NCBI GenBank assembly: GCA_964016885.1
Contig: OZ024741.1
Location: 259,222,001 to 259,286,000, forward strand
Length of the DNA: 64,000 nt
DNA from: Eledone cirrhosa
Taxonomy: Eukaryota
Direction of reading: 5' to 3'
This document shows positions 1-64,000 of this stretch, one piece after another. The notes beneath the pieces are model-generated. The model saw only the letters and a list, made by a program, of their open reading frames with translations. It was not told the DNA's origin and ran no database searches. The translations under genes were made by a program, and so were the position numbers. Position 1 is the first letter of the stretch. Every line of letters begins with the position of its first letter.

Positions 1-3000
1 CATCCGTAAGTCGGAACACTCGTAAGTCGAAACACTCGTAAGTCGAAACACTCGTAAGCCGAAACACTCGTAAGCCGAAACACTCGTAAGTCGGAACACT
101 CGTAAGTCGGAACACTCGTAAGTCAGAACACTCGTAAGTCAGAACACTCGTAAGTCAGAACACTCGTAAGTCAGAACACTCGTAAGTCGAAACACTCGTA
201 TCGAAACACTCGTATGTCAAAACACCCGTAAGTCAAAACACTCGTAAGTCGAAACACTCGTAAGTCGAAACATTCGTATGTCGAAACATCCGTAAATCAG
301 AACACTCGTAAGTCGAAACACTCGTAAGTCGAAACACTCGTAAGCCGAAACACTCGTAAGTCGAAGCACTCGTATCGAAACACTCGTAAGTCGAAACACC
401 CTTAAGTCAAAACACTCGTAAGCCAAAACACTCGTAAGTCGAAACACTCGTAAGTCGGAACACTCGTAAGTCAGAACACTCGTAAGTCAGAACACTCGTA
501 AGTGGAAACACGCGTAAGTCGAAACACTCATAAGTCGAAACACTCGTAAGTCGAAACACCCGTAAGTCGAAACACCCGTAAGTCGAAACACTCGTATGTC
601 GAATAACTCGTAAGCCGAAACACCGTAAGTCAAAACACTCGTAAGTCGAAACACTCGTAAGTCGAAACACCCATAAGCCGAAACACTCGTAAGCCAAAAC
701 ATTCGTAAGTCGAAACACTCGTAAACCGAAACACTCGTAAGCCAAAACATTCGTAAGTCGAAACACTCGTAAGTCGAAACACCCATAGCCGAAACACTCG
801 TAAGTCTGAACACACGTAAGTCAGAACAGCCGTAAGTCAGAACACTCGTAAGTCAGAACACTCGTAAGTCAGAACACTCGTAAGTCAGAGCACTCGTATC
901 GAAACACTCGTATGTCAAAACACCCGTAAGTCAAAACACTCGTAAGTCGAAACACTCGTAAGTCGAAACACTCGTATGTCGAAACATCCGTAAATCAGAA
1001 CACTCGTAAGTCGAAACACTCGTAAGTCGAAACACTCGTAAGCCGAAACACTCGTAAGTCGAAGCACTCGTATCGAAACACTCGTAAGTCGAAACACCCT
1101 TAAGTCAAAACACTCGTAAGCCAAAACACTCGTAAGTCGAAACACTCGTAAGTCGGAACACTCGTAAGTCAGAACACTCGTAAGTCAGAACACTCGTAAG
1201 TGGAAACACGCGTAAGTCGAAAGACCCGTAAGTCAAAAATCTCGTAAGTCAAAACACTCGTAAGCCGAAACACTCGTAAGTCGAAACACTCGTAAGTCGA
1301 AACACCCGTAAGTCGGAACACTCGTAAGTCAGAATACTCGTAAGTCAAAACACTCGTAAACCGGAACACCCGTAAGGCAAAACATTCGCATGTCAAAACA
1401 CTCGTAAGTCGAAACACTCGTAAGCCGAAACACTCGTAAGTCGAAACACTCGTAAGTCGAAACACTCGTAAGTCGAAACACTCGTAAGTCAGTGCACCCG
1501 TAAGTCAGAACACTCGTAGTCAGAATACTCGTAAGTCGAAACACTCGTATGTCGAAACACCCGTAAGTCGAAACATCCGTAAGTCAAAACACTCGTATGT
1601 CGAAACACTCGTAAGCCGAAACACTCATAAGTCGAAACACTCGTAAGCCGAAACACCCGTAAGTCAAAACATTCGTAAGTCAAAACACTCGTAAGTCGAA
1701 ACACCCGTAAGTCAAAACACTCGTATGTCGAAACACTCGTAAGCCGAAACAACGTAAGTAAAAACACTCGTAAGTCGAAACACCCATAAGTCGAAACACT
1801 CGTAAGCCGAAACACTCGTAAGTCGAAACACTCATAAGCCGAAACACTCGTAAGTCGGAACACTCGTAAATCAGAACACCCGCAAGTCAGAACACTCGTA
1901 AATCAGAACACTCTTAAGTCGAAACTCACGTACGCTGAAACACTCGTAAGTCGAAACACTCGTAAGTCGAAACATCCTTAAGTCGAAACACTCGTACACC
2001 GAAACACTCGTAAGTATAAACATTAGTAAGTCGAAACACTCGTAAGCCGAAACACTCGTAAGTCGAAACACCCGTAAATCGAAACACCCGTAAGTCAAAA
2101 CACTCGTATGTCGAAACACTCGTAAACCGAAACACTCGTAAGTCGGAACACTCGTAAGTCAGAACACTCGTAAGTCAGAACACTCGTAAGTCGAAACACT
2201 CATAAGTCGAAACACTCGTAAGTCGAAACACCCGTAAGTCGAAACCCCCGTAAGTCGAAACACTCGTATGTCGAATAACTCGTAAGCCGAAACACCGTAA
2301 GTCAAAACACTCGTAAGTCAAAACACTCGTAAGTCGAAACACCCATAAGCCGAAACACTCGTAAGCCAAAACATTCGTAAGTCGAAACACTCGTAAACCG
2401 AAACACTCGTAAGCCAAAACATTCGTAAGTCGAAACACTCGTAAGTCGAAACACCCATAGCCGAAACACTCGTAAGTCGGAACACACGTAAGTCAGAACA
2501 CCCGTAAGTCAGAACACTCGTAAGTCAGAACACTCGTAAGTCAGAGCACTCGTATCGAAACACTCGTATGTCAAAACACCCGTAAGTCAAAACACTCGTA
2601 AGTCGAAACACTCGTAAGCCGAAACACCGTAAGCCAAAACACTCGTAAGTCGAAACACCCGTAAGTCGGAACACTCGTAAGTCGAAACACTCGTAAGTCG
2701 AAACACTCGTAAGCCGAAACACTCGTAAGCCGAAACACTCGTAAGTCGGAACACTCGTAAGTCGGAACACTCGTAAGTCAGAACACTCGTAAGTCAGAAC
2801 ACTCGTAAGTCAGAACACTCGTAAGTCAGAATACTCGTAAGTCGAAACACCCGTAAGTCGAAACACCCGTAAGTCGAAACACTCGTATGTCGAATAACTC
2901 GTAAGCCGAAACACCGTAAGTCAAAACACTCGTAAGTCGAAACACTCGTAAGTCGAAACACCCATAAGCCGAAACACTCGTAAGCCAAAACATTCGTAAG

Positions 3001-6000
3001 TCGAAACACTCGTAAACCGAAACACTCGTAAGCCAAAATATTCGTAAGTCGAAACACTCGTAAGTCGAAACACCCATAGCCGAAACACTTGTAAGTCTGA
3101 ACACACGTAAGTCAGAACACCCGTAAGTCAGAACACTCGTAAGTCAGAACACTCGTAAGTCAGAACACTCGTAAGTCAGAGCACTCGTATCGAAACACTC
3201 GTATGTCAAAACACCCGTAAGTCAAAACACTCGTAAGTCGAAACACTCGTAAGCCGAAACACCGTAAGCCAAAACACTCGTAAGTCGAAACACCCGTAAG
3301 TCGGAACACTCGTAAGTCGAAACACTCGTAAGTCGAAACACTCGTAAGCCGAAACACTCGTAAGCCGAAACACTCGTAAGTCGGAACACTCGTAAGTCGG
3401 AACACTCGTAAGTCAGAACACTCGTAAGTCAGAACACTCGTAAGTCAGAACACTCGTAAGTCGAAACACTCGTATCGAAACACTCGTATGTCAAAACACC
3501 AGTAAGTCGAAACACTCGTATCGAAACACTCGTATGTCAAAACACCAGTAAGTCAAAACACTCGTAAGTCGAAACACTCGTAAGCCGAAACACCGTAAGT
3601 CGAAACACCCGTATGTCGAAACACTCGTAAGCCGAAACACTCGTAAGTCGAAACACTCGTAGTCGAAACACTCGTAAGTCGAAACACCCGTAAGTCGAAA
3701 CACTCGTAAGTCGAAACACTCGTAAGCCGAAACACTCGTAAGTCGAAACACTCATAAGCCGAAACACTCGTAAGTCGAAACACTCGTAAGTCAGAACACT
3801 CGTAGTCAGAACACTCGTAAGTCAAACCACTCGTAAGCCGAAACACTCGTAAGTCGAAACACTCGTAAGTCGAAACACTCGTAAGTCGAAAAACTCGTAA
3901 GCCGGAACACTCGTAAGTCAGAACACTCGTAAGTCAGAACACTCGTAAGTCGAAACATCCGTAAATCAGAACACTCCTAAGTCAAAACACTCGTAAGTCG
4001 AAACACTCGTAAGTCAAAAATACTCGTAAGTCGAAACACCCTTAAGTAAAAACACTCGTAAGTCGAAACACTCGTAAGCCGAAACACCCGTCAGTTAAAA
4101 CACCCGTAAGTCGAAACACTCGTAAGTCAAAACTCTCGTACGCCGAAACACTCGTAAGTAAAAACATTAGTAAGTCGAAACACTCGTAAGCCGAAAGACT
4201 CATAAGTCGAAACACTCGTAAGCCGAAACACCCGTAAGTCAAAACATTCGTAAGTCAAAACACTCGTAAGTCGAAACACCCGTAAGTCGAAACACTCGTA
4301 TGTCGAAACACTCGTAAGCCGAAACACCGTAAGTAAAAACACTCGTAAGTCGAAACACCCACAAGTCGAAACACTCGTAAGCCGAAACACTCGTAAGTCG
4401 AAACACTCATAAGCCGAAACACTCGTAAGTCGGAACACTCGTAAATCAGAACACCCGCAAGTCAGAACACTCGTATCGAAACACTCGTATGTCAAAACAC
4501 CCGTAAGTCAAAACACTCGTAAGTCGAAACACTCGTAAGCCGAAACACCGTAAGTAAAAAAACTCGTAAGTCGAAATACTCGTAAGTCGAAACACTCGTA
4601 AGCCGAAACAATCGTAATTCAAAACACTCGTAAGTCGAAACACTCGTAAGCCGAAACAATCGTAAGTCGAAACACTCGTAAGCCGAAAATACTCGTAAGT
4701 CGGAACACCCGTAAGCCGAAACACTCGTATGTCGAAACACTCGTAAGCCGAAACAACATAAGTAAAAACACTCGTAAGTCGAAACACCCATAAGTCGAAA
4801 CACTCGTAAGCCGAAACACTCGTAAGTCGAAACACTCATAAGCCGAAACACTCGTAAGTCGGAACACTCGTAAATCAGAACACCCGCAAGTCAGAACACT
4901 CGTAAATCAGAACACTCTTAAGTCGAAACTCACGTACGCTGAAACACTGGTAAGTCGAAACACTCGTAAGTCGAAACACTCGTAAGTATAAACATTAGTA
5001 AGTCGAAACACTCGTAAGCCGAAACACTCGTAAGTCGAAACACCCGTAAATCGAAACACCCGTAAGTCAAAACACTCGTATGTCGAAACACTCGTAAACC
5101 GAAACACTCGTAAGTCGGAACACTCGTAAGTCAGAACACTCGTAAGTCAGAACACTCGTAAGTCGAAACACTCATAAGTCGAAACACTCGTAAGTCGAAA
5201 CACCCGTAAGTCGAAACCCCCGTAAGTCGAAACACTCGTATGTCGAATAACTCGTAAGCCGAAACACCGTAAGTCAAAACACTCGTAAGTCGAAACACTC
5301 GTAAGTCGAAACACCCATAAGCCGAAACACTCGTAAGCCAAAACATTCGTAAGTCGAAACACTCGTAAACCGAAACACTCGTAAGCCAAAACATTCGTAA
5401 GTCGAAACACTCGTAAGTCGAAACACCCATAGCCGAAACACTCGTAAGTCGGAACACACGTAAGTCAGAACACCCGTAAGTCAGAACACTCGTAAGTCAG
5501 AACACTCGTAAGTCAGAACACTCGTAAGTCAGAGCACTCGTATCGAAACACTCGTATGTCAAAACACCCGTAAGTCAAAACACTCGTAAGTCGAAACACT
5601 CGTAAGCCGAAACACCGTAAGCCAAAACACTCGTAAGTCGAAACACCCGTAAGTCGGAACACTCGTAAGTCGAAACACTCGTAAGTCGAAACACTCGTAA
5701 GCCGAAACACTCGTAAGCCGAAACACTCGTAAGTCGGAACACTCGTAAGTCGGAACACTCGTAAGTCAGAACACTCGTAAGTCAGAACACTCGTAAGTCA
5801 GAACACTCGTAAGTCAGAATACTCGTAAGTCGAAACACTCGTATCGAAACACTCGTATGTCAAAACACCCGTAAGTCAAAACACTCGTAAGTCGAAACAC
5901 TCGTAAGTCGAAACACTCGTATGTCGAAACATCCGTAAATCAGAACACTCGTAAGTCGAAACACTCGTAAGCCGAAACACTCGTAAGTCGAAACACTCGT

Positions 6001-6248
6001 ATCGAAACACTCGTAAGTCGAAACACCCTTAAGTCAAAACACTCGTAAGCCAAAACACTCGTAAGTCGAAACACTCGTAAGTCGGAACACTCGTAAGTCA
6101 GAACACTCGTAAGTCAGAACACTCGTAAGTGGAAACACGCGTAAGTCGAAAGACCCGTAAGTCAAAAATCTCGTAAGTCAAAACACTCGTAAGCCGAAAC
6201 ACTCGTAAGTCGAAACACTCGTAAGTCGAAACATTCGTAAAGCGAAAC
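1..6248 (+). repeat. Insert-free domain (HOR-2 family)
   Basis: No 69-bp element. Contains HOR-2 marker monomers (GTGCAC at 1492, GTATAAACATTAG, CTCACGTACG, GAATAACTC). Positions 1-4650 match 44355-49004. Confidence 0.85.
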
Positions 6249-6317
6249 GTATAAATAAAGATTAATGTAATGAACTTGAAAAGCATAGATATTTGAAACC
6301 GCGTCTATTTGTTATTT
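6249..6317 (+). repeat. 69-bp AT-rich interspersed element, allele A (copy 1)
   Basis: GTATAAATAAAGATTAATGTAATGAACTTGAAAAGCATAGATATTTGAAACCGCGTCTATTTGTTATTT (17/69 G+C), between the variant monomer GTAAAGCGAAAC and TCGTAAG. Confidence 0.95.
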
Positions 6318-7461
6318 TCGTAAGTCGAAACACTCGTAAGTCAGAACACTCGTAAGTCAGAACACTCGTATCGAAACACGTATGTCAAAACACCCGTAAG
6401 TCAAAACGCTCGTAAGTCGAAACACTCGTAAGTCGAAACACTCGTAAGCCGAAACAATCGTAAGTCAAAACACTCGTAAGTCGAAACACTCGTAAGCCGA
6501 AAATACTCGTAAGTCGGAACACCCGTAAGCCGAAACCCTCGTAGGTCGGAACACTCGTAAGTCGAAACACTCTTAAGTCGAAACACCCGTAAGTCGAAAC
6601 ACTCGTAAGTCGAAACACCCGTAAGTCGAAACACTCGTAAGTCGAAACACCCGTAAGTCGAAACATCCGTAAGTCAAAACACTCGTATGTCGAAACACTC
6701 GTAAGCCGAAACACTCGTAAGTCGGAACACTCGCAAGTCAGAACACTCGTAAGTCAGAACACTCGTAAGTCGAAACACTCGTAAGTCGAAACACCCGTAA
6801 GTCGAAACGCCCGTAAGTCAAAACACTCGTATGTCGAAACACTCGCAAGCCGAAAAACCGTAAGTCAAAACACTCGTAAGTCGAAACACTCGTAAATCGA
6901 AACACTCGTAAGCCGAAACACTCGTAAGCGAAAACATTCGTTAGTCGAAACACTCGTATCCCGAAACACTCGTAAGTCGAAACACTCGAAAGCCGAAACA
7001 CTCGTAAGTCGAAACACTCATAAGCCGAAACACTCGTAAGTCGGAACATTCGTAAGTCAGAACACCCGTAAATCAGAACACTCGTAGTCAGAACACTCGT
7101 AAGTCGAAACACTCGTAAGCCGAAACACTCGCAAGTCGAAGCACTCGTAATCCGAAACACTCTTAAGTCGAAACACTCGTAAGTCGGAACACTCGTAAGT
7201 CAGAACACTCGTAAGTCAGAACACTCGTAAGTCGAAACACTCGTAAGCCGAAACATCCGTAAGTCAAAACATCCGTAAGTCAAAACATTCGTAAGTCGAA
7301 ACACCCGTAGTCGAAACACTCGCAAGTCGAAACACTCGTAAGTCGAAACACGCGTAAGTCGAAACACATGTAAGTCAAAACACTCGTAAGTCAAAACACT
7401 CGTAAGCCGAAACACTCGTAAGTCGAAACACTCGTAAGTCGAAACACTCGTAAAGCGAAAC

Positions 7462-7530
7462 GTATAAATAAATATTAATGTAATGAATTTGAAAAGCATA
7501 GAGATTTGAAACCGCGTCTATTTGTTATTT
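7462..7530 (+). repeat. 69-bp element, allele B (copy 2)
   Basis: Same element with T12, T27 and G42 (AAATATTAAT, GAATTTG, ATAGAG). Confidence 0.95.
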
Positions 7531-8338
7531 TCGTAAGTCGAAACACTCGTAAGCCGAAACACTCGTGAGCCGAAACACTCGTAAGTCGGAACACTCGTAA
7601 GTCAGAACACTCGTAAGTCAGAACACTCGTAAGTTAGAACACTCGTAAGTCAGAACACTCGTAAGTCAGAACACTCGTAAGTCGAAACACTCGTATCGAA
7701 ACACTCGTATGTCAAAACACCCGTAAGTCAAAACACTCGTAAGTCGAAACACTCGTAAGTCGAAACACTCGTAAGCCGAAACACTCGTAAGCCGAAACAC
7801 TCGTAAGTCGGAACACTCGTAAGTCGGAACACTCGTAAGTCAGAACACTCGTAAGTCAGAACACTCGTAAGTCAGAACACTCGTAAGTCAGAACACTCGT
7901 AAGTCGAAACACTCGTATCGAAACACTCGTATGTCAAAACACCCGTAAGTCAAAACACTCGTAATTCGAAACACTCGTAAGTCGAAACACTCGTATGTCG
8001 AAACATCCGTAAATCAGAACACTCGTAAGTCGAAACACTCGTAAGTCGAAACACTCGTAAGCCGAAACACTCGTAAGTCGAAGCACTCGTATCGAAACAC
8101 TCGTAAGTCGAAACACCCTTAAGTCAAAACACTCGTAAGCCAAAACACTCGTAAGTCGAAACACTCGTAAGTCGGAACACTCGTATGTCAGAACACTCGT
8201 AAGTCAGAACACTCGTAAGTGGAAACACGCGTAAGTCGAGAGACCCGTAAGTCAAAAATCTCGTAAGTCAAAACACTCGTAAGCCGAAACACTCGTAAGT
8301 CGAAACACTCGTAAGTCGAAACATTCGTAAAGCGAAAC

Positions 8339-8407
8339 GTATAAATAAAGATTAATGTAATGAACTTGAAAAGCATAGATATTTGAAACCGCGTCTATTT
8401 GTTATTT
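8339..8407 (+). repeat. 69-bp element, allele A (copy 3)
   Basis: Matches copy 1. Confidence 0.95.
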
Positions 8408-9518
8408 TCGTAAGTCGAAACACTCGTAAGTCAGAACACTCGTAAGTCAGAACACTCTTAAGTCAGAACACTCGTATCGAAACACGTATGTCAAAACACC
8501 CGTAAGTCAAAACACTCGTAAGTCGAAACACTCGTAAGTCGAAACACTTGTAAGCCGAAACAATCGTAAGTCAAAACACTCGTAAGTCGAAACACTCGTA
8601 AGCCGAAAATACTCGTAAGTCGGAACACCCGTAAGCCGAAACCCTCGTAGGTCGGAACACTCGTAAGTCGAAACACTCGTAAGTCGAAACACCCGTAAGT
8701 CGAAACACTCGTAAGTCGAAACACCCGTAAGTCGAAACATCCGTAAGTCAAAACACTCGTATGTCGAAACACTCGTAAGCCGAAACACTCGTAAGTCGGA
8801 ACACTCGCAAGTCAGAACACTCGTAAGTCGAAACACTCGTAAGTCGAAACACCCGTAAGTCGAAACGCCCGTAAGTCGAAACACTCGTATGTCGAAACAC
8901 TCGCAAGCCGAAAAACCGTAAGTCAAAACACTCGTAAGTCGAAACACTCGTAAATCGAAACACTCGTAAGCCGAAACACTCGTAAGCGAAAACATTCGTT
9001 AGTCGAAACACTCGTATCCCGAAACACTCGTAAGTCGAAACACTCGAAAGCCGAAACACTCGTAAGTCGAAACACTCATAAGCCGAAACACTCGTAAGTC
9101 GGAACACTCGTAAGTCAGAACACCCGTAAATCAGAACACTCGTAGTCAGAACACTCGTAAGTCGAAACACTCGTAAGCCGAAACACTCGCAAGTCGAAGC
9201 ACTCGTAATCCGAAACACTCTTAAGTCGAAACACTCGTAAGTCGGAACACTCGTAAGTCAGAACACTCGTAAGTCAGAACACTCGTAAGTCGAAACACTC
9301 GTAAGCCGAAACATCCGTAAGTCAAAACATCCGTAAGTCAAAACATTCGTAAGTCGAACACCCGTAGTCGAAACACTCGCAAGTCGAAACACTCGTAAGT
9401 CGAAACACGCGTAAGTCGAAACACATGTAAGTCAAAACACTCGTAAGTCAAAACACTCGTAAGCCGAAACACTCGTAAGTCGAAACACTCGTAAGTCGAA
9501 ACACTCGTAAAGCGAAAC

Positions 9519-9587
9519 GTATAAATAAATATTAATGTAATGAATTTGAAAAGCATAGAGATTTGAAACCGCGTCTATTTGTTATTT
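9519..9587 (+). repeat. 69-bp element, allele B (copy 4)
   Basis: Matches copy 2. Confidence 0.95.
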
Positions 9588-10365
9588 TCGTAAGTCGAAA
9601 CACTCGTAAGCCGAAACACTCGTGAGCCGAAACACTCGTAAGTCGGAACACTCGTAAGTCAGAACACTCGTAAGTCAGAACACTCGTAAGTTAGAACACT
9701 CGTAAGTCAGAACACTCGTAAGTCAGAACACTCGTAAGTCGAAACACTCGTATCGAAACACTCGTATGTCAAAACACCCGTAAGTCAAAACACTCGTAAG
9801 TCGAAACACTCGTAAGTCGAAACACTCGTAAGCCGAAACACTCGTAAGCCGAAACACTCGTAAGTCGGAACACTCGTAAGTCGGAACACTCGTAAGTCAG
9901 AACACTCGTAAGTCAGAACACTCGTAAGTCAGAACACTCGTAAGTCAGAACACTCGTAAGTCGAAACACTCGTATCGAAACACTCGTATGTCAAAACACC
10001 CGTAAGTCAAAACACTCGTAAGTCGAAACACTCGTAAGTCGAAACACTCGTATGTCGAAACATCCGTAAATCAGAACACTCGTAAGTCGAAACACTCGTA
10101 AGTCGAAACACTCTTAAGTCGAAACACTCGTAAGTCGAAACACCCTTAAGTCAAAACACTCGTAAGCCAAAACACTCGTAAGTCGAAACACTCGTAAGTC
10201 GGAACACTCGTAAGTCAGAACACTCGTAAGTCAGAACACTCGTAAGTGGAAACACGCGTAAGTCGAAAGACCCGTAAGTCAAAAATCTCGTAAGTCAAAA
10301 CACTCGTAAGCCGAAACACACGTAAGTCGAAACACTCGTAAGTCGAAACATTCGTAAAGCGAAAC

Positions 10366-10434
10366 GTATAAATAAAGATTAATGTAATCAACTTGAAAAG
10401 CATAGATATTTGAAACCGCGTCTATTTGTTATTT
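10366..10434 (+). repeat. 69-bp element, allele A variant (copy 5)
   Basis: Allele A with ATCAAC in place of ATGAAC; variant shared with copy 9. Confidence 0.95.
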
Positions 10435-11479
10435 TCGTAAGTCGAAACACTCGTAAGTCAGAACACTCGTAAGTCAGAACACTCTTAAGTCAGAACACTC
10501 GTATCGAAACACGTATGTCAAAACACCCGTAAGTCAAAACACTCGTAAGTCGAAACACTCGTAAGTCGAAACACTCGTAAGCCGAAACAATCGTAAGTCA
10601 AAACACTCGTAAGTCGAAACACTCGTAAGCCGAAAATACTCGTAAGTCGGAACACCCGTAAGCCGAAACCCTCGTAGGTCGGAACACTCGTAAGTCAGAA
10701 CACCCGTAAGTCAGAACACTCGTAGTCAGAACACTCGTTAGTCGAAACACTCGTAAGCCGAAACACTCTTAAGTCGAAGCACTCGTAATCCGAAACACTC
10801 TTAAGTCAGAACACCCGTAAGTCAGAACACTCGTAAGTCAGAACACTCGTAAGTCAGAACACTCGTAAGTCAGAGCACTCGTATCGAAACACTCGTATGT
10901 CAAAACACCCGTAAGTCAAAACACTCGTAAGTCGAAACACTCGTAAGTCGAAACACTCGTAAGCCGAAACACCGTAAGCCAAAACACTCGTAAGTCGAAA
11001 CACCCGTAAGTCGGAACACTCGTAAGTCGAAACACTCGTAAGCCGAAACACTCATAAGCCGAAACACTCGTAAGTCGGAACACTCGTAAGTCAGAACACC
11101 CGTAAGTCAGAACACTCGTAGTCAGAACACTCGTTAGTCGAAACACTCGTAAGCCGAAACACTCTTAAGTGGAAGCACTCGTAATCCGAAACACTCTTAA
11201 GTCGAAACACTCGTAAGTCGGAAGACTCGTAAGTCAGAACACTCGTAAGTCAGAACACTCGTAAGTCGAAACACTCGTAAGCCGAAACATCCGTAAGTCA
11301 AAACATCCGTAGGTCAAAACATTCGTAAGTCGAAACACCCGTAGTCGAAACACTCGCATGTCGAAACACTCGTAAGTCGAAACACGCGTAAGTCGAAACA
11401 CATGTAAGTCAAAACACTCGTAAGTCAAAACACTCGTAAGCCGAAACACTCGTAAGTCGAAACACTCGTAAAGCGAAAC

Positions 11480-11548
11480 GTATAAATAAAGATTAATGTA
11501 ATGAATTTGAAAAGCATAGAGATTTGAAACCGCGTCTATTTGTTATTT
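11480..11548 (+). repeat. 69-bp element, A/B intermediate (copy 6)
   Basis: G12 as in allele A, T27 and G42 as in allele B. Confidence 0.95.
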
Positions 11549-14309
11549 TCGTAAATCGAAACACTCGTAAGCCTAAACACTCGTGAGCCGAAACACTCGT
11601 AAGTCGGAACACTCGTAAGTCAGAACACTCGTAAGTCAGAACACTCGTAAGTTAGAACACTCGTAAGTCAGAACACTCGTAAGTCAGAACACTCGTAAGT
11701 CAGAACACTCGTAAGTCGAAACACTCGTATCGAAACACTCGTATGTCAAAACACCAGTAAGTCAAAACACTCGTAAGTCGAAACACTCGTAAGCCGAAAC
11801 ACCGTAAGTCAAAACACTCGTAAGTCGAAACACTCGTAAGTCGAAACACTCGTAAGTCGAAACACTCGTAAGCCGAAACACTCGTAAGCCGAAACACTCG
11901 TAAGTCGGAACACTCGTAAGTCAGAACACTCATAAGTCAGAACACTCGTAAGTCAGAACACTCGTAAGTCGAAACACTCGTAAGCCGAAACACCGTAAGT
12001 CGAAACACCCGTATGTCGAAACACTCGTAAGCCGAAACACTCTTAAGTCGAAACACTCATAAGCCGAAACACTCGTAAGTCGGAACACTCGTACATCAGA
12101 ACACCCGCAAGTCAGAACACTCGTAAATCAGAACACTCTTAAGTCGAAACTCACGTACGCCGAAACACTCGTAAGTCGAAACACTCGTAAGTCGAAACAT
12201 CCTTAAGTCGAAACACTCGTACACCGAAACACTCGTAAGTATAAACATTAGTAAGTCGAAACACTCGTATGTCGAAACACTCGTAAACCGAAACACTCGT
12301 AAGTCGGAACACTCGTAAGTCAGAACACTCGTAAGTCAGAACACTCGTAAGTCGAAACACTCATAAGTCGAAACACTCGTAAGTCGAAACACCCGTAAGT
12401 CGAAACAACCGTAAGTCGAAACACTCGTATGTCGAATAACTCGTAAGCCGAAACACTCGTAAGCCAAAACATTCGTAAGTCGAAACACTCGTAAACCGAA
12501 ACACTCGTAAGCCAAAACATTCGTAAGTCTAAACACTCGTAAGTCGAAACACCCATAGCCGAAACACTTGTAAGTCTGAACACACGTAAGTCAGAACACC
12601 CGTAAGTCATAACACTCGTAAGTCAGAACACTCGTAAGTCAGAACACTCGTAAGTCAGAGCACTCGTATCGAAACACTCGTATGTCAAAACACCCGTAAG
12701 TCAAAACACTCGTAAGTCGAAACACTCGTAAGCCGAAACACCGTAAGCCAAAACACTCGTAAGTCGAAACATCCGTAAGTCGCAACACTCGTAAGTCGAA
12801 ACACTCGTAAGTCGAAACACTCGTAAGCCGAAACACTCGTAAGCCGAAACACTCGTAAGTCGGAACACTCGTAAGTCGGAACACTCGTAAGTCAGAACAC
12901 TCGTAAGTCAGAACACTCGTAAGTCAGAACACTCGTAAGTCAGAACACTCGTAAGTCGAAACACTCGTATCGAAACACTCGTATGTCAAAACACCCGTAA
13001 GTCAAAACACTCGTAAGTCGAAACACTCGTAAGTCGAAACATTCGTATGTCGAAACATCCGTAAATCAGAACACTCGTAAGTCGAAACACTCGTAAGTCG
13101 AAACACTCGTAAGCCGAAACACTCGTAAGTCGAAGCACTCGTATCGAAACACTCGTAAGTCGAAACACCCTTAAGTCAAAACACTCGTAAGCCAAAACAC
13201 TCGTAAGTCGAAACACTCGTAAGTCGGAACACTCGTAAGTCAGAACACTCGTAAGTCAGAACACTCGTAAGTGGAAACACGCGTAAGTCGAAACAGTCAT
13301 AAGTCGAAACACTCGTAAGTCGAAACACCCGTAAGTCGAAACACCCGTAAGTCGAAACACTCGTATGTCGAATAACTCGTAAGCCGAAACACCGTAAGTC
13401 AAAACACTCGTAAGTCGAAACACTCGTAAGTCGAAACACCCATAAGCCGAAACACTCGTAAGCCAAAACATTCGTAAGTCGAAACACTCGTAAGTCGAAA
13501 CACCCATAGCCGAAACACTCGTAAGTCTGAACACACGTAAGTCAGAACAGCCGTAAGTCAGAACACTCGTAAGTCAGAACACTCGTAAGTCAGAACACTC
13601 GTAAGTCAGAGCACTCGTATCGAAACACTCGTATGTCAAAACACCCGTAAGTCAAAACACTCGTAAGTCGAAACACTCGTAAGCCGAAACACCGTAAGCC
13701 AAAACACTCGTAAGTCGAAACACCCGTAAGTCGGAACACTCGTAAGTCGAAACACTCGTAAGTCGAAACACTCGTAAGCCGAAACACTCGTAAGCCGAAA
13801 CACTCGTAAGTCGGAACACTCGTAAGTCGGAACACTCGTAAGTCAGAACACTCGTAAGTCAGAACACTCGTAAGTCAGAACACTCGTAAGTCAGAACACT
13901 CGTAAGTCGAAACACTCGTATCGAAACACTCGTATGTCAAAACACCCGTAAGTCAAAACACTCGTAAGTCGAAACACTCGTATGTCGAAACATCCGTAAA
14001 TCAGAACACTCGTAAGTCGAAACACTCGTAAGCCGAAACACTCGTAAGTCGAAGCACTCGTATCGAAACACTCGTAAGTCGAAACACCCTTAAGTCAAAA
14101 CACTCGTAAGCCAAAACACTCGTAAGTCGAAACACTCGTAAGTCGGAACACTCGTATGTCAGAACACTCGTAAGTCAGAACACTCGTAAGTGGAAACACG
14201 CGTAAGTCGAAAGACCCGTAAGTCAAAAATCTCGTAAGTCAAAACACTCGTAAGCCGAAACACTCGTATGTCGAAACACTCGTAAGTCGAAACATTCGTA
14301 AAGCGAAAC

Positions 14310-14378
14310 GTATAAATAAAGATTAATGTAATGAACTTGAAAAGCATAGATATTTGAAACCGCGTCTATTTGTTATTT
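14310..14378 (+). repeat. 69-bp element, allele A (copy 7)
   Basis: Matches copy 1. Confidence 0.95.
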
Positions 14379-15506
14379 TCGTAAGTCGAAACACTCGTAA
14401 GTCAGAACACTCGTAAGTCAGAACACTCTTAAGTCAGAACACTCGTATCGAAACACGTATGTCAAAACACCCGTAAGTCAAAACACTCGTAAGTCGAAAC
14501 ACTCGTAAGTCGAAACACTCGTAAGCCGAAACAATCGTAAGTCAAAACACTCGTAAGTCGAAACACTCGTAAGCCGAAAATACTCGTAAGTCGGAACACC
14601 CGTAAGCCGAAACCCTCGTAGGTCGGAACACTCGTAAGTCGAAACACTCGTAAGTCGAAACACCCGTAAGTCGAAACACTCGTAAGTCGAAACACCCGTA
14701 AGTCGAAACATCCGTAAGTCAAAACACTCGTATGTCGAAACACTCGTAAGCCGAAACACTCGTAAGTCGGAACACTCGCAAGTCAGAACACTCGTAAGTC
14801 AGAACACTCGTAAGTCGAAACACTCGTAAGTCGAAACACCCGTAAGTCGAAACGCCCGTAAGTCAAAACACTCGTATGTCGAAACACTCGCAAGCCGAAA
14901 AACCGTAAGTCAAAACACTCGTAAGTCGAAACACTCGTAAATCGAAACACTCGTAAGCCGAAACACTCGTAAGCGAAAACATTCGTTAGTCGAAACACTC
15001 GTATCCCGAAACACTCGTAAGTCGAAACACTCGAAAGCCGAAACACTCGTAAGTCGAAACACTCATAAGCCGAAACACTCGTAAGTCGGAACACTCGTAA
15101 GTCAGAACACCCGTAAATCAGAACACTCGTAGTCAGAACACTCGTAAGTCGAAACACTCGTAAGCCGAAACACTCGCAAGTCGAAGCACTCGTAATCCGA
15201 AACACTCTTAAGTCGAAACACTCGTAAGTCGGAACACTCGTAAGTCAGAACACTCGTAAGTCAGAACACTCGTAAGTCGAAACACTCGTAAGCCGAAACA
15301 TCCGTAAGTCAAAACATCCGTAAGTCAAAACATTCGTAAGTCGAAACACCCGTAGTCGAAACACTCGCAAGTCGAAACACTCGTAAGTCGAAACACGCGT
15401 AAGTCGAAACACATGTAAGTCAAAACACTCGTAAGTCAAAACACTCGTAAGCCGAAACACTCGTAAGTCGAAACACTCGTAAGTCGAAACACTCGTAAAG
15501 CGAAAC

Positions 15507-15575
15507 GTATAAATAAATATTAATGTAATGAATTTGAAAAGCATAGAGATTTGAAACCGCGTCTATTTGTTATTT
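15507..15575 (+). repeat. 69-bp element, allele B (copy 8)
   Basis: Matches copy 2. Confidence 0.95.
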
Positions 15576-16383
15576 TCGTAAGTCGAAACACTCGTAAGCC
15601 GAAACACTCGTGAGCCGAAACACTCGTAAGTCGGAACACTCGTAAGTCAGAACACTCGTAAGTCAGAACACTCGTAAGTTAGAACACTCGTAAGTCAGAA
15701 CACTCGTAAGTCAGAACACTCGTAAGTCGAAACACTCGTATCGAAACACTCGTATGTCAAAACACCCGTAAGTCAAAACACTCGTAAGTCGAAACACTCG
15801 TAAGTCGAAACACTCGTAAGCCGAAACACTCGTAAGCCGAAACACTCGTAAGTCGGAACACTCGTAGGTCGGAACACTCGTAAGTCAGAACACTCGTAAG
15901 TCAGAACACTCGTAAGTCAGAACACTCGTAAGTCAGAACACTCGTAAGTCGAAACACTCGTATCGAAACACTCGTATGTCAAAACACCCGTAAGTCAAAA
16001 CACTCGTAAGTCGAAACACTCGTAAGTCGAAACACTCGTATGTCGAAACATCCGTAAATCAGAACACTCGTAAGTCGAAACACTCGTAAGTCGAAACACT
16101 CGTAAGCCGAAACACTCGTAAGTCGAAGCACTCGTATCGAAACACTCGTAAGTCGAAACACCCTTAAGTCAAAACACTCGTAAGCCAAAACACTCGTAAG
16201 TCGAAACACTCGTAAGTCGGAACACTCGTAAGTCAGAACACTCGTAAGTCAGAACACTCGTAAGTGGAAACACGCGTAAGTCGAAAGACCCGTAAGTCAA
16301 AAATCTCGTAAGTCAAAACACTCGTAAGCCGAAACACTCGTAAGTCGAAACACTCGTAAGTCGAAACATTCGTAAAGCGAAAC

Positions 16384-16452
16384 GTATAAATAAAGATTAA
16401 TGTAATCAACTTGAAAAGCATAGATATTTGAAACCGCGTCTATTTGTTATTT
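16384..16452 (+). repeat. 69-bp element, allele A variant (copy 9)
   Basis: ATCAAC variant, as in copy 5. Confidence 0.95.
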
Positions 16453-17580
16453 TCGTAAGTCGAAACACTCGTAAGTCAGAACACTCGTAAGTCAGAACAC
16501 TCTTAAGTCAGAACACTCGTATCGAAACACGTATGTCAAAACACCCGTAAGTCAAAACACTCGTAAGTCGAAACACTCGTAAGTCGAAACACTCGTAAGC
16601 CGAAACAATCGTAAGTCAAAACACTCGTAATTCGAAACACTCGTAAGCCCAAAATACTCGTAAGTCGGAACACCCGTAAGCCGAAACCCTCGTAGGTCGG
16701 AACACTCGTAAGTCGAAACACTCGTAAGTCGAAACACCCGTAAGTCGAAACACTCGTAAGTCGAAACACCCGTAAGTCGAAACATCCGTAAGTCAAAACA
16801 CTCGTATGTCGAAACACTCGTAAGCCGAAACACTCGTAAGTCGGAACACTCGCAAGTCAGAACACTCGTAAGTCAGAACACTCGTAAGTCGAAACACTCG
16901 TAAGTCGAAACACCCGTAAGTCGAAACGCCCGTAAGTCAAAACACTCGTATGTCGAAACACTCGCAAGCCGAAAAACCGTAAGTCAGAACACTCGTAAGT
17001 CGAAACACTCGTAAATCGAAACACTCGTAAGCCGAAACACTCGTAAGCGAAAACATTCGTTAGTCGAAACACTCGTAACCCGAAACACTCGTAAGTCGAA
17101 ACACTCGAAAGCCGAAACACTCGTAAGTCGAAACACTCATAAGCCGAAACACTCGTAAGTCGGAACACTCGTAAGTCAGAACACCCGTAAATCAGAACAC
17201 TCGTAGTCAGAACACTCGTAAGTCGAAACACTCGTAAGCCGAAACACTCGCAAGTCGAAGCACTCGTAATCCGAAACACTCTTAAGTCGAAACACTCGTA
17301 AGTCGGAACACTCGTAAGTCAGAACACTCGTAAGTCAGAACACTCGTAAGTCGAAACACTCGTAAGCCGAAACATCCGTAAGTCAAAACATCCGTAAGTC
17401 AAAACATTCGTAAGTCGAAACACCCGTAGTCGAAACACTCGCAAGTCGAAACACTCGTAAGTCGAAACACGCGTAAGTCGAAACACATGTAAGTCAAAAC
17501 ACTCGTAAGTCAAAACACTCGTAAGCCGAAACACTCGTAAGTCGAAACACTCGTAAGTCGAAACACTCGTAAAGCGAAAC

Positions 17581-17649
17581 GTATAAATAAATATTAATGT
17601 AATGAATTTGAAAAGCATAGAGATTTGAAACCGCGTCTATTTGTTATTT
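17581..17649 (+). repeat. 69-bp element, allele B (copy 10)
   Basis: Matches copy 2. Confidence 0.95.
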
Positions 17650-18427
17650 TCGTAAGTCGAAACACTCGTAAGCCGAAACACTCGTGAGCCGAAACACTCG
17701 TAAGTCGGAACACTCGTAAGTCAGAACACTCGTAAGTCAGAACACTCGTAAGTTAGAACACTCGTAAGTCAGAACACTCGTAAGTCAGAACACTCGTAAG
17801 TCGAAACACTCGTATCGAAACACTCGTATGTCAAAACACCCGTAAGTCAAAACACTCGTAAGTCGAAACACTCGTAAGTCGAAACACTCGTAAGCCGAAA
17901 CACTCGTAAGCCGAAACACTCGTAAGTCGGAACACTCGTAAGTCGGAACACTCGTAAGTCAGAACACTCGTAAGTCAGAACACTCGTAAGTCAGAACACT
18001 CGTAAGTCAGAACACTCGTAAGTCGAAACACTCGTATCGAAACACTCGTATGTCAAAACACCCGTAAGTCAAAACACTCGTAAGTCGAAACACTCGTAAG
18101 TCGAAACACTCGTATGTCGAAACATCCGTAAATCAGAACACTCGTAAGTCGAAACACTCGTAAGTCGAAACACTCGTAAGCCGAAACACTCGTAAGTCGA
18201 AACACCCTTAAGTCAAAACACTCGTAAGCCAAAACACTCGTAAGTCGAAACACTCGTAAGTCGGAACACTCGTAAGTCAGAACACTCGTAAGTCAGAACA
18301 CTCGTAAGTGGAAACACGCGTAAGTCGAAAGACCCGTAAGTCAAAAATCTCGTAAGTCAAAACACTCGTAAGCCGAAACACTCGTAAGTCGAAACACTCG
18401 TAAGTCGAAACATTCGTAAAGCGAAAC

Positions 18428-18496
18428 GTATAAATAAAGATTAATGTAATGAACTTGAAAAGCATAGATATTTGAAACCGCGTCTATTTGTTATTT
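18428..18496 (+). repeat. 69-bp element, allele A (copy 11)
   Basis: Matches copy 1. Confidence 0.95.
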
Positions 18497-19608
18497 TCGT
18501 AAGTCGAAACACTCGTAAGTCAGAACACTCGTAAGTCAGAACACTCGTATCGAAACACGTATGTCAAAACACCCGTAAGTCAAAACACTCGTAAGTCGAA
18601 ACACTCGTAAGTCGAAACACTCGTAAGCCGAAACAATCGTAAGTCAAAACACTCGTAAGTCGAAACACTCGTAAGCCGAAAATATTCGTAAGTCGGAACA
18701 CCCGTAAGCCGAAACCCTCGTAGGTCGGAACACTCGTAAGTCGAAACACTCTTAAGTCGAAACACCCGTAAGTCGAAACACTCGTAAGTCGAAACACCCG
18801 TAAGTCGAAACATCCGTAAGTCAAAACACTCGTATGTCGAAACACTCGTAAGCCGAAACACTCGTAAGTCGGAACACTCGCAAGTCAGAACACTCGTAAG
18901 TCAGAACACTCGTAAGTCGAAACACTCGTAAGTCGAAACACCCGTAAGTCGAAACGCCCGTAAGTCAAAACACTCGTATGTCGAAACACTCGCAAGCCGA
19001 AAAACCGTAAGTCAAAACACTCGTAAGTCGAAACACTCGTAAATCGAAACACTCGTAAGCCGAAACACTCGTAAGCGAAAACATTCGTTAGTCGAAACAC
19101 TCGTAACCCGAAACACTCGTAAGTCGAAACACTCGAAAGCCGAAACACTCGTAAGTCGAAACACTCATAAGCCGAAACACTCGTAAGTCGGAACACTCGT
19201 AAGTCAGAACACCCGTAAATCAGAACACTCGTAGTCAGAACACTCGTAAGTCGAAACACTCGTAAGCCGAAACACTCGCAAGTCGAAGCACTCGTTATCC
19301 GAAACACTCTTAAGTCGAAACACTCGTAAGTCGGAACACTCGTAAGTCAGAACACTCGTAAGTCAGAACACTCGTAAGTCGAAACACTCGTAAGCCGAAA
19401 CATCCGTAAGTCAAAACATCCGTAAGTCAAAACATTCGTAAGTCGAAACACCCGTAGTCGAAACACTCGCAAGTCGAAACACTCGTAAGTCGAAACACGC
19501 GTAAGTCGAAACACATGTAAGTCAAAACACTCGTAAGTCAAAACACTCGTAAGCCGAAACACTCGTAAGTCGAAACACTCGTAAGTCGAAACACTCGTAA
19601 AGCGAAAC

Positions 19609-19677
19609 GTATCAATAAAGATTAATGTAATGAATTTGAAAAGCATAGAGATTTGAAACCGCGTCTATTTGTTATTT
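19609..19677 (+). repeat. 69-bp element, allele B' (copy 12)
   Basis: Starts GTATCAATAAAG (G12) with B-type T27 and G42; same as copy 25. Confidence 0.95.
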
Positions 19678-20501
19678 TCGTAAGTCGAAACACTCGTAAG
19701 CCGAAACACTCGTGAGCCGAAACACTCGTAAGTCGGAACACTCGTAAGTCAGAACACTCGTAAGTCAGAACACTCGTAAGTTAGAACACTCGTAAGTCAG
19801 AACACTCGTAAGTCAGAACACTCGTAAGTCGAAACACTCGTATCGAAACACTCGTATGTCAAAACACCCGTAAGTCAAAACACTCGTAAGTCGAAACACT
19901 CGTAAGTCGAAACACTCGTAAGCCGAAACACTCGAAAGCCGAAACACTCGTAAGTCGGAACACTCGTAAGTCGGAACACTCGTAAGTCAGAACACTCGTA
20001 AGTCAGAACACTCGTAAGTCAGAACACTCGTAAGTCAGAACACTCGTAAGTCGAAACACTCGTATCGAAACACTCGTATGTCAAAACACCCGTAAGTCAA
20101 AACACTCGTAAGTCGAAACACTCGTAAGTCGAAACACTCGTATGTCGAAACATCCGTAAATCAGAACACTCGTAAGTCGAAACACTCGTAAGTCGAAACA
20201 CTCGTAAGCCGAAACACTCGTAAGTCGAAGCACTCGTATCGAAACACTCGTAAGTCGAAACACCCTTAAGTCAAAACACTCGTAAGCCAAAACACTCGTA
20301 AGTCGAAACACTCGTAAGTCGGAACACTCGTAAGTCAGAACACTCGTAAGTCAGAACACTCGTAAGTGGAAACACGCGTAAGTCGAAAGACCCGTAAGTC
20401 AAAAATCTCGTAAGTCAAAACACTCGTAAGCCGAAACACTCGTAAGTCGAAACACTCGTAAGTCGAAACACTCGTAAGTCGAAACATTCGTAAAGCGAAA
20501 C

Positions 20502-20570
20502 GTATAAATAAAGATTAATGTAATGAACTTGAAAAGCATAGATATTTGAAACCGCGTCTATTTGTTATTT
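20502..20570 (+). repeat. 69-bp element, allele A (copy 13)
   Basis: Matches copy 1. Confidence 0.95.
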
Positions 20571-22092
20571 TCGTAAGTCGAAACACTCGTAAGTCAGAAC
20601 ACTCGTAAGTCAGAACACTCTTAAGTCAGAACACTCGTATCGAAACACGTATGTCAAAACACCCGTAAGTCAAAACACTCGTAAGTCGAAACACTCGTAA
20701 GTCGAAACACTCGTAAGCCGAAACAATCGTAAGTCAAAACACTCGTAAGTCGAAACACTCGTAAGCCGAAAATACTCGTAAGTCGGAACACCCGTAAGCC
20801 GAAACCCTCGTAGGTCGGAACACTCGTAAGTCAAAACACTCGTAAGTCGAAACACCCGTAAGTCGAAACACTCGTAAGTCGAAACACCCGTAAGTCGAAA
20901 CATCCGTAAGTCAAAACACTCGTATGTCGAAACACTCGTAAGCCGAAACACTCGTAAGTCAGAACACTCGTAAGTCAGAACACTCGTAAGTCGAAACACT
21001 CATAAGTCGAAACACTCGTAAGTCGAAACACCCGTAAGTCGAAACACCCGTAAGTCGAAACACTCGTATGTCGAATAACTCGTAAGCCGAAACACCGTAA
21101 GTCAAAACACTCGTAAGTCGAAACACTCGTAAGTCGAAACACCCATAAGCCGAAACACTCGTAAGCCAAAACATTCGTAAGTCGAAACACTCGTAAACCG
21201 AAACACTCGTAAGCCAAAACATTCGTAAGTCGAAACACTCGTAAGTCGAAACACCCATAGCCGAAACACTCGTAAGTCTGAACACACGTAAGTCAGAACA
21301 GCCGTAAGTCAGAACACTCGTAAGTCAGAACACTCGTAAGTCAGAACACTCGTAAGTCAGAGCACTCGTATCGAAACACTCGTATGTCAAAACACCCGTA
21401 AGTCAAAACACTCGTAAGTCGAAACACTCGTAAGCCGAAACACCGTAAGCCAAAACACTCGTAAGTCGAAACACCCGTAAGTCGGAACACTCGTAAGTCG
21501 AAACACTCGTAAGTCGAAACACTCGTAAGCCGAAACACTCGTAAGCCGAAACACTCGTAAGTCGGAACACTCGTAAGTCGGAACACTCGTAAGTCAGAAC
21601 ACTCGTAAGTCAGAACACTCGTAAGTCAGAACACTCGTAAGTCAGAACACTCGTAAGTCGAAACACTCGTATCGAAACACTCGTATGTCAAAACACCCGT
21701 AAGTCAAAACACTCGTAAGTCGAAACACTCGTAAGTCGAAACACTCGTATGTCGAAACATCCGTAAATCAGAACACTCGTAAGTCGAAACACTCGTAAGT
21801 CGAAACACTCGTAAGCCGAAACACTCGTAAGTCGAAGCACTCGTATCGAAACACTCGTAAGTCGAAACACCCTTAAGTCAAAACACTCGTAAGCCAAAAC
21901 ACTCGTAAGTCGAAACACTCGTAAGTCGGAACACTCGTAAGTCAGAACACTCGTAAGTCAGAACACTCGTAAGTGGAAACACGCGTAAGTCGAAAGACCC
22001 GTAAGTCAAAAATCTCGTAAGTCAAAACACTCGTAAGCCGAAACACTCGTAAGTCGAAACACTCGTAAGTCGAAACATTCGTAAAGCGAAAC

Positions 22093-22161
22093 GTATAAAT
22101 AAAGATTAATGTAATGAACTTGAAAAGCATAGATATTTGAAACCGCGTCTATTTGTTATTT
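22093..22161 (+). repeat. 69-bp element, allele A (copy 14)
   Basis: Matches copy 1. Confidence 0.95.
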
Positions 22162-23289
22162 TCGTAAGTCGAAACACTCGTAAGTCAGAACACTCGTAAG
22201 TCAGAACACTCTTAAGTCAGAACACTCGTATCGAAACACGTATGTCAAAACACCCGTAAGTCAAAACACTCGTAAGTCGAAACACTCGTAAGTCGAAACA
22301 CTCGTAAGCCGAAACAATCGTAAGTCAAAACACTCGTAAGTCGAAACACTCGTAAGCCGAAAATACTCGTAAGTCGGAACACCCGTAAGCCGAAACCCTC
22401 GTAGGTCGGAACACTCGTAAGTCGAAACACTCGTAAGTCGAAACACCCGTAAGTCGAAACACTCGTAAGTCGAAACACCCGTAAGTCGAAACATCCGTAA
22501 GTCAAAACACTCGTATGTCGAAACACTCGTAAGCCGAAACACTCGTAAGTCGGAACACTCGCAAGTCAGAACACTCGTAAGTCAGAACACTCGTAAGTCG
22601 AAACACTCGTAAGTCGAAACACCCGTAAGTCGAAACGCCCGTAAGTCAAAACACTCGTATGTCGAAACACTCGCAAGCCGAAAAACCGTAAGTCAAAACA
22701 CTCGTAAGTCGAAACACTCGTAAATCGAAACACTCGTAAGCCGAAACACTCGTAAGCGAAAACATTCGTTAGTCGAAACACTCGTATCCCGAAACACTCG
22801 TAAGTCGAAACACTCGAAAGCCGAAACACTCGTAAGTCGAAACACTCATAAGCCGAAACACTCGTAAGTCGGAACACTCGTAAGTCAGAACACCCGTAAA
22901 TCAGAACACTCGTAGTCAGAACACTCGTAAGTCGAAACACTCGTAAGCCGAAACACTCGCAAGTCGAAGCACTCGTAATCCGAAACACTCTTAAGTCGAA
23001 ACACTCGTAAGTCGGAACACTCGTAAGTCAGAACACTCGTAAGTCAGAACACTCGTAAGTCGAAACACTCGTAAGCCGAAACATCCGTAAGTCAAAACAT
23101 CCGTAAGTCAAAACATTCGTAAGTCGAAACACCCGTAGTCGAAACACTCGCAAGTCGAAACACTCGTAAGTCGAAACACGCGTAAGTCGAAACACATGTA
23201 AGTCAAAACACTCGTAAGTCAAAACACTCGTAAGCCGAAACACTCGTAAGTCGAAACACTCGTAAGTCGAAACACTCGTAAAGCGAAAC

Positions 23290-23358
23290 GTATAAATAAA
23301 TATTAATGTAATGAATTTGAAAAGCATAGAGATTTGAAACCGCGTCTATTTGTTATTT
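23290..23358 (+). repeat. 69-bp element, allele B (copy 15)
   Basis: Matches copy 2. Confidence 0.95.
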
Positions 23359-24166
23359 TCGTAAGTCGAAACACTCGTAAGCCGAAACACTCGTGAGCCG
23401 AAACACTCGTAAGTCGGAACACTCGTAAGTCAGAACACTCGTAAGTCAGAACACTCGTAAGTTAGAACACTCGTAAGTCAGAACACTCGTAAGTCAGAAC
23501 ACTCGTAAGTCGAAACACTCGTATCGAAACACTCGTATGTCAAAACACCCGTAAGTCAAAACACTCGTAAGTCGAAACACTCGTAAGTCGAAACACTCGT
23601 AAGCCGAAACACTCGTAAGCCGAAACACTCGTAAGTCGGAACACTCGTAAGTCGGAACACTCGTAAGTCAGAACACTCGTAAGTCAGAACACTCGTAAGT
23701 CAGAACACTCGTAAGTCAGAACACTCGTAAGTCGAAACACTCGTATCGAAGCACTCGTATGTCAAAACACCCGTAAGTCAAAACACTCGTAAGTCGAAAC
23801 ACTCGTAAGTCGAAACACTCGTATGTCGAAACATCCGTAAATCAGAACACTCGTAAGTCGAAACACTCGTAAGTCGAAACACTCGTAAGCCGAAACACTC
23901 GTAAGTCGAAGCACTCGTATCGAAACACTCGTAAGTCGAAACACCCTTAAGTCAAAACACTCGTAAGCCAAAACACTCGTAAGTCGAAACACTCGTAAAT
24001 CGGAACACTCGTAAGTCAGAACACTCGTAAGTCAGAACACTCGTAAGTGGAAACACGCGTAAGTCGAAAGACCCGTAAGTCAAAAATCTCGTAAGTCAAA
24101 ACACTCGTAAGCCGAAACACTCGTAAGACGAAACACTCGTAAGTCGAAACATTCGTAAAGCGAAAC

Positions 24167-24235
24167 GTATAAATAAAGATTAATGTAATGAACTTGAAAA
24201 GCATAGATATTTGAAACCGCGTCTATTTGTTATTT
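24167..24235 (+). repeat. 69-bp element, allele A (copy 16)
   Basis: Matches copy 1. Confidence 0.95.
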
Positions 24236-26854
24236 TCGTAAGTCGAAGCACTCGTAAGTCAGAACACTCGTAAGTCAGAACACTCTTAAGTCAGAACACT
24301 CGTATCGAAACACTCGTATGTCAAAACACCCGTAAGTCAAAACACTCGTAAGTCGAAACACTCGTAAGTCGAAACACTCGTAAGCCGAAACACTCGTAAG
24401 CCGAAACACTCGTAAGCCGAAACACTCGTAAGTCGAAACACTCGTAAGTCAGAACACTCATAAGTCAGAACACTCGTAAGTCGAAACACTCGTAAGCCGA
24501 AACACCGTAAGTCGAAACACCCGTATGTCGAAACACTCGTAAGCCGAAACACTCTTAAGTCGAAACACTCATAAGCCGAAACACTCGTAAGTCGGAACAC
24601 TCGTAAATCAGAACACCCGCAAGTCAGAACACTCGTAAATCAGAACACTCTTAAGTCGAAACTTACGTACGCCGAAACAATCGTAAGTCGAAACACTCGT
24701 AAGTCGAAACATCCTTAAGTCGAAACACTCGTACACCGAAACACTCGTAAGTATAAACATTAGTAAGTCGAAACACTCGTATGTCGAAACACTCGTAAAC
24801 CGAAACACTCGTAAGTCGGAACACTCGTAAGTCAGAACACTCGTAAGTCAGAACACTCGTAAGTCGAAACACTCATAAGTCGAAACACCCGTAAGTCGAA
24901 ACACTCGTATGTCGAATAACTCGTAAGCCGAAACACCGTAAGTCAAAACACTCGTAAGTCGAAACACTCGTAAGTCGAAACACCCATAAGCCGAAACACT
25001 CGTAAGCCAAAACATTCGTATGTCGAAACACTCGTAAGTCGAAACACCCATAGCCGAAACACTTGTAAGTCTGAACACACGTAAGTCAGAACACCCGTAA
25101 GTCAGAACACTCGTAAGTCAGAACACTCGTAAGTCAGAACACTCGTAAGTCAGAACACTCGTAAGTCAGAGCACTCGTATCGAAACACTCGTATGTCAAA
25201 ACACCCGTAAGTCAAAACACTCGTAAGTCGAAACACTCGTAAGCCGAAACACCGTAAGCCAAAACACTCGTAAGTCGAAACACCCCTAAGTCGGAACACT
25301 CGTAAGTCGAAACACTCGTAAGTCGAAACACTCGTAAGCCGAAACACTCGTAAGCCGAAACACTCGTAAGTCGGAACACTCGTAAGTCGGAACACTCGTA
25401 AGTCAGAACACTCGTAAGTCAGAACACTCGTAAGTCAGAACACTCGTAAGTCAGAACACTCGTAAGTCGAAACACTCGTATCGAAACACTCGTATGTCAA
25501 AACACCCGTAAGTCAAAACACTCGTAAGTCGAAACACTCGTAAGTCGAAACATTCGTAAGTCGAAACATCCGTAAATCAGAACACTCTTATGTCGAAACA
25601 CTCGTAAGTCGAAACACTCGTAAGCCGAAACACTCGTAAGTCGAAGCACTCGTATCGAAACACTCGTAAGTCGAAACACCCTTAAGTCAAAACACTCGTA
25701 AACCAAAACACTCGTAAGTCGAAACACTCGTAAGTCGGAACACTCGTAAGTCAGAACACTCGTAAGTCAGAACACTCGTAAGTGGAAACACGCGTAAGTC
25801 GAAACACTCATAAGTCGAAACACTCGTAAGTCGAAACACCCGTAAGTCGAAACACCCGTAAGTCGAAACACTCGTATGTCGAATAACTCGTAAGCCGAAA
25901 CACCGTAAGTCAAAACACTCGTAAGTCGAAACACTCGTAAGTCGAAACACCCATAAGCCGAAACACTCGTAAGCCAAAACATTCGTAAGTCGAAACACTC
26001 GTAAACCGAAACACTCGTAAGCCAAAACATTCGTATGTCGAAACACTCGTAAGTCGAAACACCCATAGCCGAAACACTCGTAAGTCTGAACACACGTAAG
26101 TCAGAACAGCCGTAAGTCAGAACACTCGTAAGTCAGAACACTCGTAAGTCAGAACACTCGTAAGTCAGAGCACTCGTATCGAAACACTCGTATGTCAAAA
26201 CACCCGTAAGTCAAAACACTCGTAAGTCGAAACACTCGTAAGTCGAAACACTCGTATGTCGAAACATCCGTAAATCAGAACACTCGTAAGTCGAAACACT
26301 CGTAAGTCGAAACACTCGTAAGCCGAAACACTCGTAAGTCGAAGCACTCGTATCGAAACACTCGTAAGTCGAAACACCCTTAAGTCAAAACACTCGTAAG
26401 CCAAAACACTCGTAAGTCGAAACACTCGTAAGTCGGAACACTCGTAAGTCAGAACACTCGTAAGTCAGAACACTCGTAAGTGGAAACACGCGTAAGTCGA
26501 AAGACCCGTAAGTCAAAAATCGCGTAAGTCAAAACACTCGTAAGCCGAAACACTCGTAAGTCGAAACACTCGTAAGTCGAAACACCCGTAAGTCAGAACA
26601 CTCGTAAGTCAGAACACTCGTAAGTCGAAACACTCGTAAGCCGAAACATCCGTAAGTCAAAACATCCGTAAGTCAAAACATTCGTAAGTCGAAACACCCG
26701 TAGTCGAAACACTCGCAAGTCGAAACACTCGTAAGTCGAAACACGCGTAAGTCGAAACACATGTAAGTCAAAACACTCGTAAGTCAAAACACTCGTAAGC
26801 CGAAACACTCGTAAGTCGAAACACTCGTAAGTCGAAACACTCGTAAAGCGAAAC

Positions 26855-26923
26855 GTATAAATAAATATTAATGTAATGAATTTGAAAAGCATAGAGATTT
26901 GAAACCGCGTCTATTTGTTATTT
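26855..26923 (+). repeat. 69-bp element, allele B (copy 17)
   Basis: Matches copy 2. Confidence 0.95.
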
Positions 26924-27731
26924 TCGTAAGTCGAAACACTCGTAAGCCGAAACACTCGTGAGCCGAAACACTCGTAAGTCGGAACACTCGTAAGTCAGAA
27001 CACTCGTAAGTCAGAACACTCGTAAGTTAGAACACTCGTAAGTCAGAACACTCGTAAGTCAGAACACTCGTAAGTCGAAACACTCGTATCGAAACACTCG
27101 TATGTCAAAACACCCGTAAGTCAAAACACTCGTAAGTCGAAACACTCGTAAGTCGAAACACTCGTAAGCCGAAACACTCGTAAGCCGAAACACTCGTAAG
27201 TCGGAACACTCGTAAGTCGGAACACTCGTAAGTCAGAACACTCGTAAGTCAGAACACTCGTAAGTCAGAACACTCGTAAGTCAGAACACTCGTAAGTCGA
27301 AACACTCGTATCGAAGCACTCGTATGTCAAAACACCCGTAAGTCAAAACACTCGTAAGTCGAAACACTCGTAAGTCGAAACACTCGTATGTCGAAACATC
27401 CGTAAATCAGAACACTCGTAAGTCGAAACACTCGTAAGTCGAAACACTCGTAAGCCGAAACACTCGTAAGTCGAAGCACTCGTATCGAAACACTCGTAAG
27501 TCGAAACACCCTTAAGTCAAAACACTCGTAAGCCAAAACACTCGTAAGTCGAAACACTCGTAAGTCGGAACACTCGTAAGTCAGAACACTCGTAAGTCAG
27601 AACACTCGTAAGTGGAAACACGCGTAAGTCGAAAGACCCGTAAGTCAAAAATCTCGTAAGTCAAAACACTCGTAAGCCGAAACACTCGTAAGTCGAAACA
27701 CTCGTAAGTCGAAACATTCGTAAAGCGAAAC

Positions 27732-27800
27732 GTATAAATAAAGATTAATGTAATGAACTTGAAAAGCATAGATATTTGAAACCGCGTCTATTTGTTATTT
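27732..27800 (+). repeat. 69-bp element, allele A (copy 18)
   Basis: Matches copy 1. Confidence 0.95.
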
Positions 27801-29040
27801 TCGTAAGTCGAAACACTCGTAAGTCAGAACACTCGTAAGTCAGAACACTCTTAAGTCAGAACACTCGTATCGAAACACGTATGTCAAAACACCCGTAAGT
27901 CAAAACACTCGTAAGTCGAAACACTCGTAAGTCGAAACACTCGTAAGCCGAAACAATCGTAAGTCAAAACACTCGTAAGTCGAAACACTCGTAAGCCGAA
28001 AATACTCGTAAGTCGGAACACCCGTAAGCCGAAACCCTCGTAGGTCGGAACACTCGTAAGTCGAAACACTCGTAAGTCGAAACACCCGTAAGTCGAAACA
28101 CTCGTAAGTCGAAACACCCGTAAGTCGAAACATCCGTAAGTCAAAACACTCGTATGTCGAAACACTCGTAAGCCGAAACACTCGTAAGTCGGAACACTCG
28201 CAAGTCAGAACACTCGTAAGTCAGAACACTCGTAAGTCAGAACACTCGTAAGTCGAAACATTCGTAAGTCGAAACACCCGTAAGTCGAAACGCCCGTAAG
28301 TCAAAACACTCGTATGTCGAAACACTCGCAAGCCGAAAAACCGTAAGTCAAAACACTCGTAAGTCGAAACACTCGTAAATCGAAACACTCGTAAGCCGAA
28401 ACACTCGTAAGCGAAAACATTCGTTAGTCGAAACACTCGTAACCCGAAACACTCGTAAGTCGAAACACTCGAAAGCCGAAACACTCGTAAGTCGAAACAC
28501 TCATAAGCCGAAACACTCGTAAGTCGGAACACTCGTAAGTCAGAACACCCGTAAATCAGAACACTCGTAGTCAGAACACTCGTAAGTCGAAACACTCGTA
28601 AGCCGAAACACTCGCAAGTCGAAGCACTCGTAATCCGAAACACTCTTAAGTCGAAACACTCGTAAGTCGGAACACTCGTAAGTCAGAACACTCGTAAGTC
28701 AGAACACTCGTAAGTCGAAACACTCGTAAGCCGAAACACTCGCAAGTCGAAGCGCTCGTAATCCGAAACACTCTTAAGTCGAAACACTCTTAAGTCGAAA
28801 CACTCGTAAGTCGGAACACTCGTAAGCCGAAACATCCGTAAGTCAAAACATCCGTAAGTCAAAACATTCGTAAGTCGAAACACCCGTAGTCGAAACACTC
28901 GCAAGTCGAAACACTCGTAAGTCGAAACACGCGTAAGTCGAAACACATGTAAGTCAAAACACTCGTAAGTCAAAACACTCGTAAGCCGAAACACTCGTAA
29001 GTCGAAACACTCGTAAGTCGAAACACTCGTAAAGCGAAAC

Positions 29041-29109
29041 GTATAAATAAATATTAATGTAATGAATTTGAAAAGCATAGAGATTTGAAACCGCGTCTAT
29101 TTGTTATTT
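29041..29109 (+). repeat. 69-bp element, allele B (copy 19)
   Basis: Matches copy 2; last copy before the 22-kb insert-free domain. Confidence 0.95.
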
Positions 29110-32100
29110 TCGTAAGTCGAAACACTCGTAAGCCGAAACACTCGTGAGCCGAAACACTCGTAAGTCGGAACACTCGTAAGTCAGAACACTCGTAAGTCAG
29201 AACACTCGTAAGTTAGAACACTCGTAAGTCAGAACACTCGTAAGTCAGAACACTCGTAAGTCGAAACACTCGTATCGAAACACTCGTATGTCAAAACACT
29301 CGTAAGTCAGAACACTCATAAGTCAGAACACTCGTAAGTCAGAACACTCGTAAGTCGAAACACTCGTAAGCCGAAACACCGTAAGTCGAAACACCCGTAT
29401 GTCGAAACACTCGTAAGCCGAAACACTCTTAAGTCGAAACACTCATAAGCCGAAACACTCGTAAGTCGGAACACTCGTAAATCAGAACACCCGCAAGTCA
29501 GAACACTCGTAAATCAGAACACTCTTAAGTCGAAACTTACGTACGCCGAAACAATCGTAAGTCGAAACACTCGTAAGTCGAAACATCCTTAAGTCGAAAC
29601 ACTCGTACACCGAAACACTCGTAAGTATAAACATTAGTAAGTCGAAACACTCGTATGTCGAAACACTCGTAAACCGAAACACTCGTAAGTCGGAACACTC
29701 GTAAGTCAGAACACTCGTAAGTCAGAACACTCGTAAGTCGAAACACTCATAAGTCGAAACACCCGTAAGTCGAAACACTCGTATGTCGAATAACTCGTAA
29801 GCCGAAACACCGTAAGTCAAAACACTCGTAAGTCGAAACACTCGTAAGTCGAAACACCCATAAGCCGAAACACTCGTAAGCCAAAACATTCGTAAGTCGA
29901 AACACTCGTAAACCGAAACACTCGTAAGCCAAAACATTCGTATGTCGAAACACTCGTAAGTCGAAACACCCATAGCCGAAACACTTGTAAGTCTGAACAC
30001 ACGTAAGTCAGAACACCCGTAAGTCAGAACACTCGTAAGTCAGAACACTCGTAAGTCAGAACACTCGTAAGTCAGAACACTCGTAAGTCAGAGCACTCGT
30101 ATCGAAACACTCGTATGTCAAAACACCCGTAAGTCAAAACACTCGTAAGTCGAAACACTCGTAAGCCGAAACACCGTAAGTCAAAACACTCGTAAGTCGA
30201 AACACCCCTAAGTCGGAACACTCGTAAGTCGAAACACTCGTAAGTCGAAACACTCGTAAGCCGAAACACTCGTAAGCCGAAACACTCGTAAGTCGGAACA
30301 CTCGTAAGTCGGAACACTCGTAAGTCAGAACACTCGTAAGTCAGAACACTCGTAAGTCAGAACACTCGTAAGTCAGAACACTCGTAAGTCGAAACACTCG
30401 TATCGAAACACTCGTATGTCAAAACACCCGTAAGTCAAAACACTCGTAAGTCGAAACACTCGTAAGTCGAAACATTCGTAAGTCGAAACATCCGTAAATC
30501 AGAACACTCTTAAGTCGAAACACTCGTAAGTCGAAACACTCGTAAGCCGAAACACTCGTAAGTCGAAGCACTCGTATCGAAACACTCGTAAGTCGAAACA
30601 CCCTTAAGTCAAAACACTCGTAAGCCAAAACACTCGTAAGTCGAAACACTCGTAAGTCGGAACACTCGTAAGTCAGAACACTCGTAAGTCAGAACACTCG
30701 TAAGTGGAAACACGCGTAAGTCGAAACACTCATAAGTCGAAACACTCGTAAGTCGAAACACCCGTAAGTCGAAACACCCGTAAGTCGAAACACTCGTATG
30801 TCGAATAACTCGTAAGCCGAAACACCGTAAGTCAAAACACTCGTAAGTCGAAACACTCGTAAGTCGAAACACCCATAAGCCGAAACACTCGTAAGCCAAA
30901 ACATTCGTAAGTCGAAACACTCGTAAACCGAAACACTCGTAAGCCAAAACATTCGTAAGTCGAAACACTCGTAAGTCGAAACACCCATAGCCGAAACACT
31001 CGTAAGTCTGAACACACGTAAGTCAGAACAGCCGTAAGTCAGAACACTCGTAAGTCAGAACACTCGTAAGTCAGAACACTCGTAAGTCAGAGCACTCGTA
31101 TCGAAACACTCGTATGTCAAAACACCCGTAAGTCAAAACACTCGTAAGTCGAAACACTCGTAAGTCGAAACACTCGTATGTCGAAACATCCGTAAATCAG
31201 AACACTCGTAAGTCGAAACACTCGTAAGTCGAAACACTCGTAAGCCGAAACACTCGTAAGTCGAAGCACTCGTATCGAAACACTCGTAAGTCGAAACACC
31301 CTTAAGTCAAAACACTCGTAAGCCAAAACACTCGTAAGTCGAAACACTCGTAAGTCGGAACACTCGTAAGTCAGAACACTCGTAAGTCAGAACACTCGTA
31401 AGTGGAAACACGCGTAAGTCGAAAGACCCGTAAGTCAAAAATCTCGTAAGTCAAAACACTCGTAAGCCGAAACACTCGTAAGTCGAAACACTCGTAAGTC
31501 GAAACACCCGTAAGTCGGAACACTCGTAAGTCAGAATACTCGTAAGTCAAAACACTCGTAAACCGGAACACCCGTAAGGCAAAACATTCGCATGTCAAAA
31601 CACTCGTAAGTCGAAACACTCGTAAGCCGAAACACTCGTAAGTCGAAACACTCGTAAGTCGAAACACTCGTAAGTCGAAACACTCGTAAGTCAGTGCACC
31701 CGTAAGTCAGAACACTCGTAGTCAGAATACTCGTAAGTCGAAACACTCGTATGTCGAAACACCCGTAAGTCGAAACATCCGTAAGTCAAAACACTCGTAT
31801 GTCGAAACACTCGTAAGCCGAAACACTCATAAGTCGAAACACTCGTAAGCCGAAACACCCGTAAGTCAAAACATTCGTAAGTCAAAACACTCGTAAGTCG
31901 AAACACCCGTAAGTCAAAACACTCGTATGTCGAAACACTCGTAAGCCGAAACAACGTAAGTAAAAACACTCGTAAGTCGAAACACCCATAAGTCGAAACA
32001 CTCGTAAGCCGAAACACTCGTAAGTCGAAACACTCATAAGCCGAAACACTCGTATGTCGGAACACTCGTAAATCAGAACACCCGCAAGTCAGAACACTCG

Positions 32101-35100
32101 TAAATCAGAACGCTCTTAAGTCGAAACTCACGTACGCTGAAACACTCGTAAGTCGAAACACTCGTAAGTCGAAACATCCTTAAGTCGAAACACTCGTACA
32201 CCGAAACACTCGTAAGTATAAACATTAGTAAGTCGAAACACTCGTAAGCCGAAACACTCGTAAGTCGAAACACCCGTAAATCGAAACACCCGTAAGTCAA
32301 AACACTCGTATGTCGAAACACTCGTAAACCGAAACACTCGTAAGTCGGAACACTCGTAAGTCAGAACACTCGTAAGTCAGAACACTCGTAAGTCGAAATA
32401 CTCATAAGTCGAAACACTCGTAAGTCGAAACACCCGTAAGTCGAAACCCCCGTAAGTCGAAACACTCGTATGTCGAATAACTCGTAAGCTGAAACACCGT
32501 AAGTCAAAACACTCGTAAGTCAAAACACTCGTAAGTCGAAACACCCATAAGCCGAAACACTCGTAAGCCAAAACATTCGTAAGTCGAAACACTCGTAAGC
32601 CGAAACACTCGTAAGCCGAAACACTCGTAAGTCGGAACACTCGTAAGTCGGAACACTCGTAAGTCAGAACACTCGTAAGTCAGAACACTCGTAAGTCAGA
32701 ACACTCGTAAGTCAGAACACTCGTAAGTCGAAACACTCGTATCGAAACACTCGTATGTCAAAACACCAGTAAGTCGAAACACTCGTATCGAAACACTCGT
32801 ATTTCAAAACACCAGTAAGTCAAAACACTCGTAAGTCGAAACACTCGTAAGCCGAAACACCGTAAGTCGAAACACCCGTATGTCGAAACACTCGTAAGCC
32901 GAAACACTCGTAAGTCGAAACACTCGTAGTCGAAACACTCGTAAGTCGAAACACCCGTAAGTCGAAACACTCGTAAGTCGAAACACTCGTAAGCCGAAAC
33001 ACTCGTAAGTCGAAACACTCATAAGCCGAAACACTCGTAAGTCGAAACACTCGTAAGTCAGAACACTCGTAGTCAGAACACTCGTAAGTCAAACCACTCG
33101 TAAGCCGAAACACTCGTAAGTCGAAACACTCGTAAGTCGAAACACTCGTAAGTCGAAAAACTCGTAAGCCGGAACACTCGTAAGTCAGAACACTCGTAAG
33201 TCAGAACACTCGTAAGTCGAAACACTCGTAAGCCGAAACACCCGTAAGTCGAAACATTCGTAAGTCGAAACACCCGTAAGTCGAAACACTCGTAAGTCGA
33301 AACACTCGTAAGTCGAAACACCGTAAGTCAAAACACTCGTATGTCGAAACATCCGTAAATCAGAACACTCCTAAGTCAAAACACTCGTAAGTCGAAACAC
33401 TCGTAAGTCAAAACTCTCGTACGCCGAAACACTCGTAAGTAAAAACATTAGTAAGTCGAAACACTCGTAAGCCGAAACACTCATAAGTCGAAACACTCGT
33501 AAGCCGAAACACCCGTAAGTCAAAACATTCGTAAGTCAAAACACTCGTAAGTCGAAACACCCGTAAGTCGAAACACTCGTATGTCGAAACACTCGTAAGC
33601 CGAAACACCGTAAGTAAAAATACTCGTAAGTCGAAACACCCACAAGTCGAAACACTCGTAAGCCGAAACACTCGTAAGTCGAAACACTCATAAGCCGAAA
33701 CACTCGTAAGTCGGAACACTCGTAAATCAGAACACCCGCAAGTCAGAACACTCGTATCGAAACACTCGTATGTCAAAACACCCGTAAGTCAAAACACTCG
33801 TAAGTCGAAACACTCGTAAGCCGAAACACCGTAAGTAAAAAAACTCGTAAGTCGAAATACTCGTAAGTCGAAACACTCGTAAGCCGAAACAATCGTAATT
33901 CAAAACACTCGTAAGTCGAAACACTCGTAAGCCGAAACAATCGTAAGTCGAAACACTCGTAAGCCGAAAATACTCGTAAGTCGGAACACCCGTAAGCCGA
34001 AACACTCGTATGTCGAAACACTCGTAAGCCGAAACAACATAAGTAAAAACACTCGTAAGTCGAAACACCCATAAGTCGAAACACTCGTAAGCCGAAACAC
34101 TCGTAAGTCGAAACACTCATAAGCCGAAACACTCGTAAGTCGGAACACTCGTAAATCAGAACACCCGCAAGTCAGAACACTCGTAAATCAGAACACTCTT
34201 AAGTCGAAACTCACGTACGCCGAAACACTCGTAAGTCGAAACACTCGTAAGTCGAAACATCCTTAAGTCGAAACACTCGTACACCGAAACACTCGTAAGT
34301 ATAAACATTAGTAAGTCGAAACACTCGTATGTCGAAACACTCGTAAACCGAAACACTCGTAAGTCGGAACACTCGTAAGTCAGAACACTCGTAAGTCAGA
34401 ACACTCGTAAGTCGAAACACTCATAAGTCGAAACACTCGTAAGTCGAAACACCCGTAAGTCGAAACACCCGTAAGTCGAAACACTCGTATGTCGAATAAC
34501 TCGTAAGCCGAAACACCGTAAGTCAAAACACTCGTAAGTCGAAACACTCGTAAGTCGAAACACCCATAAGCCGAAACATTCGTAAGCCAAAACATTCGTA
34601 AGTCGAAACACTCGTAAACCGAAACACTCGTAAGCCAAAACATTCGTAAGTCTAAACACTCGTAAGTCGAAACACCCATAGCCGAAACACTTGTAAGTCT
34701 GAACACACGTAAGTCAGAACACCCGTAAGTCAGAACACTCGTAAGTCAGAACACTCGTAAGTCAGAACACTCGTAAGTCAGAGCACTCGTATCGAAACAC
34801 TCGTATGTCAAAACACCCGTAAGTCAAAACACTCGTAAGTCGAAACACTCGTAAGCCGAAACACCGTAAGCCAAAACACTCGTAAGTCGAAACATCCGTA
34901 AGTCGGAACACTCGTAAGTCGAAACACTCGTAAGTCGAAACACTCGTAAGCCGAAACACTCGTAAGCCGAAACACTCGTAAGTCGGAACACTCGTAAGTC
35001 GGAACACTCGTAAGTCAGAACACTCGTAAGTCAGAACACTCGTAAGTCAGAACACTCGTAAGTCAGAACACTCGTATCGAAACACTCGTATGTCAAAACA

Positions 35101-38100
35101 CCCGTAAGTCAAAACACTCGTAAGTCGAAACACTCGTAAGTCGAAACATTCGTATGTCGAAACATCCGTAAATCAGAACACTCGTAAGTCGAAACACTCG
35201 TAAGTCGAAACACTCGTAAGCCGAAACACTCGTAAGTCGAAGCACTCGTATCGAAACACTCGTAAGTCGAAACACCCTTAAGTCAAAACACTCGTAAGCC
35301 AAAACACTCGTAAGTCGAAACACTCGTAAGTCGGAACACTCGTAAGTCAGAACACTCGTAAGTCAGAACACTCGTAAGTGGAAACACGCGTAAGTCGAAA
35401 CACTCATAAGTCGAAACACTCGTAAGTCGAAACACCCGTAAGTCGAAACACCCGTAAGTCGAAACACTCGTATGTCGAATAACTCGTAAGCCGAAACACC
35501 GTAAGTCAAAACACTCGTAAGTCGAAACACTCGTAAGTCGAAACACCCATAAGCCGAAACACTCGTAAGCCAAAACATTCGTAAGTCGAAACACTCGTAA
35601 ACCGAAACACTCGTAAGCCAAAACATTCGTAAGTCGAAACACTCGTAAGTCGAAACACCCATAGCCGAAACACTCGTAAGTCTGAACACACGTAAGTCAG
35701 AACACTCGTAAGTCAGAACACTCGTAAGTCAGAGCACTCGTATCGAAACACTCGTATGTCAAAACACCCGTAAGTCAAAACACTCGTAAGTCGAAACACT
35801 CGTAAGTCGAAACACTCGTATGTCGAAACATCCGTAAATCAGAACACTCGTAAGTCGAAACACTCGTAAGTCGAAACACTCGTAAGCCGAAACACTCGTA
35901 AGTCGAAGCACTCGTATCGAAACACTCGTAAGTCGAAACACCCTTAAGTCAAAACACTCGTAAGCCAAAACACTCGTAAGTCGAAACACTCGTAAGTCGG
36001 AACACTCGTAAGTCAGAACACTCGTAAGTCAGAACACTCGTAAGTGGAAACACGCGTAAGTCGAAAGACCCGTAAGTCAAAAATCTCGTAAGTCAAAACA
36101 CTCGTAAGCCGAAACACTCGTAAGTCGAAACACTCGTAAGTCGAAACACCCGTAAGTCGGAACACTCGTAAGTCAGAATACTCGTAAGTCAAAACACTCG
36201 TAAACCGGAACACCCGTAAGGCAAAACATTCGCATGTCAAAACACTCGTAAGTCGAAACACTCGTAAGCCGAAACACTCGTAAGTCGAAACACTCGTAAG
36301 TCGAAACACTCGTAAGTCGAAACACTCGTAAGTCAGTGCACCCGTAAGTCAGAACACTCGTAGTCAGAATACTCGTAAGTCGAAACACTCGTATGTCGAA
36401 ACACCCGTAAGTCGAAACATCCGTAAGTCAAAACACTCGTATGTCGAAACACTCGTAAGCCGAAACACTCATAAGTCGAAACACTCGTAAGCCGAAACAC
36501 CCGTAAGTCAAAACATTCGTAAGTCAAAACACTCGTAAGTCGAAACACCCGTAAGTCAAAACACTCGTATGTCGAAACACTCGTAAGCCGAAACAACGTA
36601 AGTAAAAACACTCGTAAGTCGAAACACCCATAAGTCGAAACACTCGTAAGCCGAAACACTCGTAAGTCGAAACACTCATAAGCCGAAACACTCGTATGTC
36701 GGAACACTCGTAAATCAGAACACCCGCAAGTCAGAACACTCGTAAATCAGAACACTCTTAAGTCGAAACTCACGTACGCTGAAACACTCGTAAGTCGAAA
36801 CACTCGTAAGTCGAAACATCCTTAAGTCGAAACACTCGTACACCGAAACACTCGTAAGTATAAACATTAGTAAGTCGAAACACTCGTAAGCCGAAACACT
36901 CGTAAGTCGAAACACCCGTAAATCGAAACACCCGTAAGTCAAAACACTCGTATGTCGAAACACTCGTAAACCGAAACACTCGTAAGTCGGAACACTCGTA
37001 AGTCAGAACACTCGTAAGTCAGAACACTCGTAAGTCGAAACACTCATAAGTCGAAACACTCGTAAGTCGAAACACCCGTAAGTCGAAACCCCCGTAAGTC
37101 GAAACACTCGTATGTCGAATAACTCGTAAGCTTAAACACCGTAAGTCAAAACACTCGTAAGTCAAAACACTCGTAAGTCGAAACACCCATAAGCCGAAAC
37201 ACTCGTAAGCCAAAACATTCGTAAGTCGAAACACTCGTAAGCCGAAACACTCGTAAGCCGAAACACTCGTAAGTCGGAACACTCGTAAGTCGGAACACTC
37301 GTAAGTCAGAACACTCGTAAGTCAGAACACTCGTAAGTCAGAACACTCGTAAGTCAGAACACTCGTAAGTCGAAACACTCGTATCGAAACACTCGTATGT
37401 CAAAACACCAGTAAGTCGAAACACTCGTATCGAAACACTCGTATGTCAAAACACCAGTAAGTCAAAACACTCGTAAGTCGAAACACTCGTAAGCCGAAAC
37501 ACCGTAAGTCGAAACACCCGTATGTCGAAACACTCGTAAGCCGAAACACTCGTAAGTCGAAACACTCGTAGTCGAAACACTCGTAAGTCGAAACACCCGT
37601 AAGTCGAAACACTCGTAAGTCGAAACACTCGTAAGCCGAAACACTCGTAAGTCGAAACACTCATAAGCCGAAACACTCGTAAGTCGAAACACTCGTAAGT
37701 CAGAACACTCGTAGTCAGAACACTCGTAAGTCAAACCACTCGTAAGCCGAAACACTCGTAAGTCGAAACACCCGTAAGTCGAAACACTCGTAAGTCGAAA
37801 AACTCGTAAGCCGGAACACTCGTAAGTCAGAACACTCGTAAGTCAGAACACTCGTAAGTCGAAACACTCGTAAGCCGAAACACCCGTAAGTCGAAACATT
37901 CGTAAGTCGAAACACCCGTAAGTCGAAACACTCGTAAGTCGAAACACTCGTAAGTCGAAACACCGTAAGTCAAAACACTCGTATGTCGAAACATCCGTAA
38001 ATCAGAACACTCCTAAGTCAAAACACTCGTAAGTCGAAACACTCGTAAGTCAAAAATACTCGTAAGTCGAAACACCCTTAAGTAAAAACACTCGTAAGTC

Positions 38101-41100
38101 GAAACACTCGTAAGCCGAAACACCCGTCAGTTAAAACACCCGTAAGTCGAAACACTCGTAAGTCAAAACTCTCGTACGCCGAAACACTCGTAAGTAAAAA
38201 CATTAGTAAGTCGAAACACTCGTAAGCCGAAACACTCATAAGTCGAAACACTCGTAAGCCGAAACACCCGTAAGTCAAAACATTCGTAAGTCAAAACACT
38301 CGTAAGTCGAAACACCCGTAAGTCGAAACACTCGTATGTCGAAACACTCGTAAGCCGAAACACCGTAAGTAAAAACACTCGTAAGTCGAAACACCCACAA
38401 GTCGAAACACTCGTAAGCCGAAACACTCGTAAGTCGAAACACTCATAAGCCGAAACACTCGTAAGACGGAACACTCGTAAATCAGAACACCCGCAAGTCA
38501 GAACACTCGTATCGAAACACTCGTATGTCAAAACACCCGTAAGTCAAAACACTCGTAAGTCGAAACACTCGTAAGCCGAAACACCGTAAGTAAAAAAACT
38601 CGTAAGTCGAAATACTCGTAAGTCGAAACACTCGTAAGCCGAAACAATCGTAATTCAAAACACTCGTAAGTCGAAACACTCGTAAGCCGAAACAATCGTA
38701 AGTCGAAACACTCGTAAGCCGAAAATACTCGTAAGTCGGAACACCCGTAAGCCGAAACACTCGTATGTCGAAACACTCGTAAGCCGAAACAACATAAGTA
38801 AAAACACTCGTAAGTCGAAACACCCATAAGTCGAAACACTCGTAAGCCGAAACACTCGTAAGTCGAAACACTCATAAGCCGAAACACTCGTAAGTCGGAA
38901 CACTCGTAAATCAGAACACCCGCAAGTCAGAACACTCGTAAATCAGAACACTCTTAAGTCGAAACTCACGTACGCCGAAACACTCGTAAGTCGAAACACT
39001 CGTAAGTCGAAACATCCTTAAGTCGAAACACTCGTACACCGAAACACTCGTAAGTATAAACATTAGTAAGTCGAAACACTCGTATGTCGAAACACTCGTA
39101 AACCGAAACACTCGTAAGTCGGAACACTCGTAAGTCAGAACACTCGTAAGTCAGAACACTCGTAAGTCGAAACACTCATAAGTCGAAACACTCGTAAGTC
39201 GAAACACCCGTAAGTCGAAACACCCGTAAGTCGAAACACTCGTATGTCGAATAACTCGTAAGCCGAAACACCGTAAGTCAAAACACTCGTAAGTCGAAAC
39301 ACTCGTAAACCGAAACACTCGTAAGCCAAAACATTCGTAAGTCTAAACACTCGTAAGTCGAAACACCCATAGCCGAAACACTTGTAAGTCTGAACACACG
39401 TAAGTCAGAACACCCGTAAGTCAGAACACTCGTAAGTCAGAACACTCGTAAGTCAGAACACTCGTAAGTCAGAGCACTCGTATCGAAACACTCGTATGTC
39501 AAAACACCCGTAAGTCAAAACACTCGTAAGTCGAAACACTCGTAAGCCGAAACACCGTAAGCCAAAACACTCGTAAGTCGAAACATCCGTAAGTCGGAAC
39601 ACTCGTAAGTCGAAACACTCGTAAGTCGAAACACTCGTAAGCCGAAACACTCGTAAGCCGAAACACTCGTAAGTCGGAACACTCGTAAGTCGGAACACTC
39701 GTAAGTCAGAACACTCGTAAGTCAGAACACTCGTAAGTCAGAACACTCGTAAGTCAGAACACTCGTATCGAAACACTCGTATGTCAAAACACCCGTAAGT
39801 CAAAACACTCGTAAGTCGAAACACTCGTAAGTCGAAACATTCGTATGTCGAAACATCCGTAAATCAGAACACTCGTAAGTCGAAACACTCGTAAGTCGAA
39901 ACACTCGTAAGCCGAAACACTCGTAAGTCGAAGCACTCGTATCGAAACACTCGTAAGTCGAAACACCCTTAAGTCAAAACACTCGTAAGCCAAAACACTC
40001 GTAAGTCGAAACACTCGTAAGTCGGAACACTCGTAAGTCAGAACACTCGTAAGTCAGAACACTCGTAAGTGGAAACACGCGTAAGTCGAAACACTCATAA
40101 GTCGAAACACTCGTAAGTCGAAACACCCGTAAGTCGAAACACCCGTAAGTCGAAACACTCGTATGTCGAATAACTCGTAAGCCGAAACACCGTAAGTCAA
40201 AACACTCGTAAGTCGAAACACTCGTAAGTCGAAACACCCATAAGCCGAAACACTCGTAAGCCAAAACATTCGTAAGTCGAAACACTCGTAAACCGAAACA
40301 CTCGTAAGCCAAAACATTCGTAAGTCGAAACACTCGTAAGTCGAAACACCCATAGCCGAAACACTCGTAAGTCTGAACACACGTAAGTCAGAACAGCCGT
40401 AAGTCAGAACACTCGTAAGTCAGAACACTCGTAAGTCAGAACACTCGTAAGTCAGAGCACTCGTATCGAAACACTCGTATGTCAAAACACCCGTAAGTCA
40501 AAACACTCGTAAGTCGAAACACTCGTAAGTCGAAACACTCGTATGTCGAAACATCCGTAAATCAGAACACTCGTAAGTCGAAACACTCGTAAGTCGAAAC
40601 ACTCGTAAGCCGAAACACTCGTAAGTCGAAGCACTCGTATCGAAACACTCGTAAGTCGAAACACCCTTAAGTCAAAACACTCGTAAGCCAAAACACTCGT
40701 AAGTCGAAACACTCGTAAGTCGGAACACTCGTAAGTCAGAACACTCGTAAGTCAGAACACTCGTAAGTGGAAACACGCGTAAGTCGAAAGACCCGTAAGT
40801 CAAAAATCTCGTAAGTCAAAACACTCGTAAGCCGAAACACTCGTAAGTCGAAACACTCGTAAGTCGAAACACCCGTAAGTCGGAACACTCGTAAGTCAGA
40901 ATACTCGTAAGTCAAAACACTCGTAAACCGGAACACCCGTAAGGCAAAACATTCGCATGTCAAAACACTCGTAAGTCGAAACACTCGTAAGCCGAAACAC
41001 TCGTAAGTCGAAACACTCGTAAGTCGAAACACTCGTAAGTCGAAACACTCGTAAGTCAGTGCACCCGTAAGTCAGAACACTCGTAGTCAGAATACTCGTA

Positions 41101-44100
41101 AGTCGAAACACTCGTATGTCGAAACACCCGTAAGTCGAAACATCCGTAAGTCAAAACACTCGTATGTCGAAACACTCGTAAGCCGAAACACTCATAAGTC
41201 GAAACACTCGTAAGCCGAAACACCCGTAAGTCAAAACATTCGTAAGTCAAAACACTCGTAAGTCGAAACACCCGTAAGTCAAAACACTCGTATGTCGAAA
41301 CACTCGTAAGCCGAAACAACGTAAGTAAAAACACTCGTAAGTCGAAACACCCATAAGTCGAAACACTCGTAAGCCGAAACACTCGTAAGTCGAAACACTC
41401 ATAAGCCGAAACACTCGTAAGTCGGAACACTCGTAAATCAGAACACCCGCAAGTCAGAACACTCGTAAATCAGAACACTCTTAAGTCGAAACTCACGTAC
41501 GCTGAAACACTCGTAAGTCGAAACACTCGTAAGTCGAAACATCCTTAAGTCGAAACACTCGTACACCGAAACACTCGTAAGTATAAACATTAGTAAGTCG
41601 AAACACTCGTAAGCCGAAACACTCGTAAGTCGAAACACCCGTAAATCGAAACACCCGTAAGTCAAAACACTCGTATGTCGAAACACTCGTAAACCGAAAC
41701 ACTCGTAAGTCGGAACACTCGTAAGTCAGAACACTCGTAAGTCAGAACACTCGTAAGTCGAAACACTCATAAGTCGAAACACTCGTAAGTCGAAACACCC
41801 GTAAGTCGAAACCCCCGTAAGTCGAAACACTCGTATGTCGAATAACTCGTAAGCTGAAACACCGTAAGTCAAAACACTCGTAAGTCAAAACACTCGTAAG
41901 TCGAAACACCCATAAGCCGAAACACTCGTAAGCCAAAACATTCGTAAGTCGAAACACTCGTAAGCCGAAACACTCGTAAGCCGAAACACTCGTAAGTCGG
42001 AACACTCGTAAGTCGGAACACTCGTAAGTCAGAACACTCGTAAGTCAGAACACTCGTAAGTCAGAACACTCGTAAGTCGAAACACTCGTATCGAAACACT
42101 CGTATGTCAAAACACCAGTAAGTCGAAACACTCGTATCGAAACACTCGTATGTCAAAACACCAGTAAGTCAAAACACTCGTAAGTCGAAACACTCGTAAG
42201 CCGAAACACCGTAAGTCGAAACACCCGTATGTCGAAACACTCGTAAGCCGAAACACTCGTAAGTCGAAACACTCGTAGTCGAAACACTCGTAAGTCGAAA
42301 CACCCGTAAGTCGAAACACTCGTAAGTCGAAACACTCGTAAGCCGAAACACTCGTAAGTCGAAACACTCATAAGCCGAAACACTCGTAAGTCGAAACACT
42401 CGTAAGTCAGAACACTCGTAGTCAGAACACTCGTAAGTCAAACCACTCGTAAGCCGAAACACTCGTAAGTCGAAACACTCGTAAGTCGAAACACTCGTAA
42501 GTCGAAAAACTCGTAAGCCGGAACACTCGTAAGTCAGAACACTCGTAAGTCAGAACACTCGTAAGTCGAAACACTCGTAAGCCGAAACACCCGTAAGTCG
42601 AAACATTCGTAAGTCGAAACACCCGTAAGTCGAAACACTCGTAAGTCGAAACACTCGTAAGTCGAAACACCGTAAGTCAAAACACTCGTATGTCGAAACA
42701 TCCGTAAATCAGAACACTCCTAAGTCAAAACACTCGTAAGTCGAAACACTCGTAAGTCAAAAATACTCGTAAGTCGAAACACCCTTAAGTAAAAACACTC
42801 GTAAGTCGAAACACTCGTAAGCCGAAACACCCGTCAGTTAAAACACCCGTAAGTCGAAACACTCGTAAGTCAAAACTCTCGTACGCCGAAACACTCGTAA
42901 GTAAAAACATTAGTAAGTCGAAACACTCGTAAGCCGAAACACTCATGAGTCGAAACACTCGTAAGCCGAAACACCCGTAAGTCAAAACATTCGTAAGTCA
43001 AAACACTCGTAAGTCGAAACACCCGTAAGTCGAAACACTCGTATGTCGAAACACTCGTAAGCCGAAACACCGTAAGTAAAAACACTCGTAAGTCGAAACA
43101 CCCACAAGTCGAAACACTCGTAAGCCGAAACACTCGTAAGTCGAAACACTCATAAGCCGAAACACTCGTAAGTCGGAACACTCGTAAATCAGAACACCCG
43201 CAAGTCAGAACACTCGTATCGAAACACTCGTATGTCAAAACACCCGTAAGTCAAAACACTCGTAAGTCGAAACACTCGTAAGCCGAAACACCGTAAGTAA
43301 AAAAACTCGTAAGTCGAAATACTCGTAAGTCGAAACACTCGTAAGCCGAAACAATCGTAATTCAAAACACTCGTAAGTCGAAACACTCGTAAGCCGAAAC
43401 AATCGTAAGTCGAAACACTCGTAAGCCGAAAATACTCGTAAGTCGGAACACCCGTAAGCCGAAACACTCGTATGTCGAAACACTCGTAAGCCGAAACAAC
43501 ATAAGTAAAAACACTCGTAAGTCGAAACACCCATAAGTCGAAACACTCGTAAGCCGAAACACTCGTAAGTCGAAACACTCATAAGCCGAAACACTCGTAA
43601 GTCGGAACACTCGTAAATCAGAACACCCGCAAGTCAGAACACTCGTAAATCAGAACACTCTTAAGTCGAAACTCACGTACGCCGAAACACTCGTAAGTCG
43701 AAACACTCGTAAGTCGAAACATCCTTAAGTCGAAACACTCGTACACCGAAACACTCGTAAGTATAAACATTAGTAAGTCGAAACACTCGTATGTCGAAAC
43801 ACTCGTAAACCGAAACACTCGTAAGTCGGAACACTCGTAAGTCAGAACACTCGTAAGTCAGAACACTCGTAAGTCGAAACACTCATAAGTCGAAACACTC
43901 GTAAGTCGAAACACCCGTAAGTCGAAACACCCGTAAGTCGAAACACTCGTATGTCGAATAACTCGTAAGCCGAAACACCGTAAGTCAAAACACTCGTAAG
44001 TCGAAACACTCGTAAGTCGAAACACCCATAAGCCGAAACATTCGTAAGCCAAAACATTCGTAAGTCGAAACACTCGTAAACCGAAACACTCGTAAGCAAA

Positions 44101-47100
44101 AACATTCGTAAGTCTAAACACTCGTAAGTCGAAACACCCATAGCCGAAACACTTGTAAGTCTGAACACACGTAAGTCAGAACACCCGTAAGTCAGAACAC
44201 TCGTAAGTCAGAACACTCGTAAGTCAGAACACTCGTAAGTCAGAGCACTCGTATCGAAACACTCGTATGTCAAAACACCCGTAAGTCAAAACACTCGTAA
44301 GTCGAAACACTCGTAAGCCGAAACACCGTAAGCCAAAACACTCGTAAGTCGAAACATCCGTAAGTCGGAACACTCGTAAGTCGAAACACTCGTAAGTCGA
44401 AACACTCGTAAGCCGAAACACTCGTAAGCCGAAACACTCGTAAGTCGGAACACTCGTAAGTCGGAACACTCGTAAGTCAGAACACTCGTAAGTCAGAACA
44501 CTCGTAAGTCAGAACACTCGTAAGTCAGAACACTCGTAAGTCGAAACACTCGTATCGAAACACTCGTATGTCAAAACACCCGTAAGTCAAAACACTCGTA
44601 AGTCGAAACACTCGTAAGTCGAAACATTCGTATGTCGAAACATCCGTAAATCAGAACACTCGTAAGTCGAAACACTCGTAAGTCGAAACACTCGTAAGCC
44701 GAAACACTCGTAAGTCGAAGCACTCGTATCGAAACACTCGTAAGTCGAAACACCCTTAAGTCAAAACACTCGTAAGCCAAAACACTCGTAAGTCGAAACA
44801 CTCGTAAGTCGGAACACTCGTAAGTCAGAACACTCGTAAGTCAGAACACTCGTAAGTGGAAACACGCGTAAGTCGAAACACTCATAAGTCGAAACACTCG
44901 TAAGTCGAAACACCCGTAAGTCGAAACACCCGTAAGTCGAAACACTCGTATGTCGAATAACTCGTAAGCCGAAACACCGTAAGTCAAAACACTCGTAAGT
45001 CGAAACACTCGTAAGTCGAAACACCCATAAGCCGAAACACTCGTAAGCCAAAACATTCGTAAGTCGAAACACTCGTAAACCGAAACACTCGTAAGCCAAA
45101 ACATTCGTAAGTCGAAACACTCGTAAGTCGAAACACCCATAGCCGAAACACTCGTAAGTCTGAACACACGTAAGTCAGAACAGCCGTAAGTCAGAACACT
45201 CGTAAGTCAGAACACTCGTAAGTCAGAACACTCGTAAGTCAGAGCACTCGTATCGAAACACTCGTATGTCAAAACACCCGTAAGTCAAAACACTCGTAAG
45301 TCGAAACACTCGTAAGTCGAAACACTCGTATGTCGAAACATCCGTAAATCAGAACACTCGTAAGTCGAAACACTCGTAAGTCGAAACACTCGTAAGCCGA
45401 AACACTCGTAAGTCGAAGCACTCGTATCGAAACACTCGTAAGTCGAAACACCCTTAAGTCAAAACACTCGTAAGCCAAAACACTCGTAAGTCGAAACACT
45501 CGTAAGTCGGAACACTCGTAAGTCAGAACACTCGTAAGTCAGAACACTCGTAAGTGGAAACACGCGTAAGTCGAAAGACCCGTAAGTCAAAAATCTCGTA
45601 AGTCAAAACACTCGTAAGCCGAAACACTCGTAAGTCGAAACACTCGTAAGTCGAAACACCCGTAAGTCGGAACACTCGTAAGTCAGAATACTCGTAAGTC
45701 AAAACACTCGTAAACCGGAACACCCGTAAGGCAAAACATTCGCATGTCAAAACACTCGTAAGTCGAAACACTCGTAAGCCGAAACACTCGTAAGTCGAAA
45801 CACTCGTAAGTCGAAACACTCGTAAGTCGAAACACTCGTAAGTCAGTGCACCCGTAAGTCAGAACACTCGTAGTCAGAATACTCGTAAGTCGAAACACTC
45901 GTATGTCGAAACACCCGTAAGTCGAAACATCCGTAAGTCAAAACACTCGTATGTCGAAACACTCGTAAGCCGAAACACTCATAAGTCGAAACACTCGTAA
46001 GCCGAAACACCCGTAAGTCAAAACATTCGTAAGTCAAAACACTCGTAAGTCGAAACACCCGTAAGTCAAAACACTCGTATGTCGAAACACTCGTAAGCCG
46101 AAACAACGTAAGTAAAAACACTCGTAAGTCGAAACACCCATAAGTCGAAACACTCGTAAGCCGAAACACTCGTAAGTCGAAACACTCATAAGCCGAAACA
46201 CTCGTAAGTCGGAACACTCGTAAATCAGAACACCCGCAAGTCAGAACACTCGTAAATCAGAACACTCTTAAGTCGAAACTCACGTACGCTGAAACACTCG
46301 TAAGTCGAAACACTCGTAAGTCGAAACATCCTTAAGTCGAAACACTCGTACACCGAAACACTCGTAAGTATAAACATTAGTAAGTCGAAACACTCGTAAG
46401 CCGAAACACTCGTAAGTCGAAACACCCGTAAATCGAAACACCCGTAAGTCAAAACACTCGTATGTCGAAACACTCGTAAACCGAAACACTCGTAAGTCGG
46501 AACACTCGTAAGTCAGAACACTCGTAAGTCAGAACACTCGTAAGTCGAAACACTCATAAGTCGAAACACTCGTAAGTCGAAACACCCGTAAGTCGAAACC
46601 CCCGTAAGTCGAAACACTCGTATGTCGAATAACTCGTAAGCCGAAACACCGTAAGTCAAAACACTCGTAAGTCAAAACACTCGTAAGTCGAAACACCCAT
46701 AAGCCGAAACACTCGTAAGCCAAAACATTCGTAAGTCGAAACACTCGTAAACCGAAACACTCGTAAGCCAAAACATTCGTAAGTCGAAACACTCGTAAGT
46801 CGAAACACCCATAGCCGAAACACTCGTAAGTCGGAACACACGTAAGTCAGAACACCCGTAAGTCAGAACACTCGTAAGTCAGAACACTCGTAAGTCAGAG
46901 CACTCGTATCGAAACACTCGTATGTCAAAACACCCGTAAGTCAAAACACTCGTAAGTCGAAACACTCGTAAGCCGAAACACCGTAAGCCAAAACACTCGT
47001 AAGTCGAAACACCCGTAAGTCGGAACACTCGTAAGTCGAAACACTCGTAAGTCGAAACACTCGTAAGCCGAAACACTCGTAAGCCGAAACACTCGTAAGT

Positions 47101-50100
47101 CGGAACACTCGTAAGTCGGAACACTCGTAAGTCAGAACACTCGTAAGTCAGAACACTCGTAAGTCAGAACACTCGTAAGTCAGAATACTCGTAAGTCGAA
47201 ACACCCGTAAGTCGAAACACCCGTAAGTCGAAACACTCGTATGTCGAATAACTCGTAAGCCGAAACACCGTAAGTCAAAACACTCGTAAGTCGAAACACT
47301 CGTAAGTCGAAACACCCATAAGCCGAAACACTCGTAAGCCAAAACATTCGTAAGTCGAAACACTCGTAAACCGAAACACTCGTAAGCCAAAATATTCGTA
47401 AGTCGAAACACTCGTAAGTCGAAACACCCATAGCCGAAACACTTGTAAGTCTGAACACACGTAAGTCAGAACACCCGTAAGTCAGAACACTCGTAAGTCA
47501 GAACACTCGTAAGTCAGAACACTCGTAAGTCAGAGCACTCGTATCGAAACACTCGTATGTCAAAACACCCGTAAGTCAAAACACTCGTAAGTCGAAACAC
47601 TCGTAAGCCGAAACACCGTAAGCCAAAACACTCGTAAGTCGAAACACCCGTAAGTCGGAACACTCGTAAGTCGAAACACTCGTAAGTCGAAACACTCGTA
47701 AGCCGAAACACTCGTAAGCCGAAACACTCGTAAGTCGGAACACTCGTAAGTCGGAACACTCGTAAGTCAGAACACTCGTAAGTCAGAACACTCGTAAGTC
47801 AGAACACTCGTAAGTCGAAACACTCGTATCGAAACACTCGTATGTCAAAACACCAGTAAGTCGAAACACTCGTATCGAAACACTCGTATGTCAAAACACC
47901 AGTAAGTCAAAACACTCGTAAGTCGAAACACTCGTAAGCCGAAACACCGTAAGTCGAAACACCCGTATGTCGAAACACTCGTAAGCCGAAACACTCGTAA
48001 GTCGAAACACTCGTAGTCGAAACACTCGTAAGTCGAAACACCCGTAAGTCGAAACACTCGTAAGTCGAAACACTCGTAAGCCGAAACACTCGTAAGTCGA
48101 AACACTCATAAGCCGAAACACTCGTAAGTCGAAACACTCGTAAGTCAGAACACTCGTAGTCAGAACACTCGTAAGTCAAACCACTCGTAAGCCGAAACAC
48201 TCGTAAGTCGAAACACTCGTAAGTCGAAACACTCGTAAGTCGAAAAACTCGTAAGCCGGAACACTCGTAAGTCAGAACACTCGTAAGTCAGAACACTCGT
48301 AAGTCGAAACATCCGTAAATCAGAACACTCCTAAGTCAAAACACTCGTAAGTCGAAACACTCGTAAGTCAAAAATACTCGTAAGTCGAAACACCCTTAAG
48401 TAAAAACACTCGTAAGTCGAAACACTCGTAAGCCGAAACACCCGTCAGTTAAAACACCCGTAAGTCGAAACACTCGTAAGTCAAAACTCTCGTACGCCGA
48501 AACACTCGTAAGTAAAAACATTAGTAAGTCGAAACACTCGTAAGCCGAAAGACTCATAAGTCGAAACACTCGTAAGCCGAAACACCCGTAAGTCAAAACA
48601 TTCGTAAGTCAAAACACTCGTAAGTCGAAACACCCGTAAGTCGAAACACTCGTATGTCGAAACACTCGTAAGCCGAAACACCGTAAGTAAAAACACTCGT
48701 AAGTCGAAACACCCACAAGTCGAAACACTCGTAAGCCGAAACACTCGTAAGTCGAAACACTCATAAGCCGAAACACTCGTAAGTCGGAACACTCGTAAAT
48801 CAGAACACCCGCAAGTCAGAACACTCGTATCGAAACACTCGTATGTCAAAACACCCGTAAGTCAAAACACTCGTAAGTCGAAACACTCGTAAGCCGAAAC
48901 ACCGTAAGTAAAAAAACTCGTAAGTCGAAATACTCGTAAGTCGAAACACTCGTAAGCCGAAACAATCGTAATTCAAAACACTCGTAAGTCGAAACACTCG
49001 TAAGTCGAAACACTCGTAAGCCGAAACACTCGTAAGCCGAAACACTCGTAAGTCGGAACACTCGTAAGTCGGAACACTCGTAAGTCAGAACACTCGTAAG
49101 TCAGAACACTCGTAAGTCAGAACACTCGTAAGTCAGAACACTCGTAAGTCGAAACACTCGTATCGAAACACTCGTATGTCAAAACACCCGTAAGTCAAAA
49201 CACTCGTAAGTCGAAACACTCGTAAGTCGAAACATTCGTATGTCGAAACATCCGTAAATCAGAACACTCGTAAGTCGAAACACTCGTAAGTCGAAACACT
49301 CGTAAGCCGAAACACTCGTAAGTCGAAGCACTCGTATCGAAACACTCGTAAGTCGAAACACCCTTAGTCAAAACACTCGTAAGCCAAAAGACTCGTAAGT
49401 CGAAACACTCGTAAGTCGGAACACTCGTAAGTCAGAACACTCGTAAGTCAGAACACTCGTAAGTGGAAACACGCGTAAGTCGAAACACTCATAAGTCGAA
49501 ACACTCGTAAGTCGAAACACCCGTAAGTCGAAACACCCGTAAGTCGAAACACTCGTATGTCGAATAACTCGTAAGCCGAAACACCGTAAGTCAAAACACT
49601 CGTAAGTCGAAACACTCGTAAGTCGAAACACCCATAAGCCGAAACACTCGTAAGCCAAAACATTCGTAAGTCGAAACACTCGTAAACCGAAACACTCGTA
49701 AGCCAAAACATTCGTAAGTCGAAACACTCGTAAGTTGAAACACCCATAGCCGAAACACTCGTAAGTCTGAACACACGTAAGTCAGAACAGCCGTAAGTCA
49801 GAACACTCGTAAGTCAGAACACTCGTAAGTCAGAACACTCGTAAGTCAGAGCACTCGTATCGAAACACTCGTATGTCAAAACACCCGTAAGTCAAAACAC
49901 TCGTAAGTCGAAACACTCGTAAGCCGAAACACCGTAAGCCAAAACACTCGTAAGTCGAAACACCCGTAAGTCGGAACACTCGTAAGTCGAAACACTCGTA
50001 AGTCGAAACACTCGTAAGCCGAAACACTCGTAAGCCGAAACACTCGTAAGTCGGAACACTCGTAAGTCGGAACACTCGTAAGTCAGAACACTCGTAAGTC

Positions 50101-51390
50101 AGAACACTCGTAAGTCAGAACACTCGTAAGTCAGAACACTCGTAAGTCGAAACACTCGTATCGAAACACTCGTATGTCAAAACACCCGTAAGTCAAAACA
50201 CTCGTAAGTCGAAACACTCGTAAGTCGAAACACTCGTATGTCGAAACATCCGTAAATCAGAACACTCGTAAGTCGAAACACTCGTAAGTCGAAACACTCG
50301 TAAGTCAGAACACTCGTAAGTCAGAACACTCGTAAGTGGAAACACGCGTAAGTCGAAACAGTCATAAGTCGAAACACTCGTAAGTCGAAACACCCGTAAG
50401 TCGAAACACCCGTAAGTCGAAACACTCGTATGTCGAATAACTCGTAAGCCGAAACACCGTAAGTCAAAACACTCGTAAGTCGAAACACTCGTAAGTCGAA
50501 ACACCCATAAGCCGAAACACTCGTAAGCCAAAACATTCGTAAGTCGAAACACTCGTAAGTCGAAACACCCATAGCCGAAACACTCGTAAGTCTGAACACA
50601 CGTAAGTCAGAACAGCCGTAAGTCAGAGCACTCGTAAGTCAGAACACTCGTAAGTCAGAACACTCGTAAGTCAGAGCACTCGTATCGAAACACTCGTATG
50701 TCAAAATACCCGTAAGTCAAAACACTCGTAAGTCGAAACACTCGTAAGCCGAAACACCGTAAGCCAAAACACTCGTAAGTCGAAACACCCGTAAGTCGGA
50801 ACACTCGTAAGTCGAAACACTCGTAAGTCGAAACACTCGTAAGCCGAAACACTCGTAAGCCGAAACACTCGTAAGTCGGAACACTCGTAAGTCGGAACAC
50901 TCGTAAGTCAGAACACTCGTAAGTCAGAACACTCGTAAGTCAGAACACTCGTAAGTCGAAACACTCGTATCGAAACACTCGTATGTCAAAACACCCGTAA
51001 GTCAAAACACTCGTAAGTCGAAACACTCGTAAGTCGAAACACTCGTATGTCGAAACATCCGTAAATCAGAACACTCGTAAGTCGAAACACTCGTAAGTCG
51101 AAACACTCGTAAGCCGAAACACTCGTAAGTCGAAGCACTCGTATCGAAACACTCGTAAGTCGAAACACCCTTAAGTCAAAACACTCGTAAGCCAAAACAC
51201 TCGTAAGTCGAAACACTCGTAAGTCGGAACACTCGTAAGTCAGAACACTCGTAAGTCAGAACACTCGTAAGTGGAAACACGCGTAAGTCGAAAGACCCGT
51301 AAGTCAAAAATCTCGTAAGTCAAAACACTCGTAAGCCGAAACACTCGTAAGTCGAAACACTCGTAAGTCGAAACATTCGTAAAGCGAAAC
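29110..51390 (+). repeat. Insert-free domain: ~4.7-kb higher-order repeat (HOR-2), about four tandem copies plus flanking modules
   Basis: Marker GTGCAC at 31694, 36336, 41059 and 45846 (periods 4642, 4723, 4787 bp). The artefactual ORF pattern repeats with the same periods. No 69-bp element in 22.3 kb. Confidence 0.9.
44355..49004 (+). repeat. Near-exact long-range duplicate of 1-4650 (offset 44,354 bp)
   Basis: ORF-track coordinates from 217 to 4446 recur at exactly +44,354. Rare variants are shared (CCAAAATATTCG at ~3035 and ~47389; GCCGAAAGACTC at ~4190 and ~48544). Confidence 0.9.
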
Positions 51391-51459
51391 GTATAAATAA
51401 AGATGAATGTAATGAACTTGAAAAGCATAGATATTTGAAACCGCGTCCATTTGTTATTT
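51391..51459 (+). repeat. 69-bp element, allele A variant (copy 20)
   Basis: Allele A with two private substitutions (AGATGAAT, GCGTCCAT). Confidence 0.95.
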
Positions 51460-52587
51460 TCGTAAGTCGAAACACTCGTAAGTCAGAACACTCGTAAGTC
51501 AGAACACTCTTAAGTCAGAACACTCGTATCGAAACACGTATGTCAAAACACCCGTAAGTCAAAACACTCGTAAGTCGAAACACTCGTAAGTCGAAACACT
51601 CGTAAGCCGAAACAATCGTAAGTCAAAACACTCGTAAGTCGAAACACTCGTAAGCCGAAAATACTCGTAAGTCGGAACACCCGTAAGCCGAAACCCTCGT
51701 AGGTCGGAACACTCGTAAGTCGAAACACTCGTAAGTCGAAACACCCGTAAGTCGAAACACTCGTAAGTCGAAACACCCGTAAGTCGAAACATCCGTAAGT
51801 CAAAACACTCGTATGTCGAAACACTCGTAAGCCGAAACACTCGTAAGTCGGAACACTCGCAAGTCAGAACACTCGTAAGTCAGAACACTCGTAAGTCGAA
51901 ACACTCGTAAGTCGAAACACCCGTAAGTCGAAACGCCCGTAAGTCAAAACACTCGTATGTCGAAACACTCGCAAGCCGAAAAACCGTAAGTCAAAACACT
52001 CGTAAGTCGAAACACTCGTAAATCGAAACACTCGTAAGCCGAAACACTCGTAAGCGAAAACATTCGTTAGTCGAAACACTCGTAACCCGAAACACTCGTA
52101 AGTCGAAACACTCGAAAGCCGAAACACTCGTAAGTCGAAACACTCATAAGCCGAAACACTCGTAAGTCGGAACACTCGTAAGTCAGAACACCCGTAAATC
52201 AGAACACTCGTAGTCAGAACACTCGTAAGTCGAAACACTCGTAAGCCGAAACACTCGCAAGTCGAAGCACTCGTAATCCGAAACACTCTTAAGTCGAAAC
52301 ACTCGTAAGTCGGAACACTCGTAAGTCAGAACACTCGTAAGTCAGAACACTCGTAAGTCGAAACACTCGTAAGCCGAAACATCCGTAAGTCAAAACATCC
52401 GTAAGTCAAAACATTCGTAAGTCGAAACACCCGTAGTCGAAACACTCGCAAGTCGAAACACTCGTAAGTCGAAACACGCGTAAGTCGAAACACATGTAAG
52501 TCAAAACACTCGTAAGTCAAAACACTCGTAAGCCGAAACACTCGTAAGTCGAAACACTCGTAAGTCGAAACACTCGTAAAGCGAAAC

Positions 52588-52656
52588 GTATAAATAAATA
52601 TTAATGTAATGAATTTGAAAAGCATAGAGATTTGAAACCGCGTCTATTTGTTATTT
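52588..52656 (+). repeat. 69-bp element, allele B (copy 21)
   Basis: Matches copy 2. Confidence 0.95.
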
Positions 52657-53464
52657 TCGTAAGTCGAAACACTCGTAAGCCGAAACACTCGTGAGCCGAA
52701 ACACTCGTAAGTCGGAACACTCGTAAGTCAGAAAACTCGTAAGTCAGAACACTCGTAAGTTAGAACACTCGTAAGTCAGAACACTCGTAAGTCAGAACAC
52801 TCGTAAGTCGAAACACTCGTATCGAAACACTCGTATGTCAAAACACCCGTAAGTCAAAACACTCGTAAGTCGAAACACTCGTAAGTCGAAACACTCGTAA
52901 GCCGAAACACTCGTAAGCCGAAACACTCGTAAGTCGGAACACTCGTAAGTCGGAACACTCGTAAGTCAGAACACTCGTAAGTCAGAACACTCGTAAGTCA
53001 GAACACTCGTAAGTCAGAACACTCGTAAGTCGAAACACTTGTATCGAAACACTCGTATGTCAAAACACCCGTAAGTCAAAACACTCGTAAGTCGAAACAC
53101 TCGTAAGTCGAAACACTCGTACGTCGAAACATCCGTAAATCAGAACACTCGTAAGTCGAAACACTCGTAAGTCGAAACACTCGTAAGCCGAAACACTCGT
53201 AAGTCGAAGCACTCGTATCGAAACACTCGTAAGTCGAAACACCCTTAAGTCAAAACACTCGTAAGCCAAAACACTCGTAAGTCGAAACACTCGTAAGTCG
53301 GAACACTCGTAAGTCAGAACACTCGTAAGTCAGAACACTCGTAAGTGGAAACACGCGTAAGTCGAAAGACCCGTAAGTCAAAAATCTCGTAAGTCAAAAC
53401 ACTCGTAAGCCGAAACACTCGTAAGTCGAAACACTCGTAAGTCGAAACATTCGTAAAGCGAAAC

Positions 53465-53533
53465 GTATAAATAAAGATTAATGTAATGAACTTGAAAAGC
53501 ATAGATATTTGAAACCGCGTCTATTTGTTATTT
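53465..53533 (+). repeat. 69-bp element, allele A (copy 22)
   Basis: Matches copy 1. Confidence 0.95.
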
Positions 53534-54677
53534 TCGTAAGTCGAAACACTCGTAAGTCAGAACACTCGTAAGTCAGAACACTCGTATCGAAACACGTATG
53601 TCAAAACACCCGTAAGTCAAAACACTCGTAAGTCGAAACACTCGTAAGTCGAAACACTCGTAAGCCGAAACAATCGTAAGTCAAAACACTCGTAAGTCGA
53701 AACACTCGTAAGCCGAAAATACTCGTAAGTCGGAACACCCGTAAGCCGAAACCCTCGTAGGTCGGAACACTCGTAAGTCGAAACACTCTTAAGTCGAAAC
53801 ACCCGTAAGTCGAAACACTCGTAAGTCGAAACACCCGTAAGTCGAAACACTCGTAAGTCGAAACACCCGTAAGTCGAAACATCCGTAAGTCAAAACACTC
53901 GTATGTCGAAACACTCGTAAGCCGAAACACTCGTAAGTCGGAACACTCGCAAGTCAGAACACTCGTAAGTCAGAACACTCGTAAGTCGAAACACTCGTAA
54001 GTCGAAACACCCGTAAGTCGAAACGCCCGTAAGTCAAAACACTCGTATGTCGAAACACTCGCAAGCCGAAAAACCGTAAGTCAAAACACTCGTAAGTCGA
54101 AACACTCGTAAATCGAAACACTCGTAAGCCGAAACACTCGTAAGCGAAAACATTCGTTAGTCGAAACACTCGTATCCCGAAACACTCGTAAGTCGAAACA
54201 CTCGAAAGCCGAAACACTCGTAAGTCGAAACACTCATAAGCCGAAACACTCGTAAGTCGGAACACTCGTAAGTCAGAACACCCGTAAATCAGAACACTCG
54301 TAGTCAGAACACTCGTAAGTCGAAACACTCGTAAGCCGAAACACTCGCAAGTCGAAGCACTCGTAATCCGAAACACTCTTAAGTCGAAACACTCGTAAGT
54401 CGGAACACTCGTAAGTCAGAACACTCGTAAGTCAGAACACTCGTAAGTCGAAACACTCGTAAGCCGAAACATCCGTAAGTCAAAACATCCGTAAGTCAAA
54501 ACATTCGTAAGTCGAAACACCCGTAGTCGAAACACTCGCAAGTCGAAACACTCGTAAGTCGAAACACGCGTAAGTCGAAACACATGTAAGTCAAAACACT
54601 CGTAAGTCAAAACACTCGTAAGCCGAAACACTCGTAAGTCGAAACACTCGTAAGTCGAAACACTCGTAAAGCGAAAC

Positions 54678-54746
54678 GTATAAATAAATATTAATGTAAT
54701 GAATTTGAAAAGCATAGAGATTTGAAACCGCGTCTATTTGTTATTT
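54678..54746 (+). repeat. 69-bp element, allele B (copy 23)
   Basis: Matches copy 2. Confidence 0.95.
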
Positions 54747-55554
54747 TCGTAAGTCGAAACACTCGTAAGCCGAAACACTCGTGAGCCGAAACACTCGTAA
54801 GTCGGAACACTCGTAAGTCAGAACACTCGTAAGTCAGAACACTCGTAAGTTAGAACACTCGTAAGTCAGAACACTCGTAAGTCAGAACACTCGTAAGTCG
54901 AAACACTCGTATCGAAACACTCGTATGTCAAAACACCCGTAAGTCAAAACACTCGTAAGTCGAAACACTCGTAAGTCGAAACACTCGTAAGCCGAAACAC
55001 TCGTAAGCCGAAACACTCGTAAGTCGGAACACTCGTAAGTCGGAACACTCGTAAGTCAGAACACTCGTAGGTCAGAACACTCGTAAGTCACAACACTCGT
55101 AAGTCAGAACACTCGTAAGTCGAAACACTCGTATCGAAACACTCGTATGTCAAAACACCCGTAAGTCAAAACACTCGTAAGTCGAAACACTCGTAAGTCG
55201 AAACACTCGTATGTCGAAACATCCGTAAATCAGAACACTCGTAAGTCGAAACACTCGTAAGTCGAAACACTCGTAAGCCGAAACACTCGTAGGTCGAAGC
55301 ACTCGTATCGAAACACTCGTAAGTCGAAACACCCTTAAGTCAAAACACTCGTAAGCCAAAACACTCGTAAGTCGAAACACTCGTAAGTCGGAACACTCGT
55401 AAGTCAGAACACTCGTAAGTCAGAACACTCGTAAGTGGAAACACGCGTAAGTCGAAAGACCCGTAAGTCAAAAATCTCGTAAGTCAAAACACTCGTAAGC
55501 CGAAACACTCGTAAGTCCAAACACTCGAAAGTCGAAACATTCGTAAAGCGAAAC

Positions 55555-55623
55555 GTATAAATAAAGATTAATGTAGTGAACTTGAAAAGCATAGATATTT
55601 GAAACCGCGTCTATTTGTTATTT
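55555..55623 (+). repeat. 69-bp element, allele A variant (copy 24)
   Basis: Allele A with ATGTAGTG in place of ATGTAATG. Confidence 0.95.
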
Positions 55624-56751
55624 TCGTAAGTCGAAACACTCGTAAGTCAGAACACTCGTAAGTCAGAACACTCTTAAGTCAGAACACTCGTATCGAAACA
55701 CGTATGTCAAAACACCCGTAAGTCAAAACACTCGTAAGTCGAAACACTCGTAAGTCGAAACACTCGTAAGCCGAAACAATCGTAAGTCAAAACACTCGTA
55801 AGTCGAAACACTCGTAAGCCGAAAATACTCGTAAGTCGGAACACCCGTAAGCCGAAACCCTCGTAGGTCGGAACACTCGTAAGTCGAAACACTCTTAAGT
55901 CGAAACACCCGTAAGTCGAAACACTCGTAAGTCGAAACACCCGTAAGTCGAAACATCCGTAAGTCAAAACACTCGTATGTCGAAACACTCGTAAGCCGAA
56001 ACACTCGTAAGTCGGAACACTCGCAAGTCAGAACACTCGTAAGTCAGAACACTCGTAAGTCGAAACACTCGTAAGTCGAAACACCCGTAAGTCGAAACGC
56101 CCGTAAGTCAAAACACTCGTATGTCGAAACACTCGCAAGCCGAAAAACCGTAAGTCAAAACACTCGTAAGTCGAAACACTCGTAAATCGAAACACTCGTA
56201 AGCCGAAACACTCGTAAGCGAAAACATTCGTTAGTCGAAACACTCGTAACCCGAAACACTCGTAAGTCGAAACACTCGAAAGCCGAAACACTCGTAAGTC
56301 GAAACACTCATAAGCCGAAACACTCGTAAGTCGGAACACTCGTAAGTCAGAACACCCGTAAATCAGAACACTCGTAGTCAGAACACTCGTAAGTCGAAAC
56401 ACTCGTAAGCCGAAACACTCGCAAGTCGAAGCACTCGTAATCCGAAACACTCTTAAGTCGAAACACTCGTAAGTCGGAACACTCGTAAGTCAGAACACTC
56501 GTAAGTCAGAACACTCGTAAGTCGAAACACTCGTAAGCCGAAACATCCGTAAGTCAAAACATCCGTAAGTCAAAACATTCGTAAGTCGAAACACCCGTAG
56601 TCGAAACACTCGCAAGTCGAAACACTCGTAAGTCGAAACACGCGTAAGTCGAAACACATGTAAGTCAAAACACTCGTAAGTCAAAACACTCGTAAGCCGA
56701 AACACTCGTAAGTCGAAACACTCGTAAGTCGAAACACTCGTAAAGCGAAAC

Positions 56752-56820
56752 GTATCAATAAAGATTAATGTAATGAATTTGAAAAGCATAGAGATTTGAA
56801 ACCGCGTCTATTTGTTATTT
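56752..56820 (+). repeat. 69-bp element, allele B' (copy 25)
   Basis: GTATCAATAAAG variant, as in copy 12. Confidence 0.95.
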
Positions 56821-57644
56821 TCGTAAGTCGAAACACTCGTAAGCCGAAACAATCGTGAGCCGAAACACTCGTAAGTCGGAACACTCGTAAGTCAGAACAC
56901 TCGTAAGTCAGAACACTCGTAAGTTAGAACACTCGTAAGTCAGAACACTCGTAAGTCAGAACACTCGTAAGTCGAAACACTCATATCGAAACACTCGTAT
57001 GTCAAAACACCCGTAAGTCAAAACACTCGTAAGTCGAAACACTCGTAAGTCGAAACACTCGTAAGCCGAAACACTCGAAAGCCGAAACACTCGTAAGTCG
57101 GAACACTCGTAAGTCGGAACACTCGTAAGTCAGAACACTCGTAAGTCAGAACACTCGTAAGTCAGAACACTCGTAAGTCAGAACACTCGTAAGTCGAAAC
57201 ACTCGTATCGAAACACTCGTATGTCAAAACACCCGTAAGTCAAAACACTCGTAAGTCGAAACACTTGTAAGTCGAAACACTCGTATGTCGAAACATCCGT
57301 AAATCAGAACACTCGTAAGTCGAAACACTCGTAAGTCGAAACACTCGTAAGCCGAAACACTCGTAAGTCGAAGCACTCGTATCGAAACACTCGTAAGTCG
57401 AAACACCCTTAAGTCAAAACACTCGTAAGCCAAAACACTCGTAAGTCGAAACACTCGTAAGTCGGAACACTCGTAAGTCAGAACACTCGTAAGTCAGAAC
57501 ACTCGTAAGTGGAAACACGCGTAAGTCGAAAGACCCGTAAGTCAAAAATCTCGTAAGTCAAAACACTCGTAAGCCGAAACACTCGTAAGTCGAAACACTC
57601 GTAAGTCGAAACACTTTTAAGTCGAAACATTCGTAAAGCGAAAC

Positions 57645-57713
57645 GTATAAATAAAGATTAATGTAATGAACTTGAAAAGCATAGATATTTGAAACCGCGT
57701 CTATTTGTTATTT
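57645..57713 (+). repeat. 69-bp element, allele A (copy 26)
   Basis: Matches copy 1. Confidence 0.95.
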
Positions 57714-60170
57714 TCGTAAGTCGAAACACTCGTAAGTCAGAACACTCGTAAGTCAGAACACTCTTAAGTCAGAACACTCGTATCGAAACACGTATGTCAA
57801 AACACCCGTAAGTCAAAACACTCGTAAGTCGAAACACTCGTAAGTCGAAACACTCGTAAGCCGAAACAATCGTAAGTCAAAACACTCGTAAGTCGAAACA
57901 CTCGTAAGCCGAAAATACTCGTAAGTCGGAACACCCGTAAGCCGAAACCCTCGTAGGTCGGAACACTCGTAAGTCAAAACACTCGTAAGTCGAAACATCC
58001 GTAAGTCAAAACACTCGTATGTCGAAACACTCGTAAGCCGAAACACTCGTAAGTCAGAACACTCGTAAGTCAGAACACTCGTAAGTCGAAACACTCATAA
58101 GTCGAAACACTCGTAAGTCGAAACACCCGTAAGTCGAAACACCCGTAAGTCGAAACACTCGTATGTCGAATAACTCGTAAGCCGAAACACCGTAAGTCAA
58201 AACACTCGTAAGTCGAAACACTCGTAAGTCGAAACACCCATAAGCCGAAACATTCGTAAGCCAAAACATTCGTAAGTCGAAACACTCGTAAACCGAAACA
58301 CTCGTAAGCCAAAACATTCGTAAGTCGAAACACTCGTAAGTCGAAACACCCATAGCCGAAACACTTGTAAGTCTGAACACACGTAAGTCAGAACACCCGT
58401 AAGTCAGAACACTCGTAAGTCAGAACACTCGTAAGTCAGAGCACTCGTATCGAAACACTCGTATGTCAAAACACCCGTAAGTCAAAACACTCGTAAGTCG
58501 AAACACTCGTAAGCCGAAACACCGTAAGCCAAAACACTCGTAAGTCGAAACACCCGTAAGTCGGAACACTCGTAAGTCGAAACACTCGTAAGTCGAAACA
58601 CTCGTAAGCCGAAACACTCGTAAGCCGAAACACTCGTAAGTCGGAACACTCGTAAGTCGGAACACTCGTAAGTCAGAACACTCGTAAGTCAGAACACTCG
58701 TAAGTCAGAACACTCGTAAGTCAGAACACTCGTAAGTCGAAACACTCGTATCGAAACACTCGTATGTCAAAACACCCGTAAGTCAAAACACTCGTAAGTC
58801 GAAACACTCGTAAGTCGAAACATTCGTATGTCGAAACATCCGTAAATCAGAACACTCGTAAGTCGAAACACTCGTAAGTCGAAACACTCGTAAGCCGAAA
58901 CACTCGTAAGTCGAAGCACTCGTATCGAAACACTCGTAAGTCGAAACACCCTTAAGTCAAAACACTCGTAAGCCAAAAGACTCGTAAGTCGAAACACTCG
59001 TAAGTCGGAACACTCGTAAGTCAGAACACTCGTAAGTCAGAACACTCGTAAGTGGAAACACGCGTAAGTCGAAACACTCATAAGTCGAAACACTCGTAAG
59101 TCGAAACACCCGTAAGTCGAAACACCCGTAAGTCGAAACACTCGTATGTCGAATAACTCGTAAGCCGAAACACCGTAAGTCAAAACACTCGTAAGTCGAA
59201 ACACTCGTAAGTCGAAACACCCATAAGCCGAAACACTCGTAAGCCAAAACATTCGTAAGTCGAAACACTCGTAAACCGAAACACTCGTAAGCCAAAACAT
59301 TCGTAAGTCGAAACACTCGTAAGTCGAAACACCCATAGCCGAAACACTCGTAAGTCTGAACACACGTAAGTCAGAACAGCCGTAAGTCAGAACACTCGTA
59401 AGTCAGAACACTCGTAAGTCAGAACACTCGTAAGTCAGAGCACTCGTATCGAAACACTCGTATGTCAAAACACCCGTAAGTCAAAACACTCGTAAGTCGA
59501 AACACTCGTAAGCCGAAACACCGTAAGCCAAAACACTCGTAAGTCGAAACACCCGTAAGTCGGAACACTCGTAAGTCGAAACACTCGTAAGTCGAAACAC
59601 TCGTAAGCCGAAACACTCGTAAGCCGAAACACTCGTAAGTCGGAACACTCGTAAGTCGGAACACTCGTAAGTCAGAACACTCGTAAGTCAGAACACTCGT
59701 AAGTCAGAACACTCGTAAGTCAGAACACTCGTAAGTCGAAACACTCGTATCGAAACACTCGTATGTCAAAACACCCGTAAGTCAAAACACTCGTAAGTCG
59801 AAACACTCGTAAGTCGAAACACTCGTATGTCGAAACATCCGTAAATCAGAACACTCGTAAGTCGAAACACTCGTAAGTCGAAACACTCGTAAGCCGAAAC
59901 ACTCGTAAGTCGAAGCACTCGTATCGAAACACTCGTAAGTCGAAACACCCTTAAGTCAAAACACTCGTAAGCCAAAACACTCGTAAGTCGAAACACTCGT
60001 AAGTCGGAACACTCGTAAGTCAGAACACTCGTAAGTCAGAACACTCGTAAGTGGAAACACGCGTAAGTCGAAAGACCCGTAAGTCAAAAATCTCGTAAGT
60101 CAAAACACTCGTAAGCCGAAACACTCGTAAGTCGAAACACTCGTAAGTCGAAACATTCGTAAAGCGAAAC

Positions 60171-60239
60171 GTATAAATAAAGATTAATGTAATGAACTTG
60201 AAAAGCATAGATATTTGAAACCGCGTCTATTTGTTATTT
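60171..60239 (+). repeat. 69-bp element, allele A (copy 27)
   Basis: Matches copy 1. Confidence 0.95.
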
Positions 60240-61367
60240 TCGTAAGTCGAAACACTCGTAAGTCAGAACACTCGTAAGTCAGAACACTCTTAAGTCAGAA
60301 CACTCGTATCGAAACACGTATGTCAAAACACCCGTAAGTCAAAACACTCGTAAGTCGAAACACTCGTAAGTCGAAACACTCGTAAGCCGAAACAATCGTA
60401 AGTCAAAACACTCGTAAGTCGAAACACTCGTAAGCCGAAAATACTCGTAAGTCGGAACACCCGTAAGCCGAAACCCTCGTAGGTCGGAACACTCGTAAGT
60501 CGAAACACTCGTAAGTCGAAACACCCGTAAGTCGAAACACTCGTAAGTCGAAACACCCGTAAGTCGAAACATCCGTAAGTCAAAACACTCGTATGTCGAA
60601 ACACTCGTAAGCCGAAACACTCGTAAGTCGGAACACTCGCAAGTCAGAACACTCGTAAGTCAGAACACTCGTAAGTCGAAACACTCGTAAGTCGAAACAC
60701 CCGTAAGTCGAAACGCCCGTAAGTCAAAACACTCGTATGTCGAAACACTCGCAAGCCGAAAAACCGTAAGTCAAAACACTCGTAAGTCGAAACACTCGTA
60801 AATCGAAACACTCGTAAGCCGAAACACTCGTAAGCGAAAACATTCGTTAGTCGAAACACTCGTATCCCGAAACACTCGTAAGTCGAAACACTCGAAAGCC
60901 GAAACACTCGTAAGTCGAAACACTCATAAGCCGAAACACTCGTAAGTCGGAACACTCGTAAGTCAGAACACCCGTAAATCAGAACACTCGTAGTCAGAAC
61001 ACTCGTAAGTCGAAACACTCGTAAGCCGAAACACTCGCAAGTCGAAGCACTCGTAATCCGAAACACTCTTAAGTCGAAACACTCGTAAGTCGGAACACTC
61101 GTAAGTCAGAACACTCGTAAGTCAGAACACTCGTAAGTCGAAACACTCGTAAGCCGAAACATCCGTAAGTCAAAACATCCGTAAGTCAAAACATTCGTAA
61201 GTCGAAACACCCGTAGTCGAAACACTCGCAAGTCGAAACACTCGTAAGTCGAAACACGCGTAAGTCGAAACACATGTAAGTCAAAACACTCGTAAGTCAA
61301 AACACTCGTAAGCCGAAACACTCGTAAGTCGAAACACTCGTAAGTCGAAACACTCGTAAAGCGAAAC

Positions 61368-61436
61368 GTATAAATAAATATTAATGTAATGAATTTGAAA
61401 AGCATAGAGATTTGAAACCGCGTCTATTTGTTATTT
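61368..61436 (+). repeat. 69-bp element, allele B (copy 28)
   Basis: Matches copy 2. Confidence 0.95.
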
Positions 61437-62244
61437 TCGTAAGTCGAAACACTCGTAAGCCGAAACACTCGTGAGCCGAAACACTCGTAAGTCGGAACAC
61501 TCGTAAGTGAGAACACTCGTAAGTCAGAACACTCGTAAGTTAGAACACTCGTAAGTCAGAACACTCGTAAGTCAGAACACTCGTAAGTCGAAACACTCGT
61601 ATCGAAACACTCGTATGTCAAAACACCCGTAAGTCAAAACACTCGTAAGTCGAAACACTCGTAAGTCGAAACACTCGTAAGCCGAAACACTCGTAAGCCG
61701 AAACACTCGTAAGTCGGAACACTCGTAAGTCGGAACACTCGTAAGTCAGAACACTCGTAAGTCAGAACACTCGTAAGTCAGAACACTCGTAAGTCAGAAC
61801 ACTCGTAAGTCGAAACACTCGTATCGAAGCACTCGTATGTCAAAACACCCGTAAGTCAAAACACTCGTAAGTCGAAACGCTCGTAAGTCGAAACACTCGT
61901 ATGTCGAAACATCCGAAAATCAGAACACTCGTAAGTCGAAACACTCGTAAGTCGAAACACTCGTAAGCCGAAACACTCGTAAGTCGAAGCACTCGTATCG
62001 AAACACTCGTAAGTCGAAACACCCTTAAGTCAAAACACTCGTAAGCCAAAACACTCGTAAGTCGAAACACTCGTATGTCGGAACACTCGTAAGTCAGAAC
62101 ACTCGTAAGTCAGAACACTCGTAAGTGGAAACACGCGTAAGTCGAAAGACCCGTAAGTCAAAAATCTCGTAAGTCAAAACACTCGTAAGCCGAAACACTC
62201 GTAAGTCGAAACACTCGTAAGTCGAAACATTCGTAAAGCGAAAC

Positions 62245-62313
62245 GTATAAATAAAGATTAATGTAATGAACTTGAAAAGCATAGATATTTGAAACCGCGT
62301 CTATTTGTTATTT
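62245..62313 (+). repeat. 69-bp element, allele A (copy 29)
   Basis: Matches copy 1. Confidence 0.95.
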
Positions 62314-63441
62314 TCGTAAGTCGAAACACTCGTAAGTCAGAACACTCGTAAGTCAGAACACTCTTAAGTCAGAACACTCGTATCGAAACACGTATGTCAA
62401 AACACCCGTAAGTCAAAACACTCGTAAGTCGAAACACTCGTAAGTCGAAACACTCGTAAGCCGAAACAATCGTAAGTCAAAACACTCGTAAGTCGAAACA
62501 CTCGTAAGCCGAAAATACTCGTAAGTCGGAACACCCGTAAGCCGAAACCCTCGTAGGTCGGAACACTCGTAAGTCGAAACACTCGTAAGTCGAAACACCC
62601 GTAAGTCGAAACACTCGTAAGTCGAAACACCCGTAAGTCGAAACATCCGTAAGTCAAAACACTCGTATGTCGAAACACTCGTAAGCCGAAACACTCGTAA
62701 GTCGGAACACTCGCAAGTCAGAACACTCGTAAGTCAGAACACTCGTAAGTCGAAACACTCGTAAGTCGAAACACCCGTAAGTCGAAACGCCCGTAAGTCA
62801 AAACACTCGTATGTCGAAACACTCGCAAGCCGAAAAACCGTAAGTCAAAACACTCGTAAGTCGAAACACTCGTAAATCGAAACACTCGTAAGCCGAAACA
62901 CTCGTAAGCGAAAACATTCGTTAGTCGAAACACTCGTAACCCGAAACACTCGTAAGTCGAAACACTCGAAAGCCGAAACACTCGTAAGTCGAAACACTCA
63001 TAAGCCGAAACACTCGTAAGTCGGAACACTCGTAAGTCAGAACACCCGTAAATCAGAACACTCGTAGTCAGAACACTCGTAAGTCGAAACACTCGTAAGC
63101 CGAAACACTCGCAAGTCGAAGCACTCGTAATCCGAAACACTCTTAAGTCGAAACACTCGTAAGTCGGAACACTCGTAAGTCAGAACACTCGTAAGTCAGA
63201 ACACTCGTAAGTCGAAACACTCGTAAGCCGAAACATCCGTAAGTCAAAACATCCGTAAGTCAAAACATTCGTAAGTCGAAACACCCGTAGTCGAAACACT
63301 CGCAAGTCGAAACACTCGTAAGTCGAAACACGCGTAAGTCGAAACACATGTAAGTCAAAACACTCGTAAGTCAAAACACTCGTAAGCCGAAACACTCGTA
63401 AGTCGAAACACTCGTAAGTCGAAACACTCGTAAAGCGAAAC

Positions 63442-63510
63442 GTATAAATAAATATTAATGTAATGAATTTGAAAAGCATAGAGATTTGAAACCGCGTCTA
63501 TTTGTTATTT
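63442..63510 (+). repeat. 69-bp element, allele B (copy 30)
   Basis: Matches copy 2. Confidence 0.95.
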
Positions 63511-64000
63511 TCGTAAGTCGAAACACTCGTAAGCCGAAACACTCGTGAGCCGAAACACTCGTAAGTCGGAACACTCGTAAGTCAGAACACTCGTAAGTCA
63601 GAACACTCGTAAGTTAGAACACTCGTAAGTCAGAACACTCGTAAGTCAGAACACTCGTAAGTCGAAACACTCGTATCGAAACACTCGTATGTCAAAACAC
63701 CCGTAAGTCAAAACACTCGTAAGTCGAAACACTCGTAAGTCGAAACACTCGTAAGCCGAAACACTCGTAAGCCGAAACACTCGTAAGCCGAAACACTCGT
63801 AAGTCGGAACACTCGTAAGTCAGAACACTCATAAGTCAGAACACTCGTAAGTCAGAACACTCGTAAGTCGAAACACTCGTAAGCCGAAACACCGTAAGTC
63901 GAAACACCCGTATGTCGAAACACTCGTAAGCCGAAACACTCTTAAGTCGAAACACTCATAAGCCGAAACACTCGTAAGTCGGAACACTCGTAAATCAGAA

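What the first reader, a model, noticed from the sequence alone, without database searches (positions are those of the whole stretch)
1..64000. Multi-level 16-bp satellite with two alternating HOR families: candidate centromeric or heterochromatic array
Seen: a very short monomer (16 bp) builds nested periods of ~0.3 kb, ~0.9 + 1.2 = 2.07 kb, ~4.7 kb and 37-47 kb, with domains ordered HOR-2 / HOR-1 / HOR-2 / HOR-1. Established: HOR layering is typical of centromeric satellites such as primate alpha satellite, but those use ~150-180-bp monomers; here each HOR holds roughly 120-300 monomers. Inference: this is an actively homogenising array, possibly a centromere or other structural chromosome domain. 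I do not recognise it as a named satellite family.
Basis: partly seen in the sequence, partly recalled or inferred. Interest (0 to 1): 0.7.

Follow-up and report, generated by a model that had tools for sequence, protein, structure and literature searches.

The report
Helitron-born satellite with transient higher-order repeats
This is part of a roughly 6-million-base array of a 16-letter repeat, almost all in one region of one chromosome of a likely octopus, that likely grew out of a small jumping gene whose pieces are still embedded in it; its nested spacings are real but short-lived and likely record local duplications, and a centromere role is possible but untested.

Summary
The 16-bp satellite is real (4,019 monomers) and so are the 2.07-kb (127-131 monomers) and 4.7-kb (292-301) units. 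But they are not two independent alternating families: they share a ~0.6-kb block at which most switches occur, the window has 12 segments rather than 4, and in 464 kb of contiguous sequence neither unit runs beyond ~4.5 copies. The 37-47 kb 'period' is one of many duplication lags (3.5-115 kb and more). The family totals ~6 Mb, nearly all at chromosome 2, 254.7-263.1 Mb, so it is not a genome-wide centromeric satellite; a chromosome-specific centromere remains untested. One unexplained point: bulk monomers are 8.3% from the Helitron monomer, embedded Helitron pieces only 1.3-2.2% from theirs. This scan had already reported the Helitron origin on five neighbouring windows. Verdict: new member of a known kind (Helitron internal-repeat satellites).

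The parts
1..64000 (+). 16-bp satellite, 4,019 monomers; interior of a 1.27-Mb array (G000:C2:258,910,760-260,180,120) within a ~6-Mb family domain
14312..16385 (+). Prototype of the 2.07-kb unit (H1), 130 monomer-equivalents including two Helitron relics (halves ~1,180 + ~890 bp)
31685..36326 (+). Prototype of the 4.64-kb relic-free unit (H2), 292 monomers; about four tandem copies at 29.4-49.0 kb
15777..16368 (+). Shared ~0.6-kb hub block, present in both H1 and (twice, partly) in H2; 35 occurrences of >=250 bp in the window; most H1/H2 switches fall in or beside it
6251..6318 (-). First of 30 copies of the 68-bp insert: 63 bp from the 5' half of the dispersed Helitron plus a 5-bp join (type a; others at 8341, 10368, 14312, 16386, 18430, 20504, 22095, 24169, 27734, 53467, 55557, 57647, 60173, 62247 etc.)
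7449..7531 (-). Type-b relic with the Helitron's degenerate 15-bp terminal monomer in front (others at 9506, 15494, 17568, 19596, 23277, 26842, 29028, 51378, 52575, 54665, 56739, 61355, 63429)
1..5819 (+). H2-type segment; 1-4,650 is repeated without mismatch at 44,355-49,004
5994..11701 (+). H1-type segment (about 2.5 units)
12095..13904 (+).
14005..20960 (+). H1-type segment (about 3.5 units)
20985..29299 (+). Mosaic: H2 piece 20,985-21,655, H1 21,486-24,313, H2 piece 24,556-26,108, H1 26,111-29,299
29430..51293 (+). Long H2-type segment (tandem 4.6-4.8 kb copies, then fragments)
51449..63787 (+). H1 51,449-57,975, H2 piece 58,042-59,733, H1 59,564-63,787

Best explanation
The window lies in a chromosome-2 satellite domain that likely arose when the 16-bp internal repeat of a small non-autonomous Helitron expanded, and whose nested periods likely record successive unequal exchanges or duplications rather than fixed functional units. 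Shown: the same monomer occurs 1-4 times (once 13 times) inside a dispersed 514-bp element with Helitron ends; both halves of that element are embedded in the satellite in register with the monomers; one truncation junction is shared by about 2,000 relics on two chromosomes; the 2.07- and 4.7-kb units share a hub and run only a few copies. Inferred: slippage lengthened the internal array (3 to 13 to many), local duplication of mutated monomers built a loose ~20-mer pattern, kilobase duplications then trapped the element's edges, misalignment at the hub produced the H1/H2 mosaic, and 10-115 kb duplications and one jump to chromosome 1 spread the result. The domain is predicted to be non-functional (peri)heterochromatic DNA.
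For: Dispersed element: 159 exact probe matches, 80/79 by strand, listed on C1-C4; 40 best copies 96-100% alike on many contigs; of 30 probe-selected loci 22 have 3 monomers, 7 have 2, 1 has 1; 5' TC in 29 of 29 and hairpin-CTAG|T in 28 of 28 located ends; one copy has 13 monomers. Relics match the element at 94-99% over 124 bp in nearly all copies, two at 89%. The + array starts in the element's 3' half and repeats it 24 times in its first 90 kb. Satellite-only junction: 2,017 exact copies, on C1 and C2, also in raw reads of run X21 (19 reads over three register positions). Commonest satellite monomer and third commonest are the element's two monomers; four derived classes probed are in all ten satellite groups sampled and in 0 of 60 element loci. 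HOR runs: longest H1 run 9 half-units, 72 of 240 two-step relic spacings are 2.0-2.12 kb; 5 of 29 H2-marker intervals are 4.6-4.8 kb. Length variants differ by whole monomers (2,058/2,074/2,090). Relic varies at 0.8% per site, flanking monomers 0.4-0.7%: no sign of constraint.
Against: Clock mismatch: bulk monomers are 8.3% from the nearest element monomer, while embedded body is 1.3%, embedded relic 2.2% and dispersed bodies 1.0% from the element consensus (the dispersed set was chosen by an exact probe and so leans young). Only ~9 monomers beside the body and ~3-4 beside the relic are element-like, and recent substitution rates in relic and monomers are equal, so simple in-place growth of one young copy needs a 4-6-fold faster early mutation of the array interior that I could not show. 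Lack of function is not shown: no chromatin data. Only about 1.2 Mb of the genome was read directly.
Confidence: 0.62

Rival explanations
1. The satellite is older than the young Helitron family: it came from an older relative of the element (or the element captured its monomers), and a young copy later recombined into the diversified array through monomer homology, leaving its two halves as passengers.
For: 8.3% versus 1.3-2.2% divergence; abrupt change from element-like to bulk monomers after ~9 and ~4 monomers; derived monomers directly after the relic junction; relic-free stretches exist (L015, L052, L061, L002); runs X4 and X11, labelled as other organisms, show monomer depth far above element-body depth and little or no relic. 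Recombination between element-borne and free arrays is proposed for oyster Cg170 (PMC12628747, passage).
Against: The element's monomers are the satellite's two ancestral-looking majority types, and its degenerate terminal monomer grades into element sequence, which favours birth in the element; no older monomer-bearing subfamily was seen among the 40 best hits of two searches (only best candidates scored); the X4/X11 signal may be carry-over DNA and contig holes prove nothing.
Confidence: 0.22
2. The array is (part of) the functional centromere of chromosome 2, and recent homogenisation and HOR layering reflect centromeric turnover.
For: Megabase size, interior position at 61-63% of a 416-Mb chromosome, neighbours are other satellites for at least 249-263.5 Mb; the chromosome-1 outlier lies in a similar satellite mosaic beside the same 25/27-bp repeat; very young duplications; loose ~320-bp rhythm in all blocks. 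Oyster CenH3-bound sequences are not uniform among chromosomes (PMC7348941, abstract).
Against: Absent as arrays from other chromosomes: forward dimer count 2,876 versus 2,837 expected from known arrays; 10,043 reverse dimers equal ~4.6 Mb, within the ~5.5 Mb of sampled reverse blocks; 91 of 91 perfect pentamers on C2. No stable HOR; domain broken by other satellites, a retroelement and non-satellite DNA. Unchecked scan notes name other, more widespread candidates (e1-10311123, e1-10347674).
Confidence: 0.12
3. The higher-order layering is an assembly artefact.
For: A 4,650-bp zero-mismatch duplicate; a 200-N scaffold gap 3 kb beyond the array's right end across which the neighbouring 39-bp satellite flips orientation, so the + orientation of this array is uncertain; no long raw reads could be laid.
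Against: No N in 464 kb; copies carry private differences (about 0.5 events per kb) and lineage-shared variants; the relic junction is in independent raw reads.
Confidence: 0.04

Closest known systems
DINE-TR1 central-repeat satellites of Drosophila virilis/americana, D. biarmipes and D. serrata dmgsat-7 (PMC9957191, passages read)
   Same: Internal tandem repeat of a non-autonomous rolling-circle element expanded into satellite arrays while short versions stay dispersed.
   Different: There ~150-bp repeats in a Helentron and arrays reported up to ~83 kb; here a 16-bp repeat in a canonical TC...CTAG Helitron, a 1.27-Mb array, ~6 Mb in all, with both element halves trapped inside.
Crassostrea gigas Cg_HINE elements and Cg170/HindIII satellite (PMC7492417, part 1 of 7 read; PMC12628747, passages)
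   Same: Mollusc; element-borne, one-sided 'intermediate' and free arrays of one repeat coexist.
   Different: Oyster repeats are 100-500 bp and scattered genome-wide in Helentron-type HINEs; here the long arrays are concentrated on one chromosome and the element has Helitron1 ends.
Primate alpha-satellite higher-order repeats (recalled, no call)
   Same: Multi-monomer units far more alike (about 99.4-99.9%) than their monomers (about 91%); variants by whole-monomer gain or loss.
   Different: Alpha HORs are fixed n-mers of 171-bp monomers in hundreds to thousands of tandem copies and bind CENP-A; here units run at most ~4.5 copies, interconvert through a hub and have no chromatin evidence.
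Human HSat2/HSat3 nested short-monomer satellites (recalled; named as a comparison in scan note e1-10309920)
   Same: Very short monomer, kilobase super-periods of hundreds of monomers, chromosome-restricted megabase heterochromatic blocks.
   Different: No transposon parent or relic in HSat2/3 as recalled; their 1.8/3.6-kb periods are more stable.

Membership tests
Non-autonomous Helitron1 (HLE1), for the dispersed parent element | 5' TC dinucleotide (PMC11417382, passages) | tested here: met
   29 of 29 located 5' ends among 30 loci
Non-autonomous Helitron1 (HLE1), for the dispersed parent element | 3' short hairpin with CTRR suffix | tested here: met
   CTAG in 28 of 28 located 3' ends; terminal hairpin -16.8 kcal/mol in the one copy folded
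Non-autonomous Helitron1 (HLE1), for the dispersed parent element | Insertion between A and T | tested here: inconclusive
   T follows in 28 of 28, but the base before TC is A in 7, G in 21, T in 1 of 29; the G copies share a ~270-bp upstream module with its own TC-like end; no empty sites examined
Non-autonomous Helitron1 (HLE1), for the dispersed parent element | Dispersed copies with sharp shared boundaries, too short to encode Rep-helicase | tested here: met
   514-bp consensus, 24 full copies aligned, 159 exact probe hits
Non-autonomous Helitron1 (HLE1), for the dispersed parent element | Autonomous partner with the same termini | not tested
   Helitron_like_N domains are abundant (150 scored of 3,704 candidates) but their termini were not compared
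Helentron/HINE (HLE2, DINE-1 type) | Insertion between T and T (PMC4067079, PMC11417382, passages) | tested here: not met
   5' flank is T in 1 of 29
Helentron/HINE (HLE2, DINE-1 type) | Subterminal inverted repeats at both ends | not tested
   No dedicated search; the only inverted repeat noticed is the 3' hairpin
Satellites derived from Helitron internal repeats | Same repeat inside dispersed elements and in long arrays | tested here: met
Satellites derived from Helitron internal repeats | Direction element-to-satellite established | tested here: inconclusive
   Element halves in register with the array and ancestral monomer types versus clock mismatch
Alpha-satellite-type HOR array | Units much more alike than their monomers | tested here: met
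   4-12 substituted monomers per 130, 6-7 per 295; monomers 8-9% from consensus
Alpha-satellite-type HOR array | One fixed unit repeated in long tandem runs (recalled) | tested here: not met
   Longest H1 run 4.5 units; 5 of 29 H2-marker intervals at 4.6-4.8 kb in 464 kb
Centromeric satellite | Arrays on most or all chromosomes | tested here: not met
Centromeric satellite | Megabase-scale interior array | tested here: met
   1.27-Mb array, ~6-Mb domain
Centromeric satellite | CENP-A occupancy / primary constriction | not testable with these tools
   No ChIP, FISH, Hi-C or methylation data available

The most novel reading that the evidence does not exclude
A 16-bp repeat from a still-young Helitron swelled to 6 Mb within the lifetime of that family, mutating several-fold faster than its own flanks, and became the centromere of a giant octopod chromosome: a dated, transposon-seeded new centromere with its parent element's halves still inside as internal clocks.
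Probability: 0.1. Interest if true: 0.8.

Novelty: new member of a known kind. Interest (0 to 1): 0.36.

Why it matters
It is a clear, megabase-scale case of the known route from a Helitron internal repeat to satellite DNA, in a clade for which four literature searches listed no satellite or centromere description. The embedded element halves give a neutral internal clock, and they disagree 4-6-fold with the monomers, which makes a real question testable: do expanding arrays mutate faster, or do young transposons recombine into old arrays? It also shows that nested periods read from one 64-kb window can be transient duplication lags, not evidence of a centromere.

Tried and rejected
Fixed 37-47 kb top-level period: rejected on 464 kb; a ~42-44 kb tandem duplication does exist just left of and inside the window, but other regions have other lags. 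Two independent HOR families: rejected. Subtelomeric or alternative-telomere repeat: rejected, the array is interior and 4 of 20 contig ends sampled are TTAGGG arrays. Relic as a conserved functional punctuation mark: no lower variation than adjacent monomers. CpG decay as a methylation signal: 4 of 55 rare single-change monomers are CpG transitions and CpG o/e is ~2.1; no excess, but too weak to say anything on methylation. Conservation in other species: 17 runs under other organism labels hold 0.06-0.21 of the words; five were laid (X4-X7, X11) and hold monomers, X7 also the satellite junction, X4/X11 also an element body close to this family at low depth; related species and carry-over DNA cannot be told apart, the 12 unlaid runs are no evidence. 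No RNA holder listed. HOR order in raw reads: not checkable, only short reads and short contigs were served. Probe for the 196/227-bp satellite gave 13,330 hits but listed only C1, so its chromosome spread was not learned. Sequence and relatives look-ups in earlier notes gave nothing relevant. Dfam and Repbase were not available; supplements of the papers were not read and could hold octopus repeat consensus sequences.
Full report
Observation. The window is one tandem array of a 16-bp monomer, 5-63,993, 4,019 copies, 84% matches. A cyclic alignment gives 185 monomer types; the commonest has 740 copies. Thirty copies of a 68-bp AT-rich non-satellite insert interrupt it, spaced about 890 and 1,180 bp. 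Long-word lags peak at 2,074 and its plus/minus 16 variants, at 4.6-4.8 kb and at several values between 35 and 48 kb. Nine 2.07-kb units (H1) measure 2,027-2,090 bp, 127-131 monomer-equivalents, with 4-12 substituted monomers and 0-10 gap events between copies; three 4.7-kb units (H2) measure 4,642-4,787 bp, 292-301 monomers, 6-7 substitutions. Lag 130 in the monomer string scores 0.174 against at most 0.075 in shuffles. The 0.3-kb level is a loose rhythm: median 319 bp between runs of one monomer class, 319 and 318 bp in the chromosome-1 and reverse blocks, 288 bp over 464 kb.

The two units are not independent families. Two prototypes tile 93% of the window. They share 548 of 1,839 48-mers and a block of about 0.6 kb, found 35 times in the window, in or beside which most switches fall. 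In 464 kb of contiguous sequence (no N) H1-like and H2-like kilobases are 188 and 205 of 464, the longest H1 run is nine half-units, 72 of 240 two-step relic spacings are 2.0-2.12 kb, and 5 of 29 intervals of an H2 marker are 4.6-4.8 kb. Rare-word lags change along the array: 48.5, 43, 5-5.5, 10, 12, 42-44.5, 23-25, 35, 108, 115.5, 30 kb. The 37-47 kb level is therefore a set of one-off duplications; one of them, 1-4,650 versus 44,355-49,004, has no mismatch.

Host and place. The window is G000:C2:259,222,001-259,286,000 in a 3.0-Gb genome with contigs of 443, 416, 379, 379, 135, 103, 94 Mb and then 60-37 Mb and TTAGGG ends on 4 of 20 ends sampled. Molluscan haemocyanin genes with seven units are present (counted from coordinates) and one unit scores best per single unit on chain 1js8 (that this is octopus haemocyanin is recalled). 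I infer an octopod. The + array runs from about 258.911 to 260.180 Mb. Reverse-strand blocks were sampled from 254.74 to 263.0 Mb, interleaved with a 39-bp satellite, other repeats and non-satellite DNA. A 97-kb array lies at C1 279.30-279.39 Mb and a tiny one at C2 240.96 Mb. Perfect dimers number 2,876 forward and 10,043 reverse; sampled densities predict 2,837 forward from the known arrays and convert the reverse count to about 4.6 Mb, 5.9 Mb in all. All 91 perfect pentamers are on C2. This is an extrapolation, but it leaves little room for arrays on other chromosomes.

Origin. Seven pentamer hits at C2 80.56 Mb fall in a solitary element with 13 monomers followed by the window's insert. 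Its family is dispersed: 40 best hits at 96-100% on many contigs, 159 exact matches to an element-specific probe. In 30 probe-selected loci the element has 3 (22), 2 (7) or 1 (1) monomers; read on the minus strand it starts with TC (29 of 29 located ends) and ends in a hairpin and CTAG before T (28 of 28), and 27 of 28 are followed by another TC start; the consensus is 514 bp. These are the Helitron1 features given in PMC11417382 (passages); the A-before-TC rule is met in only 7 of 29, because most copies carry a shared extra upstream module. Helitron Rep domains are abundant, though no partner was matched. The insert is 63 bp of the element's 5' half plus a 5-bp join back to monomers; this join has 2,017 exact copies on C1 and C2, so those relics descend from one event and the C1 array was likely seeded from the satellite. 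It is present in raw reads of run X21. The element's 3' half, with the head of the neighbouring element, opens the + array and recurs 24 times in its first 90 kb and in a reverse block at 260.5 Mb. Four derived monomer classes are in all ten satellite groups and in none of 60 element loci.

Evidence against the simplest story. Dispersed bodies are 1.0% from the element consensus (exact-probe sample, leaning young), embedded bodies 1.3%, relics 2.2%, but bulk monomers are 8.3% from the nearer element monomer. Element-like monomers extend about nine places from the body and three to four from the relic. Recent variation is equal in relic and flanking monomers (0.8% versus 0.4-0.7%). Either the array interior mutated 4-6 times faster during early growth while its edges did not, or the satellite is older and a young copy recombined into it. 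I favour birth in this Helitron lineage because the element holds the majority monomer types and a degenerate end monomer continuous with its own sequence, but single in-place growth is inferred, not shown.

Centromere. For: size, interior position, satellite neighbourhood, young duplications; oyster CenH3 DNA differs among chromosomes (PMC7348941, abstract), and CENP-A is reported as expressed in an octopus (PMC12210499, passages). Against: restriction to one chromosome, no stable unit, a fragmented domain. No chromatin data can be had here; I put it at 0.12.

Comparison. The route is known: DINE-TR1 satellites in Drosophila (PMC9957191, passages), Cg_HINE and Cg170 in oyster (PMC7492417, part 1 of 7; PMC12628747, passages). 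HINE criteria (PMC4067079, passages) do not fit the target site. Searches for octopus or cephalopod satellites and centromeres (listings only) showed no description of this repeat; an Octopus vulgaris repeat annotation has no 'satellite' or 'centromer' in its main text (PMC13282606, passages); its library, other supplements, Dfam and Repbase were not seen. Five unreviewed notes of this scan reached the Helitron origin on neighbouring windows; I had found the element before reading them, and they are not independent support. What this report adds is the dissection of the higher-order levels and the clock mismatch.

Verdict. Real, recently amplified, Helitron-derived satellite with transient higher-order structure; new member of a known kind; interest 0.36.

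Noticed in passing
L044:4554-5227 (G000:C2:80.5555-80.5562 Mb): A dispersed Helitron copy whose internal repeat has grown from 3 to 13 near-perfect monomers: an intermediate stage of expansion.
   Followed up: yes
L120-L149: 27 of 28 element copies end directly on the TC start of another Helitron-like element, of several families, suggesting targeting of Helitron 5' ends (also in scan note e1-10323897).
   Followed up: partly
L004 end / L094:1-538 (C2 258.910 Mb): The array's left edge is cut by a reverse-transcriptase-like reading frame with a YVDD motif and one stop in the part read; family not tested.
   Followed up: partly
L105:3049-3251 (C2 260.183 Mb): 200-N scaffold gap across which the 39-bp satellite changes orientation; the + orientation of the window's array may be a scaffolding choice.
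   Followed up: no
L002, L003, L012, L049, L051, L105, L106, L151, L156: A CpG-free 36/39/75-bp satellite alternates with the CpG-rich 16-bp satellite over C2 254.3-260.3 Mb; 13,284 probe hits, none on C1.
   Followed up: partly
L017, L045, L168, L169: The same 25/27-bp composite satellite borders the 16-bp array on C1 (279.29 Mb) and lies at C2 249-251 Mb, hinting at exchange between the two satellite domains.
   Followed up: no
L018-L020, L112 (C1 279.39-280.01 Mb): Mosaic of further satellites: 33-bp, 19-bp, a 20-bp repeat with many inversions, and a 196/227-bp satellite (13,330 probe hits).
   Followed up: partly
G000:C2:240,964,031-240,965,689: Five satellite-type junctions in 1.7 kb, 14 Mb from the main domain: a small seeded array.
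   Followed up: no
L114-L119 and hits on C16, C19, C20, C27: Near-identical Helitron Rep domains recur about every 110-220 kb in one orientation on C20 and C27, suggesting a large tandem amplification containing an autonomous Helitron.
   Followed up: no
G000:C1:173.74-173.91 Mb and C26:21.93-22.02 Mb: Several seven-unit haemocyanin genes: three on C1, an inverted pair on C26.
   Followed up: no
runs X4, X7, X11: Runs under other organism labels hold the monomer, and parts of the element or the satellite junction, at low depth; related species or carry-over DNA.
   Followed up: partly

What the first reader, a model, noticed from the sequence alone, without database searches (positions are those of the whole stretch)
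6249..63510. Constant 69-bp AT-rich element punctuating the satellite 30 times at ~0.9/1.2-kb spacing
Seen: this is the only non-satellite sequence in 64 kb (25% G+C versus 44% for the monomer). All 30 copies have the same orientation and length, differ by only a few substitutions, and always follow the special monomer GTAAAGCGAAAC. Spacing alternates between 1197 and 877 bp, with most deviations equal to whole monomers. Inference: it is either a passenger captured once and amplified with HOR-1, or a functional punctuation mark in the array (protein-binding box, nucleosome-free gap, transcription start or stop, breakage or replication site).
Basis: partly seen in the sequence, partly recalled or inferred. 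Interest (0 to 1): 0.75.

Follow-up and report, generated by a model that had tools for sequence, protein, structure and literature searches.

The report
Helitron leftover spaced through a satellite
The 69-base spacer in this satellite is a piece of a small rolling-circle transposon (a Helitron) whose 16-base internal repeat likely grew into the satellite, and it changes as fast as the repeats around it, so it is likely an ordinary passenger rather than a functional signal.

Summary
In detail: 30 same-strand 69-bp copies, the only non-satellite DNA in the window. The element is the inside of a dispersed non-autonomous Helitron. At least 154 dispersed sites carry it between 1-4 copies of the 16-bp monomer and a microsatellite plus 5'-TC end; the outer ends sit in A|T targets. 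Four arrays still end in an element copy that runs on into the Helitron's 5' part. On C4 a complete 4.3-kb Helitron holds a 2.3-kb array with two internal copies. So the array likely grew inside one Helitron, and one duplication pulled the 69 bp inward; 2009 exact copies share that junction. The other flank (743 bp) was co-amplified too. Among window HOR copies the element varies like the monomers (0.043 vs 0.044 variants per site), has no invariant box, and is missing for 22 kb; elsewhere its spacing runs from 243 to 3973 bp. One result against neutrality: monomers lie further from the Helitron's monomers (4-9%) than the element from its source (1.5%). Chromatin and RNA could not be tested. 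Known kind (DINE-TR1, oyster HINE satellites), with unusually complete intermediates.

The parts
5..63993 (+). 16-bp satellite array (about 4019 monomers), part of the + block at G000:C2:258.911-260.180 Mb; the monomer is the internal minisatellite of the Helitron
14310..15506 (+). example A unit (element A plus monomers, 1197 bp)
15507..16383 (+). example B unit (element B plus monomers, 877 bp); A+B form the 2074-bp HOR; monomer parts of A and B are 91% alike over 808 aligned bases
29110..51390 (+). 22-kb stretch of the same satellite without any element copy (longer, about 4.7-kb periodicity)
6249..6317 (-). element copy 1, type A (Helitron sense is the - strand)
7462..7530 (-). copy 2, type B
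8339..8407 (-). copy 3, type A
9519..9587 (-). copy 4, type B
10366..10434 (-). copy 5, type A
11480..11548 (-). copy 6, type B; first 65 nt identical to the consensus of dispersed Helitron copies
14310..14378 (-). copy 7, type A
15507..15575 (-). copy 8, type B
16384..16452 (-). copy 9, type A
17581..17649 (-). copy 10, type B
18428..18496 (-). copy 11, type A
19609..19677 (-). copy 12, type B
20502..20570 (-). copy 13, type A
22093..22161 (-). copy 14, type A
23290..23358 (-). copy 15, type B
24167..24235 (-). copy 16, type A
26855..26923 (-). copy 17, type B
27732..27800 (-). copy 18, type A
29041..29109 (-). copy 19, type B
51391..51459 (-). copy 20, type A (lacks the AseI site)
52588..52656 (-). 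copy 21, type B
53465..53533 (-). copy 22, type A
54678..54746 (-). copy 23, type B
55555..55623 (-). copy 24, type A
56752..56820 (-). copy 25, type B
57645..57713 (-). copy 26, type A
60171..60239 (-). copy 27, type A
61368..61436 (-). copy 28, type B
62245..62313 (-). copy 29, type A
63442..63510 (-). copy 30, type B

Best explanation
The 69-bp element is the stretch of a non-autonomous Helitron that lies between its microsatellite and its 16-bp internal repeat; the repeat likely grew into the satellite inside one Helitron copy, and one likely duplication put this flank between monomers, where it is likely copied as a neutral passenger. Shown: sequence identity with the dispersed Helitron, arrays bounded by Helitron parts, a 2.3-kb intermediate inside a complete Helitron, one shared junction, equal recent variation. 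Inferred: (1) the minisatellite expanded by slippage or unequal exchange; (2) one repair or template-switch event with 1-2 nt of microhomology joined the T-run after the element to a monomer, before the array passed about 2 kb; (3) ordinary array recombination built local HORs such as 1197+877 and lost the element from other stretches; (4) Mb-sized blocks were duplicated and inverted on C2.
For: Dispersed copies: 154 exact hits of the dispersed-type junction, evenly on both strands; 19 of 19 fetched dispersed loci hold the element after monomers and before a microsatellite and TC end, in a module of 482-755 bp ending in hairpin-CTAG. Outer composite ends are canonical: A before the CTAG-side end in 9 of 10 loci where it was found, T after the TC-side end in 11 of 12 hits, with different flanks. 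Array ends: the element continues into the Helitron 5' part at 4 places (C2:254.735, 257.768, 262.043 Mb; C4:114.054 Mb), all with the same 8-bp indel that makes the last 4 nt of the 69-mer native. C4 holds a complete 4310-bp composite Helitron, A|T-flanked, around a 2.3-kb array with 2 internal and 1 terminal copy. One junction has 2009 exact hits. The opposite flank (743 bp) is also amplified inside the arrays: 39 of the 40 best hits, about 89 of the 100 listed hits of a marker. The commonest array haplotype (54 of 129 copies, some loci overlapping) equals the dispersed consensus. Recent variation is equal: 6/138 against 85/1936. 31 of 69 sites vary among 149 copies; longest invariant run 5, random expectation 6.1. 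Spacing is 243-3973 bp, and 4 of 28 satellite-filled 8-kb samples on C2 plus one half-filled sample have no copy; one copy has an internal insertion and two are cut short.
Against: Monomers lie further from the Helitron's own monomers (6-9% per site; 3-4% without three hot sites) than the element lies from its consensus (1.2-1.5%); purifying selection could give this. The 743-bp flank, however, is similarly close (2.0-2.3%). The test rests on only 6 element variants, so a halving of the rate would not be excluded. The left-flank marker shared by 13 of 13 array-embedded copies and 0 of 22 dispersed copies also turned up in all 9 other dispersed loci fetched for it; it is a CpG change and so a weak lineage marker. 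No autonomous element with the same ends was found among 16 RepHel loci. No chromatin, binding or usable RNA data were available.
Confidence: 0.85

Rival explanations
1. Same origin, but the element has since been co-opted as a functional spacer (protein-binding box, nucleosome gap, promoter or terminator, centromere box).
For: AT-rich, constant length in 30 of 30 window copies; closer to its ancestor than monomers are to theirs; its distal part is shared with sister Helitron families (second copies in L032, L037, L043; loose ends), so it may hold a protein site; conserved boxes in Helitron-associated arrays mark centromeres in Meloidogyne (PMC13404089, passages).
Against: Recent variation equals that of monomers; no invariant box; 22-kb gap in the window and spacing from 243 to 3973 bp; the satellite seems nearly confined to one C2 domain plus 97 kb on C1 (variant-monomer probe: 4082 hits against about 4660 expected from the C2 domain alone), unlike a box needed on every chromosome; no Rfam match; no stable fold.
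Confidence: 0.08
2. The array is a product of RepHel rolling-circle copying: each element copy marks a round of aberrant replication of a truncated Helitron, and the element still recruits transposase.
For: The element lies about 60-130 nt from the 5'-TC end, the end that Helraiser needs (PMC4778049, passages); tandem arrays of truncated 5' ends are described in plants (review PMC12628747, passages); RepHel genes are plentiful, 3704 candidates, one with a 1718-aa open frame.
Against: Internal copies lack the TC end and microsatellite, so they have no nick site; only 4 terminal copies keep that part. Spacers between copies differ by monomer blocks and form nested HORs, as recombination would give, not uniform concatemers.
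Confidence: 0.05
3. Order of events reversed: the short dispersed copies are collapsed descendants of an already array-bearing Helitron, or the young Helitron flanks were recombined into an older array. The element is still a Helitron flank and a passenger; only the history differs.
For: It would explain why monomers are 3-4 times more diverged than either flank, already in the 2.3-kb C4 array. The 8-bp indel cannot be polarised; a monomer-less sister form is more common (341 exact hits) and shares those 8 letters.
Against: Dispersed monomers are nearly invariant (1.3%; 43 of 49 are the two basic types) and show none of the common array variants; both flanks join the array in monomer phase at L048, L181 and the 4 right ends.
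Confidence: 0.25
4. Assembly artefact or an independent insertion repeated 30 times.
For: Highly repetitive region.
Against: Copies carry linked, heritable variants that follow HOR structure; one junction and one orientation relative to monomers everywhere; contigs of run X1 show joints from the element end back into monomers (X1 may be the source sample, so not independent).
Confidence: 0.01

Closest known systems
Oyster Helitron/Helentron-borne satellites (Cg170/CgiSat01, Cg_HINE, Helitron-N2_CGi)
   Same: Element built of terminal boxes, a microsatellite, a conserved segment between microsatellite and central repeats ('Box 3', 156 bp), and a tandem array that also occurs as one-sided or stand-alone satellite (PMC8268682 and PMC7492417, passages). 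The 69-mer is the positional equivalent of Box 3.
   Different: Here the ends are TC/CTAG in A|T targets, not subTIR Helentron ends; the monomer is 16 bp; the array reaches about 7 Mb against up to about 40 kb in the oyster passages; the inner flank was drawn into the HOR about 2000 times.
Drosophila DINE-TR1 satellite emergence (Dias et al. 2015)
   Same: A Helitron-type element's central repeat becomes a satellite (seen only as a reference title in PMC12628747, and as search listings; detail recalled).
   Different: DINE-1 is a Helentron-type element (title of PMC4067079 in search listing); different monomer; I did not read whether flanks are kept inside those arrays.
Canonical non-autonomous Helitrons (HLE1; Hel-2/Lep1 type, Helraiser termini)
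   Same: 5'-TC, 3'-CTAG, 3' hairpin, A|T target, tetranucleotide microsatellite near the 5' end (PMC4344730 and PMC4778049, passages).
   Different: The module is nested in modular composites, its hairpin is extended to 17 bp and includes the CTAG, and no matching autonomous partner was found.
Meloidogyne centromeric arrays with 19-bp box and Helitron intermediate sequences
   Same: Tandem arrays interspersed with Helitron-derived sequence in HOR organisation (PMC13404089, passages).
   Different: There the box is conserved across divergent repeats and species and tied to CenH3; here no invariant box exists and the satellite seems confined to few loci.
Transposon insertions copied by host recombination inside satellites (Anoplius, Porphyrio, Linaria examples)
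   Same: One transposon-derived interruption multiplied on one strand within an array (10.64898/2026.09.17.752431, section 9).
   Different: Those are insertions into an existing satellite; here the interruption is the flank of the element that likely gave rise to the satellite.

Membership tests
Non-autonomous canonical Helitron (HLE1) - source element | 5'-TC terminus | tested here: met
   Module ends in TC (minus strand) in 19 of 19 dispersed loci; composite outer TC end in 11 loci.
Non-autonomous canonical Helitron (HLE1) - source element | 3'-CTRR terminus with nearby hairpin | tested here: met
   CTAG in 19 of 19; 17-bp stem, -17.7 kcal/mol; outer composite end has a weaker hairpin, -4.4.
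Non-autonomous canonical Helitron (HLE1) - source element | Insertion between A and T without target-site duplication | tested here: met
   T after the module CTAG in 19 of 19; outer ends A|T in 9 of 10 and 11 of 12 hits; C4 flanks unrelated to each other. The inner TC is preceded by A in only 6 of 19 because it is usually nested in a composite. No empty allele was seen.
Non-autonomous canonical Helitron (HLE1) - source element | Dispersed copies with unrelated flanks | tested here: met
   154 exact hits, the 100 listed spread along C1-C4; unrelated flanks beyond the outer ends.
Non-autonomous canonical Helitron (HLE1) - source element | Autonomous RepHel partner with matching ends | tested here: inconclusive
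   RepHel elements with TC/CTAG ends of similar design exist (L081: PF14214 plus PF05970, 1718 aa), but none of 16 loci shared sequence with the module beyond simple repeats; 16 of 3704 candidates examined.
Helentron / HINE (HLE2) | Sub-terminal inverted repeats at both ends and TT target | tested here: not met
   Ends are TC and CTAG in A|T targets; a systematic subTIR search was not run, so the target site carries this verdict.
Satellite derived from a Helitron central repeat | Same monomer as short array inside dispersed elements and as long array | tested here: met
   1-3 full monomers plus a partial one in 18 of 19 dispersed copies by strict count (the 19th has diverged monomers); Mb arrays on C2.
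Satellite derived from a Helitron central repeat | Intermediate arrays still bounded by element parts | tested here: met
   C4 2.3-kb array with both ends; L048 4-kb array with the CTAG side only; three C2 blocks with the TC side.
Functional satellite box (CENP-B box / Meloidogyne 19-bp box type) | More conserved than flanking repeat; invariant core | tested here: not met
   0.043 vs 0.044; longest invariant run 5 of 69. On the long time scale the element is closer to its ancestor than monomers are.
Functional satellite box (CENP-B box / Meloidogyne 19-bp box type) | Protein binding or CenH3 association | not testable with these tools
   No ChIP or ATAC data.
Functional satellite box (CENP-B box / Meloidogyne 19-bp box type) | Kept in orthologous arrays of other species | tested here: inconclusive
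   Runs labelled organisms B, C, D hold near-identical pieces at low depth, which may be carried-over DNA of organism A.

The most novel reading that the evidence does not exclude
A Helitron carrying a kilobase array with its own flank already folded in (the C4 copy) still moves by rolling-circle transposition and seeds megabase satellites, and the 2000 internal copies of its 5' box recruit transposase or a host factor that speeds array growth.
Probability: 0.08. Interest if true: 0.65.

Novelty: new member of a known kind. Interest (0 to 1): 0.3.

Why it matters
As a functional element it matters little: it looks like a passenger. Its value is as a record of satellite birth. One genome holds every stage: about 3.7 monomers in dispersed Helitrons, a 2.3-kb array inside a complete Helitron, a 4-kb one-sided array, a 97-kb array, and about 7 Mb of blocks that still end in Helitron sequence. 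The two co-amplified flanks are non-repetitive markers with a known ancestral sequence. They allow dating of HOR turnover and a direct test of whether tandem monomers mutate faster than neighbouring unique DNA. It also warns that a constant spacer in a satellite need not be a functional box.

Tried and rejected
Rfam scan of window 6200-6400: 0 matches at E <= 1. Folding of the element: no stable structure (-0.1 and -0.5 kcal/mol). Idea that the element start is a degenerate copy of the repeats upstream of the monomers: not above shuffles (28% of 500 reached the score), dropped. Idea that the last 4 nt are templated filler: rejected, they are native in the terminal copies. Idea that the C89T change marks only the array lineage: weakened. 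Search for an autonomous partner in 16 RepHel loci: none. Cross-species test: runs X4, X5, X7 inconclusive. RNA: the only RNA-labelled run (X20) laid nothing, which proves nothing. RAD-seq runs X22-X24 show the Helitron, monomers and sister families but no listed element-to-monomer joint; reduced representation and cut tables make this uninformative. A direct count of Helitron left parts running into five or more monomers was not obtained. Literature searches found the general phenomenon; (5 of 6 terms on co-amplified spacers) found 0 papers, which does not show the pattern is unpublished. Supplements were not read.
Full report
Observation. The window is one 16-bp tandem array. A gap-free scan finds 30 copies of the 69-mer, all on one strand, and they are the only 30 non-satellite runs. 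G+C is 0.243 against 0.444, all 30 follow the same 12-mer, and 29 carry the AseI site. Types A and B mostly alternate and make a 2074-bp HOR. The regularity is local: 14 of 29 spacings are exactly 877 or 1197, 6 of the other 15 differ by whole monomers, and there is a 22,350-bp gap.

Where else it occurs. The window is G000:C2:259,222,001-259,286,000 of a 3.0-Gb genome. A 26-nt core has 2141 exact hits, many of them single and dispersed. The dispersed form, where the element runs on into non-satellite sequence, has 154 exact hits. The array form, where it runs back into monomers, has 2009. Reversed-pattern controls gave 0.

What the dispersed form is. All 19 dispersed loci fetched from the list show the same module of 482-755 bp. 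Read on the minus strand it is: 5'-TC end, tetranucleotide microsatellite, the element, 1-4 monomers, about 300 bp of AT-rich sequence, a hairpin and CTAG. The hairpin has a 17-bp stem. The module usually sits in a larger composite whose outer ends are also TC and CTAG, with A|T flanks in 9 of 10 and 11 of 12 hits and unrelated sequence beyond. These are the marks of canonical Helitrons as given in PMC4778049 and PMC4344730 (passages). RepHel genes are common in the genome; one 1718-aa frame has the Rep and PIF1 domains and ends of similar design, but none of 16 loci examined shares sequence with the module. These 19 loci were chosen by an exact match, so their low divergence (0.6%) is biased.

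How it got into the array. At C2:240.96 Mb a 4-kb array starts directly from the CTAG half of the module. At C2:254.735 Mb the last element copy of an array continues into the microsatellite and almost to the TC end. This terminal form differs from the dispersed form by an 8-bp indel, which makes the last 4 nt of the 69-mer native Helitron sequence. It occurs 4 times in the genome at up to 1 mismatch: at the ends of three C2 blocks that share their flank at 95-99% identity, and on C4. The C4 locus is a complete 4310-bp composite Helitron around a 2.3-kb array with two internal copies and one terminal copy. So the junction that drew the flank inward existed when the array was about 2 kb long. 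It joins a T-run to a monomer with 1-2 nt of overlap (read from the sequence; the repair pathway is inferred). The other flank went the same way: 743 bp, including part of a neighbouring Helitron, is repeated inside the C2 arrays (39 of 40 best hits; about 89 of 100 listed marker hits). The window holds none of these. Sampling puts the satellite in blocks of both orientations between about 254.7 and 263.1 Mb on C2, interrupted by other satellites and unique DNA, plus 97 kb on C1. That an inversion split the 240.96-Mb stub from the rest fits the orientations but is only inferred.

Passenger or function. I aligned 13 A units and 11 B units (24 of 29 intervals; the 5 of other length or type order were left out). 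The element carries 6 variant alleles in 138 sites and the monomer part 85 in 1936; the rates are 0.043 and 0.044, and CpG sites are not hotter. Power is low with 6 variants. Over 149 copies from 47 sources, 31 of 69 sites vary and the longest invariant run is 5, against 6.1 at random. Spacing in the survey is 243-3973 bp, several 8-kb samples have no copy, and damaged copies exist. The commonest haplotype equals the dispersed consensus and the others radiate from it. A variant-monomer probe has 4082 hits genome-wide, against about 4660 extrapolated for the C2 domain alone; for the junction the extrapolation gives about 1620 of 2009, so some copies may lie elsewhere. The lists stop at 100 places, so other chromosomes were not seen directly. 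This argues against a box needed on every chromosome.

Results against my reading. Monomers are 6-9% from the Helitron's two monomer types (3-4% without three hot sites), the element 1.2-1.5% from its consensus and the left flank 2.0-2.3%. Selection on the element alone would not explain why the 743-bp flank behaves alike. Faster early mutation in the tandem part, or a different order of events (short copies collapsed from an array-bearing ancestor), could. I cannot choose between these. The left-flank marker is in 13 of 13 array copies and 0 of 22 dispersed ones, but also in 9 of 9 further dispersed loci fetched because they carry it; 8 of these lack monomers. A monomer-less sister form has 341 exact hits. 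The 8-bp indel is not polarised. Sequencing runs gave no usable cross-species or RNA evidence.

Comparison. Satellites grown from Helitron or Helentron central repeats, with element-bound, one-sided and free arrays, are described in the oyster (PMC8268682, PMC7492417; passages) and reviewed in PMC12628747 (passages). The 69-mer matches the position of oyster 'Box 3'. Single transposon interruptions multiplied inside arrays by host recombination are described in 10.64898/2026.09.17.752431 (section 9). Meloidogyne arrays have a conserved box tied to CenH3 (PMC13404089, passages); the element fails the conservation test for such a box. DINE-TR1 I saw only as a title and in listings. Earlier unreviewed notes of this scan on neighbouring windows reach the same Helitron origin from the 743-bp flank; they are not independent support.

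Verdict. Real, explained, of a known kind. Identity as Helitron flank: about 0.97. Neutral passenger: about 0.85. Interest 0.3, mainly for the complete series of intermediates.

Noticed in passing
L029-L047, left of the module: In 19 of 19 dispersed copies the module's CTAG end abuts a TC-type start, mostly of other Helitron families; this suggests targeting of Helitron starts. Of 9 further loci, 4 abut a TA run instead.
   Followed up: partly
L181:7785-10000 and L160:1-2387 (G000:C4:114,050,785-114,055,094): Complete composite Helitron holding a 2.3-kb array of the satellite, on another chromosome than the main domain; has private deletions, so it is not the direct ancestor of the C2 blocks.
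   Followed up: yes
L097-L116, L023, L126, L134 (G000:C2:256.6-261.7 Mb): Second passenger: 743-bp left flank (CTAG|TC junction of two Helitrons), clustered near the starts of array blocks at 3-4-kb spacing.
   Followed up: yes
L157-L159; L111/L162 and L173/L174: Mb-sized satellite blocks on C2 share their end flanks (95-99%) and start flanks (98-99.7% over 10 kb), so whole blocks were duplicated.
   Followed up: partly
L015, L016, L022, L119, L133, L169 (39-bp); L129 (45-bp); L059 (37-bp); L049, L053 (25-, 33-, 19-bp on C1): Other unrelated short satellites interrupt or abut the 16-bp arrays on C2 and C1, a patchwork typical of heterochromatin; centromere status unknown.
   Followed up: no
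L069-L080 (G000:C20:3.5-5.2 Mb, C27:13-15.5 Mb, C19, C16): Near-identical RepHel hits recur on one strand about every 80-210 kb, suggesting a giant tandem unit that contains a Helitron.
   Followed up: no
window 29110-51390: Element-free stretch with its own periodicity of about 4.6-4.8 kb.
   Followed up: partly
window HOR units: CpG sites in the CpG-rich monomer do not mutate faster than other sites among HOR copies, which hints at little methylation of this satellite.
   Followed up: no
L081:1657-6810: Autonomous Helitron frame of 1718 aa with 11 STPR repeat matches ahead of Rep and PIF1 domains.
   Followed up: partly
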